NCBI GenBank assembly: GCA_016704485.1 | Contig: JADJAA010000001.1 | Location: forward strand, 1,554,824 to 1,618,823 | DNA: 64,000 nt | Source of the DNA: Flavobacteriales bacterium | GTDB lineage: Bacteria; Bacteroidota; Bacteroidia; Flavobacteriales_F; PHOS-HE28 | Direction of reading: 5' to 3' | In this document: piece after piece, positions 1 through 64,000 of the stretch | Position numbering within the stretch: the first letter of the stretch is position 1 | Layout: each line of letters opens with the position of its first letter | The notes under the pieces: model-generated | The model's database searches: none | What the model was told of the DNA's origin: nothing | The model's input: only the letters and a program-made list of their open reading frames with translations | Translations under genes and position numbers: made by a program

Positions 1-1266
1 TACTGCAAACGCATAGTCGGTGCCATCGTTCGCGTATCCGGCCACAATGATGTTGCCGTCCGGTTGAAGCGCACTCGAATTGGCCATGTCATCGAAACCG
101 TTAAAGTCGGTGATCACGATACCGACCGAGCCAAGATCTGGATCAGGCGTTCCATCCGCGTTGTATCGGACCAATGCAAAATCGGTACTTGCAGCATTAT
201 AGGAAGTCCCTGCCAACAACACTTTCCCGTCCGGCTGCAAGATGACAGAATTGCCCGTATCATCGAATCCGCCCGCGATGTCAGTTGTAATATGGCCGTC
301 CGTTCCGAAATCCGTGTCAGGCGTGCCATCGGTGTTATAGCGGATCAAAACAAAATCACTTGCTGAACCAGAACCGATGCTTCCGGCCAACAGGATCTTC
401 CCGTCCGGCTGGATCACTACTGAATTGCCGTTTCCCTGATCATAACCCAGATCGGTGGTCAATTTTCCATCATCACTAAAGCTGTTGTCCAAGCTGCCAT
501 CAACGTTGTATCTGGCCAGTGCGATGTCAAAGGTCGGAGACCAGTGTGAAACGCCCACCGCTACGATCTTCCCGTCCGGCTGAATGGCGACTGATCGAAT
601 GCGGGCAAAATTATAACCGAACTCCGTTGTCGATCTACCGTCAACACCGAAGTCGGTATCGAGCGTTCCATCCGGGTTGTAACGTACCAGGGCGAAAACC
701 CCGCTTACAATTTGTGACACATCTTCGTACGCACCCCCTGCAGCTATGATCTTCCCATCCGACTGGATCGCCAGTGATCCGACCTCAGCAGGCCCTCCAC
801 TTCCAACGGCAGTTGTCACTTTACCGTCCGTACCAAAACTGGTGTCAAGGGTGCCATCCGGGTTATACCGTGCCAACGCAAAGACGTACGTAGAGCCAAT
901 GTAAGCACCTCCGGCCATGATGATCTTTCCATCCGATTGTACCGCTACTGCATATACGGAGGCATTATTCAGTCCCATGTTGGTAGCCACCTTCCCATTG
1001 GTCCCAAAATCAGTGTCGAGGCTACCATCAACGTTGTAACCGACCGCACCGAAAGCGAAAAGCGAATTGTTCGTTACTGTTCCGACTACGACCAGCTTTC
1101 CGTCCGGCCTAATTGCAACAGATGCTCCTTGAGCATTCATGGATCCAAAATCGGTAGTCACCTTTCCATCTCCATCAAAACTGGCATCCAAGCTACCGGG
1201 TTGTGCGAATGTTGTTGGGCCAAGTGCGAGGAACAATGCGCAAAGGGTTGTTGCTGCGTAGTTCAT
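1..1266 (-). CDS. Secreted delta-60-repeat (beta-propeller type) protein; N-terminal 422 aa, 3' end lies left of the window
   Basis: Missing from the ORF track because no stop codon falls inside the window. The complement of 1264-1266 is ATG. Hand translation gives MNYAATTLCALFLALGPTTFAQ (signal peptide), then PGSLDASFDGDGKVTTDFGS. Periodic units follow (PDGKI..AG ... ALARYNPDG(S/T)LDT(S/D)FG.DG) and stay open to position 1. Plus-strand track ORFs 64-366 and 937-1311 are antisense shadows. Confidence 0.8.
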   Translation of the reverse strand, partial: MNYAATTLCALFLALGPTTFAQPGSLDASFDGDGKVTTDFGSMNAQGASVAIRPDGKLVVVGTVTNNSLFAFGAVGYNVDGSLDTDFGTNGKVATNMGLNNASVYAVAVQSDGKIIMAGGAYIGSTYVFALARYNPDGTLDTSFGTDGKVTTAVGSGGPAEVGSLAIQSDGKIIAAGGAYEDVSQIVSGVFALVRYNPDGTLDTDFGVDGRSTTEFGYNFARIRSVAIQPDGKIVAVGVSHWSPTFDIALARYNVDGSLDNSFSDDGKLTTDLGYDQGNGNSVVIQPDGKILLAGSIGSGSASDFVLIRYNTDGTPDTDFGTDGHITTDIAGGFDDTGNSVILQPDGKVLLAGTSYNAASTDFALVRYNADGTPDPDLGSVGIVITDFNGFDDMANSSALQPDGNIIVAGYANDGTDYAFAV

Positions 1267-1395
1267 GGTGTGTGGGTTTTGCTTGGGAATATAAAAAGCT
1301 TTCGTAAGTAAATTGGTAACAGTTCGGCTCTATGCGCGAGTATGGGCTGCATCGGATGTGTTCATGGGAACATTCGATCTGCTAACGGGTTTTCC

Positions 1396-1797
1396 TCAAT
1401 GCCAATATCGTTTAGCGTTATAACAGATATTCGTTCCGGGATCTTCTTTTACAATGATAGCATTTACTGCTGGCTCTTGGTTCGTAACAAAGTACATCTC
1501 CATTTCACCCTTGCCCTTCGCTTGAACTTTGCCTCTTGGAGTGAAGGTAAGTCCAGGCTCGCTCTTTACCAACGCATAGGTCGCCTCACTGATGTTGACT
1601 TGGCCAACCTCACCGCTGCTCTCCATACGACTTGCCGTGTTCACCGTATCGCCCCAGATGTCGTACTGGAATTTCTTCACGCCTACGAGCCCGCAGTGGG
1701 CGGCTGCCGCGCGGATACCGGATCGCCACGCACAGTTGCCTGCCGAGCTGCTGTGACGCACATAAAAGAACTGGATCATCACTGCACCGCTACCTGC
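1396..1797 (-). pseudogene. 3' remnant of a class III adenylate/guanylate cyclase gene (about the last 130 codons only)
   Basis: Track ORF 1396-1782 reads GVKKFQYDIWGDTVNTASRMESSGEVGQVNISEATYALV...KGKGEMEMYFV. This is colinear with the C-terminus of the cyclase at 21999-23375. There is an in-frame stop at 1798-1800. No sensor, TM region or N-terminal half of the catalytic domain lies upstream; the stop of the next gene sits at 1820. Confidence 0.7.
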
Positions 1798-1819
1798 CTA
1801 ACTGCTGCGCCGCGAAGAA

Positions 1820-3292
1820 TTAAAGCACTACTTGCTGAAGAACCCCTAACACCTCCACCATCGCAAGCGTATCCATCTTGCAATAGGCCAACAGGTCGGT
1901 CCGCAGTTGGGGTACGTTGCCGGTGTAGGTGCCGCTGGCGAGTTGCGTGAAGCGCAGACTGGCGGTGCCGCCTTCCTGCACGTTGAGGGTCTTGTAACTG
2001 AGTGTTGGCACTAAGGCAGGGAGTACCGTCTTGATGCCGTACTTGCCGTTCATTTGCGGGGCGTAGTACCAACCGTGTCTGAAGGCATCCATCAGGTCCT
2101 TGATGCGCGGTAGTAGTTGCTGGATGGCTGGTGCATGGTGTGGAAGGTCGCGCGCTAGATCGCGCAGCACCATGCGTTCGAAGGTTGCGTTGTACGCGAG
2201 GATGTCGCCCGTTGGACCAATGTCCTTGAGCAATTGCTGCACGAGTGCTTCGCGTGGATCGCTGGTGCCATCCGCTAGGAACTCATGGTGCGTTGCCGGT
2301 GCACTTGGTGCGGACTGCACATGCAAGCTGTATTGGAAGGGCATCTGCTGGAACGGACGTGTGCCGTCATAGAGCGGTATGCTCGGCATCATTGTCTCGA
2401 AATCGAAATGATGCACCGGGTATTCCAGCGCCGCCAACCACTGGTGTAGCGGTTCGTGCTGGATGTGTCCTTCGCCACTTTTCCATGCATTCACTTGCCG
2501 ACGTTGTGCAGCGCTGAGCTTTTCATTTTCCGGAATGTCCACCAGCTTCAGGATGCCCCGTTGGTACAACGACCATTTCTGTTCAGTAGCACCTGTTAGC
2601 TCGAATACCGACCGCTCCGGAATGTGCAACCAACAGTGTGGTTTGAAGTCGCACGGGTAGGGTGCATCGCATTGCGGACCAATGTCGACAACGGGTGCTT
2701 GCTCTTGTTGCACCACCTGTTTCAGCGCTTCGATGCGCGCGGGTATCGCCGCTTGCTCACGCAGTACCTCCGCAAGTACGGAGGTGCGGTTGAAGAGCTG
2801 CTGCACATCCACCGCGCCCTGTTTCACATAGCTGTTGTTCAAGTACACAATGCTGACATCCGCCAACGCGATGCTGCCCGAGATGACATAGTACTGCAAC
2901 GCAGCATCCTGCACATACACATCCTTCACGCCTGTGCTGCCTTTCACTTCAAATGCTTTCCATCCCTCGGCCGTATGCACCAGCAGGTCCAACGCGGCCA
3001 ACACACCGTCGCGCATGAACGCCGCTTCGTAGATCACCCGCTCACCGCGCGCAATGGCCGCTGCGGTATCCACCACGCTCTGCGCGAACTCGAACGGCGA
3101 AGGCGGCGCACAGTCCACTCCTCCTGGAAAAAGCTGCTGCGCCATCAACCCTACCGACGTGCCCGAATCAAAGATGGCCTGCTGCTGCGCACCGATGGGT
3201 GGCAACAGATCGCGCCGGTGCTTGTACAACCACAACGCCTTGGGACATTGCTTGCCCCGCATGTACGTGCTTTTGGAGAGTAGGTGGGACAT
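1820..3292 (-). CDS. DUF2779-type protein: Cas4/RecB-like PD-(D/E)XK nuclease with Cys cluster plus C-terminal DEDD-exonuclease-like half
   Basis: 490-aa ORF starting at ATG 3292. Nuclease core LDLLVHTAEGWKAFEVKGS. Cysteines at QCPKALW and CDAPYPCDFKPHCW. C-terminal HHFDFET...AYNATFE motifs. Confidence 0.75.
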   Translation of the reverse strand: MSHLLSKSTYMRGKQCPKALWLYKHRRDLLPPIGAQQQAIFDSGTSVGLMAQQLFPGGVDCAPPSPFEFAQSVVDTAAAIARGERVIYEAAFMRDGVLAALDLLVHTAEGWKAFEVKGSTGVKDVYVQDAALQYYVISGSIALADVSIVYLNNSYVKQGAVDVQQLFNRTSVLAEVLREQAAIPARIEALKQVVQQEQAPVVDIGPQCDAPYPCDFKPHCWLHIPERSVFELTGATEQKWSLYQRGILKLVDIPENEKLSAAQRRQVNAWKSGEGHIQHEPLHQWLAALEYPVHHFDFETMMPSIPLYDGTRPFQQMPFQYSLHVQSAPSAPATHHEFLADGTSDPREALVQQLLKDIGPTGDILAYNATFERMVLRDLARDLPHHAPAIQQLLPRIKDLMDAFRHGWYYAPQMNGKYGIKTVLPALVPTLSYKTLNVQEGGTASLRFTQLASGTYTGNVPQLRTDLLAYCKMDTLAMVEVLGVLQQVVL

Positions 3293-3469
3293 GGGGGAGA
3301 ACTGATAGCACGCTCTCCGGGTCGGGGCCCGGAGTGACAGAGTTTAAAGGTGGGATAAACGCAGATAGAAATAGTGAAGGAGAGACCGCGTTCGCTGTCT
3401 TTTGCGAGGCAAGGAGGCTAGGCTCGAAAGCACGTTGTGAATGGTGAACGCACTTGTAGTCCCTCTGCG

Positions 3470-3814
3470 CTACTCGGTATCGATCTTCTTTGGTTCCTTC
3501 ACCGGTTCAGCGGTGCCGGTACCGGTCTCCTTATGCTCGAAGATGAAGTTCAACGGACTCAGTTGCTCTGCTGCAACTGCCACTTCCTTTTGTTGCACCA
3601 CAGCTTTTTCGCCGGTGCCATAGGTTACGTGTACCATGTGATCGCCAACGGGTGCATTGTGCATGAAGGGCGTGCCGGCCACTACTTCACCAACGGCGGT
3701 GCTGTCCACCATCACCTGGGCGTTCACGTTGGACATGACCAGGATCTTGCCGGTGGTCTGCGCTTGGATGAGCGAAGAAAGGAAAACGGTAATGATGATA
3801 ATGGAAGTGCGCAT
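3470..3814 (-). CDS. Small secreted protein, PEGA-like beta-sandwich
   Basis: Track ORF 3470-3859. The internal ATG at 3814 gives the signal peptide MRTSIIIITVFLSSLIQAQ. The mature part reads VMVDSTAVGEVVAGTPFMHNAPVGDHMVHV. Confidence 0.55.
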   Translation of the reverse strand: MRTSIIIITVFLSSLIQAQTTGKILVMSNVNAQVMVDSTAVGEVVAGTPFMHNAPVGDHMVHVTYGTGEKAVVQQKEVAVAAEQLSPLNFIFEHKETGTGTAEPVKEPKKIDTE

Positions 3815-3928
3815 CGGTTGAAATTTTGCGTGGTTTGGTTCCGGTATTTCGGTTGGCATGTCCGAACTTATCGGAATGCGGAGGTGAAGGTATAGTGTAT
3901 GATCACCATCTGCGGTTGGGAGATCGTG

Positions 3929-5674
3929 TTACTGCACCACCACGCTCAAGGTCCGCACGCGTTCACCTGCACGCACCACCACTAGGTAGCGACCTGCTGC
4001 GGCATCGGGCAACTGGATGGCTTGGCTCGGCGTGTTGCGCTGCTGTCCGCTCCAACACACCTTGCCACTTGCATCGAATACGTTGATGCTCGCTTGGTGC
4101 ATGTCCGATGGAAGCACCAAGTTGAAGCGCCCGGTGTTCGGATTCGGAAAGGCGATGATCATCTCCGCATCGACTTCCTCGTTGAGTGCAGTGATGACCA
4201 ACATGTAATCAGTAGTGAGCGTGCAGCCCGTTGCGGTGGTGACGGTAACACTGTATTGCCCACCTGTTGCAGCCACCACGAAAGGGGCGTCCGAGCCGGG
4301 CAAGGGTACGCCGTTCAGGCTCCACGCGTAGCTCTCGAAATCGCCTTGAACCAACAGCACTTGTCCGCTTGCTTCAATGGTGACCGATGGACACACCACG
4401 ATGGTATCGCTGTTAGCAGTACAGCCGAATGCATTCGTTGCAACACCCCACCACAAGCCGGTGCTATCCGTGGGAACGCAAGGGCCGTTCACGTTGGGCA
4501 CCGTGTCGCCGTTGTTGTACCAGACGTAGGTCAACGGAATGGTATCCGTGGCGCAGAGCAATGCTGCGGCGGTGTCATAGCTCGTGGAAAGTTGGGGTAC
4601 AGGGAACACACGGACCGTATCCGTATCGGTGAAGACCAATTGCGGTACCACGGAAATGGTGAGGCTGCCGAAGGTGCCGTTGCCCAACGCGAAAGGTACT
4701 ACGCCATTGCTGCCGGTCGGGATGTTGAACGTGCCGAGGTCATCGTCCTGGCTCACGGGATCTTCATCGAAGAAGGCGATCGAATACGGTGGGTTCGCTA
4801 AGAGGTGGCCCACATCGTTCCAGGTCATGCTCGTGCTGTTGTCTCCAGTGCCACTCGTGGTGCTGTTGCCGTTGCCATCGGTGAGCACGTAGTACAGATC
4901 CGGATCGCCCGTGCACGCACCGAAGAGCGATGGTTCCTCTACATCGCCGCACCAATTGTCGCTCACGCCGCCCAGCACTACATCGTTAAGTACGAAGCCG
5001 CCGATCGTTGTGGTGAGCGCTACCACATGATCGCCCGGCGTATCAAAACTTGCGCTCGGCGTGGCACTGTTGCTCGTGTTCCCGTTGCCAAGGTCCCACG
5101 CATAACTTGTGGGTGCCGGAGCGCCATCGAGCAACGCGGTGAACTGCACATCGGCACTTCCGCATCCGCTGCTGGGTGTGAATGTGAAACTTGCATTTCC
5201 ACCACTGCCCGCTTGCACTACCAACGTGACACCAAACGTCTGCGACACGTTCAACGTGAAACCGCTCGCTTCCACCTGTGCAATGATGTTGATCGCGATG
5301 GTGTACGTGCCACTTCCAATGGGTGTGCCGCACAGCCGCGCGCAACCATACTGGTTCACCTGCGGATAGTAGATGCCCAACGGTTCGTTCGACGTAAGCT
5401 CCATGCCGAAGGGCACCCCCGTGACACTGGTGATCGTCATCTGCAAAAAGTTGACGTTCATTCCCGTTCCCGGATCGGTGAAGTTGGCCGGTAACCAAAA
5501 GGTGATGTCGCTTGCATACGCTTCACCTGCCGTAGCATCGGGTGGTTGCAACGGACACAGGGTAGGGTAGGCCGGCGTGGCAAAACAAGTGGCATCGATC
5601 GCGCAGCTGATGCATTGCGCGTGTACGCTGCCCAACGCGAGCAGCGCAATAGTGAGGAGGAGTGTTCGGATCAT
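3929..5674 (-). CDS. T9SS-secreted surface protein with PKD-like domain and C-terminal type A sorting domain
   Basis: ATG at 5674 gives MIRTLLLTIALLALGSVHAQ. PKD-like segment: FTFTPSSGCGSADVQFTA...YAWDLGNGNTS. The C-terminus IIAFPNPNTGRFNLVL...GRYLVVVRAGERVRTLSVVVQ is typical of Por_Secre_tail. Confidence 0.8.
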   Translation of the reverse strand: MIRTLLLTIALLALGSVHAQCISCAIDATCFATPAYPTLCPLQPPDATAGEAYASDITFWLPANFTDPGTGMNVNFLQMTITSVTGVPFGMELTSNEPLGIYYPQVNQYGCARLCGTPIGSGTYTIAINIIAQVEASGFTLNVSQTFGVTLVVQAGSGGNASFTFTPSSGCGSADVQFTALLDGAPAPTSYAWDLGNGNTSNSATPSASFDTPGDHVVALTTTIGGFVLNDVVLGGVSDNWCGDVEEPSLFGACTGDPDLYYVLTDGNGNSTTSGTGDNSTSMTWNDVGHLLANPPYSIAFFDEDPVSQDDDLGTFNIPTGSNGVVPFALGNGTFGSLTISVVPQLVFTDTDTVRVFPVPQLSTSYDTAAALLCATDTIPLTYVWYNNGDTVPNVNGPCVPTDSTGLWWGVATNAFGCTANSDTIVVCPSVTIEASGQVLLVQGDFESYAWSLNGVPLPGSDAPFVVAATGGQYSVTVTTATGCTLTTDYMLVITALNEEVDAEMIIAFPNPNTGRFNLVLPSDMHQASINVFDASGKVCWSGQQRNTPSQAIQLPDAAAGRYLVVVRAGERVRTLSVVVQ

Positions 5675-5739
5675 GGTGCAATGGCCTGCCCGAAGATCGG
5701 GTTCGGCGGGGGAAGATACTAGGATACAGCGCCCTTCGT

Positions 5740-6642
5740 TCATCGTGTTCTCCGGAGCCGAGAAGGCTCTTCAGACGTTGGCTCTTCGCCCCCGCGCAGA
5801 CCGTGCGCATCGCGCTCATCCAGAGTCCATTTGGGTTTGGCGGTCTTCAATCGCTTTTCCACTTTCTTAATGTGTTCGGCAGGTGGAATGTTCTCCGGTA
5901 GTGTGCCACCAATACGACGGATGGCATCACGCACCTCCTTGCCTACTGACTCGTGTGTGCGTATTGCCTGCTGATCCCCATGCACACCTTCCCGGGCCAA
6001 TTTGTCACGGGTCTGCGTCATGCGGAATTGGTTCGCAGCGAGTTCGGTTGCGTTCATGCGGTCCAGCAATTGCTCTTTGCCAGGGATGCCCTTGCGCTGT
6101 TTGATCTGTGCGTTACCAATACCTCCGTAGAGCCCTTTGTAACCAGCATCGTGGAATACACCGAACATGCGCCCGTTCACCCCAGCCTGTTGTGCAGCAC
6201 CGCTCAATGCTTTGAATTCTTCGGCTGTTTGCTTGCGAATTTGCAGCCGTTCTTTGTCTGCGGCCAATTGGTCATTCACTTCTTGGCGTCTCGCTTGCAC
6301 AACAAAATACTGCTGCGCTAAGGCGATCTCCGGCTTGCGAGGGTCGCCGTTGATGGCGATTAGATAGCAGGCGAATCGGGAGAGGTGGAAATCGGCCAAC
6401 TGGCGCTCACTGCCCGATCCAAGAGGGACCATTTTGCCGGCGCCGGCAAAATGGTCGGTCGGCTCATTCCCTGACTCTCTACACGCATCTTGTGCCCGTT
6501 TGATGGCCTGTTCAAATCGCCGCCATTGGTCATAACCTAACAACGGTTGCAGCGCTCTGGCACTCCAGAACTCGGCACCATGTGAATTGACCTGCTTCAG
6601 TTCTTCGAAGCTGGGCGGGGTAGGGTTCGGTAACTCACTCAT
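5740..6642 (-). CDS. dinD: DNA damage-inducible protein D family
   Basis: 300 aa. The N-terminus GAEFWSARALQPLLGYDQWRRFEQAIKRAQDACRESG...LSRFACYLIAINGDPRKPEIALAQQYFVVQ matches the conserved DinD layout as I remember it. Confidence 0.75.
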   Translation of the reverse strand: MSELPNPTPPSFEELKQVNSHGAEFWSARALQPLLGYDQWRRFEQAIKRAQDACRESGNEPTDHFAGAGKMVPLGSGSERQLADFHLSRFACYLIAINGDPRKPEIALAQQYFVVQARRQEVNDQLAADKERLQIRKQTAEEFKALSGAAQQAGVNGRMFGVFHDAGYKGLYGGIGNAQIKQRKGIPGKEQLLDRMNATELAANQFRMTQTRDKLAREGVHGDQQAIRTHESVGKEVRDAIRRIGGTLPENIPPAEHIKKVEKRLKTAKPKWTLDERDAHGLRGGEEPTSEEPSRLRRTR

Positions 6643-6849
6643 TCTGCTGACCGCTTTCTCGTCAACGCGGTTTGCACAATATACAGGCTTTGGACCAACA
6701 AATGAAGCTAACTACAATCCTCTAAAACCTTAATTCAGGAGCCGACCGCTTCGGCGTCTCCACAATCACAATGATCTCACAAATTGCCTACCTTTCATAG
6801 CGGTGTATTTGTAGATGAGGGTGGCATGGTGCAACCAAGATGAGGGAAC

Positions 6850-9003
6850 TTGAACGATCTTCGACCCGAACTAGCGCCCAATGTTACTAGCGCCCCACAA
6901 ACCCATGGATCCTGTCCTATGCGCACCTTAGAGGAAGATGCCTTGCGCTTGTTGCGGAGTTCGGTAGGGGATACCAAGGCCACCTTCAGGGAAGGTCAAC
7001 TGGAAGCCATCGTCGCCCTGGTCCGTGAGCGAAAGCGCTTGCTGGTGGTGCAATGTACCGGCTGGGGCAAGAGCAATGTGTATTTCATCAGTGCGAAGTT
7101 GCTGCGCGAAAAAGGGCATGGACCCACCGTTATCGTTAGTCCGCTATTGGCTTTGATGCGCAACCAATTGCAGGCCGCAGCGCGCATGGAGCTGAAGGCT
7201 ATCACCATCAACAGTGCCAACACGGATGAATGGGAGACGCTGCAAGAGCAGGTGGTATCCGGTGAAGCCGATGTGCTCCTGATCAGTCCGGAACGACTGG
7301 CCAACGAACGTTTTATCGCCGAGGTGCTGTTGCCCATCGCTGGACGCATCGGCATGCTCGTGGTGGACGAAGCGCATTGCATCAGCGATTGGGGGCACGA
7401 TTTCCGGCCCGACTATCGGCGCATCATCGCGATCCTGAAACAACTGCCTGCCAACCTACCGGTACTGGGTACAACCGCCACTGCCAACCAACGCGTGGTG
7501 GACGATCTGAAGGTGCAACTTGGCGACCTCACCATACAACGTGGGACCTTAGTGCGTGACAGTTTGATGCTCGATGCTGTGCAACTCCCCGACCAAGCCG
7601 CACGCCTCGCTTGGCGGACGCACTACCTGCCCCTGCTCCCCGGATCCGGTATCGTGTACACCCTTACCGTGCGCGATGCGGAGCGCGTTGCCGAATGGTT
7701 GCAACAGAACGGGATCGAAGCAAGGGCCTACCATGCCTCCGTCGTTGATACCGAAGATGGCGATCTGCGCGAGCGCTTGGAGCAGCAACTGCTCGATGGA
7801 AGCATCAAGGCCTTAGTTGCCACCACGGCACTCGGCATGGGCTACGACAAGCCCGACCTGGGTTTCGTGATCCACTTCCAAGCTCCCGGCTCCATCATCG
7901 GCTACTACCAACAAGTGGGGCGCGCCGGAAGGGCGATCGAGAAGGCCTACGGGATACTCCTACATGGCGAAGAAGATGCTGAGATCCATGCCTACTTTCA
8001 AGAGAACGCTTTCCCGAACGAGTCGAATGTGCTGCAGATACTGAAGACTTTAGAAGGTGGCAACGGTCTTTCCATCCGGCAACTGGAGCCGACCATGAAC
8101 CTGCGCTACGGGCAGTTGGAACAGGCCTTGAAATTCCTGAGCATGGAGGACCCTGCGCCGGTGGTGTTGCAGGACCATCTGTGGAAGCGCACACCGGTGG
8201 CCTACACCTTGGACCATGCGCACATCCAGCGCCTCATGGAACTACGAGAGCGCGAACGTGAGCAAGTTGTGGCCTACGTGCAACACACTGGCTGCCGCAT
8301 GGAATTCCTTCAACAGGCCTTGGATGATGTCGTGCATGCACCCTGTGGACATTGCGCCAATTGCTTGGACAAGCACTTCAAGGCGGACATGCCCCCAGCG
8401 GAAGTGGCCCGCGCGGCTACCTTTCTGCGCAGCGCGGAGATGGTACTCACCTGTCCGAAGGCACTACCCGCAGGTGGCTTGGATGCGCTCGACATTAAGG
8501 GCAACATACCGCTGGAGTTGCGCCCGCAGCCCGGAAGGATCCTCTGCCGTTGGGGCGACTCCGGTTGGGGCAAGTTGGTGGCGCAACAGAAGCACGACGG
8601 ACACTTCAAAGACGAACTCGTCCACGCCCTTGCCGAAATGGTGAACGAGCGCTGGTGTCCGGATCCGCCCCCAATGTGGGTGACCTGTGTGCCCTCCCTT
8701 CGCCATCCGGAATTGGTTCCCGATCTTGCACGCCGATTGGCCGCCAAGTTGGAACTTCCGTTCCACAACGTGGTGGAAAAGACCCGCCAGAACGAGGCGC
8801 AGAAAGCCATGCAGAACCGCTACCACCAGTGCCATAACCTCGATGGCGCCTTCGCCATCGGTACGGTGCCCGAAGGGCCTGTGCTATTGGTGGACGATGT
8901 GGTGGATTCCGGCTGGACCATTGCCATTCTTTCGGCACAACTGCTACAGGCCGGTTGTACCTTGGTGTACCCTATCGCACTAGCAAGCACCTCCCATACC
9001 TGA
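6850..9003 (+). CDS. RecQ-family helicase fused to a C-terminal ComFC-like phosphoribosyltransferase domain
   Basis: Walker A VVQCTGWGKSNVYF. RecQ DEAH box VVDEAHCISDWGHDFRPDY. Motif VI QQVGRAGR. Zn-Cys cluster CRMEF...CGHCANC. C-terminal RYHQCHNLDGAFAI...VLLVDDVVDSGWTIA (ComF/PRPP-binding signature). Start is TTG 6850 or ATG 6919. Confidence 0.85.
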   Translation: MNDLRPELAPNVTSAPQTHGSCPMRTLEEDALRLLRSSVGDTKATFREGQLEAIVALVRERKRLLVVQCTGWGKSNVYFISAKLLREKGHGPTVIVSPLLALMRNQLQAAARMELKAITINSANTDEWETLQEQVVSGEADVLLISPERLANERFIAEVLLPIAGRIGMLVVDEAHCISDWGHDFRPDYRRIIAILKQLPANLPVLGTTATANQRVVDDLKVQLGDLTIQRGTLVRDSLMLDAVQLPDQAARLAWRTHYLPLLPGSGIVYTLTVRDAERVAEWLQQNGIEARAYHASVVDTEDGDLRERLEQQLLDGSIKALVATTALGMGYDKPDLGFVIHFQAPGSIIGYYQQVGRAGRAIEKAYGILLHGEEDAEIHAYFQENAFPNESNVLQILKTLEGGNGLSIRQLEPTMNLRYGQLEQALKFLSMEDPAPVVLQDHLWKRTPVAYTLDHAHIQRLMELREREREQVVAYVQHTGCRMEFLQQALDDVVHAPCGHCANCLDKHFKADMPPAEVARAATFLRSAEMVLTCPKALPAGGLDALDIKGNIPLELRPQPGRILCRWGDSGWGKLVAQQKHDGHFKDELVHALAEMVNERWCPDPPPMWVTCVPSLRHPELVPDLARRLAAKLELPFHNVVEKTRQNEAQKAMQNRYHQCHNLDGAFAIGTVPEGPVLLVDDVVDSGWTIAILSAQLLQAGCTLVYPIALASTSHT

Positions 9004-10223
9004 TGGACCTAAGACCGGACGACCAAGCCACCTTGCTGCTTACCGCGCACCTGCCCGGAGGCAACGCCGTGCAGCCGCTCTCCACCGGCGAATGGTCACG
9101 GTTCAGTGCGTGGTTGCTTGCACATGAGCACACACCGGGCGACCTGTTCATTGGCGATCCGAAGCACACGCTGGCCACCTTTCAGGACAAGACCATCACC
9201 CTGGAGCGTATCGCACCGTTGCTGGATCGCGGTTTCCAAGTTGCCTTGTTGCTGGAGAAGTGGCAACGTGCAGGGCTCTGGGTGATCACGCGCTCCTCGC
9301 CGGATTATCCGCAACGGCTCACCACCATGCTCGGCGACCAAGCGCCGCCCTTGTTCCATGGTGCAGGCGACCGCCGCAAGCTGGAGACCAAGGCACTTGC
9401 TGTGATCGGATCGCGCAACGCCGCCGAGGCCGATCTGCACTTCGCCCGCCAACTGGGCCACGCCGCCGCACAACAGGGCTGGTCCATCGTAAGCGGTGGT
9501 GCGCGCGGTGTGGACGAAGCCTCCATGCGCGGTGCCATCGAAGCCAGTGGTACCGTGATCGGGGTGGTGGCCGATAGCCTGCTGAAGATGGCCACCAGTC
9601 ACAAGTACCGCGATGCCATCCAACGCAGTGACATCGTCCTGCTCTGTGCCTCGCACCCCGAAGTGGGTTTCTCCGGGGCCAATGCCATGGCGCGCAACAA
9701 GTATGTGTACTGCCTAAGCCGTGCGGCCGTGGTGGTGTGCTCCGATGCCAACAAGGGAGGTACCTGGGCCGGCGCCACTGAGGACCTGAAGAAGAAGTGG
9801 GTGCCCGTGTGGGTGAAGCACCATCCCGATCCACGCAGCGGCAACCGCGCACTGGTGGATCGTGGCGCACAGCCTTTGCCCGATTCCGATCCGCATGCCT
9901 TGGACATGGAGGACCTCGCCAAGGGTAAACTCTCCAGCGCTCAACTCTTCGAACTGCCCATTGCCTCCGACGTTGCCGCCGTATACCAAGCCTCCGGAAC
10001 CACGGCCCCGAAAGAGCTCACCGAAGCGGATGAGATGGAAGCCATCCTCAAGGCACTTGCCACTCCCATGACCGTGAAGGCCCTTGCCAAACATATCGCC
10101 ATGGACGAGGCCCGCATCAGCCACCTGCTGGACCAATTGGTACACCTGCACAAAGTGGAACCACCAACTGGCCGATCACGCAGCTACGCCCTAGCGGGTC
10201 CGGATCTTTTTAGTGGGGAGTGA
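9003..10223 (+). CDS. DprA/Smf-like (SLOG Rossmann) protein with C-terminal winged-helix
   Basis: ATG 9003-9005 overlaps the upstream TGA (9001-9003) as TGATG. DprA core LAVIGSRNAAEADLHFARQLG...GWSIVSGGARGVDEASMRGAIEASGTVIGVVADSL...ARNKYVY. C-terminal MTVKALAKHIAMDEARISHLLDQLVHLHKV. Confidence 0.8.
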   Translation: MDLRPDDQATLLLTAHLPGGNAVQPLSTGEWSRFSAWLLAHEHTPGDLFIGDPKHTLATFQDKTITLERIAPLLDRGFQVALLLEKWQRAGLWVITRSSPDYPQRLTTMLGDQAPPLFHGAGDRRKLETKALAVIGSRNAAEADLHFARQLGHAAAQQGWSIVSGGARGVDEASMRGAIEASGTVIGVVADSLLKMATSHKYRDAIQRSDIVLLCASHPEVGFSGANAMARNKYVYCLSRAAVVVCSDANKGGTWAGATEDLKKKWVPVWVKHHPDPRSGNRALVDRGAQPLPDSDPHALDMEDLAKGKLSSAQLFELPIASDVAAVYQASGTTAPKELTEADEMEAILKALATPMTVKALAKHIAMDEARISHLLDQLVHLHKVEPPTGRSRSYALAGPDLFSGE

Positions 10224-10435
10224 GTCGTGTCGCTCAGTACAGCTGGATCATGCTCTTCCCGGTTGAATTGGTAGTACGGTGTTTCTGGCATCGTGGCGTT
10301 CGTTCAAGTATGAACTTGCCGTATCTCGAATGATCGTTCCGGCCACGCGGCCTTTGATAGTGTTCTTTGAGAAAGTTAGCTAAGAGCTCTACTGCGTCGT
10401 TTTTCTATTGGTAGTGTTCAGCTCTCACCCCGCCA

Positions 10436-10633
10436 TCAATAGTCATTATGTTCCAAGATCACCTCCGGCGATAGATCCCATACCATGCTCCCCACGTGGT
10501 AACTGAACCATGCGTTAAAGACTTTCCAGCTCCGGTCCACAGGCCAAGTATCCTCATCCGGGCAAGTGCCGAACAGTTCCATCTCGAAAATGAACGGAGC
10601 ATACGGCTTCACCACATCGGCAATGTCCTTCAC
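10436..10633 (-). CDS. Small hypothetical protein (65 aa) directly downstream of the giant helicase gene
   Basis: Same strand, 30 nt after the stop of 10664-15496. Acidic and Trp-rich, with no recognisable family. Confidence 0.4.
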   Translation of the reverse strand: MKDIADVVKPYAPFIFEMELFGTCPDEDTWPVDRSWKVFNAWFSYHVGSMVWDLSPEVILEHNDY

Positions 10634-10663
10634 GGTATTTGATGTTGACCAGCCTTTACCCTG

Positions 10664-13600
10664 TCAACCCAACGTGAACTGCACGCGAGGCAATACCACT
10701 TCATAGCTCTTATCCTTCTCCTTATCGTACCAATGCACAATGTATTCTGCCGTAGCGCCTGAAACACGATATCCCTCATTTGCGAAACGGGGTAGTGTCG
10801 AGTCAATGAACTTGCGCGCGTAGAGCAGCACATTGCCGTTCCCGGTGCCAAGACCAAGTGCACTTCCGTTCGTGAATTGTTTCTCATCCGGCACCATATT
10901 GGAGCCCGCAGAAAGGGATGTGATCCGGTCGGAGTTATATGAACACGATCCCAGGTTCACCTCCTTCATACCAAGCACGTATTCAAGTTTATTGGGCCGA
11001 GGGTATACCACCTCATTCGTTTCTCTGATCAACGAGGCATGTTTGTAGGTGGGAAGGAACTGATCATTCGTGTGGATCACTAATTGGTCCATTGATCTTG
11101 TGCAGGCCACATAGAGTAGGCGGAGGTCTTTGTCCTCCTCCATCGGGTAGTTCTTCTGGTATACGAACACGTTATTGAACTCCTTGCCCTTGCTCTTGTG
11201 CATGGTAGATACATGCACCACTCCTTTCTGTGGTTTCACGGCGTCGCTGATCCTGATCTCACGCACGAAAGCATCCCATTCTGATAGGTCATGTCGCCCT
11301 TGGTTCCCTTTCTTGAAGAGCGCAAGTAGGTCTTTCATGTCCGCCCGCAATGGATTCCCCTTGAGCCCTTCTATATATTCCTTAACGGCATTGTCCCAGA
11401 CCTCCTTGGGAATAACACCAATTCCTGGATGGCGTTCACGAACGAATTGGCCGAACGCTCGGACCTCGCGCAAGCGACCTACGGGGAAGTCATCCGAGCC
11501 ACCGATGTAGCGCGCCTTGACGCCATGTTGCTCCAGCATGGCCGTTGCCATGATCGCCTCATTGTTCGTGCGGGTCAATACACTTGTCGTGCCGGTGAGC
11601 GTCGACCGTGCGACGTCCTTTACCAGTCCTGTCAAATGATAGCCGCCGGAATATCGGACCACACGTTGCACTCCCGGCCGATCGTCATTTGCTACAAGTT
11701 CCTCACCATCTTTTATCCGGACTTTGATCTTGGAGGCAATATGATTCGTCAATCGAACGATCGTCTCCTTGCTCCGGTAATTCACAAGTAGGCTATGCGA
11801 TCGCGCCTTGAAGCGGGTTCGGAATTCCGACATGAATCTTGGCGATGCACCGCGCCATTCATAGATGTTCTGGTCGTCATCACCCACTGCGATGATGCGT
11901 GGTTTCTCTGCGGTCTCAGCAAGCATCTGGATCAGTTGCCATTGCTCCTGATCAACATCTTGGAATTCATCCAATACGATCACGCTTTTGTTCGCAATGG
12001 AGGTGACATCCACTTCGCCGGCATGGATAGCCGCCATGGTGCGGCTGATCACAGTTTCCGACCGGTCCAGATCGCCGAGCTGACCCATCAGTTCAAAACA
12101 CAAGCCATGGAATGTCGTGATCCGGATAAGGCCTCGATACTCCGGAACCATGGCATGGACGCGGTCGCGGAACTCCATTGCCGCAGCCTTCGAGAACGTG
12201 AGCATAAGGAATTGCTCAGGCTTCACATCCTCAATGAGCAGAAGGCTCGCCACCTTATGGACAAGGACCCGGGTCTTACCGCTCCCCGGACCCGCAGCAA
12301 CAAGGATCTGGTCCGTACTATCATTGACCACTCCCAATTGCTTCGTATCCAGATCCCCGAAAAGCTCAGTGAATCTGCTTCGGGTGATAGGCCGTGTGAT
12401 ATCGGTGCTGCGCTTCGGAAAGTATTTCTGCACGAAGACATCGTGCTCGAAGCGGAAATAGTCATCTACGAAAGATAACGCGGCCTGAACGCTTTCCATA
12501 CGGCGTGCTGCATACTCTCCCACCATATGGATCTGTTCCACCCTGTTCTGGTAATGATGCCTCAGGTTACCGTAATCCTCTTGGGTGTATTGCTTCCGTA
12601 CGTTCTGCTCCACGCGCTCCACATTCATCCGTTGGTACATGACCATGAACCCGTCCTGCAGGCTCAGTACATTCATGCCGTGTAGGAACAGCAATGCATC
12701 GGCAATGGCTTTCAGGTCATGCTCTTTGCCGAACATCCCTTCGGCCATTGCCGCTCTCAGCCCCAACAAGGAGAATTTCACACGCAATTCCTGCTTGGCA
12801 TCGTCAGCGAGCTTCGACGTATCGGGTACTAGTTTCTCAAGTTGTTCGAAACAAGCCAAGGCAAGTGCTTGGCGCGCTTCCACCTCCTTCCGTAGTTCTT
12901 CCGGGTCCTTCAATAGTGTTATCCTGTAGCTATCTGCTTGCCGGTCCAGGCGCTTGATCCCTACCAGTCTTCGTTTCTTCCAGATCAGGAACAGTGGCTT
13001 CAGATCCTCTATCCTGCTGTCCACCCCCTGGTCAAGAATGCCTTGGTTCAGCGCGCGATAGGTCACGGTCATTTCCTGTTCGGCCAGGAGCCCTACCAAT
13101 GCCTTTTCGGTATTCAGGATGCGTTGCAACCGTGCTTTGGAACCCGCACGTGGTCGACCATCCACATAGGCGGTCAGGTCCTGCTCATCGTTCAAGACCG
13201 CGATGTTCCGCAACAGTTGTACGGTCTCGATCACATCACGCAACTTCATTCCGAGATGACCCGCGACCACATCGACTTGCGATACACCCACTCCATCCTC
13301 ATCCGGTTTCACTAGTCGCTGCAATACCCGTATGCAATTCTCCTTCTGTTTTTCTGTTAATCCGGTATTGTCCCGTACTATCCGTAAGGCATCCTCCAGT
13401 CCTTTGACCATTAGACCGGTAGCGAAAACCTGCGGGGAGTTCAGCGTGCGCTTTATGTAGCCTCGGTCCTCTAGGGCTGCAAGGGATGCGGCCACGCGGT
13501 TCTGGATATCACGCATCTCTTCATCCCATCCCGCGGCTTTGGCAAGCTCCGAAGCCGAACGACTGATCTTGTCCCGGATCTTGGTCATGCCTTTTACCGC

Positions 13601-15496
13601 ACGCCATACCTGCTGTATCTCCTTTTGATTGAGCTTGGTCCGTTGAAGCAAGTGGAAATGGCCGCCCAGGTCATTCTCATTGTATAGGATGTAGCACTTG
13701 GCATCAATGTCTTTGTTGCGGCCAGCGCGACCGGCTTCCTGTACGTAGCTCTCCAGCGAACTGGAGATGTTGTAGTGGATGACGGATCGCACATCCTCCT
13801 TGTCCACACCCATACCGAAAGCCGAGGTTGCCACCATGACATCCACCTCACCATCCATGAAGCTCTCCTGATTGAGCTGCTTCTCTTCGCGCTCCATCTT
13901 GCCATGAAATCCGCGGACCGATATCCCGATCGCCTTGATGCGATCTACAAGCTCATCAACGCGTTTGGTCCGGCTTGCATACACGATCGCGGGTTTCTCA
14001 CAGGTGTTCAGCAGGCCCAATAACACACGTTGACGGGCTTCGGCAGTGGTGTCCTCCACAGGAAGGACCTCGTACTCCAGGTTCTCCCGCCGCGCTTGGC
14101 TTATATAGGGAATAAGGTCCAGACCAAGGCCATTCTTGAAATAGTTCCGGATGTCTTCCACCACTTGCGGCTTGGCGGTGGCAGTAAAACAGGATACGGG
14201 TATGGGCTTCTCGCGCCCAAGGTCGATCTGAAGCTGTTTCAGATAGGGCGCGATGTACAAGTAGTCCACCCTGAAATCATGCCCCCAACTGGAAAAGCAA
14301 TGGGCCTCATCTATAACGAACCGCGAGATCTGTCTCTTCTGCAGCAGACGGGAAAGCGTGGGAGAACGAAGCGTTTCCGGAGCGATATACAACAGGTGGA
14401 TCCCGCCATCCTCTACTTGCTTCAGGACTTCTTGCCGCTCCAATGGGGAAAGTAGTCCGCTCAGATGGGCCGCACGCACTATCTGGTGCCGATGTTCCAG
14501 CACCTCCACCTGATCTTTCATCAGCGAAACCAACGGCGAGATGACCACGGTGAGCGAACGGGTAAGCGCACCTTCCATTAGAGCAGGCAGCTGGAACGTG
14601 AGCGACTTGCCTCCGCCAGTGGGGAAGACGGTCAGGACCGACTCTCCGGCCAACGCTGAACCGACGGCCTTTTCCTGCACTCCAGCCTGGCTTTCACCGT
14701 CGAACAATCGGAAGTGATCATACCCGAAATACTCCTTCAGTCCGCGCTTTGCATCCATCCAGGTCGCACAGTACTCGCAGCCCGCATCATTACACTGTGC
14801 GAACCGCAGGTTATGCAGTACCTGTTGGGTAAAAGGCAAGCTATGTACGACCCAAGGGGGTAGGATGGATGCTTCATCGGTCGTGTCGATCAGGGCCAGC
14901 GCATGCGCGAGCTCTACAGGTCTATCAGTAGTAAAGCGTTGCAGCGGAGCAGAAGCGCAAATGAGGCCTGAGTAACGCGAGGTGATCAAGTCGGCTACGT
15001 CTGTCTTGTCCTGCTCATGTGCCGCAAGCTCGATCATGCCATCGTACCCTTCCTGTCCGGAAAGCAAACCGGCATAGACCGAACGCATGACAACAGGCAA
15101 ACAATTGAATGTACCTAAAAGTTCTTCCAATAGTTCGCGACACAGTTTTGCGTCACTGAGCGGATCGTTGTCGCCGTCCTCGTTGCGGATCTTGTAGCCC
15201 TTCACCAACTTGTGATAGGGCTTATTGGCGTACAGCAATGCACTCCAACACAAAGTATCCAAGAGCACCTTACCCTTTAATACATTCTGCCCCATGTGCT
15301 TCCGAAGCACAGGCGCATCATGGCCAACAAGGTTGTGCCCGGCGACAATGGTTGCCCTGTCTATCAGCTTCTTAAGTCCATCCAGCTTACGCTTGTGGAA
15401 TTCGCTGCTCCCGAGCACAGCTCCTACGTCCAGGAGTTTTTTACTCCGCTGATCTAACTCGAGATCCAGAATGAGGACCTTGTCCAGTGCGTTCAT
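10664..15496 (-). CDS. 1610-aa fusion: DnaQ-like 3'-5' exonuclease + RecQ helicase core + UvrD/PcrA-type SF1 helicase
   Basis: Exonuclease: LILDLELD...AGHNLVGHDAPVL. RecQ: FPTGGGKSLTFQLPAL, VIDEAHCFSSWGHDFRVDY, QEAGRAGR. UvrD: VAAGPGSGKTRVLVHKVASL, VLDEFQDVDQEQW, AVGDDDQNIYEWRGA, VSTMHKSKGKEFNNVFV, LLYVACTRS. The 4.8-kb frame is uninterrupted. Confidence 0.85.
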   Translation of the reverse strand: MNALDKVLILDLELDQRSKKLLDVGAVLGSSEFHKRKLDGLKKLIDRATIVAGHNLVGHDAPVLRKHMGQNVLKGKVLLDTLCWSALLYANKPYHKLVKGYKIRNEDGDNDPLSDAKLCRELLEELLGTFNCLPVVMRSVYAGLLSGQEGYDGMIELAAHEQDKTDVADLITSRYSGLICASAPLQRFTTDRPVELAHALALIDTTDEASILPPWVVHSLPFTQQVLHNLRFAQCNDAGCEYCATWMDAKRGLKEYFGYDHFRLFDGESQAGVQEKAVGSALAGESVLTVFPTGGGKSLTFQLPALMEGALTRSLTVVISPLVSLMKDQVEVLEHRHQIVRAAHLSGLLSPLERQEVLKQVEDGGIHLLYIAPETLRSPTLSRLLQKRQISRFVIDEAHCFSSWGHDFRVDYLYIAPYLKQLQIDLGREKPIPVSCFTATAKPQVVEDIRNYFKNGLGLDLIPYISQARRENLEYEVLPVEDTTAEARQRVLLGLLNTCEKPAIVYASRTKRVDELVDRIKAIGISVRGFHGKMEREEKQLNQESFMDGEVDVMVATSAFGMGVDKEDVRSVIHYNISSSLESYVQEAGRAGRNKDIDAKCYILYNENDLGGHFHLLQRTKLNQKEIQQVWRAVKGMTKIRDKISRSASELAKAAGWDEEMRDIQNRVAASLAALEDRGYIKRTLNSPQVFATGLMVKGLEDALRIVRDNTGLTEKQKENCIRVLQRLVKPDEDGVGVSQVDVVAGHLGMKLRDVIETVQLLRNIAVLNDEQDLTAYVDGRPRAGSKARLQRILNTEKALVGLLAEQEMTVTYRALNQGILDQGVDSRIEDLKPLFLIWKKRRLVGIKRLDRQADSYRITLLKDPEELRKEVEARQALALACFEQLEKLVPDTSKLADDAKQELRVKFSLLGLRAAMAEGMFGKEHDLKAIADALLFLHGMNVLSLQDGFMVMYQRMNVERVEQNVRKQYTQEDYGNLRHHYQNRVEQIHMVGEYAARRMESVQAALSFVDDYFRFEHDVFVQKYFPKRSTDITRPITRSRFTELFGDLDTKQLGVVNDSTDQILVAAGPGSGKTRVLVHKVASLLLIEDVKPEQFLMLTFSKAAAMEFRDRVHAMVPEYRGLIRITTFHGLCFELMGQLGDLDRSETVISRTMAAIHAGEVDVTSIANKSVIVLDEFQDVDQEQWQLIQMLAETAEKPRIIAVGDDDQNIYEWRGASPRFMSEFRTRFKARSHSLLVNYRSKETIVRLTNHIASKIKVRIKDGEELVANDDRPGVQRVVRYSGGYHLTGLVKDVARSTLTGTTSVLTRTNNEAIMATAMLEQHGVKARYIGGSDDFPVGRLREVRAFGQFVRERHPGIGVIPKEVWDNAVKEYIEGLKGNPLRADMKDLLALFKKGNQGRHDLSEWDAFVREIRISDAVKPQKGVVHVSTMHKSKGKEFNNVFVYQKNYPMEEDKDLRLLYVACTRSMDQLVIHTNDQFLPTYKHASLIRETNEVVYPRPNKLEYVLGMKEVNLGSCSYNSDRITSLSAGSNMVPDEKQFTNGSALGLGTGNGNVLLYARKFIDSTLPRFANEGYRVSGATAEYIVHWYDKEKDKSYEVVLPRVQFTLG

Positions 15497-15552
15497 TAGC
15501 TGGGCGCAATGGCGTGGTGGATGAAACGGGCTGCGGAAGAGCTATGCATGGA

Positions 15553-15696
15553 TCACAAATTCAACACTCCTTCAATAACCCGAAAACTCTCCAACCCACT
15601 TTCTAGATCTTCCACGACCTCGGTGGTGCATTCCGTGGTCTGCGCTTGAACCAGCGTAGAAAGAATTACAGTTAGGAAGAGTAGGAGAGTTCGCAT
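15553..15696 (-). CDS. Possible 47-aa secreted peptide (below the ORF-track size cut-off)
   Basis: Hand translation: MRTLLLFLTVILSTLVQAQTTECTTEVVEDLESGLESFRVIEGVLNL*. It has a signal-peptide-like N-terminus. It lies between the GmrSD-like gene and the giant helicase gene on the same strand. Confidence 0.3.
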   Translation of the reverse strand: MRTLLLFLTVILSTLVQAQTTECTTEVVEDLESGLESFRVIEGVLNL

Positions 15697-15719
15697 GGGG
15701 TGGTGCTGGTTGTTGAAAT

Positions 15720-17519
15720 TTACAAGCCTTCGTAATAGCCCTTGATCTTTTGTGCCATCAGGTGTTTGCGTTCCTCCAAAAAGGTCTGGTAGCTTTTTAC
15801 ATCATAGTCGAAGATAGCTGTTGGGATGCAGTTCTCGCGCATGTTCTTGCGCAGGTCGGCCATGTTACGCAGACCACCGATGTCACCTTTGCCTTGCTCA
15901 AGCTTGTCCGCAACGGTCGTAAAGTATACCGCTGGCGTTTTGTCACCGATCTTGATGTTTCCGGGTTGGTCCATGTACACCAGATTGCTCACGCGATTGT
16001 ACAGACTGCGACCCAAGCCATTCTTCTTCAACAAGCTGCGGGGGAAGATGTGGTGTACATCTCCGCGTGTAAGCAACATGTCGTTCACGGTGAGGTGCCG
16101 ACTGAACAGACCATGGTCGTTCGCGTTGGCTTGGGCAGCTAGGAATACGCCGAAGAACGGACTGCTCATCACTGGGCTTTCCAAATGCCCTGGAAGTACA
16201 GAATTCCAGAACGCATCACTCAGGTCACCTGCTTCGATCTCGGCTAAGTAGTCGGAAGCATTGCGTTCGTTCAGCCGTTTGATGTCAAAGTCGAATTGGC
16301 TTTCGAAGCTGCCCGTTGCACGTTCGGTCAAGATGCTCATAACGTACCAACGGCGCACCAAGCTTTGTAATTCATTGCCTCGGTCCATTCCTTGACGACG
16401 CAAATGCAGGTACAAGAAATAGGCGAAGTTGATCGCGTTCTTACTGCGCATCAACTTGCTGCGCACGAAGCCTGCCGACCGAAGGATCAACGTGAAGAAC
16501 TTGAAGTCAGTCTCATTCATGAAGCGGGCCACACCAGCGTCCAACTGCTTGAAAGAATTTTCCATAATGGTCTCCTCGAACGTGCGGTTCACGAAATCGC
16601 GTCCACTAAGTAGGCTGACCAGGTCGCTCATTTTACCACGACCGAATTCCACACCGCTGGCAACACGCAACATATCCGTGTAGGCCGGGTCATAGAGATC
16701 TTCGGTTTCGCTGCGTAGCCACTTCATGTTCTTGAAGTGCTCCGTGGCTGCGAACTCGGGGTCGTTCTCCTTGATGTGCTCGTAGTACTGCGGCTCTTTG
16801 CTCAGGTGGCAGAAGTAATCGATGGCCTTGCGCAGAACCGGACCACCATGGTGCTCGTTGCTGGCGATCTTGCTCATGGCAAAGTCCGCTTGGCTCAATA
16901 CGACTCCTTTGCTGTTGATGCGGATGAAGATCTCCGTTACCGTCTCTATGTCCAGTTCGTGGTTCAGTTCGATCACGCCGATCTGCCGCTTGGCTAAATT
17001 GGCCAATTGCCCAAGGCTGCTCTCCACAAGCTCGGCATCTGCATCCGGGTTTGCTGCGGTGTATGCTTTGTTCAATTTGATCAAGCTGAAACCACTCCCA
17101 AAGAACACCGCGATATCCGGCAACCACGCCTTGTCCTTTTGGATGATGGGCGTTTGCACCTCGAACTTCTGGGTGATGGGATGGAACGCGATCTTGATCT
17201 TGATCCGCGCATAATCCTTGTCCACCACGTATTCATCCATTAAAGCAGCACGCAATGCTGTTATGCGTTGTTGCCCATCGATCAAGATCTTCTTGCCGCT
17301 GCCAATGCTGCCATCTTTCAAGCGCACATCCGGGTTCTTCCATGTAATAATGTAGCCCACTGGAAAACCTTGGTAGATGCTATCCATCAGATCGCGGACT
17401 TTGCTCTTATCCCAAACGAATGGGCGCTGGATCTCGGGTATCGCGATCTCTTTCTCTTTCACCCACGACAATAAACTTTCGATAAGCGGCTGTTGGATAC
17501 TGTATTTCTGTGTTTGCAT
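15720..17519 (-). CDS. GmrSD/BrxU-like DUF262-DUF1524 modification-dependent (type IV) restriction enzyme
   Basis: DUF262 N-terminus IPEIQRPFVWDKSKVRDLMDSIYQGFPVGYII and LIDGQQRITAL. C-terminal His-Me finger GDVHHIFPRSLL. Start is ATG 17519 (MQTQKY) or TTG 17534. Confidence 0.8.
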   Translation of the reverse strand: MQTQKYSIQQPLIESLLSWVKEKEIAIPEIQRPFVWDKSKVRDLMDSIYQGFPVGYIITWKNPDVRLKDGSIGSGKKILIDGQQRITALRAALMDEYVVDKDYARIKIKIAFHPITQKFEVQTPIIQKDKAWLPDIAVFFGSGFSLIKLNKAYTAANPDADAELVESSLGQLANLAKRQIGVIELNHELDIETVTEIFIRINSKGVVLSQADFAMSKIASNEHHGGPVLRKAIDYFCHLSKEPQYYEHIKENDPEFAATEHFKNMKWLRSETEDLYDPAYTDMLRVASGVEFGRGKMSDLVSLLSGRDFVNRTFEETIMENSFKQLDAGVARFMNETDFKFFTLILRSAGFVRSKLMRSKNAINFAYFLYLHLRRQGMDRGNELQSLVRRWYVMSILTERATGSFESQFDFDIKRLNERNASDYLAEIEAGDLSDAFWNSVLPGHLESPVMSSPFFGVFLAAQANANDHGLFSRHLTVNDMLLTRGDVHHIFPRSLLKKNGLGRSLYNRVSNLVYMDQPGNIKIGDKTPAVYFTTVADKLEQGKGDIGGLRNMADLRKNMRENCIPTAIFDYDVKSYQTFLEERKHLMAQKIKGYYEGL

Positions 17520-17620
17520 GATCGTGTTGAACAACCTATGTATTGTCCTTCGTGTGATTATTGTTCAGCGCTGTATCAGTTAGCTGCGTGGCGAAGATGC
17601 GCCTAAAGTATTTGTTCAGA

Positions 17621-20600
17621 TCAAGCACTGCGCTCACCCGGCTGTGCGTTCCCTTGCACCCACTCCACTACCGAGATGATCTTATCCTGATCATTCTCAT
17701 TCGGGAATAGGCCGAAGATCCCTTCTTGGTGTAGGTCCGTGAACGTTGAACCCGGCTCTGCGAGCATGCGTTTGTCGATCACGCCGTTCACCGTGAGGTG
17801 CCGAATGATGGAATCGATGAAGTGGATCTGCGTAGCACTGAAGATGGAGCCGGACAAGAATTCGCCGAAGGCTGCTTTTGCTGCGCCTTCATCAAGGCCG
17901 ATGATGCTGCGAATGAAATAGCCTAGTGGCCGTTCCTCGCCAAGTTCCTTCATCAAAGCCTCCTTCGTGCCGCGTTCGTCTCCATCGAACAGGATGCGTT
18001 CCAGTTCCACTAGCTCAGCGGTCGTGATCGGCTCATTGGTGTATAGTTTGTGAATGGTAAGCTGGTGTTTGTGCGAGCGGATGAACTCCTCTACACGCAT
18101 CCGATAGCTACGCATGGTGTAGCTACCTGGCATGGAGATGATATCCTCACCCTCGCTCACCAACTCATCTCTCAGGTCCGAGTATACCACTTTGCGTTCC
18201 TCGCGCGGTATCAAGCGCACTAGATCGCGCAATTGTTTTCGTGTGAATTCCAAGGCTTCCAGACCGAACACAGCGGCTCGTTGTTGTTGATCATTTGCGA
18301 CATCAAGAACTGCTTTGATCGCTGGATACCGCTCCTGCACTACGGGAATGTTGGAGAGCCGGGCAAGCTGTGTGGCGGTTGAGGCCAACGTGCGGAACAG
18401 GCGATCTACTGACGGCGCCTCTTGGGCCACAGCAATTTCCAGATCGAGCATAAGTAGGTCAAATCGTTTGGCCAGCTCGTCCTTGTCCGGTAGTTCGATC
18501 AAGTGACCAACGGTCTCGAACAGATCACTGATCCCGCTTTTTGATAACGCATTCCATGCGGTACGTTCACGGTAGTGATCGAGCACACGTTGCGCAGGAC
18601 GAATGCGCACGGTGTGCCGCAATTCCCAAAGTGCCTGGACCCAACTATGCGCACTATTCAAAAGCTCAACGCGTAGTGCTTGATCTTTTGGTACCTGATG
18701 GGCTGGTTCACGCAGTTGTTCACTAAGTAGGATAGTTGCTTCAAAGATCCGTTGCGATAGGCTGGGGGAGCGCACAGGTTCAATGCCTTCCGGCCGCAGG
18801 TTGAAGAAGCTGTAGTTGCCACAGAGATCGAAGATCCTGAAGTTCTCCTTGTGCTGGCCGGGACCGAACAGATCCGGGCATAAGCGTGTGCCGCGGCCAA
18901 CCATTTGCCAGAACTTGGACTTGCTATAGACCGGTTTAAAGAACACCAAGTTCACGATCTCAGGAATATCAATACCCGTATCCAACATATCCACACTCAC
19001 GGCGATCTGTGGATACCGGTCCTTATCACTGAAATTATCTATGATGCTCTGGGAGTATTGCTCCTTACTGTGTACCACCGACATGAAATGCCCACCGTAC
19101 TGCGGGAACTGATCTTCAAAACGGTTCTGTATGGCCCGGGCATGGTCTATGTTCCTTGCAAAGACAACGGTCTTGCCCAGCTTCTCACCACCTTCCACTT
19201 TGATCCCGTTCTCCATCACATAGGCCAACACCTGATCGATGGTGTTCGAGTTGAAGAGCCAGTTATTGATCGCGGGCGCTCCGATCTCTTCGGGTATATT
19301 CCCTTGGTCGTCCCGGAAGGTCTCTTCGTAATGTGTCCTATCGCTCTCACTCAGGTCATCGTAGCGGATACCGCGTTGCAGAAAGCCGAAGTCCACTGCT
19401 TTGCCAATGGGCGGCACCAGAAAACGATCGGCTACGGCCTGCCCTAATTCATAGAACGATGTCGGGTTATGCTCTTCGCAATCGAACAAGGCATAGGTAT
19501 CCCGATCCCCTTGGTCGTGTGGTGTTGCAGTAAGGCCGACCAACAAGGAATCGAAATAGGTGAAAATAGCACCGTACCGATCGTACACTGAGCGATGCGC
19601 CTCATCCACAATGATCAGATCGAAGTGACCGACACCGAAGGTCTTCACATCATCACTCCGCACTTGGTCCACGCGGTTCATTACCGTGGGGTAGGTGCTG
19701 AAGACCACCCGTGCGCTTTCATCATAGCGCTGTTTGGTGAGATCCAATGTGGTAACATTCGGCAGGTTCTTCTCAAAGGCCCGTTTTGCCTGTGTGACCA
19801 AGGCATTGCGATCAGCGAGAAAGAGCACACGCTTCGCCCAATTCGCTTTCAGTAGAAGGTCCACTAACGCGGCAACGGTACGCGTCTTGCCAGCCCCAGT
19901 GGCCATTACGATCAATGCTTTTCGCTTAAGACCGCGCATGCCATCTTCATCCACCCAACTTTCTGCAACCCGCTTGATCGCTTGATGTTGGTAATAGCGT
20001 TCCACGATCTGCTCATCGATCGGCACATGCCGAATGTTCACACGACCGATACGCCGATCAACGACCCGTTGCAATTCGTCCCGCGTGTAAATGCCCTGTA
20101 CAGCGCGTGGACCATAAAAGGTGTCATCCCAGATCCACGTATCGAAACCGTTGCTATAGAATATCACCGGGCGCTGTCCGGTCATGCGTTCCAGGCAATC
20201 AGCGTAAAGGCTTGCTTGCACACGGCCTTGTTGGGCATCGTGGGTGGTGCGCTTGGCCTCTACTACGGCCAGCGGTTTACCATCTGCACCCCAGAGCACG
20301 TAATCTACCTTGCCGTTGCCGTTGGGATTGGTGCTCAATGGCATCCCTGTTACCGGGTATTCGATCACGTTGGATGCGGCAGGGTCCCAGCCTGCTTCGC
20401 GCAACAGTTCATCAATGAAGAGTAACCGTGTATCCGCCTCCGAATATTCAGAAGCAGGTATGGGTATGTTCTCATGGCGCTCCTTGCGCTCCTGGATCGC
20501 TGCCAGGCGTTCTGCCAATATCTGCTTTTCTCCTTCTAATTTCAACCGTTGCTCGCGCTCGGTCTCCATCGCTACACGTTGCGCTTCATAACGCTCCTGT

Positions 20601-21079
20601 AACTGTTGAAGCTCCGCGCTGTTCGGAACTTCCTTCACTTTCACTTGTACTATGAGTGCCTCCTCTTGGAATGTTCCTACCTCGATGTCGAATGCGCTGT
20701 ACGTACGACCCATCCATTTCAAGAACCGGAACAAGAGGCGCAATGAGGCTACGCTCTGGCTCTCCACCACCTTCTTATCATGCGCAGCGGCATTGCCGGT
20801 ACGCCGGATGTACTGCAGGTCGATGTAGATGGGTGGTGGTATCAGTACCCGGAAGGACCGTTCATCCATCAACGCGCTCAACTGGCTGTTGTAAGGGCGC
20901 TGTAGGTCACTGTCGTTATCATACAGCCAGTGCACGGTACGTTCCAACGCACGGCGGGCATACACGGCAGAGGCGATCGGTGCGGCCAAGGCATACCGCT
21001 CCGCGTCCATGGCCTCCTTCGCAATGGAGGGCCACTCTTCAACGAGGAAGCGGAAGTTGCTCGGGGTGCTCAACGACAT
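17621..21079 (-). CDS. hsdR: Type I restriction enzyme R subunit with N-terminal DUF4145/HEPN-like domain and EcoEI_R_C-type C-terminus
   Basis: N-terminus YARRALERTVHWLY...YIRRTGNAAAHDK. Nuclease VDYVLWGADGKPLAVVEAKRT. Helicase MATGAGKTRT, IIVDEAHRS, LTATP. C-terminal FIRSIIGLDEGAAKAAFGEFL... Confidence 0.9.
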   Translation of the reverse strand: MSLSTPSNFRFLVEEWPSIAKEAMDAERYALAAPIASAVYARRALERTVHWLYDNDSDLQRPYNSQLSALMDERSFRVLIPPPIYIDLQYIRRTGNAAAHDKKVVESQSVASLRLLFRFLKWMGRTYSAFDIEVGTFQEEALIVQVKVKEVPNSAELQQLQERYEAQRVAMETEREQRLKLEGEKQILAERLAAIQERKERHENIPIPASEYSEADTRLLFIDELLREAGWDPAASNVIEYPVTGMPLSTNPNGNGKVDYVLWGADGKPLAVVEAKRTTHDAQQGRVQASLYADCLERMTGQRPVIFYSNGFDTWIWDDTFYGPRAVQGIYTRDELQRVVDRRIGRVNIRHVPIDEQIVERYYQHQAIKRVAESWVDEDGMRGLKRKALIVMATGAGKTRTVAALVDLLLKANWAKRVLFLADRNALVTQAKRAFEKNLPNVTTLDLTKQRYDESARVVFSTYPTVMNRVDQVRSDDVKTFGVGHFDLIIVDEAHRSVYDRYGAIFTYFDSLLVGLTATPHDQGDRDTYALFDCEEHNPTSFYELGQAVADRFLVPPIGKAVDFGFLQRGIRYDDLSESDRTHYEETFRDDQGNIPEEIGAPAINNWLFNSNTIDQVLAYVMENGIKVEGGEKLGKTVVFARNIDHARAIQNRFEDQFPQYGGHFMSVVHSKEQYSQSIIDNFSDKDRYPQIAVSVDMLDTGIDIPEIVNLVFFKPVYSKSKFWQMVGRGTRLCPDLFGPGQHKENFRIFDLCGNYSFFNLRPEGIEPVRSPSLSQRIFEATILLSEQLREPAHQVPKDQALRVELLNSAHSWVQALWELRHTVRIRPAQRVLDHYRERTAWNALSKSGISDLFETVGHLIELPDKDELAKRFDLLMLDLEIAVAQEAPSVDRLFRTLASTATQLARLSNIPVVQERYPAIKAVLDVANDQQQRAAVFGLEALEFTRKQLRDLVRLIPREERKVVYSDLRDELVSEGEDIISMPGSYTMRSYRMRVEEFIRSHKHQLTIHKLYTNEPITTAELVELERILFDGDERGTKEALMKELGEERPLGYFIRSIIGLDEGAAKAAFGEFLSGSIFSATQIHFIDSIIRHLTVNGVIDKRMLAEPGSTFTDLHQEGIFGLFPNENDQDKIISVVEWVQGNAQPGERSA

Positions 21080-21273
21080 GGAGGCGCAATTGACGATATT
21101 CTAAGCACTTGTACAATTACAAGATGCGAATAAGTCGAGCCTATGATGTGCGGCTTGTGATGGTAACTGCCGCGTGTGGCCCTTTACGGCTCTAAAATAC
21201 ATGTGGATACTTCAGAACCGGTCTTCTTGCTGCTAAGAGAATGCTAATTCCTCTGAAGCACTACATTGCGGAC

Positions 21274-23375
21274 ATGTGCACCCACACACGCCTGCTATTA
21301 GTTGCGATCGCCATTTTTGGTCGTAGGGCTATGCACGGCGCAACAAGATGGACCAACCGAGGAGGAGCAGCCAACAATTATCACGGCGGAACAACTGCAG
21401 GACTTTAATTCGGTAGTGCCCGGCATGGGTCGACAGATCCCGGGAATATACTTGTCCAACTACGGGCTTCTGTGTTACCACTTTGGGGATGATGGCACAT
21501 TCGCATCGCGCGACTTGAATGATTCCGGTTGGGTCGCAGCCGGTTCATGGTATGCGCCCATCACGTTGCCAAAGGAACAATTGGACACTGCGCAAGCCCT
21601 GTGGGTGCGGTACCATCTTCTCTGCGACAGTTCCCTGCGCGGTAGCCCATTGACACTAAGTTTGGGATCCATTGCCGGTATTGAGATCTTTTTGAACGGC
21701 CATCGGTTGGTGCACGTCCGGGAATTGCCGCCGGTTGTTCATGATCTTGATCAACCAATTTGGGACACGCTGCGGCGCTTTACCCTACCGATCACATTCG
21801 CGTGCCAAGGCGAACCAGAAGTGCTCGCTATTCGGATAGATCCGGCAAGGAATGGAATTCCCTACCCCACTTTGCACTATACGAACTTCGCCTACAACGT
21901 ACAGCTGTCCGCGATGCACTATGGTGTCTTCATCGGGGTCAACGCCATCATCTTTTGCTCGCCTTGGTCCTCTGGTCTTTGGACCGGAATGATAAGCAGT
22001 GGTGGCTACTGGCCCTGCTGGCCTTCGTTACAGGATCAGGGTATGCGCCAAGTTGACCAGTGAGATGGGCTTGTTGGGTTTGCCGTGGCCCACCATCCAG
22101 GTCATTGGCATTATTGACAAGATCCTCCTTCTATGGCCTATGTATGTGCTTATCATGGTCTTGTGGCGCATGCTAGGTGGGTTATCAAGTCGGCGCGCCT
22201 TTTGGCTCACCTTCGGTGTCTTGTTCGTTTCGGCAACCAGCGCTGGCCGCTTGTACTTTTTCGGGAAGATCTCCTGGTCATTTTCGGAGATCACGGGGGA
22301 ATACAGCATAGATGCAGGTTTGTCCGATGATCAGTGGCCACTTTTGGTCGCACTGGTGGTTGGTGCGGTACTGCGCTATTCCATAGCGCTCTGGTTCGCG
22401 ATCGAATTGATCCGACTTGGCATTCGCCTGGTGCGTAAGAAGGGTTTCGGACGTTGGATCGGGGCAGGGGCGCTTGTGTCCAGTCTGTTGAGTTTCCTCT
22501 TGACGTGCTTCGGCCTGGTCACTGAAATACCATCTACGACATGGCTCACACTTTCCGATTATCTCGCCTATGTTGCTGTGCCGGTTTCAGTCGTCATTTA
22601 TCTGGCCGTCACTGCCGCTCAAAACAACAAGCTGGTAGCGCGTCAACGGGATGATCTTGATCGCGAGGTGGACGACCGTACCGCCGAACTTGTAGCGGAG
22701 AAACAAGCGGTGTTGCGCGAGAAAGAACGCAGCGATGAACTACTCCTCAACATCCTGCCATCCGAAGTGGCGGAAGAACTAAAAGCCAACGGTTCGGCAA
22801 AGGCGCGGGACTTCGATCCCGCCACCATCCTGTTCACCGACTTCAAAGGCTTCACGGAGCTATCCGTGCAATTAAGTGCTCAGGATCTGGTGGCCGAGAT
22901 CAATACGTGTTTCGAGGCGTTCGATGGGATAATTTCCCGGTACGGTGTGGAGAAGATCAAGACCATTGGCGATGCTTACATGGCGGCAGGTGGCGTGCCT
23001 GATCCTCTGCGCGGATCACCGGCAGGTGTTGTAGAGGCCGCGTTGGAGATGCAGGAATTCATGGTCAGGTACAAAGCGCAACGAACAGCCTTGAACAAAC
23101 CGGCCTTCGAGATGCGTCTCGGTGTTCACACCGGCCCAGTGGTGGCGGGCATCGTGGGTGTGAAGAAGTTCCAGTACGATATCTGGGGCGACACCGTGAA
23201 CACGGCCAGCCGCATGGAGAGCAATAGCGAAGTGGGCCAAGTAAACATCTCGCAGAGCACCTATGAACTGGTGAAGAACGTGCCGGGACTTGCCTTCACA
23301 TCGCGAGGCAAAATACCAGTGAAAGGGAAAGGAGAGCTGGAAATGTACTTCGTAAAGAGAGGGCCGGTCGCATAG
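21274..23375 (+). pseudogene. 7TMR-DISM-type class III adenylate/guanylate cyclase with a broken reading frame (at least 3 shifts)
   Basis: Track ORFs 21302-22063 (extracellular 7TMR-DISMED2-like domain), 21760-22056 and 21999-23375 (TM helices plus cyclase domain IKTIGDAYMAAGG...GVKKFQYDIWGDTVNTASRME) occupy three frames. The sensible protein path is: signal peptide MCTHTRLLLVAIAIF (ATG 21274, frame 1); LVVGLCTAQQ... (frame 2, shift at a T5 run near 21313); ...GVFIGVNAIIF then LLALVLWSLDRNDKQWWLLALLAFVTG (shift near 21950); then KLTSEMGLLGLPWP... (shift near 22045). Confidence 0.6.
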
Positions 23376-23388
23376 CCATTTCCGATCC

Positions 23389-23460
23389 CTACTCCCCCCA
23401 AAACGCCCCCTGCAGCAAAAGCCCGAACAAGTCCTCGCTCCGGCGTAGGTTCGCAGTGGA
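23389..23460 (-). pseudogene. Orphan 3' end of an hsdS gene (about 23 codons plus stop)
   Basis: Hand translation STANLRRSEDLFGLLLQGAFWGE*. The intact hsdS C-terminus is AASLHQSEGLFGSLLQGAFRGELGN*. 52 of 63 nt are identical to 24315-24377 in a hand alignment. Confidence 0.7.
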
Positions 23461-23476
23461 ACACCGGTAGTGCTGT

Positions 23477-24274
23477 CTATCCACTCCACTTCACGATATC
23501 CGCCACTACCGTCTTGTAGCTCAAGCCACGCAGCCGTTTCACCACCACGATGCGGGTATCTCCGTACTGCTCTGCGCGTTCGACCGACGAGTCAGTTGGT
23601 CTACTTTCCTTGATCCCCAGCCCCGTGCGAAAATGCGACCACCACGTATCGTTGGTGAGCACCACACAGAGTTTCGGCTGTAATTCCTCCAGTTCCATGC
23701 GCACCAGATCCACGCATTCGGGTCGTTGCAGGATGCGCTCGTCCACATCCGGATTGGCCACTTCGCCACGGTTCTGCGGTGCGATCTTGTAGAGGTTGGA
23801 CCATACCAGTTGACGGTTCCATTCCCACGCGTCCTCATTTGTGATGCCGTGCCGAACCTGCATCAGCTTGACCGTGGCCTGCCAGAAGAACGATGACCAA
23901 GCGCGGTAGTTCTTCTCCCGTTCGGTATACCAGGCTTGTTCTTCCGGGCTACACTTGTTCAAGGTAGTGTTCGTCCACAACACGTTCACCCAATCCAACG
24001 GGGAGTGGTCTTTGAAGGGTTCGTTGGAGTAGCGCTTGCTCTCTTCTATGCGGCCCCTCGGTACTGCCTTCGTGAAGTCCCACTCCGGGTGCCAACCACC
24101 CACGGCCTGGCCGTAGACCAGCACATCAACCGGTTCATTCGTTCGCGTACCGATGCTCGGATAGAAGTCTGTGAAGTGGGTGCGTTGCGGAAAGGTGCGC
24201 GCCAGTCGACGTTGAAAGGCTTCCAAGTGTTGCTGGTAGGCGGCGTTATAGGTTGGTGAGAGGGTGCGATACAT
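23477..24274 (-). CDS. Hypothetical 266-aa protein lodged between hsdS and the hsdS remnant
   Basis: ATG at 24274 (MYRTLSPTYNAAYQQHLEAF...). The longer track ORF to 24451 runs out of frame through the hsdS 3' end. There is no confident family. VDVLVYGQAVGGW faintly resembles UDG-superfamily motif 1, but this is unverified. Confidence 0.6.
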   Translation of the reverse strand: MYRTLSPTYNAAYQQHLEAFQRRLARTFPQRTHFTDFYPSIGTRTNEPVDVLVYGQAVGGWHPEWDFTKAVPRGRIEESKRYSNEPFKDHSPLDWVNVLWTNTTLNKCSPEEQAWYTEREKNYRAWSSFFWQATVKLMQVRHGITNEDAWEWNRQLVWSNLYKIAPQNRGEVANPDVDERILQRPECVDLVRMELEELQPKLCVVLTNDTWWSHFRTGLGIKESRPTDSSVERAEQYGDTRIVVVKRLRGLSYKTVVADIVKWSG

Positions 24275-24302
24275 TATGTCCGTGCTGCGTGATCCTCTTC
24301 CG

Positions 24303-25448
24303 TTAGTTCCCCAACTCCCCCCGGAACGCCCCCTGCAACAAACTCCCGAACAAGCCCTCGCTCTGGTGTAAGCTTGCTGCAATGCAGGTGCGCTGCTTTT
24401 GGATGTTATGGAGTAATGTTCCGAACCGTTCCTGCGCTTTGAGTGGAACAAGTGGAATACGCATTCTTCGGATCTCTTCTGTTGTGATATTCTTGAAGAT
24501 GGCTCCCACCGACTTATCGCTGACCCCTACGGCGAGCATATTCAGATAATGGTAAATGAACCTCAGGTCAAAGCCTTTGTCAAAGTCACGAAATCCTGCA
24601 AATCCATCGTGTATGCAACAGTCGACCATCAGGATCGCTGGCAGGCCTGGCTTCCCACTTACAGCCATCACCAAGTCACCACGTTTCATTGGACGACTGC
24701 GCTGTGAGCCTTCAATCGTGAGTGAATCGATCTGAGGTGTCACATACATCCCATCACGGGTCAAGTCTGCAACCATTAGGCGAGGCACGGGACCTCCAAA
24801 GTATCGCGCATCACCCTGTGGTCTTGGACTGCTCCCACGGACGACCTCACACAACGAACCCAAGTCTACAGTTTCCCACCCCCTCTCATTCCGCACCGGA
24901 TCCCCGAACAGCTCCAAGAACAGGCTCTTGGCAAGTTGGTCGTAAACCGCCAAGGTTCGCCGGTCGTTGGCCACCAGCGCCTGCGCCTTGTCCAAGATCG
25001 CCGCGATGCGACGCTGCGTGGGGAGGGCGGGCGGAGCAAAAGGTAAGCTGCGGATATCTTCTATCTTGAAGCCTTTCACCGTCGCTCCGTTTCCACGCGA
25101 AATGAAGTAATTCTCTTTCGCAAATAGAAAGTAATAGAGATAGGTCTGGTCAACCTTGCCATTTATAACAAGCGCCTTCAGATCCTGATTGAATGCCATC
25201 GGCACGTTCGTGATCGACATGCGCCCAAGAGCCATGCGTGTTGCAATCAATAACGTTCCGGCTGGAACTATCTGTGTCGCACAATTATCTACACCGCGTT
25301 CAGTGATCGACTCGTACGTCTCCGAAATATGCTTTGATGTAAGATCCTTCACCGTAGCCCATGGGACATCACCTTCCCAATAGCCCTCGATATCGCGATT
25401 AGGAGTACCACCACCAAGTATCTGGATATAATTGCCCAGCACGCTCAT
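24303..25448 (-). CDS. hsdS: Type I R-M specificity subunit
   Basis: 381 aa with two TRD halves, each followed by a conserved helical spacer (...LPTQRRIAAILDKAQALV... and ...LKAQERFGTLLHNIQKQR...). 4-nt ATGA overlap with hsdM. Confidence 0.9.
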   Translation of the reverse strand: MSVLGNYIQILGGGTPNRDIEGYWEGDVPWATVKDLTSKHISETYESITERGVDNCATQIVPAGTLLIATRMALGRMSITNVPMAFNQDLKALVINGKVDQTYLYYFLFAKENYFISRGNGATVKGFKIEDIRSLPFAPPALPTQRRIAAILDKAQALVANDRRTLAVYDQLAKSLFLELFGDPVRNERGWETVDLGSLCEVVRGSSPRPQGDARYFGGPVPRLMVADLTRDGMYVTPQIDSLTIEGSQRSRPMKRGDLVMAVSGKPGLPAILMVDCCIHDGFAGFRDFDKGFDLRFIYHYLNMLAVGVSDKSVGAIFKNITTEEIRRMRIPLVPLKAQERFGTLLHNIQKQRTCIAASLHQSEGLFGSLLQGAFRGELGN

Positions 25449-27004
25449 TTCAACAACGCCTCCAATTCGTCCAACAATTTCACACGGTCGGCGGCCAATT
25501 GGCGCAGGCCGGGTTCTCCCTTTTTGCCGTTGATCAGCTCGGCGGGCGTGGCATACTTCACTTGCTCGTACACCACCTCCTTGTAGCGGTTTATGCTGAG
25601 GTCCCAGTTGTTGGCCTTCAAGTCCGCAAAGGGCACCAGAAAGCTCTGGTCGGTTCGTGCACGTTTGCTTTCACCTTTCGCACCGAAGCGCGCTAGGATG
25701 TCGGCGATGTTGCTTTTCTCGTGCAGCGTTTTCGCTCCCTTGGTGGGCTCGGTGTATTGGAGTTCAAGCTGTTCTTCGGTGAGTTGCGGTGTGCGCTTAT
25801 CATCCAACGAGAAACCGTCGGCACGCATGTCGTAGAACCACACGTTGTCGGTACCGCCGCTATCGGTCTTGGTAAAGATCAGCACCGCGGTGCTCACCCC
25901 TGCATAGGGTTTGAATACGCCGCCGGGCATGCTGATCACCGCTTGCAATTGCTGGCGTTCGATCAGTTCCTGCCGCAGTTGCTTGTGCGCCTTGCTGCTG
26001 CCGAAGAGCACACCATCGGGCACGATCACAGCTGCGCGGCCACCTGTGCGGAGCATGCGCAGGATCAGACCTAGGAAGAGCAACTCGGTCTTCTTGCTGC
26101 TCACTGTGCGCAAGATCGCAGGGTCCACAGCGTCGTGGTCCAAGCTGCCTTTGAACGGCGGGTTCGCTAACACCAGCGAGAAGCGCTCACTGATGTGGCC
26201 TTGCTCTTTGCTAAGCGCATCCTGCCCGATCAGTTGCGGGTGCTCAATGCCGTGCAACATCATGTTCATGGCACCAATGCGCAACATGCTGGAGTCGAAC
26301 TCGACCCCGGTGAAGAGGTTGGTGTTGTAATGCTCGCGGAACTTCTTCTCGTGGAAGCTGTCCGGGTGCGTGCGCCGTATCTCTTCGCTTGCCGCCACCA
26401 AGAAACCGCACGTGCCGGCACTGGGATCGCAGATGGTATCGGTGGGTTGCGGAACCATCAGTTGCACCATCATGCGGATGATGTGGCGCGGTGTGCGGAA
26501 CTGGCCGTTGCGTCCTGCCGTAGCGATCTTGCCCAGCAGGTATTCATAGAGGTCGCCCTTGGTGTCGCGGTCGGCCATGTCCAGCGCGGCGATCATTTGC
26601 ACGGCGCGGTCCAGCAACCGCGCGGAGGGGATCATGAACGTAGCACCCTTCATGTGCTCACTGAACACGCTGCCCTCGCGCCCCATCTGCTTCATGAAAT
26701 CGAAGACCGTGAGGTTATCGTTCTTCGCATCAGGCCGCGTAAAGAGCGCGAACAATGTATCCGGGTCCTTGTCCTTGAAACTGCTCCACCGCAACGCCTT
26801 GTACTTGGGCGGGTAAATGGGATCCTTGATGGGCCCACCGAGCTTGGCGCTCTGCTTCTCTTTGGTGGTCTGGATCTCATCCATCCGGCGCAAAAAGAGC
26901 AAGTAGGTGATCTGTTCGATAACCGTGAGCGGATTGGCGATGCCGCCAGTCCAGAAGGCCTCCCAGAGGCGGTCGACGTCGGAGCGGAGTGTTCCGTTTA
27001 TCAT
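25445..27004 (-). CDS. hsdM: Type I R-M DNA methyltransferase subunit
   Basis: HsdM N-terminal domain. FRTPRHIIRMMVQLM, motif I ICDPSAGTCGFLV and motif IV VLANPPFKGS are all intact. Confidence 0.92.
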   Translation of the reverse strand: MINGTLRSDVDRLWEAFWTGGIANPLTVIEQITYLLFLRRMDEIQTTKEKQSAKLGGPIKDPIYPPKYKALRWSSFKDKDPDTLFALFTRPDAKNDNLTVFDFMKQMGREGSVFSEHMKGATFMIPSARLLDRAVQMIAALDMADRDTKGDLYEYLLGKIATAGRNGQFRTPRHIIRMMVQLMVPQPTDTICDPSAGTCGFLVAASEEIRRTHPDSFHEKKFREHYNTNLFTGVEFDSSMLRIGAMNMMLHGIEHPQLIGQDALSKEQGHISERFSLVLANPPFKGSLDHDAVDPAILRTVSSKKTELLFLGLILRMLRTGGRAAVIVPDGVLFGSSKAHKQLRQELIERQQLQAVISMPGGVFKPYAGVSTAVLIFTKTDSGGTDNVWFYDMRADGFSLDDKRTPQLTEEQLELQYTEPTKGAKTLHEKSNIADILARFGAKGESKRARTDQSFLVPFADLKANNWDLSINRYKEVVYEQVKYATPAELINGKKGEPGLRQLAADRVKLLDELEALLK

Positions 27005-27017
27005 GGGGTGAAGATGG

Positions 27018-28226
27018 TCAATGTTTGGTGATGGTGGTAAATTCCCATTTAGACTGTCCGTTCAGTTCGACTTGTTTGACTTGGCCGGAAACGAGGTCGC
27101 CATCCACAAGGCTGTGTAGTTTTATCAGATCCTTGTTGATGTAGGCATCGCCAGCATGGGCGTAGGTGTTATCGTTGCGTTTCTTGACCACGACGCGGCC
27201 CAGTTCTTTGGTATCACCGTCGAGTAGGGGAACTCCGTCGCTGCCTACCGCTTCCTCGTGTAGCCAGGTTCGGTTCGCCTTGGGGTCTGGATACTTTGCT
27301 GCGAACTTCTTGAACCAGACCAACACGTCCATGAGCTGGAACACGATGGTGCTCAAGAGGTAAGGCGTTACACCATGCTCGTGTAGTGCTTCGAGATTGT
27401 CCAAGCTGTAATTGGAATCCTCAGCGGTCTCGTCCGCATGCGAGCTTTCGCTGGTTACCCGCAGAATATTGTCCAGTGCATCGGCAACGATCCGGGGCAT
27501 CATCGGGCGGTCACACTTCAAGGCCACCGTGGCCGAAGAACGGCTCGGATAAAGCACGCGCTCGCCCCGCAGGAACAGTGCTGACAAGCGTTGGTTGACC
27601 CTCGGCTTTACAAGGACATCGGGTAGTAACCCGTGCCGATGCGCGGCATAGAAGAAGTGCTCCACTACCTGACGCAAAGGATTCATGAATAAGCGATCAC
27701 TACCGGACTTGTCCCCGCGATCCACAAAGCGCAATGCGTCCATGAACATAGGGTCGGCAACGGCATCCAAATAAGGAACTTGGAGCACTGCGAACACATC
27801 GGCATACCTATCACGAAGCGCTTGCTCGTTGCTTCGATCAACAAGGCTCTGTAGTTCCGCGTATAGGTCCTTCTCGTTCCCTTTCAAGTACCGCCGCTCA
27901 TCACGACGGTTCTTTGTTGCACCTTCGTCAAAGCCGGTATTGATCACATACGGAATATGAATGTTCGCTCCTTTCCATTGGTCCAGATCCCTGCGGGCTT
28001 CATGCAGGTGGTCGATGTCCTCGGTGGGTGAATGTTCATCCACCTGCCCTCTGGCATCGAGGATCAAGGCTTTGAAACGCTTTTCTCGGATCGGTTCCTT
28101 AGCCTCGGCCCAGGTCTTGAACCAAGTCACTTCGAAACCGTGCGCGACCGCCTTAGCAATTTGGGCTTTGGCGTATGCTTCATCGTCATCTACTAAGGCG
28201 ATCGGAACCAGGTCAAACAGTGTCAT
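27018..28226 (-). CDS. Receiver (REC)-domain protein with DUF4145/HEPN-like middle domain and C-terminal beta-rich domain
   Basis: ATG 28226 gives MTLFDLVPIALVDDDEAY...FKALILDARG...IPYVINTGF, a REC-like acidic pocket, Asp and Thr. The middle region NPLRQVVEHFFYAAHRHG ... LDNILRVTSESSHAD parallels RRALERTVHWLY ... YIRRTGNAAAHDK in the HsdR N-terminus (Rx4-6H). 14-nt overlap with the upstream kinase gene. Confidence 0.6.
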   Translation of the reverse strand: MTLFDLVPIALVDDDEAYAKAQIAKAVAHGFEVTWFKTWAEAKEPIREKRFKALILDARGQVDEHSPTEDIDHLHEARRDLDQWKGANIHIPYVINTGFDEGATKNRRDERRYLKGNEKDLYAELQSLVDRSNEQALRDRYADVFAVLQVPYLDAVADPMFMDALRFVDRGDKSGSDRLFMNPLRQVVEHFFYAAHRHGLLPDVLVKPRVNQRLSALFLRGERVLYPSRSSATVALKCDRPMMPRIVADALDNILRVTSESSHADETAEDSNYSLDNLEALHEHGVTPYLLSTIVFQLMDVLVWFKKFAAKYPDPKANRTWLHEEAVGSDGVPLLDGDTKELGRVVVKKRNDNTYAHAGDAYINKDLIKLHSLVDGDLVSGQVKQVELNGQSKWEFTTITKH

Positions 28227-30909
28227 GCGAAATGGGAAGGTCAATGGTGAAGTGGACAAACATTTGAGTGGATACAGCTTCCCGGTCAAATGGTATCCAA
28301 TGATTCTCGTCTATACGTTGATCGCGTTCAAAACTCGATCGGTACTTGTCATCGCTCACTGGCAGGTTACCCGACACGAACTTTCCGCCGTGGTTGGCAA
28401 TGATCCGATCGATCAGATAGCCGCCTATGCCATTGCCCTTTTTCATGTCCAGACGCTTGCCAAAGGTGATGAAGTGCTCATGGGTAAAACCTTCCGGAAA
28501 GGGTTTGCCGTTGTTCTCGATGGTGATAACCAATCGCGTTCGTTGAGGTTCAATACGCGTTGATACCCTCACCCGTACGACCAATTGTTCCTGATCCGAT
28601 CGAAGGCCGTGTTTGGCCATATTGATGAACAAGTTCTGGATGACAAGTGCGAACTGTTGTTGATCGACATGTGCGATCACTCCTTCAGTGGTTTCTAGTC
28701 CAGCTTCACATTCGAAAATGACCATAAGCGCTTTCACCTGGTCGGCAAGTCCGCGCAATTCCGTTCGGAACAGTCGACGAAGGTCGATGGGCACTGGTCT
28801 TAGACTCTCCTTATCTGATCGGATCACCGCATTGATCAATTGAAAGAGACCGCGCATGCGATCCAATCCACTATTCATTGTATCTAGGGCGGTGGTGATC
28901 GTAGACTTTTCAACTGGGCCCAAACTGTTGAGTACTGCATGGATCTCGGCCATGGGTTGCTCCAGAAGCGCCACCACCGGGCGGAAGCTGTGCTCCACTG
29001 CACCAAGGATCTGCCACTCATCAGTGGAGAGGCCATGCTGTTTTTCCTGCCTAGCGATCTCCTCCTTCTTCGCCAATAGAATGGATTCCTTCCGTTCGCG
29101 AACAATGCGCAGTTGATCCTTGAGTTCGGGTAAGCGAACCCGAATTCTCAGAACGTCTGCTTTGGCTATGAAAGCGATCGTACTTCCTTGGTGGTATGCG
29201 TCGAGCTGATCTTGGATCGTGGGCGTTCTTAGTTCTGTTGCGAGGTATTCGGTATTAGCACGAGCCGCATCCACACGGAACATGAATACATTGCTTCCCA
29301 CGGCGATCGGTCCATCTACCGGGTCGAATAAGGTCGGCTTCAACTTTCCGCCCACCCGTGCAAGTAGCAGTGCTGGCACATCCAATCTCTTCAGTCCCTT
29401 CTTGACAGAACCGGTTTCATGTTGCCCATCACGCGCCGTGCGCCTCATGTCGAGGACATCCGTTGAAAGCTCGGAGACCTGGAAGAGCGGCAGACCGGCG
29501 AGGTCGCCCATGGAGAGGATATCGTCCGAAAGCACGGTGCCGAGTTCAACCACGTCCACACCATCCGCTTCGGCCACGATATGGGCTTGTTGAAGCAGGC
29601 TGGCAAACCGACTCATGCTCCAAGACACATGCTCGTCGGAACGGATGTCAGAAACCTTCACGTCCAAAACACCTTGTAAGGTATAAGTGCTATCCAACGC
29701 CTGCAGCACGCTGCTAACATCGAGTGTTATTTCGGATCGCGTCTTGTATGTGACATGCAAACCCGCATCCACGAATCGGACAGGCGCATTCGTTGGCCGT
29801 GATCCATTCAAAACAATGATCGAGGTCTTTATCCCTGAGTAGGGTGTGAAGGATCCTGCTGGCAACGAGATCACTGCTTCGAGCAACCCTAGGTCAAGAA
29901 TCTGTTTGCGTAGATGCGCTCTGTTGATGCCGAACAACATACTCTCGGGCACAAGGATCACCGCCTTCCCCTCGGGTGCAAGCCGCTTGAGGATCTGGTT
30001 GATCGCTATCTCATAGGGTTCTATCGCGCGTAGCCTTCCTTCCTCTTTCACTCGACCACCGAAAGGTGGTGCACTAATGCAATGCGTATACTTCTTGTTG
30101 GAAGCACCGGGTGCTGATGGTTCGTTCAAGGCGGCGTTCAGGTCTGCCCCGAGAATACGTGCTTGCAGCGTATTGAAGAAGAATGCGAATTGGTTGAAGA
30201 ATACCGCGTCGAGCTTTACAGAATGTGGCGCACGCGCTGCGAGCACTGCTGGCAATACGCTCGCATCCGCAGCTGGGTCGAATACCTCTTCCACGTCTCC
30301 GAGCAGCCGCGCCATAAGCATTGCAACGGACCATGGCGTACAGAACTGGCCCATGTGACTATCGCGCAAGAGGAGGCTACGCATTTCTTCCACATACTCG
30401 ATCGGTTCCAAACCCGCTGATGCCATGAGAAAAAGCTCAGTTTGTACTGGGCTTGTTGCCAGTGCGCCGCCATTTTTAAGAAGATACGAATGCTGCTCCC
30501 CAAAGTCCTTAAACTCCTCTGCCAATTCATTCAAGGTGGACCATAATCCTTCTCCTCTTTGAGCGATCGTAGGCAACACTCCTGCTGGGCGCACGGCCAA
30601 GGCATAAATGAGTGCCAGCTCCAAGCCAACGGTCTGCGCGAAGGGCATGGATCGTAGCGCATTGCGCAATTCCCATGCGTGGGCCTGAAAAAAACGGACC
30701 CGGTTCAACATACGTTCTGGATCCAACTGTAAACTACCGTCATCGGATATACTAACACGCCCACCAGACAACTCCACCTCAGCAAGCAAGCTCGATGGCT
30801 CAACGTCCTTCTGGCTCAATAAGACCTTGACGATATTACAGACACCCTCCAAAGTATCCGAGCCGTTCTTCAGGCGAAGGGCACATATTATGGCGTCTAT
30901 CAGTTTCAT
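28213..30909 (-). CDS. Chimeric sensor histidine kinase: HsdM-like N6-MTase fold (degenerate motifs) + HsdS-like TRD + DHp/HATPase_c
   Basis: MTase-like: GQFCTPWSVAMLMARLL, VFDPAADASVLP (motif I lacks GxG), HCISAPPFGG (Ala where N/D/S is expected), KAVILVPESMLFG...LLEAVISLPAGSFTPYSGIKTSIIVLN. TRD-like: VELGTVLSD...LLLARVGGKLKPTLFD...VGSNVFMFRV...YLATELRT. Kinase: H-box GAVEHSFRPVVALL, N-box VIQNLFINMAKHG, ITIENNGKPF, GNGIGGYLIDRII. Confidence 0.7.
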   Translation of the reverse strand: MKLIDAIICALRLKNGSDTLEGVCNIVKVLLSQKDVEPSSLLAEVELSGGRVSISDDGSLQLDPERMLNRVRFFQAHAWELRNALRSMPFAQTVGLELALIYALAVRPAGVLPTIAQRGEGLWSTLNELAEEFKDFGEQHSYLLKNGGALATSPVQTELFLMASAGLEPIEYVEEMRSLLLRDSHMGQFCTPWSVAMLMARLLGDVEEVFDPAADASVLPAVLAARAPHSVKLDAVFFNQFAFFFNTLQARILGADLNAALNEPSAPGASNKKYTHCISAPPFGGRVKEEGRLRAIEPYEIAINQILKRLAPEGKAVILVPESMLFGINRAHLRKQILDLGLLEAVISLPAGSFTPYSGIKTSIIVLNGSRPTNAPVRFVDAGLHVTYKTRSEITLDVSSVLQALDSTYTLQGVLDVKVSDIRSDEHVSWSMSRFASLLQQAHIVAEADGVDVVELGTVLSDDILSMGDLAGLPLFQVSELSTDVLDMRRTARDGQHETGSVKKGLKRLDVPALLLARVGGKLKPTLFDPVDGPIAVGSNVFMFRVDAARANTEYLATELRTPTIQDQLDAYHQGSTIAFIAKADVLRIRVRLPELKDQLRIVRERKESILLAKKEEIARQEKQHGLSTDEWQILGAVEHSFRPVVALLEQPMAEIHAVLNSLGPVEKSTITTALDTMNSGLDRMRGLFQLINAVIRSDKESLRPVPIDLRRLFRTELRGLADQVKALMVIFECEAGLETTEGVIAHVDQQQFALVIQNLFINMAKHGLRSDQEQLVVRVRVSTRIEPQRTRLVITIENNGKPFPEGFTHEHFITFGKRLDMKKGNGIGGYLIDRIIANHGGKFVSGNLPVSDDKYRSSFERDQRIDENHWIPFDREAVSTQMFVHFTIDLPISHDTV

Positions 30910-30971
30910 GCAACGGGGGTCAAAGTAAGCGGTGGAGGGTTATGGTGTAGATGTGTTTGCAGGTTATGATC

Positions 30972-32234
30972 TCAAGCGACTTTCTCCAGTCGGTTTGTCG
31001 GCAGAAGTTGGGCAGCCATACGATCCATGACCTCCCATTCCGGACGTGTGTACGAGTTGCTCTCCGTGACCACCGGGATCCTGAATTCGCCCATGGCATC
31101 CTCGCGCATAGCCCATTGATCCTTCTGGTCGTAGAGCTTTGTTCCGGGCAAAAGCATCAGCGGCCAAGCCTTAACGTCCCTGCAGCCTTTGGATAAGAGG
31201 TGGTCGATACTACGCTGGAAACTTTCCAAGGTCTGTCCGGGCAACCCGTAGATCAAACTCACTTCGAAAGGAATCTCGCGCTCCACAAGCTGTTCAATAG
31301 CAGCATCGACAAGATCCATCCGATTGGCGCGGTCAATTTTCTTGGACACTGCATGGTCCGTGGTCTGCAACCCGAACTCCAAGTGGAAGTTGGCTTGCGT
31401 ACAAAGGTCCAGGAATGCATTAACCTGTTGGCCTCGGATATTCTCAAAGCGCGATTGCAGGGTGAAGGTGGAGCGCGTACGGAGTTGAACGATCTCTTGC
31501 ATTATATCCAGGCACTCCTTCCCAGCGTTGAAGATGGGGTCGAGTATGTTCACGCGTTGCACACGATGTTCAGTGAGAAATGCTAACTCTTTAAAGACTT
31601 TATCCAGTGGGTGCTTATGCACGCGGTGAGTGGCGAGGTCGCGGTGTGCGCAAAATGAACACCGGTAGGGGCAGCCGCGTTTGGTCTCCAACCGTACCAT
31701 ACCGGCTCCCATTGGTACAGGCAATTCGCCAGTGAGATACGGTGAGGCCAGTTGTGTGAAGTCCACTGGTACGTTCACGAACACGGGTTCGTCGGCATCG
31801 AGATGGTCCGTCAATTCGGCAAAGGCTTGTTCGGCTTGTCCGGAGATGAAGACCTGGCAATCCGGATACCGACGCAGCAATTCTGCTCGGTTCCCGTAGG
31901 TGACTTGATACCCTCCGAGGACCACCTTGCCAAGGAACCCAAGACGACGAAGCAATGCGATGATGCCATTGGTGAGGTACTCGTTCCAGATGTAAGCCGA
32001 GAGCGCGATGGCGTTAAAGCGGCTCACATCAAGCGCCGCGAGTTGCACTTCGAATTGCTCGGGTGTGGCCGTGCCGCCGTGTTCGAGCATGTTGATCGAG
32101 AGGTGTTCCACGTGCATCTGTCCACGCAGCCGTTCATTACTCCGTTGGTGTGCCAAGAGAGATGCGATCGCCAAGGGCTTGGTGATCTCACCGTGCCGGA
32201 TCAGGTCGAAGGATATGATGAGCGTGTTCGTCAT
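30972..32234 (-). CDS. Radical SAM enzyme with N-terminal B12-binding-like domain
   Basis: ATG 32234 (MTNTLIISFDL...). Rossmann-like N-terminal domain VVLGGYQVTY. CxxxCxxC cluster in ETKRGCPYRCSFCAHRD. Confidence 0.8.
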   Translation of the reverse strand: MTNTLIISFDLIRHGEITKPLAIASLLAHQRSNERLRGQMHVEHLSINMLEHGGTATPEQFEVQLAALDVSRFNAIALSAYIWNEYLTNGIIALLRRLGFLGKVVLGGYQVTYGNRAELLRRYPDCQVFISGQAEQAFAELTDHLDADEPVFVNVPVDFTQLASPYLTGELPVPMGAGMVRLETKRGCPYRCSFCAHRDLATHRVHKHPLDKVFKELAFLTEHRVQRVNILDPIFNAGKECLDIMQEIVQLRTRSTFTLQSRFENIRGQQVNAFLDLCTQANFHLEFGLQTTDHAVSKKIDRANRMDLVDAAIEQLVEREIPFEVSLIYGLPGQTLESFQRSIDHLLSKGCRDVKAWPLMLLPGTKLYDQKDQWAMREDAMGEFRIPVVTESNSYTRPEWEVMDRMAAQLLPTNRLEKVA

Positions 32235-32343
32235 TGGTCCTCGCCACCAAGGGTCTATATGGTTGGATAATCGCTCAACCAACGAACTTCCCTATGGCAA
32301 CGGACCAAAAGTCCCGGTCACCTGTGCAGTCTATCTGCACAGT

Positions 32344-33354
32344 TCATTTCGCGTAGTTCTTCTTCATTTCCATCACCCGCAAAAGCAGCGCTTGGCGTAG
32401 TTCTTCCGGCGCAATAACCTGTAGCCCTTCTCCATAAGATAACAACAAGGCTTGTAGCTCGTAGTTCAGCTTCACTTCTAAACGAATAGTCGCGCCGCCG
32501 TCTTTTCTCTTCACTACTTTCTGCGAACCGTGTATAGGCTTTGACTCCAAATAAGGCCAAAGTCTATCCGTGACTTGGATCTTGACAACAACAGCTTCTT
32601 GATCCGCAGGTACACTTACACCAACAACATCCTCAAAATACTCCGTGAAATCCACCTCATCGTTCGGTATGTATTTCACCTTACTGGGTACAATATCCCG
32701 GATCCGGTCCAAGGCCATATTGACAATACGCCCCTCTTCCTCAAGACCAAAAACAAACCAACGGTTGTTATACTGTTTCAAGTAATACGGATGGAGCAAC
32801 ACAATGCTAGGCGCATTTTGCTTGAAGCCTTGGTAAGATATTTCCAAGGCTTGCTCATTGATGATCGAATGAAATAATGTGGTAATGTGCTCGGCACCTT
32901 TCAAATACGGGTTCTGCTCAAACTCGATGACCTGAGCAGCCCCTTGTTTCAGCCCGAAACCAGCTTCCAACCGAGCAACTAATTCATCTACCCATTCAAA
33001 CTGCGGCATGCCCTTAAATCGGCTCAGCGTTAAGAGCGCCTCCTTCAATTGTTCCGCTTCGCTCTCGTTCAGCGGTCGCTTGTTGATAGAGAATTCAAGG
33101 TCACTGTACCGGTAAAAAGTACGCTTTCCGTCTTTGTGTTTCTCCAGCGGGATAGCCCATCCTTGTTCGCTCTCCATGTACTTGATGTCCTCGAAAACTT
33201 GGCGGCGGCTGATGCTTGCACCTGCTCCGGTGAACTCCTCCAACGCCATGTTGCAAGCTTCCATCAGGTCTTCGATGAAATACTCGCGCCCACGGTTCGC
33301 AAAGCAACGGTCCATTGTCTGATAGCGAATAAGGGCATTCTTATTTACGGGCAT
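32344..33354 (-). CDS. WYL-domain transcriptional regulator (BrxR/CapW-like layout: wHTH + WYL + C-terminal domain)
   Basis: N-terminus MPVNKNALIRYQTMDRCFANRGREYFIEDLMEACN. WYL core VLLHPYYLKQYNNRWFVFG...NMALDRIRDIV. It is the first gene of the minus-strand operon. Confidence 0.8.
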   Translation of the reverse strand: MPVNKNALIRYQTMDRCFANRGREYFIEDLMEACNMALEEFTGAGASISRRQVFEDIKYMESEQGWAIPLEKHKDGKRTFYRYSDLEFSINKRPLNESEAEQLKEALLTLSRFKGMPQFEWVDELVARLEAGFGLKQGAAQVIEFEQNPYLKGAEHITTLFHSIINEQALEISYQGFKQNAPSIVLLHPYYLKQYNNRWFVFGLEEEGRIVNMALDRIRDIVPSKVKYIPNDEVDFTEYFEDVVGVSVPADQEAVVVKIQVTDRLWPYLESKPIHGSQKVVKRKDGGATIRLEVKLNYELQALLLSYGEGLQVIAPEELRQALLLRVMEMKKNYAK

Positions 33355-33489
33355 CTCGGGTGGCTGAAATTAGGGCTGAACGGTGTTACCAGCCTCGTCT
33401 TTTATGGTCCTTCAGAAATACAAAAAACGGACTAATGCTTCTGCGCTCACTTTTCAAAAATCAATTGCATAGAGCAAATTAATCTTCCG

Positions 33490-33904
33490 CTGCCAGCTGG
33501 GTGGTAACCTGCACCAAGCTTGATGGTACCACACACCAAGCTTAGTGGTACCCTGTGCCAAGCTTAGTGGTACCTTGCACTAAGCTTGATGGTACCCTGC
33601 ACTAAGCTTAGTGGTACCCTGCACTAAGCTTAGTGGTACTCTGCACTAAGCTTAATGGTACCCTGCACCCAGTTGGGTGGTACCCTCCACCCAGCAGGGT
33701 GGTACCCTGCACCCAGTTGGGTGGTACCCTGCACTAAGCTTAGTGGTACCCTGCACTAAGCTTAGTGGTACTCTGCACTAAGCTTAATGGTACCCTGCAC
33801 CCAGTTGGGTGGTACCCTGCACCCAGTTGGGTGGTACCCTGCACCCAGTTGGGTGGTACCCCGCACTAAACTTAATGGTACCCGACACCAAGCTCAATAG
33901 TGCA
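33490..33904. repeat. Tandem array 1: about 19 contiguous 22-bp units, each carrying a 14-bp palindrome plus GGTACC
   Basis: The units are CTGCACTAAGCTTAGTGGTACC (core CACTAAGCTTAGTG) or CTGCACCCAGTTGGGTGGTACC (core CACCCAGTTGGGTG). Units at 33597-33728 are repeated at 33729-33860 as a 132-bp (6-unit) higher-order repeat. Edge units are degenerate. Confidence 0.95.
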
Positions 33905-33993
33905 TTCCATTGATCTTGAGGGAGTTCACCTGAACCAGCATTGCGCTTGTGCCTCGGGAACTTGAGGAAGTAAAAGGTGAAATGGTCCGCTAT

Positions 33994-34202
33994 CTATACC
34001 ATACTACTATAGGGCACATTGAACCTTAGTCTGGACTTCCGCCTTCGGAACTGCATTCGCTGCCAGATGATCATTGGGGTGCAATTATCCCAAACCTATA
34101 CCATATTACTATAGGGGGCATAAGCCTCCATCTCCGGCTCGTGAACTTTGGAGGTAAAGATGGTGTGATTTGACCTACTACCTATACCATATTACTATAT
34201 GG
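33994..34202 (+). promoter_or_regulatory. Three dispersed copies of a 21-bp element CTATACCATA(T/C)TACTATA(G/T)GG
   Basis: Copies at 33994-34014, 34096-34116 and 34182-34202, with starts 102 and 86 bp apart, all in the same orientation. Two copies end in ACTATAGGG, identical to positions -6 to +3 of the T7 promoter consensus. Function is unknown. Confidence 0.5.
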
Positions 34203-34291
34203 TGCTTTGCACCGTGCGCCTCGTGGTGCACACTTGTGGTTCAGAACTGCTTCATGTAGGCCTGGTGCAAGAGGCTGTATTTGTTCCATTG

Positions 34292-34753
34292 GTACATGGC
34301 CTTGTCCCGTAAGTACATGTACTTGTGCCTTTGGTACATGTACTTGTCCCGTGAGTACATGTACTTGTCCCGTAAGTGCATGTACTTGTCCCGTGAGTAC
34401 ATGTACTTGTCCCGTGAGTACATGTACTTGTCCCGTAAGTACATGTACTTGTCCCGTAAGTACATGTACTTGTGCCGTTGGTACATGTACTTGTCCCGTA
34501 AGTACATGTACTTGTGCCGTTGGTACATGTACTTGTGCCGTTGGTACATGTACTTGTGCCGTGAGTACATGTACTTGTGCCGTGAGTACATGTACTTGTC
34601 CCGTAAGTACATGTACTTGTGCCGTTGGTACATGTACTTGTCCCGTAAGTACATGTACTTGTCCCGTAAGTACATGTACTTGTCCCGTAAGTACATGTAC
34701 TTGTCCCGTAAGTACATGTACTTGTGCCGTGAGTATGTGTACCTGTACCATGT
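34292..34753. repeat. Tandem array 2: about 22 contiguous 21-bp units built on the palindrome GTACATGTAC
   Basis: Units are GTACATGTACTTGTCCCGTAA, with variants ending ..GTGCCGTTG, ..GTCCCGTGA and ..GTGCCGTGA. Adjacent units form GTACATGTACTT-GTCCCGT-AAGTACATGTAC, a 12-bp stem with a 7-nt loop. The period is a multiple of 3, so all six frames appear open. Confidence 0.95.
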
Positions 34754-35042
34754 GTAACGATACTTCAAGTTACAGTACACTTACTTGATACAGAGGTGCT
34801 TATGCCATTGCGTGGGGTATGCCTGCTTGTAACACGGGGACTGATAACCCACTCAGCGTCAGGCGTAAAGAGTGATCCGAACGTTGCCCGTGCTGCATAA
34901 CCCATCCTCGAGCGGCCGCGTGCGGGCTACAGTAAATGAAAAGAACCCCGGCCAGTTGTGCTAGGATTCTTCCGTTCGGGGATGGTGTATGAGTGGCAGG
35001 GTCGTCTGCTATGCGGCAGACTGACCCTGAGCGGGTTTAAAA

Positions 35043-35327
35043 ATGCGCCGCTGCACTACGCAATGGGTAGCGGATGCGCAGTTCGCTTACCTGGTGGACC
35101 CCGCATCGCCCGAAGCGGAACTTCCGCACAAAGCAACCCTCTTGGTGCACTGCCCGGAACGCGGCGAGATCCGGCTGAATATATTGTCCAACGGTTCCAT
35201 CGCCGAACTACAGTTCACGGACTGCTATGAACCGATGTCCAGAACCACCAGCATAGCAGAAGAATCCGATCCGATGTCTCCTTTTACCGTGGTACATCGG
35301 CATTGGGATCACGGCAGTGAGGTGTAG
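35043..35327 (+). CDS. Possible 94-aa hypothetical protein
   Basis: It is the only ORF in the 2.1-kb gap with ordinary amino-acid composition (…DAQFAYLVDPASPEAELPHKATLLVHCPERGEIRLNILSNGSIAELQFTDCYE…). A strong plus-strand terminator follows 22 nt later. It has no homolog I recognise. Confidence 0.3.
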   Translation: MRRCTTQWVADAQFAYLVDPASPEAELPHKATLLVHCPERGEIRLNILSNGSIAELQFTDCYEPMSRTTSIAEESDPMSPFTVVHRHWDHGSEV

Positions 35328-35348
35328 GTGTGCCCCTCATTTGAATGG

Positions 35349-35384
35349 AACGACCCCGCTGTTTTTGCTGGGTCGTTTTTTTTG
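35349..35384 (+). terminator. Rho-independent terminator
   Basis: AACGACCC (35349-35356), 13-nt loop, GGGTCGTT (35370-35377), followed by a T run. Confidence 0.7.
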
Positions 35385-35457
35385 CTGGGGGGCGCGAGAG
35401 ACGAGCTTCCATTCTTGCAGACCATGGATCAATGGGCATTGGATGGAATGTAAATTG

Positions 35458-36426
35458 TCAAGCCTTTATGAACTCGTTCACAAAAGCTTGTACAAATTGC
35501 TTGGCTAAAGCAGAGTAAGGCTTGGTCGGCTCTGTCAGTTGCATCAGCAATTCCACCTCTTGCTCGATCATCGCCTCAATTGTTCCTGTGGTCTTTTTTA
35601 CAAGTTTGTTCAATGTACGTGTTGGTACTTTATCCTTGAATGATCTGATATCCTTACCGATCTCGTTCGATAGGTCGATCAATTTCAAGATCATCTCAAA
35701 ACGCATTTTTAATCGCAGAATGTATTCTCTGCGCATATCGACCAACCCCTTTCTATTCAAGCCGTAGATCTCAATGGAACGGATCGCTTTTTGCCAATGG
35801 ATCTCCCTTTTTATCACGTTCTCTGATGAGGGCAAAGCAATGGCCTTCATTACTCCTGAGTCATCGTATTCCAAGTATTTGCTAGGTTCGTCCGTACAAG
35901 GGTTCAACAACAAACATTGTTCGCCTGAAATATCGAACAGCGGCGCACTCGCACGCATTGTTTCATCAAACAATGGAAAAGAGTTTGCCTTTCCTTGTTT
36001 TAGCTTTTTCCATTGATAGGACCCATCTATGGGGTTCTTTCGATACACATATTGATAGCGCGCTCTATTGCAGTCTATGCATGAAGGGAGTAGATTATCC
36101 CATTCCATTGCGAGCTTAGCATATACACCTACTTTAGTTTCGGTCTTGTTCGTCAATTCTACGAGCACTTCGGATTTGGGTCTGAAATGCTCAATATCCA
36201 GCGGTTGTGTGCGCGTGTAAGGTGATTCGCAATATGCACATTTACCATGGAACATAAGCTCCAACAACTCAGGCACTTTTTCGTGCTTGTAAAGCTTGAA
36301 ATCGGGCTTTAGGTCCTTGTGGAAATCGCTTCGAAGCCATGCTTCCACCTCTTCCTTTTCTTTGTTGAAGGCATCCGAGGTTATGGTAAGTGCCTGCGGG
36401 GCATTTACGCGTTTTCGTTTGATCAT
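35458..36426 (-). CDS. PtuB-like HNH endonuclease (TIGR02646-type)
   Basis: HGKCAYCESPYTRTQPLDIEHFRPKSE...WDNLLPSCIDCNRARY, followed by LLLNPCTDEPSKYLEYDDSG. It starts 8 nt downstream of the ATPase gene. Confidence 0.75.
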   Translation of the reverse strand: MIKRKRVNAPQALTITSDAFNKEKEEVEAWLRSDFHKDLKPDFKLYKHEKVPELLELMFHGKCAYCESPYTRTQPLDIEHFRPKSEVLVELTNKTETKVGVYAKLAMEWDNLLPSCIDCNRARYQYVYRKNPIDGSYQWKKLKQGKANSFPLFDETMRASAPLFDISGEQCLLLNPCTDEPSKYLEYDDSGVMKAIALPSSENVIKREIHWQKAIRSIEIYGLNRKGLVDMRREYILRLKMRFEMILKLIDLSNEIGKDIRSFKDKVPTRTLNKLVKKTTGTIEAMIEQEVELLMQLTEPTKPYSALAKQFVQAFVNEFIKA

Positions 36427-36434
36427 TGAAGAGC

Positions 36435-38822
36435 TCAGTTGTTCAGGCGCCAGGAAGCATCCGTTAAAGCCTCTATTATCTTCTTAGTGGGTTTGGGAAA
36501 TCGTACGTTGGTCGGTGACTTCATCAAGTGCTCATCGATCAGCCTCAACAAGTACATATCACGCCGACTACTACCGAGAATGCTCTTTCTGTTGAGTCGT
36601 TCATGTAGATCCTTCAGTTGTGCCTTACCCGAATCATCTAACGCCGATGCCTTCGCTATGAGGTTGTAATAGCGGTCAAAGAATTCAGCTGTGCGCGGGT
36701 CCAGGGTTGTACTTAATCCGAATAATTCTGAGGTAAGGAGCTGGTCGGAACGTAAGCCAGCCGGCGAATCCATGTCGTCGTGTACTGTAGCCATGGAAGG
36801 GTCGTCCACATTTCTCTTGACCAATGCTACTTCACCAGCACCCAGCCCATGCAGGCATAGTGGCTCATGGGTGCTCGCGATGAATTGGATAAGCGGAAAT
36901 GTCTGTTCCAATCTTCTTAAGATGCTCATGCGCCAACTCGGGTGCAGATGTGCACCGATCTCATCAATTAGTACCACGCCTCTAATTTGATGCGTATCCG
37001 TTGGATTGCCTGCCATTATATCACAGGCTAGACCAACCATGGTCTTGTAACCCGCACTAAAATGCTTTAAGCGGGTGAATGACCCGTTCACGAAAAGCCC
37101 GAATTGTGTTGGCTTGTTGTTTTCAAATTGAAAGTCGAGACGTGTAGAATTATCTGTAAGATCCAGCAGGTCCTTCAAGGCCACACAAACATCGAAGAAC
37201 TGCTGTTGATTCTTTACCACTATGGTACGTAACCACTCTTCGGCATCTACCATGGGATAGAACGGGTCAAAGAGGTTCTGGATGTTCTTATTCACTCCCC
37301 TTTTCTCTAACAGATCAGAACTCTTGCCTTTTTGCGGCAGCAATCGAACAGGCCCGTATGCACGAAGAAATATATTCGGGACCTCACCTTGCTCCCATTT
37401 TAATCCGCTATTCGTGATGTTCACTACGATAGGATCTGTTCGCTGATGAAAGTAGACTTCAATTCTACCTGACGTAGCTCCACGCCTCAAGCTAGTGCTG
37501 AAATGCTCCTTCATCTTACTCAAGGCTTTCTTGCCGCTGAGTATCAATGCAAGTGCTTCGAGCAGCGAACTTTTTCCTGACCCGTTCTCACCCAGCAGCA
37601 TTTTCCAACCGCTGTGTCGAAAGGTTTCCTGTTGTGGAGATTCGGAGCCGTTTTCGTCGATCGTCTTCCGGCGTTCCTCTTGATTGCCTCCCGCTGTTTC
37701 CGTGTTCAAGTCTAAGTTCAGTTCACGTTCTGTGTCTACTAGGTCTTTCGGGCGTTCTTGGGGGATCAAGAATACAGCCTTCTCGAAGATCCTGTAATTC
37801 TCAACTATTAATTTGCTAATGGTCAGCGCTTGATGCGCGACTTTCTCCTTGGACGGCGCATTCTCTGTGGCGGTTTTCGGAGGAGTTCTTTGCGCCTCGG
37901 AACTCGTCTTCTTTGGAGACTCCTTATTAGCGCGTGTTGATCCCGGTTTCGTACGCGCTCCGGTCTCAGCTTCTAATAAGGACCCAGGCTTATTGAGCCC
38001 TTTGCTTATTGTTTCGACGTGCAGGCCGTCGCCTTGAATGAGGATTTTTAGTCCGAAGTCCTCCTTAAGAACATGGTTACTCAGATTCCGCATTGGACTT
38101 TGCGGGTCTATCAGTCCTTTCAAGAAGTGATCTTCTTCTACGGTTCGAGGTAGTTTCTCACCCTTTTTTTTAAGAACCAGAGACTTTGTCAAGTCGCGAA
38201 CTCGGTGAACCATATCACTCCTTCTATTGATGGCGGATTTCCGGTTCAGGTCCAGAGTTTCAATGGTCACCTCGGCTCGTCGCTTCTGCATGTGCCCTAA
38301 AGTGGAACGAGGCTTTATCATTCCATTAGATGAATAGTCGAAGTACTCCTCCGGATCGTCTTCATAAGGATTCAGCAAATACGGTTCTTCTTTCTCGAGC
38401 GCACTCCCCCGAGGCTGGTCATCAGCATGCTTGATAGGAACACGTTTTCCGGCGATGGGAAACTGTGCTCCCTTTGCAAAACTGCACTCATTGCATATGG
38501 GTAGCATGTTCTGCCAATCAAACAATAGCCACCAATAGTGGTCGCCAACCTGCTCATTTGGTTCCACTTTTACCGGTCGGTACAGGTCGATGTGTACCGT
38601 CTTTTCATTCAAGGGTGCTTCGCAATACGCACATGCATTATTGGAGGTTTCCAGAAGATCTCGGTTTACATCACGAGAATACTGTGGAGCCTTGTGTCTT
38701 ATCTGGCTTCGCTTCTCTAAAGGTTGCGCATAAAACTTCCGAAGTTCATTGAACGTCTTCTCTCCTTCCGTACTGTACTGTAGGTCTGGTGGAGATACTT
38801 TACTTCGGTTCAGTTTTCTCAT
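36435..38822 (-). CDS. Fusion of a PtuB-like (HNH-derived) N-terminal domain to a PtuA/AAA_15-type ABC-like ATPase
   Basis: N-terminus NNACAYCEAPLNEKTVHIDLYRPVKV...WQNMLPICNECSFAKG. Low-complexity linker (KPGSTRANKESPKKTSSEAQRTPPKTATENAPSKEK). Walker A LLGENGSGKSSLLEAL. Walker B VVLIDEIGAHLHPSW. FIASTHEP. Confidence 0.75.
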   Translation of the reverse strand: MRKLNRSKVSPPDLQYSTEGEKTFNELRKFYAQPLEKRSQIRHKAPQYSRDVNRDLLETSNNACAYCEAPLNEKTVHIDLYRPVKVEPNEQVGDHYWWLLFDWQNMLPICNECSFAKGAQFPIAGKRVPIKHADDQPRGSALEKEEPYLLNPYEDDPEEYFDYSSNGMIKPRSTLGHMQKRRAEVTIETLDLNRKSAINRRSDMVHRVRDLTKSLVLKKKGEKLPRTVEEDHFLKGLIDPQSPMRNLSNHVLKEDFGLKILIQGDGLHVETISKGLNKPGSLLEAETGARTKPGSTRANKESPKKTSSEAQRTPPKTATENAPSKEKVAHQALTISKLIVENYRIFEKAVFLIPQERPKDLVDTERELNLDLNTETAGGNQEERRKTIDENGSESPQQETFRHSGWKMLLGENGSGKSSLLEALALILSGKKALSKMKEHFSTSLRRGATSGRIEVYFHQRTDPIVVNITNSGLKWEQGEVPNIFLRAYGPVRLLPQKGKSSDLLEKRGVNKNIQNLFDPFYPMVDAEEWLRTIVVKNQQQFFDVCVALKDLLDLTDNSTRLDFQFENNKPTQFGLFVNGSFTRLKHFSAGYKTMVGLACDIMAGNPTDTHQIRGVVLIDEIGAHLHPSWRMSILRRLEQTFPLIQFIASTHEPLCLHGLGAGEVALVKRNVDDPSMATVHDDMDSPAGLRSDQLLTSELFGLSTTLDPRTAEFFDRYYNLIAKASALDDSGKAQLKDLHERLNRKSILGSSRRDMYLLRLIDEHLMKSPTNVRFPKPTKKIIEALTDASWRLNN

Positions 38823-38823
38823 C

Positions 38824-40638
38824 TTAACTATGTGCTATTCTGTGGAACGTGTTCGCCAAATAGTGCTTCGGGTTAGTCCTGGCGATCAGGTCGAATTGTG
38901 CTTCGCTCAGGCCGGCCAGCATATTGGCATAGAGCTCCTTTTCTGATAGGTGGTTCCTCACGACAAAAAAGTCTGTACCGAACAGGACCCGTTCACCGAG
39001 TTTCTTCACTGAATGGTCGATCGTCTTTTTCAGTAACGGTTGTATCCACGGATCGTGCAATATGTAACTGATATCTGCATAAACGTTCTCATAGCGCAAC
39101 ATCATACTGCAAATGATCGTGTACCAGTCAGCTTCCATCCAGTGAGCGTAGACACGTGTCCATTGGATGCGCTTGTGTTCGTTGTCATAATACGATCGAT
39201 GAAATAATCCGCTTTCAGCATGCAGGTTCAGATCTTGGTTGTACTGGTCATTATCGGCTTCTAAATGTCGTTTCCATTCATCAACACCACCAAAATGTGC
39301 CAAGCAGATCTTCAATTGAGAAAGTGATCGGAATTTTTCATCGGGACCTTTTTCGAACAACGTTTGAATTCGGGGTTGGCAGCTCACGAGGTGCTCCCTC
39401 AAGAGGTCATCATCCAGCAGGCAGAGGTAGTTCAATGGATGTGTGTAGTTCTTTTGAAAGTCGATTCCGCGAAGTTCCAACAGGTCAATGGGTGCGATCA
39501 CCGTATCGTCATGTGCGTCCTCTATTCCGGTTGAACGCTTGAAGACAGGATGCTTTGCCATTTCATCAGTGATCTTGTCTCGGGAATATATTGTGCCATG
39601 CACGCAATGGGTCATGATCGGTAAACCTTCCTGAGCTGCATACGCCCACACGGGCAATAGGTCTTCATCGAAAGGATAATAACCTAAAGCCGGGTAGATC
39701 TTGAATCCGCAGCAACCATTGCTTAGATACTTCTGGACTTTACATTCAAGCAAGACTACTTTACCGTATTCTACTTTCCACTTGAAGAAGTCATCCTCTT
39801 CACGAATTCGGCGTGGATCAATGAAGATGAAAGGCAGTATTTGATGTCCATGATCTTCACCTTTGGTAAGTTTTACAAGCCCTTCCATTTGTTTGTGGAA
39901 ATCACCTAATCGGTGGACCTTCCCCGCACCCATGTATTTCATATCCATTGGTAGAACAATGAATTTGGTTTCGGCTGGGTACTGGGCCCGGAGTTTTTGA
40001 AAGAGTAGACTTAGTCGCCTTTGGTCATCACCGGTTTTCGCACTTTTCGTCTCGTAACCATAAGAGCTGAAGCGTGCGATAAGTACGTATCGCTCCAAAA
40101 GGTCCATGTACTCCGTAGCAGGAAAGCTCTTGATCATTGGAACAAACTTTTGTAGAAGGAACCAGATCTGTCTTCGAACGGCTGGGATGAATGCAATAAT
40201 TGCTGCTACGAATATGGTCTTGATCGCCCAGTGTAATTCATGAAAGTATAATTTATACTTTACAAGTAACGCCAAGAACGCCGCGATATATTTCGACCCG
40301 CCATAGAAGGTGCTTTCAACCAAAACTTCATAAAGGAATAATAACACATAGATCGTAACGATCAAATTAAACGCACCTCGTACAAACTTCAAGAAGCTGT
40401 TTCGTTGGATCCTGTTCTGCGCCTTTACCTTGTTTATGCGTATGGTTTCTTGTGCCGGTTCATACCGCTCGGCATACTTCCGTCGGTTGCACTTCACGTA
40501 AAGTTTCATGAAGTAATCCATTCGCGCCCACTTGTACAACGGCCACGGAAGAATACCCTTTGCATGCTCTGGAGGCACGTGATAGTTGTTGAACAAGTGC
40601 ACGTGGCAGTTCACTATGGGGTCCTTCACTTTACTCAT
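38824..40638 (-). CDS. Amidohydrolase-superfamily (Amidohydro_2-like TIM barrel) protein with an inserted block of about 3 TM helices
   Basis: Metal ligand candidates: VNCHVHLF, GFKIYPALGY, IMTHCVHG, CLAHFGG, LFGTDFFV. A hydrophobic insert at about aa 85-165 (FLKFVRGAFNLIVTIYVLLFLY, YIAAFLALLV, IKTIFVAAIIAFIPAV). Its stop is 1 nt from the ATPase start. Confidence 0.7.
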   Translation of the reverse strand: MSKVKDPIVNCHVHLFNNYHVPPEHAKGILPWPLYKWARMDYFMKLYVKCNRRKYAERYEPAQETIRINKVKAQNRIQRNSFLKFVRGAFNLIVTIYVLLFLYEVLVESTFYGGSKYIAAFLALLVKYKLYFHELHWAIKTIFVAAIIAFIPAVRRQIWFLLQKFVPMIKSFPATEYMDLLERYVLIARFSSYGYETKSAKTGDDQRRLSLLFQKLRAQYPAETKFIVLPMDMKYMGAGKVHRLGDFHKQMEGLVKLTKGEDHGHQILPFIFIDPRRIREEDDFFKWKVEYGKVVLLECKVQKYLSNGCCGFKIYPALGYYPFDEDLLPVWAYAAQEGLPIMTHCVHGTIYSRDKITDEMAKHPVFKRSTGIEDAHDDTVIAPIDLLELRGIDFQKNYTHPLNYLCLLDDDLLREHLVSCQPRIQTLFEKGPDEKFRSLSQLKICLAHFGGVDEWKRHLEADNDQYNQDLNLHAESGLFHRSYYDNEHKRIQWTRVYAHWMEADWYTIICSMMLRYENVYADISYILHDPWIQPLLKKTIDHSVKKLGERVLFGTDFFVVRNHLSEKELYANMLAGLSEAQFDLIARTNPKHYLANTFHRIAHS

Positions 40639-40766
40639 TTTTGATCCAGTGCGTACTGATCACTTATAGAGATCTTATGATGCCAGTACTATCGGTCAGA
40701 AATGCATTGACTTGCCACCACATTATTGTGATGGCTCATGGTCGAATGGAACGTAAATCTGTGGAG

Positions 40767-41864
40767 TTAAGAATTAGGTACTATCTGCACACCAAACCGG
40801 AACTGGAAATTCTTCTTCACGAAATCATCTCCGGAATACCAATTAGCCACTATTCGAACGACGCTATTCAATGCTAAACCTGCGCTGAATTGCCAAAGAT
40901 CGATACCTCCCTCTGACGTACGATCAAGATTATGCCAAAAAACAGCATTTCCACTTATGTGAGAATAGCGCACTTGACCAAAAAGAGCCATGCGATCCTT
41001 AATCCCAGTAAGTGAAAATACCATTTCTGCACCATTATCAAAGTTTTGGCCAACGACATTTGTGTCTACCCCGATCTTAGGAAGATCGAAGGATAATCGA
41101 GGTGCATAATGCAAGCGAATGGACAATCGACGGTTCAGTGAGGTAAATCCGACAATTGGCACACCGAAATTCAAAACCCCGTTTCCGCCACCGCCAAGAA
41201 TACGTTGCACCTGATCTTGGAAAGTGGCGCTGGAGTCTGAAACTGGCACTGTATCTGGCTCACTCGTCTTGTTGCTGATCAGCGCACCAAAACCCATTCG
41301 CACTGGTCCGAAATAATCATAAACAACCTCCGAGTATAGAGATGCTTTCTGTGCTTGCCCACTATACGTGAGGAGATTATTCTTTAGGAGTTTTCCCCGT
41401 TCCTCTTCAGAACTGAAACCATCGTAGAAATATTCCGTCGCAATTCGCCGGACCGCCAAGCCATAAAGCCCTTCTGTTACATCCGGATCGAACCGGATGC
41501 GCAACAATTCTTCTCTGTACGACTGGAAATCCTGCCTTCGCTGTCGATATGCGGCTTTCAGTGAATCGATCAGTTCTTTTGAATCGGCGGAGCGGTCATT
41601 ATCCAGTGCTTGGAACGAAGCTCTTCGGAATGCTTGTTTGTGTTTCTTGTTTTCGGCTCGATCGTCTTTCAAAAATGCATATACACTCTTTACTTGTATT
41701 GACGAATCAGACGGTTCAAGGAATTTATTCAGTTCAACTTTTGTTAAGTCTATGTTGCTTTTCCGAGACTCACTGTTTGGAAAAACAAATGGCCCCGTTT
41801 GTGCGAACATTGTGCATGAGGTTGAAAGCAGGAATATCGCAATTGTTGTTCGTCTCATTGTCAT
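40767..41864 (-). CDS. Secreted/outer-membrane protein of unknown function (beta-barrel-like C-terminal half)
   Basis: Signal peptide MTMRRTTIAIFLLSTSCTMFAQ. The C-terminal region has alternating hydrophobic residues and ends FQFRFGVQIVPNS. Confidence 0.6.
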   Translation of the reverse strand: MTMRRTTIAIFLLSTSCTMFAQTGPFVFPNSESRKSNIDLTKVELNKFLEPSDSSIQVKSVYAFLKDDRAENKKHKQAFRRASFQALDNDRSADSKELIDSLKAAYRQRRQDFQSYREELLRIRFDPDVTEGLYGLAVRRIATEYFYDGFSSEEERGKLLKNNLLTYSGQAQKASLYSEVVYDYFGPVRMGFGALISNKTSEPDTVPVSDSSATFQDQVQRILGGGGNGVLNFGVPIVGFTSLNRRLSIRLHYAPRLSFDLPKIGVDTNVVGQNFDNGAEMVFSLTGIKDRMALFGQVRYSHISGNAVFWHNLDRTSEGGIDLWQFSAGLALNSVVRIVANWYSGDDFVKKNFQFRFGVQIVPNS

Positions 41865-41884
41865 ATACTTTTCAGTTCAATTAT

Positions 41885-42676
41885 TTAGACTTCTACACCA
41901 TAAGATTCCGTGAACGCCGCTTCAGCGTATGATTTGCTGGCGTAAGCAAACCCTTTGTCTCCCCACAGAGTGGTTCCCCAACTGTTTCGCACGATGAAAT
42001 GATCAGGCGTGTATCCGACAATAGAGACAGCGTGGCCACCTAGGTTGTCGCTGGCACGGTAGCGCGCTAGTTTGCCCCGTGTCTCTTTCGCATCCATAAA
42101 GGCGTTGTCACAGTTCAGCCGGGTGAGAATGGGGCCTTTGTTGGCGATCCAGCGCCGCCATTCATTCAGGTCTTGGCCTAATGAGAAGTAGCGCATCACC
42201 TTCAACTGCGCAGCAATCGCGTAGAACACATCGGTCTCATCCGGATAGAGTATTCCGCGACCGAAAGGCAACACGCTATCCAGCACTGCGCCGTATTTGC
42301 GCGATACATCGAGTGCTGCTTTCAGACTGGTTCCATCGCTTTCAATGAATGAGGTTGGTTTGTCGGTGAATTCATCGATCTCCTTTGCGGCCATCCATGT
42401 AAAGCGCGTGCTAAGCCTACGGTTGGTGGCGATCCTTCCGGCTTTTGCGAAATGCCAACGCAGCACACCTTCGGCGCAAGCCCAGCCAACGCACGAGCCG
42501 GTACTTCCTTGGTCGCCAATGGTCCACCAATCTTCTCGCAAGTCTTTTTTAGGCGGAGGTGGTGCTGGTGCGCGTAGTGCGCCAGCGGCACGTGCTGTGT
42601 GCAAGTTCCAATCGTTTGCGGTGTTCAATGAAGGAAGGCAATTGAGGACGCGGGGAGGTGATTTCTTTGTTGCCAT
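41885..42676 (-). CDS. Papain-like C1-family cysteine peptidase (no signal peptide seen)
   Basis: Catalytic motifs DQGSTGSCVGWA (Cys), GGHAVSIVGY (His) and VRNSWGTTLWGDKGF (Asn). Confidence 0.8.
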   Translation of the reverse strand: MATKKSPPRVLNCLPSLNTANDWNLHTARAAGALRAPAPPPPKKDLREDWWTIGDQGSTGSCVGWACAEGVLRWHFAKAGRIATNRRLSTRFTWMAAKEIDEFTDKPTSFIESDGTSLKAALDVSRKYGAVLDSVLPFGRGILYPDETDVFYAIAAQLKVMRYFSLGQDLNEWRRWIANKGPILTRLNCDNAFMDAKETRGKLARYRASDNLGGHAVSIVGYTPDHFIVRNSWGTTLWGDKGFAYASKSYAEAAFTESYGVEV

Positions 42677-42708
42677 TTTTTTGAGGAATTTGTTGACTTA
42701 AGCTTCGT

Positions 42709-43362
42709 TCATGCGCTCCACCGCCACCCCAACACATCACTCGCCGGGTAACTACTTACACAAACACTATTACTCTGATTACCGCCTAACACCATGATGC
42801 CGGTACCGCGCGTTTCGAGGTAGAAGGCCACATGGCCACTGGTGGTGCTGTTGCCGCGTTTGAAGACTGCGATGCATCCGGGAACGGGCTCGTTAATTTT
42901 TTTGCCCCATTGCAACCAGCTGCGAGCGGCGGCGGAGTTGGTGCCGCGCAAGTTTGCTTTGGTGATGCACCAGTTAACGAATGACGAGCACCATGCCACC
43001 TCATCGGTGGTTGCTTTGAGACCTGTAGTACTGTGGTATTCAATTATGCGCTGGTTATGCTCAGGACCTGGATATTCCTTAACACCGATCTCTGCACGGG
43101 CGATCTTCAACCAAGCAGGCTCATCTATCGGTGGAGCGGTGGCAACCGGTTCGATGTAGGTGGTGCTTACCCAACCGGTAAGTGTGCCATCGCGCAATTT
43201 TGCGCTCACTTGCGCCCAACCATTCCGCGGTCCTTGCAAGAGGTCCAATGCGGTATGCTGCGGTAGGCGACCGATGATGGATCGATTGGTACTTGGGCCT
43301 TCGCGAAGGCGAAGTACAGAGGCGGTGGTGCGGTGAGTTGGCATGGTGTTTCGTTCGAACAA
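42709..43362 (-). CDS. SH3b domain + TIGR02594/CHAP-like cell-wall amidase
   Basis: N-terminal SH3_3-like LRLREGPSTNRSIIGRLPQHTALDLL...GWAQV. C-terminal EVAWCSSFVNWC (Cys) and TSGHVAFY (His). Alternative start ATG 43344. Confidence 0.75.
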   Translation of the reverse strand: MFERNTMPTHRTTASVLRLREGPSTNRSIIGRLPQHTALDLLQGPRNGWAQVSAKLRDGTLTGWVSTTYIEPVATAPPIDEPAWLKIARAEIGVKEYPGPEHNQRIIEYHSTTGLKATTDEVAWCSSFVNWCITKANLRGTNSAAARSWLQWGKKINEPVPGCIAVFKRGNSTTSGHVAFYLETRGTGIMVLGGNQSNSVCVSSYPASDVLGWRWSA

Positions 43363-44091
43363 AAGTCACGAGAGGATGATCTGCTCACAATACCCAGTTA
43401 CAGGTATTCTGATATTACAGCTGGATATGTTTATAGTAGAAACCAAGTTGAAGCCGACGTTAAGCAGTGCAAATGGTACGCATGCGCATTCGGGCTTTAA
43501 TACCTCCCGCCCATTCCCATCCAAGAAACTTCTATCGATCCATTGTGCATTCATGTGGTACTTCTTGTTGGTGTTACACAAGTACTTCTTCCACCACGTC
43601 GCAGGATCATGTGCGGGTTCTTCTGTCAGCAGGCCAGGAACCCATGATCGGTGTGATCAACTTCTTTGCAAAGGCGAAATAAGCGCATTGTTGAATGCGC
43701 CTACTCCCGAAAAACCCTAGGGTACTACTCCCGAAAAATCATAGGGGTGGAGACCTATACTAACAGTGCGGATTGTCGCGGAAAATGTGTATTGCGTTCT
43801 GCGCGTTGCGATGAATTCGTTGTGCTTTTGTGCAGGATACGATCAGGTACATAGAGGGGAATATCCAAGTACAGCAATGGTTATCGGTGGTCGGTCGGTT
43901 ACGGCTTGGCGTTGTGCAGGAGGTTGCATGGTGCATTACGCGCTTTCGTTGGGTTGCATTTTGTCGGGAGATCCGTAACATAATTTCTGGAATAGCACTG
44001 CGTGTTTTTCGGGAGTACCCCCCTATGAAAAACACGCAGTGCCACCTCGAACGGGGCCGGTACTTTGGCCGCCAGAATAGAACCACATTCC

Positions 44092-44865
44092 ATGACCCAG
44101 TTCCGGTACGTCCCCAAGAAAGAATTCACGTGTATCTCGCGTGATTTTTCCCTTCATATTCAACGCGGTCCGGTTGCTTCTCCCCAACCGATCGTGGTGC
44201 CCCAGCTGCGCTTTTCGGTCGACGATGTCAGTAGAGCGCTGGATTCGTTGGCTACTTGCGCGGCTGGGCAAGGGAACCTGCGCGGCATCACCGTTCACTT
44301 CGGGTTGGATAGGAATGGCGCGCTGGATCTGGTATTGCAGTTCGTCTGCATGTACCCGGTAAACGGCACGGCCGATACCTACACCTATACGCCTACCGCT
44401 ACCTACTATGTTATTGTTGGTGGTCATTTGGTGCGTGCACCTGATGCCATAACGAATTGGTTGGCGGATAGCGGCGACCGGTATACGAAGGAGGTGGTGA
44501 AACGCCGCACGGACGGCCCAACGTGGGAGCCTTTCCGGTCGGGTGTGGATGTTACGAGCATCACGTTCCTCTACGAGGGTGAGTTGGATCTGTTGATCGC
44601 CGAGAACGGATTGACCGGGAGCGACCTGCTGGAACTGGTGCCTGCTGCGGAGCCGGCAACATGGAAAGAGGATGGTCACGGTGGCATTGAGGAGAAGGAC
44701 TTTTACCAGAGCCTCTGTTGGGTTGGTGTAGGGGTGGAATTGGATGATGTGGATCACACTGAGAAGTTCAAGAACAAGGGGGCGGATCTGGGTTCGCTCT
44801 GCCCGCCGAATTGTGCATTGCTTTATTTACCGGAAAGAGGGCAACCCCGCAGGCCTGGCTGTTGA
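44092..44865 (+). CDS. Hypothetical protein
   Basis: Track ORF 44065-44865 (TTG); the first ATG is at 44092 (MTQFRYVPKKE). Its composition is ordinary, unlike the Arg-rich antisense ORF 44023-44757. No family recognised. Confidence 0.55.
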   Translation: MTQFRYVPKKEFTCISRDFSLHIQRGPVASPQPIVVPQLRFSVDDVSRALDSLATCAAGQGNLRGITVHFGLDRNGALDLVLQFVCMYPVNGTADTYTYTPTATYYVIVGGHLVRAPDAITNWLADSGDRYTKEVVKRRTDGPTWEPFRSGVDVTSITFLYEGELDLLIAENGLTGSDLLELVPAAEPATWKEDGHGGIEEKDFYQSLCWVGVGVELDDVDHTEKFKNKGADLGSLCPPNCALLYLPERGQPRRPGC

Positions 44866-44886
44866 ACGCATGCGGTTCCTGCACAT

Positions 44887-45546
44887 GTGGTATACTTGGG
44901 CATGGGCGCAGCCGATATCAATAGGATACTCCTCTTAGTGAGCATGAGCATAGCGCTGGGTTTTTGGTTACGGATACCGGTACCTCGCCAACCGGCGTTC
45001 CGGGTGGTGGGTCTGCTGATCGGTGCCGGGCTGCTCATGGAACTAATGGGTGCTGCACTGGCATGGCGAAGCGTGAATAACACCGCGTTCTACAATGGTT
45101 ACGCATTGGTCGATTGCTTGATCGCGCTATGGATCTGCTACCTGATGGTGCCTGCACGGATCCTGGTGGTAGCGATCGGTGCAGCACTCGTGGTCAGTGC
45201 AATGGCATGGGATTTTATGGACCGGGACGCTGACCCGAACGTATTTCTTGGTCGCGGTATCGTGCTTAGCGCGGTAGTACTTACTCTGGTGCTTATGGCC
45301 GTGCTGTGGCAGTTGGCGCAGACCAGTGCTGTGCCGTTGCAGCTCGTGCCAGGGTTCTGGCTCTTCATGGGGCTATTGGTCTACTTCGGTTGCATGTCGC
45401 CGATCCTCACCATCATCGATCGCGTGTACGCGCAGGACCATGCGCTTGCCCAACGGCTCTACCAGATCATGCCGATGCTGTGTGTAACGCGTTATGCCAT
45501 CACTGCATTTGCCTGTAAATTGGAAAGCAGTACCGCACATGGATGA
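44887..45546 (+). CDS. Polytopic membrane protein (about 6 TM) preceding the histidine kinase
   Basis: Hydrophobic segments run throughout. Start is GTG 44887 or ATG 44902. 8-nt overlap with the kinase gene. Confidence 0.65.
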   Translation: MVYLGMGAADINRILLLVSMSIALGFWLRIPVPRQPAFRVVGLLIGAGLLMELMGAALAWRSVNNTAFYNGYALVDCLIALWICYLMVPARILVVAIGAALVVSAMAWDFMDRDADPNVFLGRGIVLSAVVLTLVLMAVLWQLAQTSAVPLQLVPGFWLFMGLLVYFGCMSPILTIIDRVYAQDHALAQRLYQIMPMLCVTRYAITAFACKLESSTAHG

Positions 45547-46321
45547 TCCTTCGCTCATATTCGCTATGCTGATCGGCACGTTGCTGCTGGTGATCATGAT
45601 CAGCATCACGGGACTCTTGCTTGTGGTGAATGCGAACAAGCGCCATAAGCACCGTGCTGAAATGGCCGAGGCGGACCTTCGGCGCAAGCAGGAAGTAGTA
45701 AGTGCGGATCGCGATTCGCGCGAACAGACTTTGAGCATCATCGGTCGCGAGCTGCATGACAGTGTGGGGCAGTTGCTCACCGCTGCGCGCATGGGCTTTT
45801 CCACCGTACCGGAATATACGGATGAGCCACGCATCATGGCCATGGGGGCCTTGAAGGAAGCCATTGACGAAGTGCGGTTGTTGGGGAGGACCTTGAACAA
45901 TGATAAGTGGAAGACCCGCACCTTGGCGATGGCGATCACCGATGAGGCCAACCGCATCATGCGCATCCGTACGGTGCACGTGGAGGTGGAGATAGAAGAT
46001 GATCCGTTGGATCCACCTACGGATACGAAGATCATTCTTTATCGCTCGTTCCAAGAGGCGCTGAACAATGCACTGAAACATGCGGATGCCCAACACATCC
46101 GTGTACGCATGAGCGGCGTTGTACAGCACACGCTATCCATTACGGATGATGGGTGCGGGTTCGATCCGCTCGCGGTAACGGAGGGCACCGGTTTGCTGAA
46201 TATCCGCAACCGCTGCGCACTGATCGGTTACGATGCTACCTTGGTGACCGCCATGGGCACTGGTTGCTCCTGGACATTTAGCCCTCTCCCCAATGGAAAC
46301 ATCCGTAGCGCTGATCGATGA
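45539..46321 (+). CDS. NarL/LuxR-class sensor histidine kinase (HisKA_3 + HATPase_c) with a single N-terminal TM
   Basis: ATG 45539 (MDDPSLIFAMLIGTLLLVIMISITGLLLVV). H-box GRELHDSVGQLLTAARM. ALNNALKHADA. ITDDGCGFD. GTGLLNIRNR. Confidence 0.85.
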   Translation: MDDPSLIFAMLIGTLLLVIMISITGLLLVVNANKRHKHRAEMAEADLRRKQEVVSADRDSREQTLSIIGRELHDSVGQLLTAARMGFSTVPEYTDEPRIMAMGALKEAIDEVRLLGRTLNNDKWKTRTLAMAITDEANRIMRIRTVHVEVEIEDDPLDPPTDTKIILYRSFQEALNNALKHADAQHIRVRMSGVVQHTLSITDDGCGFDPLAVTEGTGLLNIRNRCALIGYDATLVTAMGTGCSWTFSPLPNGNIRSADR

Positions 46322-46961
46322 CCACCACATGGTGCGCAAAGGCCTGGCCAGCATCGTGAACAGTATGGAAGGGTACCGGGTTACCATGGATTTCCCGAAC
46401 GGCAAGGAATTCGTGGACGCGTTGAATGTTACCAACTTGCCGCAGATCGCGATCGTGGACCTGAGCATGCCCGTCATGAACGGGTTCGAGACCATGGATT
46501 GGCTCCGGAAAAATGCGCCTTCGGTGCGTGCGTTGGCCTTGACCTTCGATGCGGCGGAAGATGCCATGGTGCGTGCGATACGCTCCGGTGCACGCGGGTT
46601 CCTATTGAAGGAAGCGCCGCCATCGGAACTAAAGCTCGCACTGGATAGTTTGATGTTGACGGGCTACTACCACACCGAGGATGTGCTGCAGGGCATGATG
46701 AATTCCAATGAAGAGAAGACCGTGTACGAACGCCAAAGCGAAGAACTGGGTGGACTACTGACGGCACGCGAAATGGAGTTCCTGCTATTGGTATGTGCAG
46801 CGGAAGAACATACCTACGAACACGTGGCGGAATTAATGGGCATCCAAGGCCGCACCGTGGATTACTACCGCAAAAGCCTCTTCGAGAAACTCAACGTAAA
46901 GAGTAAGGTGGGCATGGTGCTCTTCGCCGCGCGGCACGGGCTTTTGCCGTTGGACGCGTGA
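46293..46961 (+). CDS. LuxR/NarL-family response regulator
   Basis: REC: VALIDDHHMVRKGL...IVDLSMPVMNG. C-terminal HTH: LTAREMEFLLLVCAAEEHTYEHVAELMGIQGRTVDYYRKSLFEKL. Confidence 0.9.
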   Translation: METSVALIDDHHMVRKGLASIVNSMEGYRVTMDFPNGKEFVDALNVTNLPQIAIVDLSMPVMNGFETMDWLRKNAPSVRALALTFDAAEDAMVRAIRSGARGFLLKEAPPSELKLALDSLMLTGYYHTEDVLQGMMNSNEEKTVYERQSEELGGLLTAREMEFLLLVCAAEEHTYEHVAELMGIQGRTVDYYRKSLFEKLNVKSKVGMVLFAARHGLLPLDA

Positions 46962-47054
46962 ATGGAGTTAGTGTTTCTGACTGCTGTTCACGTGTGAAGA
47001 GCAATTGGATAGCGATGCGGCTCGATGTTTATATTTACATATCCCTTTCGAACA

Positions 47055-47822
47055 ATGAAGACCTCCAGCATCCTTATTCTCTGTACATTCCTACTCAGCA
47101 CCTCCTGTCGGAAGGATATCGCGATCGAAGATGATCCGGGGATCGATCCATCGCCGATGACAAGTATTGCCAACATCGGTGATACGATCGAATTCGGGCT
47201 GGTGGACAATATGCTGATCGATAGCGATTCGATCGTGCTTCAGCCTGGCATAAACCAGTCGCTTACGCATAACATGGATGTGGATGCGGATGGGGTCACG
47301 GACTTTCAGATCTTTATGCAAACCTCTGTTTCCTTGGGTGCCGGTTTCCAGGCTTATTCGTTTATGCGGAGCGTGCATCCGAATGCCACAGTGCGCGGTC
47401 TGCTGCGGCCCGATACGACGTTCGTTCATGATGATACGGTAAGTGTCGATAACATCATCCACCGGGTCTACTCGTGCAGACGGGTGGGACCATTGGATCC
47501 GATCAGTTCCATCGTGCCGGACGTTACGAAGATCCTTCCGTTCCAAAGTGGTGACGAGCTCACCGTAATGGATGCGTTCTACGCGGATACGATCGCTTTG
47601 CGTCGCACGAACTATTCATCGCCCGTTCCGAACTATGAACCACCTTACCAAATACAGACTACAGGCGATAGTGATTGCTTCCTGCTTCCACTTGGCGAGG
47701 TGGTGTACATCGGCTTCGCGATGATGGATGGAAGCGGCAGTGAACGCTTGGGCTGGTGGAAGCTGAACCATGTTACCGCTTCCAGGATCGTGATCTACGA
47801 ACAGGCGATACAAGCGCCGTAG
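47055..47822 (+). CDS. Lipoprotein of unknown function, paralog A
   Basis: MKTSSILILCTFLLSTSC lipobox. About 70% identical by eye to paralog B, including the shared C-terminus SERLGWWKLNHVTASRIVIYEQAIQ. Confidence 0.75.
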   Translation: MKTSSILILCTFLLSTSCRKDIAIEDDPGIDPSPMTSIANIGDTIEFGLVDNMLIDSDSIVLQPGINQSLTHNMDVDADGVTDFQIFMQTSVSLGAGFQAYSFMRSVHPNATVRGLLRPDTTFVHDDTVSVDNIIHRVYSCRRVGPLDPISSIVPDVTKILPFQSGDELTVMDAFYADTIALRRTNYSSPVPNYEPPYQIQTTGDSDCFLLPLGEVVYIGFAMMDGSGSERLGWWKLNHVTASRIVIYEQAIQAP

Positions 47823-48013
47823 GGTAGTGTGAACACGATCGTGTGTGCGTACATCGAAACGTTGGGTATCAGCGGCACCGATGAATATGTCGCAGGGTCC
47901 TGAAGGGGAGAGCCGACGAAGGTTTGGTGCGACGGCGAAGGTTGAATTGATCGTGTAGTTCAACAACGCATTCACAATGCATCAGTGCATACATTTACAT
48001 ATTCTCCCATGCC

Positions 48014-48778
48014 ATGAAGAACTCCAGCATTCTAATTTTCTGTGCGATCATTCTCAGCACTTCATGCCGAAAGGAACATGGAATTGAGGATCCTGCGGGT
48101 AGCGGTCCCTCGCCGGTGCAGACAACGATCAACGTGGGTGATACGATCACCTTCGGGTTGGTGGACAATATGCTGATCAACGGAGATTCCGTCGTTCTGG
48201 AACCGATGATCAACCAATCGGTCACGCATGACATGGACGTGGATGCGGATGGGATCACGGACTTTCAGATCTTTCTGCAAACGAACTTTTCCATGGGTGG
48301 CGGTTTCCAGGCCTATTCCGTCCTGACGAGCCAACATGCGAATGCTACCCTGCGCAGTTTTCAACGTTCTGATACGTCATTCGTTCATGACGATACGGTC
48401 AGTGTATCCATGATCCACCGTGTCTATTCCTGTCGGCGCTTGGCACTGGTTGATCAGATCAGCTCCATAGTACCGAACGTTACGAAGATCCTGTGGTTCC
48501 ACACTGACTACATGCTCACCAGTGAGGATGCATTCTACGCGGATGCAATACAATTAAGGCGCACCAATTCAGGAGTATCAACTCCGAACTATGAACCTCC
48601 TTATCAGATCGTGTCGGAAACAATTAATGATTGCTTCCTGTTACCACTTGGTGAGGTGCTGTATATAGGCTTCGCGATGGTGGATGGTAACGGCAGTGAG
48701 CGCTTGGGCTGGTGGAAGCTGAACCATGTGACTGCTTCCAGGATCGTCATCTACGAACAGGCGATACAAGTACCTTAG
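48014..48778 (+). CDS. Lipoprotein of unknown function, paralog B
   Basis: MKNSSILIFCAIILSTSC lipobox; tandem duplicate of 47055-47822. Confidence 0.75.
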   Translation: MKNSSILIFCAIILSTSCRKEHGIEDPAGSGPSPVQTTINVGDTITFGLVDNMLINGDSVVLEPMINQSVTHDMDVDADGITDFQIFLQTNFSMGGGFQAYSVLTSQHANATLRSFQRSDTSFVHDDTVSVSMIHRVYSCRRLALVDQISSIVPNVTKILWFHTDYMLTSEDAFYADAIQLRRTNSGVSTPNYEPPYQIVSETINDCFLLPLGEVLYIGFAMVDGNGSERLGWWKLNHVTASRIVIYEQAIQVP

Positions 48779-49019
48779 ATAGGGAGTTGGAGGTCAGTTC
48801 GCGTGCGACCTCAAACCGCTGCTTCAAGCTTTTGCTGGGTATCTCAAAGAGGACCCCGCAGTTGCTGTTCATTGCGCCAATGAGAAACTGGGTCGCTGCC
48901 GGAAGGAAGAAGCCCAGGCAAAGGTTTGATGAGTCGCAGGGTCCTGAAGCGGAGACCAGGCGAAGGTATGAGATCCGGTGAAGGTTTGATGCGAACGTGA
49001 CGATCCAGCGATAGCAGAT

Positions 49020-49253
49020 TCACCCCTTTTTCGGTGGGAAGGGCTTGATCCGCTCCGATATGTATTCGGAGGTCTCTTCCAAGTTGCCGGGTTGTTCGCC
49101 GGTGCCGGAATCCACTCGTCCTAATTCCACTTCATCGTCATCCATTTTCATGCTCGCCATGTAGTAGCCGCCGGGCCCTTTTACGTGGTGGAATCCTGGT
49201 ACACCTTCCGCAGCAACGTTCGGATTAACGGGTGTGTGCTTCTGCTTTTTCAT
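49020..49253 (-). CDS. Small hypothetical protein (77 aa)
   Basis: ATG at 49253 and ordinary composition (MKKQKHTPVNPNVAAEGVPGFHHVKGPGGYYMASMKMDDDE...). No family recognised. Confidence 0.45.
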   Translation of the reverse strand: MKKQKHTPVNPNVAAEGVPGFHHVKGPGGYYMASMKMDDDEVELGRVDSGTGEQPGNLEETSEYISERIKPFPPKKG

Positions 49254-49437
49254 GGTGATGGTGGTTGGTATTATTTACACGGCATATTCAAAGGTACTAC
49301 TCGCGTGCCATGTTCTTGTGCATAGCTACTGCAAGATCTGTTCCTTTCATTGATTGATCGCTTCTTGACGATCCATTCCTGTTTTAGTTTTTATTTTGTT
49401 CGTTGTGTTTCGCGGGATCATGATGGTGTTGAATGAG

Positions 49438-49469
49438 AATAGGCGGTCTGCTCCCGCAGACCGCCTATT
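49438..49469. terminator. Perfect 13-bp hairpin, probable terminator between the two small minus-strand genes
   Basis: AATAGGCGGTCTG-CTCCCG-CAGACCGCCTATT. Confidence 0.55.
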
Positions 49470-49525
49470 CCTATTTCTTGCTACTTGCTTTGTAGCAAGT
49501 TCATGTACTGAGGTGATCGGCACGA

Positions 49526-49753
49526 TCAGTGCGCCTGTTTTTCTTTGTTGAATGCAGACCGCATATCTTCTACGATATCGCGCACTTGATCTTTGGTCTT
49601 GCCCAACTTCTGCTGCATCTTACCATATAGCTCATCCTCTTTTCCTTCAGCGTAGGTCAGATCATCATCGGTCAACTCGCCGTACTTCTGCTTTAGTTTA
49701 CCTTTCAGTTCGTTCCAGTTGCCTTTCAACTTGTCTTCGGTTGGTGTGCTCAT
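49526..49753 (-). CDS. CsbD-family general stress protein
   Basis: [50 protein letters not shown] is the canonical CsbD pattern. Confidence 0.85.
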
Positions 49754-50082
49754 CTTTATTGGGGTTTTAGTTAATGATTCGTGTTAACACTTTAATGGGT
49801 GCACGTGCCATGCCATGGAGTTCGTAAGGGTGGTCATGCCCACTGTACGCGGGGCTTACGAGGCATTCGGCACCTTGCTCTGGCGTTCCTGAATTGTGGA
49901 ACCAAGCCACACGTTGGGGTGTAGGTTCCACATGATGCGTTCATTCCGGCACGGACCTCGTGATCTTCTTGTTCGTGCTACACGCTTACGTAGATAGGGT
50001 GTGTATGCCGCCGACGCCTATTCGTAAAGGATCGGTACGCGAATGGTAATGAACCCAGCGAACCCTTAAAAACACCAACCAA

Positions 50083-50574
50083 ATGAAAATGTTGAAGAGC
50101 AATTTGATAATGGCCTCGCTAGTAGCCGGGTCTTTTCTTGTAGTGAGCTGCAACAACACGCCAGCAGAGCAGCGCGACGAGATGAATGATAAAGTGGAAA
50201 AGATCGAGGACAAAGCGATCGACGCGACGACCGCACGGGATTGGCAAGCCGAACGCACGGAGATCATGAACGACCTACGCGACCTGCGCACGAAGGTTGA
50301 CAACAAGCTCGCGGAGGTGAATGAGGACCTTGCGAATACGGATATCAAGCCAAGTGTGAAAGCGGACAAGGAGGCAATGAAAGCTGAATTGACCAAGGAG
50401 CTGAACATGTTGGACGAGAAGATCGGTAACGTTGAGAATGCGACCGCCGATGCTTGGGATATGACCAAGTCCGATGCCGAGAACACCTCGAAAGAAGTGA
50501 AGTCCTGGTGGGAGACCCAAAAGGAAAAGGTGGATGCGGAGACCGATGCCGACCATGACAAGGACGGACATTAA
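50083..50574 (+). CDS. Helical lipoprotein of unknown function
   Basis: MKMLKSNLIMASLVAGSFLVVSC lipobox, followed by a charged coiled-coil-like sequence. Confidence 0.65.
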   Translation: MKMLKSNLIMASLVAGSFLVVSCNNTPAEQRDEMNDKVEKIEDKAIDATTARDWQAERTEIMNDLRDLRTKVDNKLAEVNEDLANTDIKPSVKADKEAMKAELTKELNMLDEKIGNVENATADAWDMTKSDAENTSKEVKSWWETQKEKVDAETDADHDKDGH

Positions 50575-50638
50575 TTCGAATATGATGTTGAGGTGAAAGT
50601 TGACATCATCACTCCCGTTGAACGTTCGGGAGAAGATC

Positions 50639-52444
50639 AGAAGGGGCTGTCTCGAAAGGGATGGCCCCTTCTTGTTTTGATGGGGATTGGATGTGGTGCT
50701 GATTCAGAGACCTACCAGATCGGGATTATTTGCGGCCTTGCCCGTGTAAAGGACAGGACCGAACCCAAGGCACTTTTTAGACGTTCCTCAGCCCTTTTTT
50801 GAAGGATCCTGACCAACTTCTTCAGGTTGATCGCAGTTGCAAGTAGTCCGGTTTCCAAGGCGACTTTATCGAGTCCCCTTAGCATGAACCGGGTGAAGCC
50901 TTTGTTCTGCTTGAGGTTACCGAAGGCCGATTCCACTTCCACCGGTCTAGCGCTTCGGTGCATTAGACCTTCTTCGCTGGTGAGCTTTTCTCGGGCTTGG
51001 GCTTTAAGTTCGTTAAGCCGATGGTTCACTTCGATGATCCGGTTACCCTTGGCCTTGTGGCAAACACCATTCATGGGGCATGTGGCGCAGTTGCTTGCTT
51101 GGTAGCGCGATACGGTTTGCACATACCCGGCCTTTGTTGTTGAGCGCTGGTCACCGATATGCCGCATGGGCTGGCCTATGGGGCAGGTATACTCGTTCCT
51201 TGCAGCGTTGTAGTGGAGTCTGTTTTGTACAAAGGGGTGTTTTTCCCAGTAGCTCTTTTGTTGTTCACGGTGGAAGTAGTTGTACTTCACAAAAGCCTCC
51301 ACGCCCTCGCCTTCCAAGTATTCGTAATTCTGCTCCGAGCCATAGCTCCGCCATGCGGCGGACCACAGCCGCTTGGGGCAGTTTGCCCAACTGGGCTTGT
51401 AGTTCCTTGTAGTGGGGATCAGTGTCTTGGTGTCGGTGGTGTCCTGATGTAGGCTGTAGTGTATGATGAACTGGTTCTGGGTGCTCCATTGCACGTTGTA
51501 GCCGGCCTTGAGTTGTCCGTTGCCCATGTGGTCGTCCTTCATGCGCATGAAGGTGGCTCCGCGATCGGTCTTCGAGTAGCTACCGCGCTCGCCCAAGATG
51601 GACTCTTGCATCTTGTACTTGCGCACGTTGTCCGGCCAGTTCCTCTTGGCGTAAGAGAGCTTTTGCTTGGTCTTCGGATCGATCTTCTTGTCCTTGAGCG
51701 CGGCGTTGATCGCATCAATGGTCTGGGCCACTTTCTTCGGGTCGAGTTCTTCCATCTCACCGGGGTCATCGCCCTGTAGTTCTTCAGCGGCTACTCCTTG
51801 GGTGTAGTTCCAGAGCTCCTCCAACTGGGCTTTCATTTTCTTCTTGTTGGTGGCAATGCTCTTGGCCCAAACGAAGGTGTACTTATTGGCATTGGCCTCG
51901 ATCTTGGTGCCATCGGTGTACACTGCTTTGAGATCCACATGACCCGCTTCCATCAACAACAGAACCACTTGGCTGAACACTTCTTTGATGTGGTTCTTGA
52001 GCCGCTGGGCACGGAACCGATTGACCGTGTGGTGATCCGGACGCTTCATCCCGGCAAGCCACATGAAATGGATGTTCTCCTGGATCGCTGCCTCGATCTT
52101 ACGCGAGGAGTAGATGTTGTTCAGGTAAGCATAGACCAATACCTTGAGCAACATACGCGGGTGGTAACTAGAGGTGCCGCCACCCTTGTACGTGTCGGCC
52201 AGCGAACCGATGTCGATCTGGTCGATAACCGAACCAACTACACGTACGGCATGTGTCTTTGAGATGAGTTCTTCCAACGATGGTGGCAAGAGCATCGCTT
52301 GACTCGGGTCGTAGTCCTTGAACACGACTTTTCTTTGTGAAGCCATGCCCGAAGGTCGATCACCCAAAACGAGTTGTCAAGATCAACTTCCAACGGCTTT
52401 TCAACAAAATGAAAAGGGCTGCCTCTTTTGAGACAGCCCCTTCT
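50639..52444. mobile_element. IS1182-family insertion sequence (about 1.8 kb)
   Basis: A 15-bp perfect terminal inverted repeat, AGAAGGGGCTGTCTC, occurs at 50639-50653 and as the reverse complement of 52430-52444. Similarity continues inward. A single transposase ORF lies inside. Confidence 0.65.
50712..52346 (-). CDS. IS1182-family (IS5-like DDE) transposase
   Basis: ATG 52346 (MASQRKVVFKDYDPSQAMLLPPSLEELI...). YHPRMLLKVLVYAYLNNIYSSRKIEAA. C-terminal Cys-rich region and FGNLKQNKGFTRFMLRGL, typical of this family. Confidence 0.85.
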   Translation of the reverse strand: MASQRKVVFKDYDPSQAMLLPPSLEELISKTHAVRVVGSVIDQIDIGSLADTYKGGGTSSYHPRMLLKVLVYAYLNNIYSSRKIEAAIQENIHFMWLAGMKRPDHHTVNRFRAQRLKNHIKEVFSQVVLLLMEAGHVDLKAVYTDGTKIEANANKYTFVWAKSIATNKKKMKAQLEELWNYTQGVAAEELQGDDPGEMEELDPKKVAQTIDAINAALKDKKIDPKTKQKLSYAKRNWPDNVRKYKMQESILGERGSYSKTDRGATFMRMKDDHMGNGQLKAGYNVQWSTQNQFIIHYSLHQDTTDTKTLIPTTRNYKPSWANCPKRLWSAAWRSYGSEQNYEYLEGEGVEAFVKYNYFHREQQKSYWEKHPFVQNRLHYNAARNEYTCPIGQPMRHIGDQRSTTKAGYVQTVSRYQASNCATCPMNGVCHKAKGNRIIEVNHRLNELKAQAREKLTSEEGLMHRSARPVEVESAFGNLKQNKGFTRFMLRGLDKVALETGLLATAINLKKLVRILQKRAEERLKSALGSVLSFTRARPQIIPIW

Positions 52445-52754
52445 TTTTGGTTGAAGGTGTTGCCGGTGTTGCGCATGATCGGGGAATTCTCGCACAGGGT
52501 ATTTTTAAGGAAGTGCCTATGCATGCGGCTTCCACCCTTCGGCATGAACTATGTTCCAGTATAGGCATCATGGAAAAGCCATCAATGAAACCCCAAGAAC
52601 GTGGTGATCGAACGGTTCCGAAGAAAGAGCACACGCCACCAATTAAACCCAGAAAGCAGCCGCGCGCACCACGACCGGACCGCGGCGTTGCACCCGGAAT
52701 TACAGGGTGACGTGAACACGATCAACATACACGAACAGTTAAAGAACACATACA

Positions 52755-53318
52755 ATGAACAACGAATTGAAAGGAAAGAAAGTAGCCATACTGGCAACGA
52801 ACGGATTTGAGGACAGTGAACTACGCAGCCCAAAGGAAGCATTGGAAAAAGCCGGTGCAACCACCCACATCGTATCACTGGAAAGTGGTTCCATCAAAGG
52901 ATGGAAAGATGGTGATTGGCACGGGTCGATCGAAGTGGATACGACCGTGAAAGAGACGACGAGCGATGCGTACGATGCCCTGGTTCTTCCCGGCGGAGTG
53001 ATAAACCCGGACCTATTGCGCGCCAACGCCGATGCCGTGAACTTCGTGAAGGCATTCTTCAAACAGAAAAAGCCCGTGGCCGCAATTTGTCATGGTCCGT
53101 GGATGCTTGCAGAAGCAGGCGTACTGGAAGGTAGAGGCATAACCAGTTACAAGAGCATAAAAACCGATATGGTAAATGCCGGCGCGATCTGGGTGGATGA
53201 TGAAGTAGTGGTGGATGAAGGTCTTGTGACCAGCCGCTCGCCCAAGGATCTCCCTGCATTCAATGCCAGATTGGTAGAAGAAGTTGCAGAAGGCAAGCAC
53301 GCGAAACAAACGGCGTAG
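52755..53318 (+). CDS. DJ-1/PfpI-family protein (YhbO/PfpI-type)
   Basis: KKVAILATNGFEDSEL...YDALVLPGG...PVAAICHGPWML, with the nucleophile-elbow Cys. Confidence 0.85.
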   Translation: MNNELKGKKVAILATNGFEDSELRSPKEALEKAGATTHIVSLESGSIKGWKDGDWHGSIEVDTTVKETTSDAYDALVLPGGVINPDLLRANADAVNFVKAFFKQKKPVAAICHGPWMLAEAGVLEGRGITSYKSIKTDMVNAGAIWVDDEVVVDEGLVTSRSPKDLPAFNARLVEEVAEGKHAKQTA

Positions 53319-53338
53319 TGCTGGGATATTAAAAAGAT

Positions 53339-53373
53339 AAAGGCGCCATTCGGATCCGGGTGGCGCCTTTTTG
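53339..53373 (+). terminator. Rho-independent terminator after the DJ-1/PfpI gene
   Basis: AGGCGCCA-ttcggatccggg-TGGCGCCT followed by TTTTG. Confidence 0.7.
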
Positions 53374-53548
53374 TGATCTCGTAATGGAGTGATTTCCGCG
53401 TAAATCGTATGGCTAACACTGTTCTAGTTGAGCGCGTGTTGAAAACGGGTAAAGCAAGAAGCACAATGGGGAACATTTGCCGCGTTGATAGAGCATCCGA
53501 ACAGGGCATACTAAGAAATATGCGGGGCATAGCATTTGCTTGAGTACC

Positions 53549-54169
53549 ATGAATAAAATTCCTCACATGCGCTATTCCATTAAACTTCTCGCTTTTGCTT
53601 CGTTTCTCATGGGTACTTCCGCCGCTGCACAGAATTGGGGCATCGGTTTCCGGCTAGGCGATCCGAGCGGATTGACCTTGAAACACTACTGGAACAACAA
53701 AGCCCTTGAAGTGAGCGTCGGACGCGCCCAGTTCTTTACAGGGAACAGTTTCTACAACAGGCAATATCAGCGGTGGTATGATCGCCGTGGCTATAACTAC
53801 GATAAGCACGAGTTCCTGGGGTACGGTACTTCGGTGCCGATCGGGGTGCAGGTCCATTACCTTATTCAGAACCCTATTGGTAATGTAAATGGTCTGAGTT
53901 GGTATTTCGGTTTCGGAGGGCAAGCACATGTTGCGAGCTATCGGTTCAGCTACCGCTACAAATTACCGAACGACAATGACTGGATCTATGTGAGCGATGA
54001 GCGTGTGAGCAGTGTCGACTTGGGAATTGATGCCGTTCTTGGTATAGAATACACCTTCCCGAAAGCGCCGGTATCCCTCTTTGCGGATGGAACAGTGTAC
54101 ATGGAACTGTTCGATGATCCGTTCGTTTTCTTTTTGCAACCGGGTACTGGGGTGCGGTTCCGGTTCTGA
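53549..54169 (+). CDS. Small outer-membrane beta-barrel protein
   Basis: MNKIPHMRYSIKLLAFASFLMGTSAAAQ signal peptide. Alternating beta-strand pattern, ending GTGVRFRF. Confidence 0.65.
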   Translation: MNKIPHMRYSIKLLAFASFLMGTSAAAQNWGIGFRLGDPSGLTLKHYWNNKALEVSVGRAQFFTGNSFYNRQYQRWYDRRGYNYDKHEFLGYGTSVPIGVQVHYLIQNPIGNVNGLSWYFGFGGQAHVASYRFSYRYKLPNDNDWIYVSDERVSSVDLGIDAVLGIEYTFPKAPVSLFADGTVYMELFDDPFVFFLQPGTGVRFRF

Positions 54170-54239
54170 GGATATGTGATACTATTGACTACAGCGAAAC
54201 GTATATCGTGTAAAACGTGAGAATAGTAATTGGTTGGTT

Positions 54240-55724
54240 CTAATGCGCTACGACCAAACGGCCAACAAGCAGCTCCTTAACGGTTCTCACTATCACTGTA
54301 TAATTTCCGTTTGAAAGGTCGCTAACATACAGCACGTGTTCACGCGCACCGGACATTATCTGCTCTTGGTGTGACATTTTCCCAGTGGCATCGATCACCT
54401 CTATGTGAATTGGACCTGCAAGTGGTGGTATTTGTACGCGCACCTGTTGGTCAGCGGGTACCGGGTAGATTAGAAGTAATTCGTTGTTCAGTTGGTACTC
54501 GGCAATTCCGACGGTGCTGCTTAATGTGTCCCATGTCAAGAATAGACGGGGCGGTACAGAACCCGAATACATATCCTTCGTCCCGAACGCCACGAAACCA
54601 TCATTGGTCACCAGCATGCTCGTTCCCCGGTCACGGAGCGAGTCGCCATAAACCCGTGACCAAATGGAATCGCCATTGGCCGCTACAGCAGTAACACAGA
54701 GTTGATTCATGTCCGGTGTCACAAAGCTTCCGCTTGTTCCAACGAGCAAGTACGTACCGTCCGACAAGGACAGCGCTTGTTGAAACCGGGTGGCATACTG
54801 GCGATCCCATAAGGTGGCACCAAGTGTATCCGTATGGATCAGTCGACTAGTTGAGTATTCGTTGCTCAGCGTCATCAACAGACCATTATCCACCGTAGTT
54901 ATAATGTCCACGACCGTTCTGATCGAGGAATCGGTTACCGTTACAAAACCCAGCGGAACTCCATCATCGTCCAGCTTTCCAAGTCTTACGTAGCTGTTAT
55001 TCTGGCCCACCGTGTCCAACGCTGTGGCCAGTAAATAACGCCCTGCCCGGTGACCCGCACTACCTATGCAGGCCCCAAAGAAAGGATCGGACTCCTGGAT
55101 CATAGCCATGTTAATGGTATTACCCTGTGTATCCAACGTGTAATTCTCGAACCACGTCGGTTGAATATAACCGACCACGATGTTCGGCTCTTGGGTATCC
55201 AGAGCAAGCAGGTGTATTTCCTGATCGTCCGTTTCCCATGCGTCGGCCAATATTCTGGCGCAGGGTAGGTCGTACACATGCCTCCAGAGAATAGTTCCTT
55301 GCTGATCGATCTTCATGGCGAAAACTTGGGGCATAGGGATGGTCGAGTACGCAAAACCACAATAGGTCCAATTCATGCTTGCCGTTCCGGCGATCAGGGT
55401 ATTCCCATCGAATAGATCAACAACATGTGAAATAGTGTAGGGCACCAACGAATCGATCCGTTGGGTCCACAGGGTATCGCCATTGGGCTGTGTTTTCAGT
55501 AAGTACGTAGCGAGGGGTGGGTCCTCGAAAGGAATCCCGCTTCCGGTTGTCCAACCACCATGAATACTGGCGCATAGCAATAAGTTCCCATCGCTGGTAC
55601 GGTGCATGGTATGCGCATAGACACGTCTTCCCGCGTATGGGTATTGATTACTCCAGTCGACCCATTGCGTGCTGGCTGAAATGAACAAAAGGCAACCCAG
55701 TCCAGCTAATACGATCCGTACCAT
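54240..55724 (-). CDS. T9SS-secreted protein with C-terminal sorting domain
   Basis: Signal peptide MVRIVLAGLGCLLFISASTQ. C-terminal LLIYPVPADQQVRVQIP...GNYTVIVRTVKELLVGRLVVAH. Confidence 0.75.
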   Translation of the reverse strand: MVRIVLAGLGCLLFISASTQWVDWSNQYPYAGRRVYAHTMHRTSDGNLLLCASIHGGWTTGSGIPFEDPPLATYLLKTQPNGDTLWTQRIDSLVPYTISHVVDLFDGNTLIAGTASMNWTYCGFAYSTIPMPQVFAMKIDQQGTILWRHVYDLPCARILADAWETDDQEIHLLALDTQEPNIVVGYIQPTWFENYTLDTQGNTINMAMIQESDPFFGACIGSAGHRAGRYLLATALDTVGQNNSYVRLGKLDDDGVPLGFVTVTDSSIRTVVDIITTVDNGLLMTLSNEYSTSRLIHTDTLGATLWDRQYATRFQQALSLSDGTYLLVGTSGSFVTPDMNQLCVTAVAANGDSIWSRVYGDSLRDRGTSMLVTNDGFVAFGTKDMYSGSVPPRLFLTWDTLSSTVGIAEYQLNNELLLIYPVPADQQVRVQIPPLAGPIHIEVIDATGKMSHQEQIMSGAREHVLYVSDLSNGNYTVIVRTVKELLVGRLVVAH

Positions 55725-55899
55725 GTATTGTGTCCTTTACACGAATGTAGTCGCTTTATTGTAGTGCAAGATCACCGCGGCTATATTAACTCTATGCTAA
55801 GATCATGCACCCGGTTATTAAGGCTGGCGGCAACCCACCCCGTTGCAACGATACTCCTTGGTATCATAATCTCCAAATAATATCAACAGCAACAATCTC

Positions 55900-56727
55900 C
55901 TACCCACCCAACTCCAACACCTCATCCCCATCTCCCCAAACAGCCCCGCGAACTTCCATCTGCTCCAACCCAAGTAGTGGCAACAACGCCGTGAACTGTT
56001 CCGTAGCGCCACTTGTGTAAGCAACCAAGCCACCAACTTGCTTCGCGGGTGCGTTCAGGTCGCGCTGTTCAAGGATCCGGTCGACCTGTTTTGCAACGGC
56101 AGGTGCCGGGTCGATGATGCGGACACTAGGGCCAAGGATGCGTTCGATCAACGGGCGTACGAACGGGTAGTGCGTGCAGCCCAATACCAATGCGTCGATG
56201 TTCTTGGCCAGCATCGGTTCCAGCCAACCGCGCAGCATTTTTTCTGTATGATCGGTCTCTAACTCGCCGGCTTCTATTTGTTGCACCAGGCCGGGGCAAG
56301 GTTGGTGGATCACTTCAACATCCTTCGCAAAGCGACCGACCACACTGGCATAGACAGCGCTTTGGAAAGTGGCCGTGGTGGCGATAACGCCCACGACACC
56401 GCTGAGCGTTTGTTCCACGGCCGGTTTTACTGCTGGCTCCATGCCGACGAACGCGACGGTAGGGAAGTGTGCGCGCAAGTGGGCGAGTGCTGCGGCAGAA
56501 GCGGTGTTGCACGCTATCACAATGAGTTTGCAATCCGCTGCGATCAATACCCGGGTTATGGCGGTGCTGAATTGACGTACTTCCTCCAACGAACGCTGTC
56601 CGTAGGGAATGTGTACCGTATCCGCGAAATAGAGCAGGCGCTCCGTAGGGAGCGCCTGCTGCATTGCATTGGTCACTGTTAACCCACCGATCCCGCTGTC
56701 GAAGATACCGATGGGACGTGGGTCCAT
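55900..56727 (-). CDS. murI: Glutamate racemase
   Basis: IGIFDSGIGGLTV, VIACNTASA, LGCTHYP. Confidence 0.9.
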   Translation of the reverse strand: MDPRPIGIFDSGIGGLTVTNAMQQALPTERLLYFADTVHIPYGQRSLEEVRQFSTAITRVLIAADCKLIVIACNTASAAALAHLRAHFPTVAFVGMEPAVKPAVEQTLSGVVGVIATTATFQSAVYASVVGRFAKDVEVIHQPCPGLVQQIEAGELETDHTEKMLRGWLEPMLAKNIDALVLGCTHYPFVRPLIERILGPSVRIIDPAPAVAKQVDRILEQRDLNAPAKQVGGLVAYTSGATEQFTALLPLLGLEQMEVRGAVWGDGDEVLELGG

Positions 56728-56731
56728 CTGA

Positions 56732-57247
56732 TCAAGGGATCTTCAATTCGGCTTTTACCAACGGTAGAATGTCCTCACCTTTATCGTAGTACAGGACAAA
56801 GCCCGTGCTTACATCGAAGATGTAGACGAAGTTGTTCGCTTCAGCTACTTTCTTGATCGCCGCGTTGGTCTCCGTTACCATAGGACGCAACAATTCCTCT
56901 TCCTGCTTGGCTAGGTCCTCCTGTGCTTTTTCCTGCGCTGCTTGGATGCGTTGCTCCAGATCTTGGATCTCCGTCACAACCATATCTTTTTGTGTCTGGG
57001 TCATGTCCGGGGCATCTTTTTGTGCATCGGCAACTTTTTGCTGGTACTCGGCACCCATCGCTTTCAAGCGATCATCCAAGGTCTTGGCAAAGTCCTGCAT
57101 TTTCGTTTCAGCTGCTTTGCGGCCAGGTAGCAAGAGCATCAATTGCTGGCGATCGATGTGACCGAGCTTCTGTGCGGTGGCCATCGGTACGGTGCTCAGC
57201 AATAAGCCGAGTGCGAGAAATACAGTTTTCATTGTTCGTTTGTTCAT
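56732..57247 (-). CDS. OmpH/Skp-family periplasmic chaperone
   Basis: Signal peptide, then a helical Q/K/E-rich core. It sits at the conserved position downstream of bamA. Confidence 0.85.
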   Translation of the reverse strand: MNKRTMKTVFLALGLLLSTVPMATAQKLGHIDRQQLMLLLPGRKAAETKMQDFAKTLDDRLKAMGAEYQQKVADAQKDAPDMTQTQKDMVVTEIQDLEQRIQAAQEKAQEDLAKQEEELLRPMVTETNAAIKKVAEANNFVYIFDVSTGFVLYYDKGEDILPLVKAELKIP

Positions 57248-57897
57248 CGTGGTTTTACTTCGTCCTTGCCGCCTCTAGGGTCAATTCCGCCCTTTCCGGG
57301 ATCAGGCTTTTCTTCTTCCGGCGGGTCTTCGCCGAATTTCTCATCGTCGTTCGCGCCATCGGTCCCTTCCTTTCCCGGACGGATACCAAGCTTGCGCAGA
57401 ACAGTATCGCTCTTATCGTATTTCTCACTGGCGAACAACAGATTGCTGCTGCTTCCGCCCAGGTCGAACACAGCGATATAGCTGGTTCCTGCTATTTCCT
57501 TGATCGCATCGTATACGCGGTCCTGGATCGGCTTGATGAGTTCTTCGCGCTTCTTGAAGAGATCACCACCAGGGCCGAATCTGCGTTTCTGCAGGTCACG
57601 TGCTTCGCGTTCGCGACGATCGATCTCCTCCATGCGACTGCGCTTCATCTCTTCCGTAAGGAGGATCGCTTCCGCATTGTACGACTCACGCATCCGTTTG
57701 ATCCCCAGATGCCGTTCATCGATCTCCTCCTGCCACTGCGCACTCGAGCGATCGAGCTCTTTCTGTGCCGTACTGTATTCCGGCATATTATCCATGATGT
57801 ACTTGGTGTTCACGAATGCGATCCGTTGTGCATCCATCTTTGGGGCGAATGCAAAAGCAGCTAGCAGAGCGATCGTATATATGAGGTTGTTCTTCAT
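57244..57897 (-). CDS. OmpH/Skp-family periplasmic chaperone (second copy, with a charged C-terminal tail)
   Basis: MKNNLIYTIALLAAFAFAPKMDAQRIAFVNTKYIMDNMPEY... 4-nt overlap with the downstream skp copy. Confidence 0.85.
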   Translation of the reverse strand: MKNNLIYTIALLAAFAFAPKMDAQRIAFVNTKYIMDNMPEYSTAQKELDRSSAQWQEEIDERHLGIKRMRESYNAEAILLTEEMKRSRMEEIDRREREARDLQKRRFGPGGDLFKKREELIKPIQDRVYDAIKEIAGTSYIAVFDLGGSSSNLLFASEKYDKSDTVLRKLGIRPGKEGTDGANDDEKFGEDPPEEEKPDPGKGGIDPRGGKDEVKPR

Positions 57898-57926
57898 GCG
57901 GAGCCGTCGAAAATAGGTGATCCGGT

Positions 57927-60467
57927 CTATAACTCGCCAAGATCTATGCCGATCGTGAAATGGAACTGACTTTTGGCCATGCTCGGAAGATTCGGTACAT
58001 CATCCAAACGCCACCCGTAATCCAAGCCCATGGGGCCGAACATCGGGAGGTTCAATCGCAATCCTATACCAGCTGAACGGTATAGTTTGAAGGGGTCGAA
58101 ATCATTGAAACTGCCGTAGCTGTTACCGGCTTCCAGGAACGCAAGGGTGAAAATGGTGGCCGATGGGTTCAAGGAGATCGGGTAGCGCAATTCCGCGGTG
58201 TATTTGGCCACTACGAAATTCCCGGTGTTCGGTGCGAGCGAGAAATCATCATAGCCGCGTAAGCCCAATATCTCACGACCATCCAACTGGAAGCCCGTTA
58301 ACGCACTTCCACCCAAATAGAACCGCTCGAACGGCGAATCGCCCAACGAACTGTTGTACCTTCCCAAGAAGCCGAATCCGGCACGGGTCATCAACACCAA
58401 ACTGCGACCGCTTTTCGGGTTGGTGAGCTTATTGAACCACTGCGTACTGAATTTCCATTTGTGGAACTCCGCCCATTCGTAACGCTGCTCCGGTTCCAGA
58501 TCCGCCCAATCGCGCTCCGGTTGGAAGAGCGAATAGGGTGGGGTGGCCTTCACGGATATCGTGGTGTTCGATCCTGTTCTGGAGAAGAACGGTTGGTCGA
58601 TGGAGCTACGCGATAACTGGAGCGTGTAGGAAAGCACATTGCTGACACCGTTCGTGAACGAGAAGACCACGGCTCCGCTCGAATAGTTCTTCAGATCGTA
58701 CAATTGATAGCCCAAGGTCTGGCGGAGGATGAAATAGTTGTCCGGCCACTGCAGACGCTTGCCGATGCCTAGGGTTACACCTGTAATGATCAAGGATTGG
58801 CGCAATGGGTTTGCTATGCGGCCATCTTCGGTGTCTATGAACCTGTTCTCGCCATTGGTCTGTACACTGCGATACGCGGATATGCTGAGCGCATTCGGTT
58901 TCCGGCCACCCAACCAAGGTTCCACGAAGGATAAGCTGTACGATTGGAAGAACCGTCCGTTGGTCTGTGCTCTAAGGTTCAACGTCTGGCCATCTCCGCT
59001 AGGCAAAGGTGTCCATGCCGAACCTTTGAACAGATTCCGCATGCTGAAGTTGGTGAACGATAGGCCCAATGAGAGCACTACGCGCCCTGCGCCCCAACCA
59101 CCGCTCAATTCCAATCGGTCACTTGGTTTTTCCTCTACGGTGTACTCCAGATCCACGGTGCCGGTACGTGCATCCTGGATCGGATTCACACCCATAGATT
59201 CCGGATTGAAGTAACCCAAGGTGGAGAGCTCCCGCTGTGTACGGATCACATCACTGCGGTTGAACAATTGTCCCGGCTTTGTGTAGATCTCTCTGCGGAT
59301 CACATGTTCCGTGGTCTTCGTATTGCCTTTTATGATCACGTTCCGGATGCGGTATTGTTTGCCCTCGCGGATCCGGATATCGATATCGATGCTATCGCCA
59401 GGTACAAGTAGCTCAATGGGGTCCGGATAGAACGCCAGGTAACCATCATCCATGTACAACGAGCTGATGTCGCGGCCTGCTTGGTTCATGTACAATCTGC
59501 TGTCCAGCAATTTCTTGTTGTAGATATCGCCTTTGTTGATGTTCATGATCTCCGCCAACTGCGCATCCGAGTGCTTGCTGTTGCCGGTGTAGGTGATGTT
59601 GCGGAAACGGAATTCAGGACCTTCATCCATGGCGATCTCCACCCTTACCCGTTTCTCCCTCACGAAATACATGGTATCCGACACGATGGCCGCGTTGCGA
59701 TAGCCTTTTTCATTGTACAGGTCCAACACGCTGTTCTTGTCGTTCCTGTACTCGCTCCATAGGAATTTGCTGCTGCCGAAGAAATTCCACCAGCGCTTCT
59801 GGCGGGTCTTCTTCATCGCCTTGCGCAGCTTTCTCGATTTGATATTGTTGTTCCCGGTGAACACCACATCCTTGATCTTCACTTTCTTGTTCTTCTCCAC
59901 CTCAAGGATCAACAGTACACTATTCTCCGGTGCGGTCTTTACCGTGTCATTGATCTGGATGATGTTCACGCTGGCCTTCAGGAATCCTTTATCGATGTAA
60001 TAGCGTTCGATCGCATTCGAGGCATTGGCGATCAGGGCATCATTCACTTGTTGCCCGCGGACCAATTGGATCTCTTCGCGCAATTTATCAGCTTCGCTCT
60101 TGTTCGGGCCCTTGAACTTGAAACGCGATAGGCGAGGCTTTTCGACCACAATGATGTTCAGGAAGATGACTCGCCCACGGATCTCCGCTGCATCGATGCG
60201 GACATCGCTGAACAACTGCTGGTCCCACAATTGGCGGATCGCGTTGGTGATCCGTTCGCCGGGCACCGTGACCTTATCACCTACTTGCAGCCCTGTGAAC
60301 AGTTTTACGGCGTTAGGATCCGTAGTAACGGTGCCGCTAACGGTGATCCCACCGATCTCATATTCCGATGCATGCGCCGGATCCATGGTAGGCCCGCTGG
60401 TCTGTGCGAAAGCTGAACCGCCGATGAACACTAGAAGAAGTACGATATACCAACGCATTGCTTTCAA
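57927..60467 (-). CDS. bamA: Outer membrane protein assembly factor BamA
   Basis: 846 aa with POTRA repeats and an Omp85 barrel, ending FHFTIGIDLGEL. Start is TTG 60467 or ATG 60458 (MRWYIVLLLVFIGGSAFAQ). Confidence 0.92.
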   Translation of the reverse strand: MKAMRWYIVLLLVFIGGSAFAQTSGPTMDPAHASEYEIGGITVSGTVTTDPNAVKLFTGLQVGDKVTVPGERITNAIRQLWDQQLFSDVRIDAAEIRGRVIFLNIIVVEKPRLSRFKFKGPNKSEADKLREEIQLVRGQQVNDALIANASNAIERYYIDKGFLKASVNIIQINDTVKTAPENSVLLILEVEKNKKVKIKDVVFTGNNNIKSRKLRKAMKKTRQKRWWNFFGSSKFLWSEYRNDKNSVLDLYNEKGYRNAAIVSDTMYFVREKRVRVEIAMDEGPEFRFRNITYTGNSKHSDAQLAEIMNINKGDIYNKKLLDSRLYMNQAGRDISSLYMDDGYLAFYPDPIELLVPGDSIDIDIRIREGKQYRIRNVIIKGNTKTTEHVIRREIYTKPGQLFNRSDVIRTQRELSTLGYFNPESMGVNPIQDARTGTVDLEYTVEEKPSDRLELSGGWGAGRVVLSLGLSFTNFSMRNLFKGSAWTPLPSGDGQTLNLRAQTNGRFFQSYSLSFVEPWLGGRKPNALSISAYRSVQTNGENRFIDTEDGRIANPLRQSLIITGVTLGIGKRLQWPDNYFILRQTLGYQLYDLKNYSSGAVVFSFTNGVSNVLSYTLQLSRSSIDQPFFSRTGSNTTISVKATPPYSLFQPERDWADLEPEQRYEWAEFHKWKFSTQWFNKLTNPKSGRSLVLMTRAGFGFLGRYNSSLGDSPFERFYLGGSALTGFQLDGREILGLRGYDDFSLAPNTGNFVVAKYTAELRYPISLNPSATIFTLAFLEAGNSYGSFNDFDPFKLYRSAGIGLRLNLPMFGPMGLDYGWRLDDVPNLPSMAKSQFHFTIGIDLGEL

Positions 60468-61219
60468 CCCGGGGTCACTTGTTCACTGATAAGGCCGAAG
60501 CGACGCTCACGGTTCTGATAATCGAGTATGGCACTGTAGAGATGCTCTTTCTTGAAATCCGGCCACAGTACAGGCGTGAACCAGAGTTCCGCATAGGCGA
60601 TCTGCCACAGCAGGAAATTGCTGATCCGTTGCTCTCCACTGGTGCGGATCAATAGTTCCGGATCGGGGATACCGGCGGTGGTGAGTTCGTTGCCGATCAT
60701 TTGCTCATCGATCTCTTCCGGATCGATCTCGCCGTTCTTGGCAGCCCTTGCAAGGTTGCGGGCCATGCGCAGGATCTCCCAACGTGAACTGTAGCTCAGG
60801 GCCAGTACCAAGGTTATCCGATCGTTCTTGGCGGTATTGTCGATCGCATTGCGCAGGGTATCCCGGCATGTAGCAGGAAGGCTTTCAACATCGCCGATCG
60901 CTTGCAGCCGAACGCCGTTCTTGTTCAATTCCTCCAGCTCACCCGCTATGGTCTGCACCAAGAGGTCCATCAATGCAGCGACTTCATTCGCTGGTCGGTT
61001 CCAGTTCTCCGTGCTGAATGCGTAGAGCGTTAAGTATTCCACGCCCACCTCCGTAGCAGCAACCAAGGCTTCGCGTACACTGCGTACACCGGTGGCGTGG
61101 CCCACTACGCGGTGCTCGCCGTTCGCCTTGGCCCAACGCCCATTGCCATCCATAATGATAGCAATATGCTTCGGCACCTTGGTGGTGTCGATGCGGCCAA
61201 GTATTTCTTCGGTGGTCAA
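60464..61219 (-). CDS. uppS: Undecaprenyl-diphosphate synthase (isoprenyl transferase)
   Basis: PKHIAIIMDGNGRWAK, TLYAFSTENWNRP, IRTSGEQRISNFLLWQIAYAEL. The start appears to be TTG. Confidence 0.92.
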   Translation of the reverse strand: MTTEEILGRIDTTKVPKHIAIIMDGNGRWAKANGEHRVVGHATGVRSVREALVAATEVGVEYLTLYAFSTENWNRPANEVAALMDLLVQTIAGELEELNKNGVRLQAIGDVESLPATCRDTLRNAIDNTAKNDRITLVLALSYSSRWEILRMARNLARAAKNGEIDPEEIDEQMIGNELTTAGIPDPELLIRTSGEQRISNFLLWQIAYAELWFTPVLWPDFKKEHLYSAILDYQNRERRFGLISEQVTPG

Positions 61220-61262
61220 GGGCGTATTAAAATGGGGTGCAAAGGTCGCGAAATTCGCGGTA

Positions 61263-62105
61263 TCAATTTCTTCGACGCATCCAGTTGTACTGTTCGTCGC
61301 AATCGGAGAATCTGCTCAGGATGTAAGTGATCGAAAATCCGGTGTACTGGTACCAATCGCGTGTGTTCGTATCGCCCCGTGCACGGCCTGCATTGGAGAT
61401 GCCCGCCTGGGGCAGTCCACTGCGGTCCGCGTAGATCGCAGCGATGGGTCCGTTCTCGAACTCTAGCAATCCATTATCCACGTATTTCCCGCTCACATCG
61501 TCGATATAATCCGTCCAGGTGCGACGTAGTCCCCATTCCAACTGGAAGTCGAACCGGCCCACATTGGCCTTCAACCCGGCACCGAACGGAATGGCGATCT
61601 GATCGATCTTGTAGATGTCCCTATCTGCTACCGTTGTGCCTTGGCCCTCTGTTCCTAATGGTTGTAACCGGATCCAGGTATCACCCAGTTGCGCTTGCGG
61701 GTCGGCCCTGAAATAAGCAAGCCCACCAAAAATGAACGGTGTCCAGAATTTGCCTTCTTTGCCTTTGTCGCGGTATTTGAAGAAATTGATCTCAAATAGA
61801 ACGGCAGCCTCGAACAAGCGGGAACGGAAGCTCAGGTTGCGTAGCTGTTGTAGGCTATCCGGACTATTGCTGTCCGAAGCCTGTAAAGTTCCGTAAAGCC
61901 CTTGAAGGCGAATGGCATAGCGATCGTTGATGTTATGCCGGAACACAATGCCGACCGCTGGTTTAGTGCCTTTTGGATAGTGCCGCGTAGGATTCAGGTC
62001 ACCGATGTAGTACATAAGGCCACCGGTGATGCCGATCTCATTCACTTGGGCGTGAACCTGTATCAGCGAGCCGATCACAATGAGTAGGCAGATCTTGCGT
62101 AGCAT
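61263..62105 (-). CDS. Outer-membrane beta-barrel protein (DUF6089-like position between uppS and nadK)
   Basis: ATG 62105 gives MLRKICLLIVIGSLIQVHAQ. Beta-barrel pattern throughout. Confidence 0.7.
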   Translation of the reverse strand: MLRKICLLIVIGSLIQVHAQVNEIGITGGLMYYIGDLNPTRHYPKGTKPAVGIVFRHNINDRYAIRLQGLYGTLQASDSNSPDSLQQLRNLSFRSRLFEAAVLFEINFFKYRDKGKEGKFWTPFIFGGLAYFRADPQAQLGDTWIRLQPLGTEGQGTTVADRDIYKIDQIAIPFGAGLKANVGRFDFQLEWGLRRTWTDYIDDVSGKYVDNGLLEFENGPIAAIYADRSGLPQAGISNAGRARGDTNTRDWYQYTGFSITYILSRFSDCDEQYNWMRRRN

Positions 62106-62206
62106 CCCGGTACCAACGTTCGTAGCCCGGAATTGGTATGTCCTAGCTAGCGAGCGCGAAGGTAATCTGGATCCGCAACCTCTGAGTCCTTCTACTGACC
62201 TACATA

Positions 62207-63109
62207 TCAACGTTTAGCGTTCTTTTCCACTTTCGGACTCCGGATATCCAAGCCCCAATTGAGCTTTGCCCGTAACGTGGGTAGGAATTCCCCTTCTTCG
62301 ATCTGGATCATCTTTACCACAAAATCGGCCTTGCGCACGGTGACCATGCTTTGTCCGTGGATCGCATGGCTGCGCGAATCGAGATTCAATAGGCACTTGG
62401 CCGAACGCGCCTCCAGTTGAAGGTGGAGCGTTAAATGATTGGGGACCACAAAGGGCCGCACATTGAGGTTATGCGGACTGATGGGTGTGATGATCAGCGC
62501 ATTGTTCGATGGGTCCAGCACAGGGCCGCCACAACTGAGTGAATAGGCGGTGGATCCAGTGGGTGTGGCAATGATCAATCCATCGGCCCAATACGTGTTC
62601 AGGTAGGTCTCGCCCAAGTGTACATGCACGGCAAGCATGCTCGCACTGTCCCGTTTGTGAAGGGTTACCTCGTTCAGCGCGAAATTCTGCGTGCTCAGTA
62701 TATCCGCATGGTTCGTAACTTCTACCAACGAGCGGTCCAATATGGTGTGCTTGCCTTGTTTGATCACCGCGAGTGCTTCGTCCACTTCCTCTAAGCGAAC
62801 ATTGGATAAGAAGCCCAACCGGCCCAAGTTGATCCCTACTACGGGTACTTCGGATCGGCCTACCATGGCCACGGTATCCAGCAAGCTGCCATCGCCACCA
62901 AGGCTGATCATCATATCCAACCCCTGTGCCTCGAGCGGCGCTTCAGTGAGGACCTTCCACGGAATTGATCCCGCAGTCTCATTGAGCCAAGTGGCCATAT
63001 CGGGAGTCAATGCCAACTCAAGCCCAGCTGCATGGATCTGTTCCAATACACGGATAACAGCAGGTGTGCCGCTAATATCCTTTGCTCTACCATTTACACC
63101 TACGCGCAT
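62207..63109 (-). CDS. nadK: NAD kinase
   Basis: MMISLGGDGSLL, GINLGRLGFL, ATPTGSTAYSLSCGGP. Confidence 0.9.
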   Translation of the reverse strand: MRVGVNGRAKDISGTPAVIRVLEQIHAAGLELALTPDMATWLNETAGSIPWKVLTEAPLEAQGLDMMISLGGDGSLLDTVAMVGRSEVPVVGINLGRLGFLSNVRLEEVDEALAVIKQGKHTILDRSLVEVTNHADILSTQNFALNEVTLHKRDSASMLAVHVHLGETYLNTYWADGLIIATPTGSTAYSLSCGGPVLDPSNNALIITPISPHNLNVRPFVVPNHLTLHLQLEARSAKCLLNLDSRSHAIHGQSMVTVRKADFVVKMIQIEEGEFLPTLRAKLNWGLDIRSPKVEKNAKR

Positions 63110-63211
63110 CCGTTGGTCGTTGGGTTCCGTCCAAAGATATTGCAGTTGGGTGTATTCCCATTTCGCGTGTTGCGAACATGCTTACATCCAAGAATAAGTT
63201 CAAGGTGCGTG

Positions 63212-64000
63212 CTAGAATGGATGCGTAAAATGCAAAAAGAAACCGCTCTCGCCCAAGGCATTGAAGGTGTATTCCAACCGTGCTACCTGATCATAACTGG
63301 TAACTAGGTCCAGACCAAGGCCATAGCCGGACATGGGTGAATTCGCCAGAAAGTTCTGATCGGCATAGCGGCTATCCCATACGTAACCCGCATCCACGAA
63401 TGCATCCAAGTACAACGCGAAATACACGGTGCGGAAACTCTCAATGGGAATGAACTCCACCCGGAAGGTCTTCGGTTTGAACAACGCGAACAGGAAGTTG
63501 GCCTTGCCCAATGCATAATGATCACCGTCGATCACATAGTACTCATAGCCTCGCACTGAATTGCGGTATCCCAATCCTTGTTGCACATAATAAGGCTGCC
63601 TACCGAAGGTGCGTTTGCCGCGTGCGCCCAGAGCGAAGGTGAAGCGTTCGTTCAATTTGAACCAACGGGTAGCTTCCAGGTAGGCCGTGGTAACTTCCGG
63701 TGCATTCTTGTCCAATAGCCCTAATCCGTAACGGTCCAGTCTTAGCTCAGCAAAATGACCTTTCGTCGGGAACGATCGGAGGTTCCGTTTATCCCAGGTC
63801 ACGGAATAAGTGAGGCTCAGGTAACGGGTGGTGTTGGAGTTGCCGTTGAAATAATCCTCAGCCACGTGTACGATCGTATCCGCCACTTCGGCCTGTGTGA
63901 AGCCCAATCGCCAGCTATGTCGGAAATCATGGGTCTTGCGCAAGGTTGCGCCGATGTCGGCGCTCCACACATCCCTGTTGCTCCCATCCGGGTTCCGGAT
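63212..64000 (-). CDS. Omp85/BamA-like outer-membrane barrel protein, 5' end outside window
   Basis: The frame stays open from the GTG at 63970 to the window edge (…IRNPDGSNRDVWSADIG…). The C-terminus LEYTFNALGESGFFLHFTHPF is a typical barrel terminus. Confidence 0.7.
   Translation of the reverse strand: MRNPDGSNRDVWSADIGATLRKTHDFRHSWRLGFTQAEVADTIVHVAEDYFNGNSNTTRYLSLTYSVTWDKRNLRSFPTKGHFAELRLDRYGLGLLDKNAPEVTTAYLEATRWFKLNERFTFALGARGKRTFGRQPYYVQQGLGYRNSVRGYEYYVIDGDHYALGKANFLFALFKPKTFRVEFIPIESFRTVYFALYLDAFVDAGYVWDSRYADQNFLANSPMSGYGLGLDLVTSYDQVARLEYTFNALGESGFFLHFTHPF

What the first reader, a model, noticed from the sequence alone, without database searches (positions are those of the whole stretch)
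1820..43362. Unusually dense defence and nucleic-acid-conflict island (about 40 kb)
The following lie back to back: DUF2779 nuclease, DinD, RecQ-PRTase/DprA, the Exo-RecQ-UvrD giant, GmrSD-like type IV enzyme, Type I R-M, the WYL/rSAM/HK/REC module, the repeat locus, the Septu-like cassette, and the peptidase/amidase trio. They are interleaved with gene remnants (cyclase and hsdS fragments) and show compositional heterogeneity. I saw no integrase, tRNA or conjugation genes, so the mobility mechanism is unclear. The only transposase (IS1182) lies outside the island at 50.6-52.4 kb.
Basis: partly seen in the sequence, partly recalled or inferred. Interest (0 to 1): 0.5.

Follow-up and report, generated by a model that had tools for sequence, protein, structure and literature searches.

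The report
Chromosomal phage-defence island, swapped between strains
This roughly 40 kb stretch is a real but fairly ordinary "defence island" in an uncultured wastewater bacterium: a chromosomal hot spot packed with anti-virus systems, missing from the sister species and partly exchanged between strains, and it contains one conserved gene module that nobody seems to have described.

Summary
Pfam and PADLOC find a PDC-S13/Bro-N ("DinD"-like) gene, PsyrTA, a GmrSD-like gene next to a 1610-aa Exo?-RecQ-UvrD protein, a complete Type I R-M, a WYL/B12-radical-SAM/histidine-kinase/receiver module, and Septu. There is no integrase, tRNA or conjugation gene.

The window is about 99.7-99.9% identical to Flavobacteriales MAGs from activated sludge, and more than 20 independent assemblies carry the same gene order. 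The closest other species (L002) has only a 428-nt scar where window 3,815-46,859 lies, so the region is accessory.

Conspecific strains with at least 99.8% identical flanks replace the inner 26 kb (17,520-43,497). One strain has Type IIG R-M, DarTG and PDC-S19 there. Another has a PLD nuclease, an SNF2 helicase and other genes.

Corrections:
- DUF2779 is conserved in the sister species, and both its sides vary.
- The cyclase is intact in other assemblies.
- The peptidase trio has no defence hit.
- The "Type I M/S" genes and the "WYL/rSAM/HK/REC" genes form one conserved 6-7-gene unit. Its core is a catalytically degenerate methyltransferase plus target-recognition domain fused to a genuine histidine kinase, paired with a receiver protein.

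The island is a known kind of feature. The module is the part that looks new.

The parts
1..1266 (-). 3' part of a 524-aa T9SS-sorted protein (runs off the window's left end). This side of DUF2779 is also variable.
   Evidence: Gene call in L001. In the ~95%-identical relative L092, this gene and the cyclase fragment are replaced by a Bro-N-like gene and two-component genes, before the conserved RND-efflux OEP gene.
1396..1782 (-). Cyclase C-terminal fragment (gene remnant).
   Evidence: Pfam Guanylate_cyc positions 97-182 only. 71% aa identity to the end of the cyclase at 21999-23375.
1820..3292 (-). DUF2779 protein (weak Cas4-like N-terminus). It acts as a conserved anchor, not as part of the variable cargo.
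   Evidence: Pfam E 5e-42. 82% nt identity in L002. In more distant relatives its upstream neighbours are other defence genes.
3470..3814 (-). 114-aa small protein gene with an apparent signal-peptide-like N-terminus. It is the last gene conserved with the sister species on the left.
   Evidence: 69% nt match to L002 19911-20201. Homology ends exactly at its start codon.
3815..46859 (.). Region absent from sister species L002 (43,045 nt). L002 has a 428-nt scar in its place.
   Evidence: blastn of L002 against the window. L002 keeps only the last 35 codons of the response-regulator gene.
3929..5743 (-). PKD + Por_Secre_tail (T9SS cargo) protein, with a 90-nt indel and a SNP cluster between assemblies.
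   Evidence: Pfam. Indel at 4516-4605 relative to L001. SNPs at 4460-4515.
5740..6642 (-). Bro-N / DinD-like protein = PADLOC candidate PDC-S13.
   Evidence: PADLOC E 4e-110, Pfam Bro-N E 7e-8.
6919..10223 (+). PsyrTA: PsyrT (RecQ-type helicase + PRTase) at 6919-9003 and PsyrA (DprA/SLOG-like) at 9003-10223.
   Evidence: PADLOC E 5e-287 and 1e-124, both full length. Pfam. GC 59-62%.
10436..17519 (-). Probable operon: GmrSD-like gene (15720-17519), 47-aa ORF (15553-15696), 1610-aa DnaQ-like?-RecQ-UvrD protein (10664-15496), 59/65-aa ORF (10436-10633).
   Evidence: Pfam, PADLOC, NCBIfam and PDB hits. The block is kept intact in strain variant L118.
17520..43497 (.). Strain-variable core (about 26 kb), replaced by other cassettes in conspecific assemblies.
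   Evidence: L118 is 99.8% identical up to 17520 and unrelated beyond it. L122 is 99.9% identical from 43497 onward and unrelated before it.
17621..21079 (-). HsdR, Type I restriction subunit (DUF4145 + HSDR_N + ResIII + Helicase_C + EcoEI_R_C).
   Evidence: PADLOC REase_I E 3e-160 over the full length. Pfam.
21241..23375 (+). Class III nucleotide cyclase, about 711 aa, frameshifted in this window only.
   Evidence: Pfam E 7e-56; PycC only 1e-15. Intact at 700-711 aa in other assemblies. Three 1-nt indels at 21314, 21953 and 22033.
23477..33354 (-). Conserved 7-gene unit:
- WYL: 32344-33354
- B12 radical SAM: 30972-32234
- MTase-like + TRD + histidine kinase, 898 aa: 28213-30909
- receiver + S1/CSD-like protein, 402 aa: 27018-28226
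- HsdM: 25445-27004
- HsdS: 24303-25448
- 265-aa protein: 23477-24274
   Evidence: Same order in L113, L115 and the P0018 contig. Amino-acid identities in L113 / L115: WYL 68/-, rSAM 76/76, kinase 42/55, receiver 53/69, HsdM 78/78, HsdS 38/31, 265-aa 59/-. A distant version occurs in L130. Motifs. Structure models and fold matches.
23387..23447 (.). 61-nt inverted copy of the hsdS 3' end (24310-24370). The two copies flank the 265-aa gene.
   Evidence: blastn self-match, 85% identity.
33501..34746 (.). Non-coding repeat locus: 22-bp array (33501-33894), three ~49-nt elements (33977-34213), and 21-bp array (34292-34746).
   Evidence: Length varies between assemblies. An analogous 21/63-bp array next to a homologous small ORF occurs in L122.
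35043..35327 (+). 94-aa ORF with a terminator-like hairpin, conserved beside the repeat arrays.
   Evidence: Called in all assemblies. 78% nt identity to L122 3832-4185.
35458..38822 (-). Septu: PtuB (HNH) at 35458-36426 and PtuA (ATPase with a PtuB-like N-terminal domain) at 36435-38822.
   Evidence: PADLOC E 1e-68 and 2e-157. HNH motif visible in the alignment.
38824..41810 (-). Amidohydrolase-like 604-aa gene (1 nt upstream of ptuA) and a 347-aa unknown gene. Both belong to the same low-GC block as Septu.
   Evidence: Pfam. GC 44-45%. Homologues lie beside Peptidase_C14 genes, and in one case near a Septu pair.
41885..43344 (-). Papain-like Peptidase_C1 and SH3+CHAP cell-wall hydrolase. No defence-family hit.
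   Evidence: Pfam. PADLOC found nothing.
44092..46961 (+). 257-aa and 214-aa unknown genes plus a HisKA_3 kinase and a LuxR-type response regulator. Conserved in all strains, deleted in L002.
   Evidence: The response-regulator remnant in L002 is shown.
50712..52367 (-). IS1182-type DDE transposase, outside the island. It is an insertion absent from L002.
   Evidence: Pfam DDE_Tnp_1_6 + DUF772. Gap in the L002 alignment.

Best explanation
The region is a chromosomal defence hot spot in an uncultured activated-sludge Flavobacteriales bacterium. It is a flexible slot between conserved housekeeping neighbourhoods (an RND-efflux operon on the left; murI, OmpH and BamA on the right) that has accumulated independently acquired anti-phage cassettes.

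Shown:
- At least six recognisable systems lie here: PDC-S13, PsyrTA, GmrSD-like plus a RecQ-UvrD giant, Type I R-M, the WYL/rSAM/kinase/receiver unit, and Septu.
- 43 kb is absent from the sister species.
- The inner 26 kb is replaced by other defence cassettes in conspecific strains. The junctions are sharp, and one falls exactly at a start codon.
- GC content differs between blocks.
- There is no integrase, no tRNA and no flanking direct repeat.

Inferred:
- Cassettes are gained and swapped by homologous recombination in the conserved flanks or neighbouring genes after DNA uptake, rather than by a self-mobile element.
- Each cassette acts on its own by the mechanism known for its family: restriction of unmodified or modified DNA, toxin-antitoxin abortive infection, and ATPase-nuclease attack.
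- The M/S methylase and the degenerate-methyltransferase histidine kinase with its receiver partner work as one unit that couples DNA-sequence or methylation sensing to a phosphorelay.
For: - System calls.
- Source and independent assemblies with the same order.
- Absence in sister species L002, with a 428-nt scar and a response-regulator remnant.
- Strain variants: L118 carries Type IIG R-M (1e-59), DarT (1e-54), DarG (1e-111) and PDC-S19 (3e-61); L122 carries PLDc_2, SNF2 and other genes.
- Other lineages carry different defence genes next to DUF2779.
- GC blocks.
- No tRNA. No direct repeat of 8 nt or more at the junctions.
- Precedent: core defence hot spots in which 29-47% of occupied sites have no mobile gene (PMC10250203).
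Against: - Only one congeneric genome was available, and its state is a deletion scar, not a clean empty site. The ancestral content is therefore unknown.
- No defence function was tested for any gene.
- About 10 of 24 genes have no defence hit (PKD/T9SS protein, cyclase, peptidases, unknowns).
- The variant contigs L118 and L122 each show only one end of their alternative cassettes.
- The recombination mechanism is inferred, not observed.
Confidence: 0.85

Rival explanations
1. The block is, or recently was, a single integrative mobile element (ICE/IME, prophage remnant or satellite) that inserted as one piece and has lost its integrase.
For: - GC differs between blocks.
- A distant relative of the kinase module sits on a contig with a phage-type integrase and a VapE-like primase (L130).
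- Defence islands in E. coli are mostly carried on mobile elements (PMC10121019).
Against: - No integrase, recombinase, relaxase, T4SS or phage structural domain in any ORF.
- No tRNA in the window or in the flanks fetched.
- No shared direct repeat at the junctions.
- Strain variants exchange only internal parts and have different breakpoints.
- At least three GC classes argue for several separate acquisitions.
Confidence: 0.08
2. It is a general flexible genomic island of mixed function (surface proteins, signalling, cell-wall enzymes) in which defence genes are merely frequent. It is not a dedicated defence island.
For: The PKD/T9SS protein, the class III cyclase, Peptidase_C1, SH3-CHAP, the amidohydrolase-like gene and several unknown genes have no PADLOC hit.
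Against: - 14 of about 24 genes, covering roughly 29 of 43 kb, match defence families at E<1e-10.
- The replacement cassettes in other strains, and in other lineages next to DUF2779, are again defence genes.
Confidence: 0.1
3. The arrangement is an assembly or binning artefact of a metagenome-assembled genome.
For: - The window differs from GCA_016708985.1 by indels.
- Repeat-array lengths differ between assemblies.
Against: The same order appears with exact protein identity in 40-65 index blocks from NCBI, ENA, JGI and Logan, including contigs from 0.8 to over 2 Mb. Identity outside the repeats is at least 99.9%.
Confidence: 0.02

Closest known systems
Core defence hot spots (cDHS1/cDHS2 of Pseudomonas aeruginosa; PMC10250203)
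   Same: - A variable slot between conserved genes.
- Tens of kb in size.
- Many different immune systems in different strains, plus many unknown genes.
- A large fraction of occupied sites have no mobility gene.
   Different: - The host here is an uncultured Bacteroidota MAG population, not a set of isolates.
- No tRNA or tmRNA lies at the flank, whereas cDHS1/2 have one.
- Only three haplotypes and one sister species have been seen so far.
Defence islands on mobile elements at integration hot spots (E. coli pan-genome; PMC10121019)
   Same: Clustering of several systems, and strain-to-strain variation.
   Different: No prophage, ICE, transposon or integrase hallmark was found in or next to this island.
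Type I restriction-modification (HsdR/M/S)
   Same: Full-length R, M and S genes are present.
   Different: - hsdR is separated from hsdMS by a 265-aa gene and an opposite-strand cyclase.
- hsdMS travel with WYL, rSAM, a kinase and a receiver gene in other genomes that show no hsdR nearby and have a Tiamat-like giant instead.
Multi-gene methylation-linked defence systems with a kinase (Pgl / BREX type 2 with PglW kinase; MADS). This comparison comes from my own knowledge, apart from the PADLOC/NCBIfam mad2/mad5 hits.
   Same: A DNA methyltransferase-family component combined with a protein kinase and extra enzymes in one operon.
   Different: - The kinase here is a two-component histidine kinase fused to a catalytically degenerate Type-I-M-like domain plus TRD, with a receiver-domain partner and a B12 radical SAM enzyme.
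- Only domain-level mad2/mad5 hits were seen, weaker than the Type I hits.
- No PglZ, PglX or BrxC was found.
PsyrTA and Septu (PADLOC models)
   Same: Both genes of each pair match full length and are adjacent.
   Different: - The Septu PtuA carries an N-terminal PtuB-like domain and is translationally abutted by an amidohydrolase-like gene.
- Function was not tested.

Membership tests
Defence island / core defence hot spot | Several unrelated defence systems clustered far above the genome background | tested here: met
   Six or more systems. 14 of ~24 genes hit PADLOC at E<1e-10, against 0 of 5 right-flank ORFs scanned.
Defence island / core defence hot spot | Content varies between related genomes while the flanks are conserved | tested here: met
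   L002 lacks 3,815-46,859. L118 and L122 replace 17,520-43,497.
Integrative mobile element (ICE/IME/prophage/genomic island) | Integrase or recombinase gene | tested here: not met
   No such Pfam domain in any ORF from 1 to 50 kb. The only transposase is the IS at 50.7 kb.
Integrative mobile element (ICE/IME/prophage/genomic island) | Flanking direct repeats (att) and/or a tRNA target | tested here: not met
   No shared repeat of 8 nt or more at the junctions. No tRNA.
PsyrTA | Adjacent PsyrT (RecQ-type helicase + PRTase) and PsyrA (DprA-like) genes | tested here: met
   PADLOC E 5e-287 and 1e-124, full length. The genes abut at 9003.
Septu | PtuA ATPase plus PtuB HNH nuclease in one operon | tested here: met
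   PADLOC E 2e-157 and 1e-68. 8-nt gap between the genes. HNH cysteine/histidine motif present.
Type I restriction-modification | R, M and S subunits | tested here: met
   REase_I 3e-160, MTase_I 2e-168, Specificity_I 2e-66. R is not contiguous with M and S.
Type IV GmrSD | N-terminal DUF262 plus a C-terminal DUF1524 His-Me nuclease | tested here: inconclusive
   GmrSD_N E 3e-31. GmrSD_C only E 0.017, below the cut-off.
Pycsar | Pyrimidine cyclase with an adjacent cNMP-activated effector | tested here: not met
   PycC only 1e-15, against the generic Guanylate_cyc at 7e-56. No effector gene is adjacent.
Two-component system (for the 898-aa and 402-aa pair) | Kinase with H-box histidine and N, G1 and G2 boxes | tested here: met
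   Invariant H640, N763/H767, N799/G801 and G827/G829 in 16 sequences. Fold match to HK853, TM 0.62-0.65.
Two-component system (for the 898-aa and 402-aa pair) | Receiver fold with the acidic pocket, phospho-acceptor Asp, Thr and Lys | tested here: met
   Invariant D13, D14, D15, D57, T97 and K115 at the ends of predicted strands 1, 3, 4 and 5. Fold match to PmrA/KdpE receivers, TM 0.65-0.76. Phosphotransfer itself was not tested.
Active N6-adenine DNA methyltransferase (for the 898-aa protein) | Motif I glycine loop and motif IV (D/N)PP(Y/F) | tested here: not met
   Motif I reads DP(A/S)AD(A/S). Motif IV reads (A/I/V/K)PPF across the family, against DPSAGTCGF and NPPF in the neighbouring HsdM.
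MADS (methylation-associated defence system) | Full mad1-mad8 gene set | tested here: not met
   Only mad2 and mad5 hits to HsdM/HsdS, weaker than the Type I models. MADS2 scored 21.7 bits against a cut-off of 720.

The most novel reading that the evidence does not exclude
Window 23,477-33,354 encodes an undescribed methylation-linked immune system with these parts:
- a Type I M2S-type methylase (HsdM/HsdS);
- a sensor made of a HARE-HTH-like N-terminus, a catalytically dead M-like domain and a TRD, fused to a genuine histidine kinase;
- its cognate receiver protein with an S1/cold-shock-like output domain;
- a B12 radical SAM enzyme and a WYL regulator.

The proposed mechanism is that the dead methyltransferase reads the sequence or methylation state of DNA and reports it by phosphotransfer to the receiver protein. 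The receiver would then gate the effector, which is HsdR here and a Tiamat-like giant or a PD-(D/E)xK nuclease elsewhere.

PADLOC knows only the radical SAM gene, as candidate PDC-M51A. No paper in the searched library mentions it.
Probability: 0.45. Interest if true: 0.75.

Novelty: new member of a known kind. Interest (0 to 1): 0.5.

Why it matters
The island itself is another example of a core defence hot spot. It shows that this organisation, and cassette swapping between near-identical strains, also occurs in uncultured Bacteroidota that are common in wastewater plants. That matters for phage-host dynamics in activated sludge.

The more useful result is the conserved WYL / radical SAM / methyltransferase-like kinase / receiver / HsdMS unit. 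If it is a working system, it would join restriction-modification to two-component signalling. It would also provide a compact ~10 kb candidate with clear point mutants to test (H640 and D57).

Tried and rejected
- The metagenome scan with DUF2779 found no close relative with a clean empty site, only distant ones. Those relatives were still useful for the hot-spot test.
- The look-up of PsyrA by exact sequence failed.
- The idea that the window's 1610-aa giant is the counterpart of the ~1825-aa giants next to the module elsewhere is rejected. They share no homology beyond the P-loop, and the others are Tiamat TmtA.
- The idea that L002's T9SS-type remnant is the end of the window's PKD gene is rejected.
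- The 265-aa gene does not match L113's first small gene, but it does match the second at 59%.
- The amidohydrolase-like gene as an obligate third Septu gene is not supported. The family is large and is often beside Peptidase_C14 genes without Septu.
- Rfam over the whole window gave nothing.
- The repeat units do not occur in viral contigs. The kinase family is not found in viral contigs either.
- Literature searches for PDC-M51, PDC-S13 and the domain combination found nothing relevant. The MADS search did not return the primary MADS paper.
- A Pfam re-scan of unannotated segments at E up to 5 gave nothing for the giant's N-terminus, middle or C-terminus.

Full report
**Source of the sequence.** The window is not identical to any record. 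It is 99.6-99.8% identical to contig JADJER010000001.1 (2.15 Mb) of NCBI MAG GCA_016708985.1. It is at least 99.9% identical to many other wastewater and activated-sludge assemblies from NCBI, ENA, JGI and Logan. NCBI names these MAGs "Flavobacteriales bacterium". T9SS sorting domains in several genes fit Bacteroidota. The locus L001 extends the view 8 kb to the left of the window. It shows the rest of a T9SS cargo gene, then an RND efflux operon, MarR and a phosphatase-family gene.

**Inventory.** I scanned all large ORFs with Pfam and PADLOC, and a subset with NCBIfam. In order along the window:
- cyclase C-terminal fragment (1396-1782)
- DUF2779 (1820-3292)
- a 114-aa gene with a signal-peptide-like start (3470-3814)
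- PKD/T9SS protein (3929-5743)
- Bro-N protein = PDC-S13 (5740-6642)
- PsyrT and PsyrA (6919-10223)
- a small ORF, then the 1610-aa protein (10664-15496)
- a 47-aa ORF
- GmrSD-like gene (15720-17519)
- HsdR (17621-21079)
- a cyclase on the other strand (21241-23375)
- a 265-aa gene, HsdS, HsdM, a 402-aa protein, an 898-aa protein, B12 radical SAM (PDC-M51A) and WYL (23477-33354)
- two tandem arrays (33501-34746)
- a 94-aa ORF
- PtuB and PtuA (35458-38822)
- amidohydrolase-like gene, a 347-aa gene, Peptidase_C1 and SH3-CHAP (38824-43344)

To the right lie two unknown genes, a HisKA_3 kinase and a LuxR-type regulator (44092-46961). After them come two paralogous unknown genes, small ORFs, the IS1182-type transposase (50712-52367), DJ-1, a T9SS protein, and then murI, OmpH x2, BamA, UppS, NAD kinase and Omp85. 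There is no tRNA, no Rfam match and no integrase or conjugation domain.

"DinD" must be the Bro-N protein. The ORF at 3437-3895(+) lies opposite the conserved 114-aa gene and has no hit.

**Is it accessory?** One scan of species-representative genomes with murI found a single close relative, L002 (murI 91% aa). All other hits were at or below about 63%. L002 aligns at 82-87% with window 64000-55908 and 54171-52567. It lacks the IS. It aligns patchily through 50.6-49.0 kb, then matches 46962-46860, and only 428 nt later it matches 3814-3524 and 3296-2794.

Window 3,815-46,859 is therefore absent from L002. L002 keeps the last 35 codons of the response-regulator gene (71% aa identity) and an unrelated T9SS-type remnant. 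Its state is a deletion scar, not a virgin site. No direct repeat of 8 nt or more is shared by the two junction regions.

DUF2779 and the 114-aa gene are conserved. However, in L092 (95% nt identity over the DUF2779 3' end) the other side of DUF2779 is also different. There, a Bro-N-like gene and two-component genes lie before the conserved OEP gene, which is 93% identical at the protein level. In more distant lineages (DUF2779 59-67% identical), its upstream neighbours are again defence genes: RmrA/CapP-like, HsdR, a RecQ-like "alt Cas3" and PDC-S02. DUF2779 behaves as an anchor inside a larger flexible zone.

**Variation within the species.** Exact-protein look-ups show the window's arrangement in most assemblies. 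Two exceptions were found.
- L118 is 99.8% identical to window 664-17,520 and then diverges exactly at the GmrSD start codon. In place of HsdR and beyond, it carries a Type IIG R-M enzyme, DarT, DarG, PDC-S19, a PDDEXK_5 protein and DUF1643.
- L122 (889-kb contig) is 99.9% identical to window 43,497-56,960. To the left of that point it has a PLD-family protein, unknown genes, an fn3 protein, a tandem array, another LuxR regulator and an SNF2 helicase.

GC content supports several separate acquisitions: PsyrTA 59-62%; PtuB/PtuA/604-aa/347-aa 43-48%; the remainder 51-58%.

**Mechanism of turnover.** With no recombinase, tRNA or att repeats, and with sharp junctions next to conserved genes, the most economical reading is allelic replacement by homologous recombination in the flanks. 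This is an inference. Core defence hot spots with this behaviour are described in P. aeruginosa, where 29% and 47% of occupied sites have no detectable mobile gene (PMC10250203). In E. coli, by contrast, most islands ride on mobile elements (PMC10121019).

**One unit, not two.** The 898-aa protein has about 20 close homologue clusters and the 402-aa protein has 21. In three other genomes (kinase 35-55% identical) the order is:

(WYL) - (DUF2130) - radical SAM - ~900-aa protein - ~400-aa protein - HsdM - HsdS - small genes - a ~1825-aa protein.

The ~1825-aa protein is Tiamat TmtA and is unrelated to the window's giant.

Amino-acid identities to the window, for L113 and L115:

| Gene | L113 | L115 |
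|---|---|---|
| WYL | 68% | no hit |
| radical SAM | 76% | 76% |
| 898-aa kinase | 42% | 55% |
| 402-aa receiver | 53% | 69% |
| HsdM | 78% | 78% |
| HsdS | 38% | 31% |
| 265-aa gene | 59% | no hit |

HsdR and GmrSD have no counterpart in either locus.

An exhaustive HMMER search finds 194 cluster representatives at E<=1e-30. Most of the best 150 listed are 800-950 aa and align in one stretch across the methyltransferase-like, TRD and kinase parts. One distant member (29% identity, L130) lies in this context: WYL - DUF7255 - kinase (with a HARE-HTH N-terminus) - 299-aa receiver homologue - DUF2130 - PD-(D/E)xK nuclease - HsdM - HsdS. That contig also carries an integrase.

**Anatomy of the 898-aa and 402-aa pair.**
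- The 898-aa protein aligns with the neighbouring HsdM through motifs X, I and IV. Its motif I is DP(A/S)AD(A/S) and its motif IV is (A/I/V/K)PPF, where HsdM has DPSAGTCGF and NPPF. Methyl transfer is therefore unlikely.
- Its C-terminal third has an invariant H-box histidine (H640) and N, G1 and G2 boxes.
- The AlphaFold model (pLDDT 77) matches Type I M subunits and single-chain MTase-TRD enzymes in its first part, and HK853-type kinases at its end.
- The 402-aa model (pLDDT 82) has a receiver fold (TM 0.65-0.76 to PmrA/KdpE receivers). Invariant D13-D15, D57, T97 and K115 sit at the canonical positions.
- Its C-terminal beta domain gives weak Rho_RNA_bind and S1/CSD hits.

My reading, which is inferred, is that a DNA-reading pseudo-methyltransferase signals by phosphorelay to a nucleic-acid-binding response regulator. 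This would act alongside a real M2S methylase and a radical SAM enzyme of unknown substrate, under WYL control.

**Other components.**
- The giant protein has a RecQ core and a UvrD core. Its N-terminus shows DnaQ-like motifs (D11-x-E13, H54-N...D60, D115) and one weak PDB match at E 1.5. "Exo" is plausible but not shown.
- The GmrSD-like gene, the giant and the two small ORFs stay together in L118, so they may form one operon.
- Septu is canonical by HMM.
- The amidohydrolase-like gene abuts ptuA, but its large family lies beside caspase-like peptidases elsewhere. In one case it is 2 kb from a Septu pair.
- Peptidase_C1 and SH3-CHAP have host-like GC and no defence hit.
- The cyclase is a generic class III enzyme. 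It is intact elsewhere and carries three 1-nt indels only in this window.

**Limits.** There is one sister genome. The alternative haplotypes are seen only in part. No function was tested.

Noticed in passing
window 33501-34746; L122 2209-2616 and 1557-1585: Two non-coding tandem arrays (22 bp x 18 and 21 bp x 22) and three ~49-nt elements with the core TACCATAYTACTATAGGG lie between WYL and PtuB. The PtuB-WYL spacer ranges from 1675 to 2341 nt among assemblies of the same species. The alternative strain cassette (L122) has a different 21/63-bp array, a similar core element and a homologue (78% nt) of the adjacent 94-aa ORF. There is no Rfam hit and no match in viral contigs. Function is unknown.
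   Followed up: partly
L113 18663-22703; L115 15748-20088; P0018 contig: In three other genomes the WYL/rSAM/kinase/receiver/HsdMS unit is followed by a ~1825-aa Tiamat (TmtA)-like protein (PADLOC 2e-146 for L115) and shows no HsdR nearby. Tiamat may therefore serve as the unit's effector there.
   Followed up: partly
window 23387-23447 and 24310-24370: A 61-nt inverted repeat (85% identical) places a copy of the hsdS 3' end on the far side of the 265-aa gene, so the two copies flank that gene. This could be a relic of an hsdS shuffling arrangement, or an invertible segment.
   Followed up: no
window 4460-4605: The PKD/T9SS protein gene has a 90-nt in-frame indel relative to GCA_016708985.1, and a cluster of 7 SNPs within 56 nt relative to other assemblies. 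The surrounding 20 kb is nearly invariant.
   Followed up: no
window 55900-56727: Outside the one sister species, the closest relatives of this murI gene in species-representative genomes are mostly Chloroflexota (Anaerolineales) at 52-63% identity, level with the two other Bacteroidota hits (~60%). This could reflect horizontal transfer of murI or sparse sampling of the lineage.
   Followed up: no
window 47055-47822 and 48014-48778: Two tandem paralogous genes of unknown function, 75% nt identical, lie just right of the island.
   Followed up: no
window 50645-52567: The IS1182-type element is an insertion absent from the sister species. Several short-read contigs end at it. In L122 its transposase is called in three pieces.
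   Followed up: partly
L082 3-180, L089 4516-4808, L096 2815-2986: In more distant relatives, a stretch about 76% identical to the middle of the Bro-N/PDC-S13 gene lies about 60 nt upstream of DUF2779. The Bro-N and DUF2779 adjacency may therefore be older than the present arrangement.
   Followed up: no
window 21314, 21953, 22033: All three single-base indels that separate this window from short-read assemblies across 25 kb fall in the 5' third of the cyclase gene. This could be real decay of the gene in this strain or a local consensus error.
   Followed up: partly

What the first reader, a model, noticed from the sequence alone, without database searches (positions are those of the whole stretch)
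6850..10223. RecQ-ComFC(PRTase) fusion translationally coupled to a DprA-like protein: a ComFA/ComFC/DprA-like triad inside a defence island
The 717-aa protein joins a RecQ core (DEAH-SDWGHDFRPDY, QQVGRAGR, Zn cluster) to a ComF-type PRTase domain (RYHQCHNLDGAF...VLLVDDVVDSGWT). Its TGA overlaps the ATG of a DprA/SLOG-fold gene (TGATG at 9001-9005). In natural competence, a helicase (ComFA), a PRTase-like protein (ComFC) and DprA cooperate on incoming ssDNA. Here the same three folds occur as a two-gene module. It sits next to dinD and among restriction systems, far from any competence genes. My inference is that it is an ssDNA-sensing or ssDNA-processing module used against invading DNA, or for island transfer. 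I cannot match it to a named defence system.
Basis: partly seen in the sequence, partly recalled or inferred. Interest (0 to 1): 0.7.

Follow-up and report, generated by a model that had tools for sequence, protein, structure and literature searches.

The report
Known PsyrTA (RqlHI) toxin-antitoxin defence pair

Summary
Two intact, co-directional genes overlap in cTGATGg at 9001-9005. The only correction is the first gene's start: most likely ATG 6919 (694 aa), not TTG 6850 (717 aa).

Both proteins match PADLOC's PsyrT (E 4.7e-287) and PsyrA (E 9.1e-125) models end to end. The helicase is 59% identical over 688 residues to E. coli RqlH. It keeps the aspartate aligned with RqlH D663, which that protein needs for toxicity.

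In 80 orthologous loci from many phyla, 76 have PsyrA directly downstream. Of those 76 pairs, 72 have a stop-start gap of 31 nt or less, and 29 of these overlap. None of this window's neighbours travels with the pair elsewhere.

The RecQ-ComF/PRTase architecture was described in 2012. Toxicity and neutralisation were shown in 2013 and 2015, anti-phage activity in 2022. The ComFA/ComFC/DprA analogy was printed in 2015 and 2017.

The surrounding defence island is real: dinD, type I R-M, GmrSD and Septu.

PsyrTA's biochemical mechanism and trigger are still unsolved. This copy does not help resolve them.

The parts
6919..9003 (+). psyrT (= rqlH): toxin/effector, 694 aa, RecQ-like helicase fused to a ComF-type PRTase (stop codon included)
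   Evidence: PADLOC PsyrT PDLC03928, E 4.7e-287, residues 3-693 against model 3-686/689. 59% identity over 688 aa to the 698-aa E. coli RqlH.
6979..7986 (+). RecQ-family SF2 helicase core (residues about 21-356)
   Evidence: TIGR00614 recQ_fam 242.9 bits against cutoff 219.8. DEAD and Helicase_C domains. PDB RecQ 4q47, E 2.6e-52. Motifs I, II and VI are present in 76-77 of 77 orthologues.
7057..7074 (+). Helicase motif I / Walker A, TGWGKS (K51)
7366..7377 (+). Helicase motif II, DEAH (residues 150-153)
   Evidence: 77 of 77 orthologues
8293..8364 (+). Tetracysteine zinc-binding cluster (C459, C476, C479, C482)
   Evidence: Pfam RecQ_Zn_bind 24.4 bits against cutoff 25. The cluster is present in 57 of 77 orthologues.
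8401..9000 (+). C-terminal ComF-type phosphoribosyltransferase domain (residues 495-694), the toxic domain by homology to RqlH
8881..8919 (+). PRPP-binding loop VLLVDDVVDSGWT. D660 aligns with RqlH D663, whose D663A change abolishes toxicity.
   Evidence: D659 and D660 are conserved in at least 97% of 77 orthologues.
9001..9005 (+). TGATG stop/start overlap (1 nt) between psyrT and psyrA
   Evidence: Among 76 orthologous pairs, 29 overlap and 43 have gaps of 0-30 nt.
9003..10223 (+). psyrA (= rqlI): DprA-like antitoxin, 406 aa (stop codon included)
   Evidence: PADLOC PsyrA PDLC03927, E 9.1e-125, residues 1-387 against model 1-387/398. 45% identity over 291 aa to E. coli RqlI.
9261..9875 (+). 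DprA / SLOG Rossmann-fold domain (residues 87-291)
   Evidence: PF02481, E 6.8e-36; PF18306, E 2e-12. PDB DprA 3maj, E 1.8e-11; ShosA 9vzo, E 1.2e-5. This is the most conserved part of the family.
10035..10202 (+). Putative C-terminal winged helix-turn-helix of PsyrA (weak evidence)
   Evidence: Weak hits only: Csa3 HTH E 0.0018 and ArsR-type HTH E 0.0077. RqlI is described as having a C-terminal HTH. This region is not conserved across the family.
6643..6918 (.). Divergent intergenic region between dinD and psyrT; presumably holds the operon promoter, which was not identified
   Evidence: One sigma-70-like site at 6691-6718, no more than expected by chance. No LexA-box match here.

Best explanation
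This is an intact two-gene PsyrTA (RqlHI) module, a toxin-antitoxin-type anti-phage system.

PsyrT is the effector. Its N-terminal RecQ-like motor is a DNA-dependent ATPase and 3'-5' ssDNA translocase/helicase, as shown for M. smegmatis RqlH. Its C-terminal ComF-type PRTase domain binds PRPP through the VDD..DS loop and is the genotoxic part. In E. coli RqlH this domain causes SOS induction, filamentation and growth arrest, and the D663A change abolishes these effects. D663 corresponds to D660 here.

PsyrA is a DprA-like protein translated by coupling from the overlapping stop/start. It binds PsyrT and keeps it harmless.

Inferred steps:
- During infection, neutralisation by PsyrA is lost. Either PsyrA is titrated by phage ssDNA or recombination intermediates, or it decays after host shut-off. 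Both routes have been reported for the sister system ShosTA.
- The freed PRTase then disturbs nucleotide metabolism or DNA, so that replication of phage and host stops. This is abortive infection or growth arrest.

Shown in relatives: helicase activity, PRTase-dependent toxicity, physical interaction, operon structure, and anti-phage activity in a heterologous host. Shown here: orthology, intact catalytic motifs, gene order and coupling, autonomy of the pair, the ComF-like fold, and the defence-island setting. Not shown anywhere: the PRTase substrate, the trigger, and the role of the helicase in defence.
For: - Full-length PADLOC PsyrT and PsyrA matches.
- 59% and 45% identity to E. coli RqlH and RqlI, with D660 aligned to RqlH D663.
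- Literature: PsyrTA = RqlHI is both a TA system and an anti-phage system, and the psyrA deletion could not be transformed. The PRTase is the toxic domain, RqlI binds RqlH, the genes form an operon, and rqlI starts close to or overlapping the rqlH end. RqlH is a 3'-5' helicase with a ComF-like C-domain.
- 76 of 80 orthologous loci keep PsyrA directly downstream. 72 of those 76 pairs have a gap of 31 nt or less.
- Helicase motifs and the PRPP-loop aspartates are conserved.
- The neighbours are defence genes, but none co-travels with the pair.
- ShosTA mechanism used as the analogy.
Against: - No experiment exists for this copy.
- The PsyrTA PRTase activity is uncharacterised.
- In a native E. 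coli host and on overexpression, PsyrTA gave no detectable protection against the phages tested. A rqlHI deletion showed no fitness defect. The defence phenotype is therefore host- and phage-dependent.
- ShosA neutralises ShosT without direct binding (section heading), whereas RqlI binds RqlH. The ShosTA analogy for the trigger may therefore not transfer.
- My survey of flanking genes in 15 loci found strong defence hits in only a minority and had no control set.
Confidence: 0.85

Rival explanations
1. The pair is mainly a selfish addiction module. It stabilises itself and the island it sits in through post-segregational toxicity and gives no meaningful phage defence in this host.
For: It was first found as a toxin-antitoxin pair. 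Native and overexpressed E. coli PsyrTA showed no protection against the phages tested. A rqlHI deletion has no fitness cost. The pair moves as a self-contained two-gene unit into unrelated contexts, including between housekeeping genes in E. coli.
Against: Anti-phage activity was reported for cloned PsyrTA operons. This copy lies within a roughly 35-kb run of defence genes. The two roles are not mutually exclusive.
Confidence: 0.08
2. The pair is a housekeeping DNA repair or recombination helicase (RqlH in the mycobacterial sense) with a DprA-like loader. It acts on the cell's own DNA, not on invaders.
For: M. smegmatis RqlH is a genuine 3'-5' helicase in organisms that lack RecQ. Russell and Mulvey proposed a cooperative function on bacterial DNA. 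dinD lies next door.
Against: Distribution is patchy and strain-variable: 1656 of 5426 E. coli genomes, and spread across many phyla at only 46-59% identity. Here it sits in a defence island, not a core context. The PRTase domain is genotoxic, not protective. No SOS box was found upstream.
Confidence: 0.04
3. The pair is a competence-like machine for uptake, processing or transfer of ssDNA. This is the reader's alternative: a ComFA/ComFC/DprA analogue used for island transfer.
For: The C-domain fold is closest to ComF. ComFC binds ssDNA. PsyrA has the DprA domain. The analogy is already in the literature.
Against: Scores for the true competence families are far below cutoff: comF 20.1 against 233.55, GntX 21.9 against 304, dprA 88.9 against 191.15. 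The helicase is RecQ-type. No com, pilus or transfer genes turned up among the ORFs scanned in the window. ComFC is membrane-associated, and nothing here suggests that. Only 2 of the 28 plasmids that hold a match (E <= 1e-50; 12 of them full-length) are predicted to be mobile.
Confidence: 0.02
4. The pair is part of a larger multi-gene system with its neighbours, either dinD upstream or the convergent 1610-aa RecQ-like/UvrD-like helicase downstream.
For: Physical adjacency in this window. The neighbour also carries a RecQ-like core.
Against: tblastn with each of 15 neighbouring proteins, including dinD, the double helicase and GmrSD, found no copy of any of them next to PsyrTA in the 80 other loci. 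The only hits were weak HsdM matches in 4 loci and a WYL match in 1. The double-helicase hits in all 80 loci are to PsyrT itself. E. coli carries the pair alone.
Confidence: 0.01

Closest known systems
PsyrTA / RqlHI (Pseudomonas syringae PsyrTA; E. coli F11 RqlH-RqlI)
   Same: Same two proteins, domain order, gene order (toxin upstream), stop/start coupling, sizes (694/406 aa here, 698/400 aa in E. coli) and PRPP-loop aspartate. Full-length profile matches. 59% and 45% identity.
   Different: Only the host lineage (Bacteroidota-like) and the insertion site differ, plus the C-terminal ~110 residues of PsyrA, which are not conserved across the family. No functional difference is evident.
Mycobacterium smegmatis RqlH
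   Same: RecQ-like ATPase, family-specific linker, tetracysteine zinc domain and ComF-like PRTase C-domain. No HRDC domain (one search shows none here either).
   Different: Russell and Mulvey report that M. smegmatis strains, like nearly all Gram-positive organisms with RqlH, lack an RqlI partner. This copy has one.
ShosTA
   Same: A PRTase-containing toxin paired with a DprA-like antitoxin, and a TA-type anti-phage system. PsyrA's second-best PADLOC hit is ShosA (E 6.5e-23).
ComFA / ComFC / DprA of natural transformation
   Same: The same three kinds of fold: an SF2 helicase, a zinc-associated PRTase and DprA. The PRTase domain's best structural match is ComF.
   Different: The helicase is RecQ-type. 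The domains are fused. Scores for the comF and dprA equivalog models are far below cutoff. There is no competence context. The demonstrated behaviour is toxin-antitoxin, not DNA uptake.
DpdF helicase of the Dpd 7-deazaguanine DNA-modification system
   Same: The RecQ-like helicase core gives strong hits to DpdF models (E 2.5e-89).
   Different: The match covers only the helicase core. NCBIfam DpdF scores 149.7 against a cutoff of 550. No other dpd genes were seen.

Membership tests
PsyrTA / RqlHI | [quoted passage not shown] | tested here: met
   PDLC03928, E 4.7e-287, residues 3-693 against model 3-686/689. 59% identity to E. coli RqlH. PRTase fold confirmed.
PsyrTA / RqlHI | [quoted passage not shown] | tested here: met
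   PDLC03927, E 9.1e-125, residues 1-387 against model 1-387/398. PF02481, E 6.8e-36. 45% identity to E. coli RqlI.
PsyrTA / RqlHI | Adjacent genes on the same strand, toxin upstream, start of the antitoxin close to or overlapping the toxin stop | tested here: met
   TGATG at 9001-9005. Same arrangement in 76 of 80 loci. Described in the same way for rqlHI.
PsyrTA / RqlHI | Intact PRPP-binding loop aspartate needed for toxicity (RqlH D663) | tested here: met
   D660 aligns with D663. Loop VLLVDDVVDSGWT.
PsyrTA / RqlHI | Toxin is toxic alone and is neutralised by the antitoxin; the pair protects against phage | not testable with these tools
   Shown only for relatives. Negative in one native E. 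coli host.
Canonical RecQ (E. coli type) | Reaches the RecQ equivalog score and has RQC/HRDC domains | tested here: not met
   TIGR01389 scores 273.2 against 640.2. Only the subfamily model TIGR00614 passes. No HRDC hit.
Canonical DprA | Reaches the DprA equivalog score | tested here: not met
   TIGR00732 scores 88.9 against 191.15. PRK10736 scores 53.6 against 495.
ComFC / GntX | Reaches the ComF family score as a stand-alone zinc-finger-PRTase protein | tested here: not met
ShosTA | The best profile match of the antitoxin is ShosA, and the toxin is a helicase-less ShosT | tested here: not met
   ShosA scores 79.5 bits against 414.9 bits for PsyrA. No ShosT among the top hits for the toxin.
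Dpd system (DpdF) | Reaches the DpdF equivalog score and lies in a dpd gene cluster | tested here: not met
   NF041063 scores 149.7 against 550. The neighbours are not dpd genes.

The most novel reading that the evidence does not exclude
The most novel reading concerns PsyrTA in general, not this copy. The ComF-type PRTase of PsyrT might act directly on DNA exposed by its own RecQ motor, for example by phosphoribosylating bases or engaging ssDNA as ComFC does. The SLOG/DprA-fold PsyrA would then reverse or shield that lesion. This would be a DarTG-like DNA-modifying toxin-antitoxin pair, not a nucleotide-pool poison. It is essentially the 2015 Russell and Mulvey model. My results are compatible with it but do not test it: the fold is nearer ComF than ShosT or the salvage PRTases, and the helicase motifs are strictly conserved.
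Probability: 0.1. Interest if true: 0.6.

Novelty: already known. Interest (0 to 1): 0.1.

Why it matters
This copy matters little. It adds one more orthologue, from a Bacteroidota-like genome, to a system that standard tools (PADLOC, DefenseFinder) already name.

The family itself remains mechanistically open: the PRTase substrate, the trigger and the role of the helicase are unknown.

Three by-products of this check may be of modest use to people working on PsyrTA:
- The C-domain fold is clearly closer to ComF than to ShosT.
- A subclade lacks the zinc cluster.
- The PsyrA C-terminus is unconstrained.

Tried and rejected
- SOS regulation shared with dinD. There is no LexA-box match in the divergent region, and window-wide counts equal chance.
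- Promoter and terminator scans around the operon. Counts are at or below the shuffled expectation.
- A larger system with neighbours. No neighbour recurs in 80 loci.
- Finding the source contig by exact protein look-up. It is not on record. The closest fragment (P0001, 71% identical) sits on an uninformative 2.3-kb metagenome scaffold.
- Island borders. No tRNA genes in the window. GC content varies from 44% to 61% without a clean boundary.
- Sequence-only comparison of the PRTase domain with solved structures. It reaches only the PRPP loop of PRPP synthetases and did not find ComF or ShosT. Fold comparison was needed.
- Neighbourhood survey of 15 other loci against PADLOC. Strong type I R-M, AbiEi and HEC-01A hits appear in a minority of loci, but there was no control set, so I do not claim enrichment from it.
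- N-terminal ~250 aa of the 1610-aa neighbour. No PDB sequence hit.
- Phage genomes. No PsyrT homologue in 50,697 records.
Full report
**1.

The window has two co-directional ORFs at 6850..9003 and 8955..10223. The sequence cTGATGg at 9000-9006 places the TGA stop of the first gene (9001-9003) one base into the ATG (9003-9005) of the second.

The only correction concerns start codons. The 717-aa figure is the mechanical ORF from TTG 6850. Profile and pairwise alignments begin at the ATG at 6919, which gives 694 aa. The second gene begins at ATG 9003 (406 aa), not at TTG 8955.

**2. What it is.**

Pfam finds DEAD and Helicase_C domains, a near-threshold RecQ zinc-binding domain and a sub-threshold PRTase domain in gene 1. 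In gene 2 it finds the DprA domain plus SLOG cluster 4.

PADLOC settles the identity:
- Gene 1 matches PsyrT (PDLC03928) at E 4.7e-287 over residues 3-693 of 694.
- Gene 2 matches PsyrA (PDLC03927) at E 9.1e-125 over residues 1-387.
- The runners-up are far behind. DpdF models match the helicase core only. ShosA scores 79.5 bits against 414.9 bits for PsyrA.

NCBIfam places gene 1 in the RecQ family (TIGR00614, 242.9 bits against 219.8). It does not reach the scores for true RecQ, DpdF, ComF or GntX. Gene 2 falls below the DprA equivalog cutoff.

A distant DNA search in E. coli found a "RecQ family helicase" plus "DprA" pair between gntU and yhgN. It is present in 1656 of 5426 complete genomes. 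The 698-aa E. coli protein is 59% identical to gene 1 over 688 residues. Its numbering matches the published F11 RqlH: the DIVD motif starts at D663, which aligns with D660 here. Gene 2 is 45% identical to the E. coli partner over the N-terminal 291 residues.

**3. Family-wide checks.**

The 80 best came from many bacterial phyla at 46-59% identity.

Partner gene and coupling:
- In 76 of the 80 loci a PsyrA homologue lies directly downstream on the same strand. Three of the four exceptions run off the contig within 1.5 kb.
- Among the 76 pairs, 29 overlap. The commonest forms are ATGA (20 pairs) and a one-base overlap as here (8 pairs).
- A further 43 pairs have gaps of 0-30 nt, and only 4 exceed 30 nt. 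Translational coupling is therefore a property of the family, as Russell and Mulvey also noted.

Conservation in PsyrT and PsyrA:
- Helicase motifs I, II and VI and the SDWGHDFR block are present in 76-77 of 77 sequences. The two PRPP-loop aspartates are conserved in at least 97%.
- The tetracysteine cluster is present in only 57 of 77 sequences, so a zinc-less subclade exists. This window's protein has the cluster.
- PsyrA's DprA core is its constrained part. Its C-terminal ~110 residues show no conserved column, and some orthologues lack them.

Wider distribution:
- None of 15 neighbouring proteins from this window is found next to PsyrTA in the other 80 loci, apart from weak HsdM matches in 4 loci and a WYL match in 1. 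The pair is an autonomous two-gene module.
- Full-length PsyrT orthologues occur on 12 plasmids, including haloarchaeal ones.
- No orthologue occurs in 50,697 phage genomes.

**4. The "ComF-type PRTase" sub-claim.**

Sequence alone gives only weak support:
- PF00156 scores 19.3 bits against a cutoff of 26.3.
- GntX and ComF hits have E-values of about 1e-4.
- A profile of 78 C-termini reaches only the PRPP loop of PRPP synthetases.
- At family level, however, 63 of 78 members hit PF00156.

I therefore collected homologues of the C-terminal 200 residues. They were mostly fragments of the same proteins, which sources name RecQ or phosphoribosyltransferase. I aligned 91 sequences and obtained a confident model with mean pLDDT 93.4 and pTM 0.90.

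No PsyrT or PsyrA orthologue structure appears among solved structures.

**5. Surroundings.**

| Window position | Strand | Feature |
|---|---|---|
| 5740-6642 | - | dinD, divergent neighbour (NF008573, 364.5 bits against 242; also PADLOC candidate PDC-S13) |
| 10664-15496 | - | 1610-aa protein with RecQ-like and UvrD-like modules, convergent with psyrA |
| 15720-17534 | - | GmrSD-type gene |
| 17621-27004 | mostly - | type I HsdR, HsdS and HsdM cluster |
| 28213-30909 | - | methyltransferase-like gene |
| 30972-33354 | - | radical-SAM PDC-M51A plus a WYL protein |
| 35458-38822 | - | Septu PtuAB |

The rest of the window looks like a Bacteroidota chromosome, with T9SS sorting domains, DUF6089, BamA and NAD kinase. 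An IS transposase lies at 50712-52367. The defence-island description is correct.

**6. What is already published.**

- Ordonez et al. 2012 defined RqlH as a RecQ-like ATPase, a linker, a tetracysteine zinc domain and a ComF-like PRTase C-domain. They showed 3'-5' translocase and helicase activity.
- Sberro et al. 2013 found PsyrTA as a toxin-antitoxin pair (cited).
- Russell and Mulvey 2015 made several findings. RqlH is genotoxic through its PRTase domain, and D663A abolishes this. RqlI binds and restrains RqlH, and the genes form an operon. They explicitly discussed the parallel between comF (helicase plus PRTase) and DprA.
- Iyer et al. 2017 restated that parallel and suggested triggering by invasive DNA.
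- Millman et al. 2022 listed PsyrTA among newly validated anti-phage systems and could not delete psyrA.
- A 2025 preprint states that among defence PRTases only ShosT has been characterised.
- ShosTA studies report the following: PRPP-dependent toxicity, disturbance of purine metabolism, ssDNA and RecA binding by ShosA, and triggering through an unstable antitoxin.
- One study found no protection by PsyrTA in a native E. coli host.

**7. Mechanism.**

Most likely, PsyrT is a helicase-tethered PRTase toxin held inactive by direct binding of co-translated PsyrA. Infection removes that restraint, and the PRPP-dependent activity blocks DNA replication.

- Orthology and intact motifs are shown here.
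- Toxicity, binding and helicase activity are shown in relatives.
- The trigger and the chemistry are inferred.

The rivals are a pure addiction module, a housekeeping repair function, a competence-like function, or part of a larger system. Each is less likely, for the reasons given in the rival entries.

**8. Verdict.**

Novelty: already known. Interest: low.

Noticed in passing
window 10664-15496 (-): A 1610-aa protein combines a RecQ-like SF2 core (TIGR00614, 283.8 bits; DpdF-like in PADLOC) with a UvrD-like SF1 helicase (PF00580, E 1.3e-40; GajB-like). Its ~250-aa N-terminus shows DEDD-exonuclease-like motifs by eye but has no Pfam or PDB sequence hit. It is convergent with psyrA, did not match any single named system, and is absent from the other 80 PsyrTA loci.
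   Followed up: partly
L041, L047, L049-L052, L054, L056, L057, L060, L061, L064-L068, L071, L072, L076, L077 (PsyrT orthologues, around residues 440-500): 20 of 77 PsyrT orthologues lack the tetracysteine zinc cluster that Ordonez et al. list among RqlH's domains. This suggests a zinc-less subclade. The window's protein has the cluster.
   Followed up: partly
window 9888-10220 (PsyrA residues 296-406) and orthologues: The C-terminal ~110 residues of PsyrA have no conserved column across 72 sequences. Orthologues fall into length classes of about 300-325 aa and about 400-450 aa, so the putative wHTH tail is optional or fast-evolving.
   Followed up: partly
window 30972-33354 (-): A B12-binding radical-SAM protein matches the PADLOC candidate PDC-M51A (E 6.6e-117). 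It lies next to a WYL-domain regulator inside the island.
   Followed up: no
window 35458-38822 (-): A Septu-like PtuB/PtuA pair. The 795-aa PtuA ORF also has PtuB-like matches in its N-terminal ~220 residues, which suggests a fusion or a duplicated nuclease module.
   Followed up: no
window 21999-23375 (+): A class III nucleotidyl cyclase (PF00211, E 7e-56) with weak Pycsar PycC matches sits between the type I HsdR and HsdS/HsdM genes. No effector partner was identified.
   Followed up: no
window 15720-17534 (-): A GmrSD_N (type IV restriction-like) protein of 604 aa also matches the PADLOC candidate HEC-05. It has no NCBIfam match.
   Followed up: no
plasmid hits H14-H16 (Halanaeroarchaeum, Halomicrobium): Full-length PsyrT orthologues (about 44-45% identity) occur on haloarchaeal plasmids, so the system crosses the bacteria-archaea boundary. 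None was found in 50,697 phage genomes.
   Followed up: no
window 50712-52367 (-): An IS-type DDE transposase (DDE_Tnp_1_6 plus DUF772) lies between the defence-gene run and the housekeeping genes (BamA, NAD kinase). It may be a clue to how part of the region was assembled.
   Followed up: no

What the first reader, a model, noticed from the sequence alone, without database searches (positions are those of the whole stretch)
10436..15496. Single 1610-aa polypeptide combining DnaQ-like exonuclease, RecQ (SF2) and UvrD (SF1) helicase modules, plus a trailing 65-aa ORF
Two complete helicase motors of different superfamilies and an N-terminal exonuclease-like domain (LDLELD, GHNLVGHD) lie in one uninterrupted frame. 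An unassigned region of about 400 aa separates the motors, and an unassigned tail of about 110 aa ends the protein. UvrD-like and RecQ-like helicases occur separately in several known defence systems (for example Gabija GajB and Nhi). This triple fusion within the island suggests a self-contained DNA-degrading machine. The small co-directional ORF 30 nt downstream could be a partner or an immunity factor.
Basis: partly seen in the sequence, partly recalled or inferred. Interest (0 to 1): 0.6.

Follow-up and report, generated by a model that had tools for sequence, protein, structure and literature searches.

The report
Exonuclease–RecQ–UvrD triple-fusion helicase gene
A real 1610-aa gene fuses an exonuclease-like domain and two different, intact DNA helicase motors in one protein; it belongs to a large, uncharacterised family that acts without a partner gene and often sits among anti-phage defence genes, while the small ORF behind it is only a leftover gene fragment.

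Summary
Window 10664..15496 (-) is one uninterrupted 1610-aa ORF.

Domain order:
- a helical module with an invariant Cys cluster
- a RecQ-family SF2 motor
- a ~400-aa linker predicted to be tandem winged-helix domains
- a UvrD-type SF1A motor
- a ~130-aa tail found only in this family

All helicase motifs and the four DEDD acidic residues are conserved in 25/25 diverse homologs. The usual ExoIII general-base His is Asn/Ser, so nuclease activity is not assured.

The family is large: at least 120 full-length clusters and relatives in at least 564 species genomes. It is mainly in Bacteroidota and also on proteobacterial plasmids. It has no characterised member in the library I searched and no full-length PADLOC model.

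No neighbour is conserved. Known defence genes lie within ±10 kb in 7 of 11 annotated contexts, including this window (PsyrTA on one side, GmrSD and a type I RM on the other).

The 65-aa ORF is the 3' half of an unrelated ~115-aa gene family and never accompanies homologs.

Best reading (~0.5): a stand-alone anti-mobile-element helicase–nuclease. Main rival (~0.3): an accessory genome-maintenance enzyme.

The parts
15107..15496 (-). aa 1-130: DnaQ-fold (DEDD) 3'-5' exonuclease-like domain. ExoI is D11/E13, ExoII is H54-N55...H59-D60, ExoIII is D115. The canonical His at position 110 is Asn.
14732..15106 (-). aa 131-255: helical module with invariant C180 and a CxxxxCxxC cluster (C235, C240, C243). 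Together with the exo domain it superposes on the N-terminal region of S. aureus DinG.
13577..14731 (-). aa 256-640: RecQ-family SF2 helicase core. Motifs: I PTGGGKS, Ia SPLVSLMKDQ, II DEAHC, aromatic loop SSWGHDFR, III TATA, VI QEAGRAGR.
   Evidence: Pfam DEAD and Helicase_C. TIGR00614 at 283.8 bits, above the 219.8 cutoff. Motifs conserved in 25/25.
12362..13576 (-). aa 641-1045: linker predicted to be 3-4 tandem winged-helix units plus a C-terminal helical segment carrying the invariant motifs QIHxVGEYA (988-996) and VDDYF (1010-1014).
   Evidence: No Pfam, PDB-sequence or PADLOC hit. AF2 pLDDT 70.5 with repeated H-H-H-E-E units. Foldseek hits are winged-helix proteins: MarR, PadR, ORC, Cdt1, RPC62 and ROQ, at E 0.05-0.3.
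11057..12361 (-). aa 1046-1480: UvrD/PcrA-type SF1A helicase core. Motifs: I GPGSGKT, II DEFQD, III GDDDQNIY, IV NYRS, V TMHKSKGKEF, VI YVACTRS.
   Evidence: Pfam UvrD-helicase at 140 bits, AAA_19, UvrD_C and UvrD_C_2. Motifs conserved in the family.
10667..11056 (-). aa 1481-1610: tail of unknown fold, specific to this family. Invariant residues: L1515, Y1576, Y1585, V1587, W1589, P1603.
   Evidence: No hit in Pfam, PDB sequences or PADLOC. A profile search finds only fragments of the same family.
10436..10633 (-). 65-aa ORF: the 3' remnant of a ~115-aa gene of an unnamed family. It is unrelated to the helicase and not part of the system.
   Evidence: 142 relatives, best E 1.2e-10, median length 116 aa. 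The match covers only about residues 55-110 of those proteins. It is absent from all homolog loci. The family has no Pfam match.

Best explanation
The gene encodes a stand-alone, single-polypeptide DNA-processing enzyme that most likely serves as a one-gene defence against invading DNA (phage or plasmid).

Shown here:
- the domain order, which is a DnaQ-fold exonuclease-like domain, a helical/Cys module, a RecQ SF2 motor, a winged-helix array, a UvrD SF1A motor and a family-specific tail
- intact ATPase and helicase motifs in both motors
- conserved metal-binding acidic residues in the exonuclease fold
- no conserved partner gene
- frequent placement among restriction-modification, Abi and other defence genes, and next to the integration modules of integrated elements.

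Inferred mechanism:
- The winged-helix array holds the enzyme on duplex DNA next to a gap, a 3' tail or a branched replication intermediate.
- Both motors, predicted from their families to move 3'->5', use ATP to unwind DNA and strip bound proteins. They probably act in tandem on one strand or on two arms of a branched molecule. They cannot act as a RecB/RecD-type bipolar pair.
- The 3' end left behind is fed to, or captured by, the N-terminal DEDD site and trimmed 3'->5'. This resembles the exonuclease-helicase coupling in Gram-positive DinG and in WRN.
- How self DNA is spared is unknown. ATP-level or phage-protein gating, as described for Hna and SaDinG, is a plausible model.
For: - Architecture and motif conservation.
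- Exonuclease fold. The SaDinG reference (PMC12345164) shows that such an N-terminal DEDD domain works with its helicase to digest unwound DNA.
- Winged-helix linker.
- Stand-alone unit: immediate neighbours differ in size, strand and spacing in 89 loci. No neighbour family recurs in more than 4 loci.
- Defence context in this window: PsyrT at 952 bits and PsyrA at 415 bits on one side; GmrSD_N, HsdR, HsdS and HsdM on the other.
- Defence context of homologs: McrBC, an MmeI-type enzyme and DarT; CBASS, type I RM and GmrSD; type II RMs and HNH; type I RM, AbiEii and an RT; type I RM; a type IIG-like RM, GmrSD and a PLD nuclease. That is 7 of 11 annotated contexts.
- The most frequent neighbour families over 37 further loci are GmrSD_N, McrBC, WYL and Fic, although each is seen in only 2-3 loci.
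- On IMG/VR integrated-element contigs the gene sits with recombinases, methylases, RE_AlwI, RhuM, AbiEi and a TOTE primase.
- Plasmid-borne copies occur in Aliarcobacter, Sulfitobacter, Cereibacter, Rhizobium and Deinococcus.
- No sequenced phage carries the full-length protein.
- Single-protein helicase-nuclease defence has precedent in Hna (10.1101/2025.11.12.688083).
Against: - Nothing has been tested experimentally. No paper on this architecture was found, and PADLOC 2.0 has no full-length model.
- Four of the 11 annotated contexts are housekeeping or ambiguous. Within ±2 genes, most neighbours across 37 loci are ordinary genes.
- No background rate of defence genes was measured, and the 11 contexts are not a random sample.
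- Same-genus copies are 70-78% identical. That fits long vertical residence in Bacteroidota, as expected of a cellular maintenance enzyme.
- The exonuclease lacks the canonical general-base His/Tyr, so 'degrading' is unproven.
- Two motors of the same predicted polarity have no worked-out joint mechanism.
Confidence: 0.5

Rival explanations
1. It is an accessory genome-maintenance enzyme of Bacteroidota, a bacterial WRN- or DinG-like helicase-exonuclease. It would process stalled forks, gaps or recombination intermediates: RecQ unwinds, the UvrD-type motor strips RecA or other proteins, and the exonuclease trims 3' ends. Its presence in defence islands would then reflect only that islands are permissive insertion sites.
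For: - RecQ, UvrD and DinG-type exonuclease modules are all classical repair modules.
- All catalytic motifs and the ~1600-aa length are strongly conserved across phyla.
- Identities broadly track taxonomy: 70% within Kordia, 78% within Pontibacter, and about 56% between Flavobacteriaceae genera.
- Some contexts are housekeeping: ribosomal proteins, PEP carboxylase and glutamate synthase, histidine biosynthesis.
- The SaDinG deletion mutant shows heightened sensitivity in the paper's phenotypic tests, which address mitomycin C-induced damage (PMC12345164).
Against: - Known defence genes lie within ±10 kb in 7 of 11 contexts.
- There is no conserved synteny even within a genus.
- The gene occurs on plasmids and integrated elements in distant phyla.
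- It falls below the equivalog cutoffs for canonical RecQ and UvrD, so it is not the housekeeping copy of either.
- It lacks the RQC zinc domain and the HRDC domain.
Confidence: 0.3
2. It is cargo that benefits mobile elements themselves, such as large plasmids, ICEs or prophages. It might help replication, establishment or recombination of the element, or counter host nucleases, rather than defend the host.
For: - On Aliarcobacter pACIB the gene lies directly beside parA/parB and the rep/dnaB genes.
- In the Bacteroides record it lies near ParA/ParG and SSB genes.
- It occurs on megaplasmids of Cereibacter, Rhizobium, Paracoccus, Sulfitobacter and Deinococcus.
- On IMG/VR contigs it sits next to serine and tyrosine recombinases.
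Against: - None of 50,697 phage genomes carries the full-length protein, and only about 13 of 2.9 million viral contigs do.
- Most copies are chromosomal.
- Defence cargo on mobile elements gives the same pattern, so this evidence does not separate the two readings.
Confidence: 0.12

Closest known systems
Gram-positive DinG (S. aureus and B. subtilis DinG: N-terminal DEDDh exonuclease fused to an SF2 helicase)
   Different: The DinG motor is an XPD-type 5'-3' helicase, not RecQ. DinG has a single motor. SaDinG has the full DEDDh set (H149), whereas this family has Asn/Ser at that position.
WRN (Werner syndrome protein: DnaQ-family exonuclease plus RecQ helicase)
   Different: From general knowledge, WRN has the Zn/WH RQC domain and an HRDC domain and uses a DEDDy site. 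Here no RecQ_Zn_bind or HRDC hit is found, the site is neither h nor y, and a second SF1 motor follows.
Canonical bacterial RecQ and UvrD/PcrA/Rep
   Same: The helicase cores belong to these families (TIGR00614 above its cutoff; PF00580 and PF13361 above their cutoffs).
   Different: Scores are far below the equivalog cutoffs: recQ 312.8 against 640.2, uvrD 132.4 against 1144. In the known proteins the two motors are separate; here they are fused, with extra domains.
Hna (single-protein SF2 helicase plus nuclease anti-phage system)
   Same: A one-gene helicase-nuclease. Hna is a 3'-5' ssDNA exonuclease gated by ATP and by a phage SSB (10.1101/2025.11.12.688083). It is a model for how a stand-alone enzyme of this kind can work in immunity.
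   Different: Hna's nuclease is PD-(D/E)XK and sits at the C-terminus, and Hna has one motor. No sequence relationship was detected in the PADLOC lists shown.
Gabija GajB, DRT-associated UvrD-like helicases, and the RecQ-like defence helicases PsyrT and DpdF
   Same: PADLOC models for these match the UvrD core (GajB up to 171 bits) and the RecQ core (DpdF 327 bits, PsyrT 241 bits).
   Different: The matches cover only the generic helicase cores. Their obligate partners or domains (GajA, a reverse transcriptase, PsyrA with the PRTase domain, the dpd cluster) are absent from this gene. The genuine PsyrT next door scores 952 bits.
Dual-motor helicase-nucleases RecBCD, AddAB and AdnAB
   Same: The concept of two helicase-type modules plus a nuclease in one machine that processes DNA.
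   Different: From general knowledge, those are multi-subunit machines that use SF1 motors (of opposite polarity in RecBCD) and PD-(D/E)XK nucleases. Here one chain joins an SF2 and an SF1A motor, both predicted 3'-5', to a DEDD fold.

Membership tests
RecQ family (SF2) | Helicase core scoring above the curated RecQ-family threshold | tested here: met
   TIGR00614 recQ_fam scores 283.8 bits against a cutoff of 219.8. Motifs I, Ia, II, III, V and VI are conserved in 25/25.
RecQ family (SF2) | Aromatic-rich loop after motif II (SxWGHDFR) | tested here: met
   The sequence reads CFSSWGHDFRVDY at aa 400-412. W404, G405, D407, F408 and R409 are invariant.
RecQ family (SF2) | RQC zinc-binding subdomain and HRDC domain, as in canonical RecQ | tested here: not met
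   No PF16124 or HRDC hit. The recQ equivalog TIGR01389 scores 312.8 bits against a cutoff of 640.2. The Cys cluster lies N-terminal to the motor instead.
UvrD/PcrA/Rep (SF1A) | UvrD N- and C-terminal helicase domains with motifs I-VI | tested here: met
   PF00580 scores 140.3 bits (cutoff 23) and PF13361 scores 62.5 bits (cutoff 25.6). The motifs are conserved.
UvrD/PcrA/Rep (SF1A) | Orthology to UvrD, PcrA or Rep (equivalog score) | tested here: not met
   uvrD scores 132 against 1144, pcrA 132 against 911, and rep 108 against 951.
DnaQ-like DEDD 3'-5' exonucleases | RNase H-like DnaQ fold | tested here: met
DnaQ-like DEDD 3'-5' exonucleases | Four metal-binding acidic residues (ExoI D and E, ExoII D, ExoIII D) | tested here: met
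   D11, E13 and D60 are invariant and D115 is at least 90% conserved.
DnaQ-like DEDD 3'-5' exonucleases | Fifth catalytic residue: His (DEDDh, five residues before the last Asp) or Tyr (DEDDy, four before) | tested here: not met
   The position five before D115 is Asn/Ser and the position four before is Asn/Asp in the family. Alanine substitution of H149 (and of each DEDD residue) nearly abolished SaDinG activity.
DnaQ-like DEDD 3'-5' exonucleases | Exonuclease activity | not testable with these tools
   This needs biochemistry on 3'- and 5'-labelled substrates.
Gabija (GajA + GajB) | A UvrD-like GajB encoded next to an ATPase-TOPRIM (OLD-type) GajA nuclease | tested here: not met
   The flanking genes are PsyrA and a GmrSD-like gene. 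GajB models match only in 2-3 fragments. No conserved partner exists in 89 loci.
Nhi | A single protein with an N-terminal nuclease and an SF1 helicase that matches Nhi models | tested here: inconclusive
   No Nhi model appears among the best 25 PADLOC hits of the whole protein or of the UvrD segment. The lower-ranked hits were not displayed.
Hna | An SF2 helicase plus a C-terminal PD-(D/E)XK nuclease | tested here: not met
   No PD-(D/E)XK domain was detected. The tail and linker have no PADLOC hit. The architecture differs.
PsyrTA / DpdF RecQ-like defence helicases | A full-length match including the C-terminal PRTase (PsyrT), or a DpdF equivalog score within a dpd cluster | tested here: not met
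   PsyrT scores 240.6 bits on aa 272-637 only, against 951.8 bits for the genuine neighbour. DpdF NF041063 scores 224 bits against a cutoff of 550.
Anti-phage defence system (functional class) | Enrichment next to known defence genes | tested here: inconclusive
   Seven of 11 annotated ±10 kb contexts are positive. There is no matched background, the sample is small and not random, and the picture is mixed within ±2 genes.
Anti-phage defence system (functional class) | Protection against phage or plasmid on expression | not testable with these tools
   An experiment is required.

The most novel reading that the evidence does not exclude
This is the founding example of a widespread, previously unnamed one-gene immune system. 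A natural SF2 (RecQ) plus SF1 (UvrD) dual-motor enzyme with a non-canonical DEDD end-binding or exonuclease domain would recognise replication or recombination intermediates of invading DNA and destroy or disable them. That would use a motor arrangement, two same-polarity helicases of different superfamilies in one chain, that has no characterised precedent.
Probability: 0.35. Interest if true: 0.78.

Novelty: new variant of a known kind. Interest (0 to 1): 0.6.

Why it matters
If this is a defence enzyme, it adds a large, cross-phylum, single-gene system to the helicase-nuclease class of bacterial immunity. It is especially abundant in Bacteroidota, whose defence repertoire has had little experimental study.

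Whatever its role, I found no report of a natural covalent fusion of intact RecQ-type and UvrD-type motors with an exonuclease fold. Such a fusion makes it possible to test directly how two 3'-5' motors of different superfamilies cooperate on one DNA substrate, and whether a DEDD fold without its His/Tyr base still cuts DNA or has become a 3'-end sensor.

Tried and rejected
- **The 65-aa ORF as partner or immunity gene: rejected.** There is no homolog in 91 loci. It is a C-terminal fragment of a ~115-aa family. The downstream ORFs of the closest homologs (166 and 260 aa) are unrelated to it and to each other.
- **A conserved small upstream ORF: rejected.** The 47-aa ORF at 15552..15695 has no relatives.
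- **GmrSD as an obligate partner: rejected.** It is adjacent in only about 4 of some 100 loci.
- **Stop-codon read-through into the in-frame 65-aa ORF: rejected.** All homologs end at the same C-terminus.
- **Sequence-only identification of the N-terminus, linker and tail:** Pfam at E<=10 and PDB phmmer/hmmsearch gave nothing significant. Only structure prediction resolved the N-terminus and, weakly, the linker.
- **Tail profile search of the 5.8-billion-cluster protein collection:** it returned only fragments of the same family.
- **Split two-gene version:** the Deinococcus plasmid hit is a single 1301-aa UvrD-annotated CDS plus a short upstream ORF, which is not informative.
- **E. coli genomes:** no match.
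- **Literature:** seven searches found no description of the fusion.
- **An archaeal homolog as evidence of inter-domain transfer: rejected.** It is probably a mis-binned contig, 86.6% identical to an Alistipes copy and sharing its neighbours.
- **Lack of synteny as proof of mobility: down-weighted.** Same-genus copies are 70-78% identical, which fits vertical descent with genome rearrangement.
- **Sigma-70 promoter and terminator scan:** no more matches than in shuffled sequence, and not suited to Bacteroidota.
Full report
**Observation.** The window holds an uninterrupted ATG-initiated ORF at 10664..15496 on the minus strand, encoding 1610 aa. A 65-aa GTG-initiated ORF lies at 10436..10633, 30 nt downstream on the same strand. 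A stop-free run of 1610 codons cannot arise by chance; (61/64)^1610 is about 1e-34.

**Helicase modules.** Pfam finds DEAD (273-448) with Helicase_C (495-594), and UvrD-helicase (from 1050) with AAA_19, UvrD_C and UvrD_C_2 (to 1477). NCBIfam places the first motor in the RecQ family: TIGR00614 scores 283.8 bits against a cutoff of 219.8. The scores fall far below the equivalog cutoffs for RecQ, UvrD, PcrA, Rep and DpdF. I aligned 25 homologs that are 44-77% identical to the query. All RecQ motifs are conserved: PTGGGKS, SPLVSLMKDQ, DEAHC, the SWGHDFR aromatic loop, TATA and QEAGRAGR. So are all the UvrD motifs: GPGSGKT, DEFQD, GDDDQ, NYRS, TMHKxKGKEF and V(A/G)C(T/S)R. Both motors are therefore under selection to stay active. 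No RecQ zinc-binding or HRDC domain is detected.

**N-terminal region (aa 1-255).**
- Sequence methods fail here. Pfam finds nothing even at E<=10, and a PDB profile search gives only a collinear but non-significant match to a TREX1-like exonuclease at E 0.48.
- An AlphaFold2 model built on a 13-sequence alignment is confident (pLDDT 87.5, pTM 0.86).
- Foldseek matches DnaQ-fold exonuclease domains.
- The long DinG alignment means that the exonuclease fold (aa 1-130) and the helical module after it (aa 131-255) together resemble the N-terminal region of the Gram-positive exonuclease-DinG fusions. The helical module carries invariant C180, C235, C240 and C243.
- The acidic residues D11, E13, D60 and D115, and the ExoII His (H54), are conserved.
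- The general-base position is not conserved as His. In SaDinG, alanine substitution of H149 (or of any DEDD residue) nearly abolished activity (PMC12345164). Here the equivalent position is Asn/Ser, and the DEDDy position is Asn/Asp. The domain is either an exonuclease that uses a different base (invariant H59, Y94 and H95 are candidates) or a 3'-end-binding module. This cannot be settled by computation.

**Linker and tail.** The 405-aa linker (641-1045) has no significant match in Pfam, PDB sequences or PADLOC. Its AF2 model has medium quality (pLDDT 70.5, rising to 85-93 in the central part). It shows three to four helix-helix-helix-strand-strand units followed by long helices. The Foldseek matches are almost all winged-helix proteins: MarR, PadR and OhrR regulators, ORC and Cdt1 WH domains, the tandem-WH protein RPC62 and the Roquin ROQ domain. 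Each match is individually weak (E 0.05-0.3) but they agree. I read the linker as a tandem winged-helix DNA-binding array with moderate confidence. The 130-aa tail (1481-1610) stays unassigned. It has no hit anywhere, and a profile search recovers only fragments of the same family.

**Trailing 65-aa ORF.**
- It has no relative beside any of 91 homolog loci, including the 75-77% identical ones, whose downstream ORFs (166 and 260 aa) are unrelated.
- An exhaustive phmmer search finds 142 relatives, best E 1.2e-10 and median length 116 aa. The ORF aligns only to about residues 55-110 of those proteins.
- It is therefore the 3' half of an unrelated small gene of an unnamed family with no Pfam match. 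It is not a partner or immunity factor.
- It happens to be in frame with the helicase, separated by the TGA stop and 10 codons. All homologs end at the same C-terminus, so read-through is unlikely.

**Family size and distribution.**
- The protein collection returns at least 120 full-length clusters (about 1600 aa) at 44-77% identity. Where named, all are called 'RecQ family ATP-dependent DNA helicase', and most come from Flavobacteriales and other Bacteroidota.
This count may include ordinary RecQ genes, because one search pattern is a general RecQ motif.
- Outside Bacteroidota, cultured carriers include Moraxella bovis and M. caprae.
- Complete plasmids of Aliarcobacter, Sulfitobacter, Cereibacter, Rhizobium, Paracoccus, Allochromatium, Thiothrix and Deinococcus carry full-length or nearly full-length relatives at 28-32% identity.
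- An 'archaeal' MAG copy is probably mis-binned Bacteroidales DNA.
- No phage genome carries the full-length protein, and only about 13 of 2.9 million IMG/VR contigs do.
- The window itself comes from a Bacteroidota chromosome: it has T9SS PorG, Por_Secre_tail proteins, BamA and NAD kinase.

**Genomic context.**
- In the window the gene lies between a complete PsyrT/PsyrA pair (952 and 415 bits) and a GmrSD_N gene. A type I RM system follows, and further defence-like clusters lie beyond it.
- Across 89 loci the immediate neighbours differ in length, strand and spacing. The most frequent neighbour family within ±4 genes occurs in only 4 loci. The gene is a stand-alone unit.
- Eleven contexts have per-gene Pfam annotation within ±10 kb. 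Seven contain known defence genes: the window and the homologs examined. Four do not, or are ambiguous.
- Among 148 ±2 neighbours from 37 further loci, the most frequent families include GmrSD_N, McrBC, WYL and Fic. Each occurs only 2-3 times, and many neighbours are ordinary genes.
- On IMG/VR integrated elements the gene sits with recombinases, methylases, restriction enzymes, RhuM, AbiEi and a TOTE primase.
- I could not compute a background rate, and the sample is small, so the association is suggestive rather than proven.
- Same-genus copies are 70-78% identical with different flanks. That fits long vertical residence with rearrangement and tempers the mobility argument.

**Mechanism.** The following are shown: the domain order, the intact ATPase motifs, the conserved metal ligands and the absence of a partner gene. 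The rest is inferred:
- The winged-helix array positions the enzyme at a junction between ssDNA and dsDNA.
- Both motors, predicted 3'-5' from their families, unwind DNA and clear bound proteins.
- The trailing 3' end is handed to the DEDD site, by analogy with SaDinG and WRN.

Two same-polarity motors cannot both drive forward on opposite strands of one fork as RecB and RecD do. They must act in tandem on one strand or on separate arms of a branched molecule. How the enzyme is gated is unknown. Hna (gated by ATP and a phage SSB) and SaDinG (inhibited by ATP) offer models.

**Comparison with known systems.** The protein passes the domain-level tests for the RecQ family, the UvrD-type SF1A family and the DnaQ fold. 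It fails the tests for canonical RecQ, UvrD, DEDDh/DEDDy, Gabija, Hna, PsyrT and DpdF; the details are in the membership table. PADLOC 2.0 has no full-length model, and the three unassigned segments hit nothing in it. Seven literature searches found no description of a RecQ-UvrD or exonuclease-RecQ-UvrD fusion. The library lacks most subscription-journal papers, so absence there is not proof.

**Verdict.**
- The gene belongs to a large, conserved, uncharacterised family with an unusual three-enzyme architecture.
- A stand-alone anti-mobile-element role is the best-supported reading (about 0.5). An accessory repair role is a serious rival (about 0.3), and a role that benefits mobile elements themselves is a minor one (about 0.12).
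- I class it as a new variant of a known kind, the helicase-nuclease enzymes of DNA conflict and repair, with interest 0.6.

Noticed in passing
window 6850..10223 (+): A complete PsyrT (RecQ-like helicase plus PRTase) and PsyrA (DprA/SLOG-like) pair. The PADLOC scores are full-length (952 and 415 bits). The two genes overlap by 49 nt and are convergent with the helicase gene.
   Followed up: partly
window 15720..17534 (-); also L006 6056..7771, L101 6456..8957, L050 7028..8698: A GmrSD_N (DUF262) type IV restriction-like gene lies directly upstream of the helicase. GmrSD-type genes recur within 1-2 genes of homologs in at least three other loci, but they are absent from most loci.
   Followed up: partly
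window 21302..23375 (+), inside the type I RM region 17621..27004 (-): A 458-aa protein with an adenylate/guanylate cyclase domain (plus HNOBA), preceded by an overlapping 253-aa ORF with no Pfam hit, is inserted on the opposite strand between hsdR and hsdS/hsdM. It may be a cyclic-nucleotide (Pycsar-like) module.
   Followed up: no
window 27018..33354 (-): An unclassified co-directional cluster of four genes: a 423-aa protein, an 898-aa N6_Mtase plus HATPase_c protein, a 436-aa radical SAM/B12-binding protein, and a 336-aa WYL plus WCX regulator.
   Followed up: no
window 35458..40638 (-): An HNH protein (322 aa) next to an AAA_21/SMC_N ATPase (795 aa), which resembles a Septu-like pair, followed by a 604-aa amidohydrolase-domain protein. 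The region from 34 to 42 kb has lower GC (0.44-0.48) than the rest of the window (0.52-0.58).
   Followed up: no
window 50712..52367 (-) and 55900..64000: An IS1182-family transposase lies near the right edge of the variable region. Core Bacteroidota genes (NAD kinase, T9SS PorG, BamA) start at about 55.9 kb and identify the host phylum.
   Followed up: partly
window 15552..15695 (-): A 47-aa ORF with a signal-peptide-like N-terminus (MRTLLLFLTVILSTLVQAQ...) in the 223-nt gap between the GmrSD-like gene and the helicase. It has no relatives in more than 100 homolog loci.
   Followed up: yes
window 10634..10666 (-): The helicase stop codon (TGA) is followed in the same frame by 10 sense codons and then the 65-aa remnant ORF. 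This is probably coincidence, since the helicase C-terminus is in its canonical place.
   Followed up: yes
L089 (Methanomethylophilaceae MAG) compared with L087 (Alistipes sp. CAG:435): The only archaeal hit has a helicase 86.6% identical to the Alistipes copy and shares three neighbours at about 90% identity. The contig is probably a mis-binned bacterial contig.
   Followed up: partly
L099 5959..11088 (Cereibacter sphaeroides plasmid p.A) and related alphaproteobacterial plasmids: A 1709-aa variant aligns to the query only up to about aa 1275, at roughly 30% identity. Its C-terminal third is diverged or different, so it may be a distinct subfamily.
   Followed up: no
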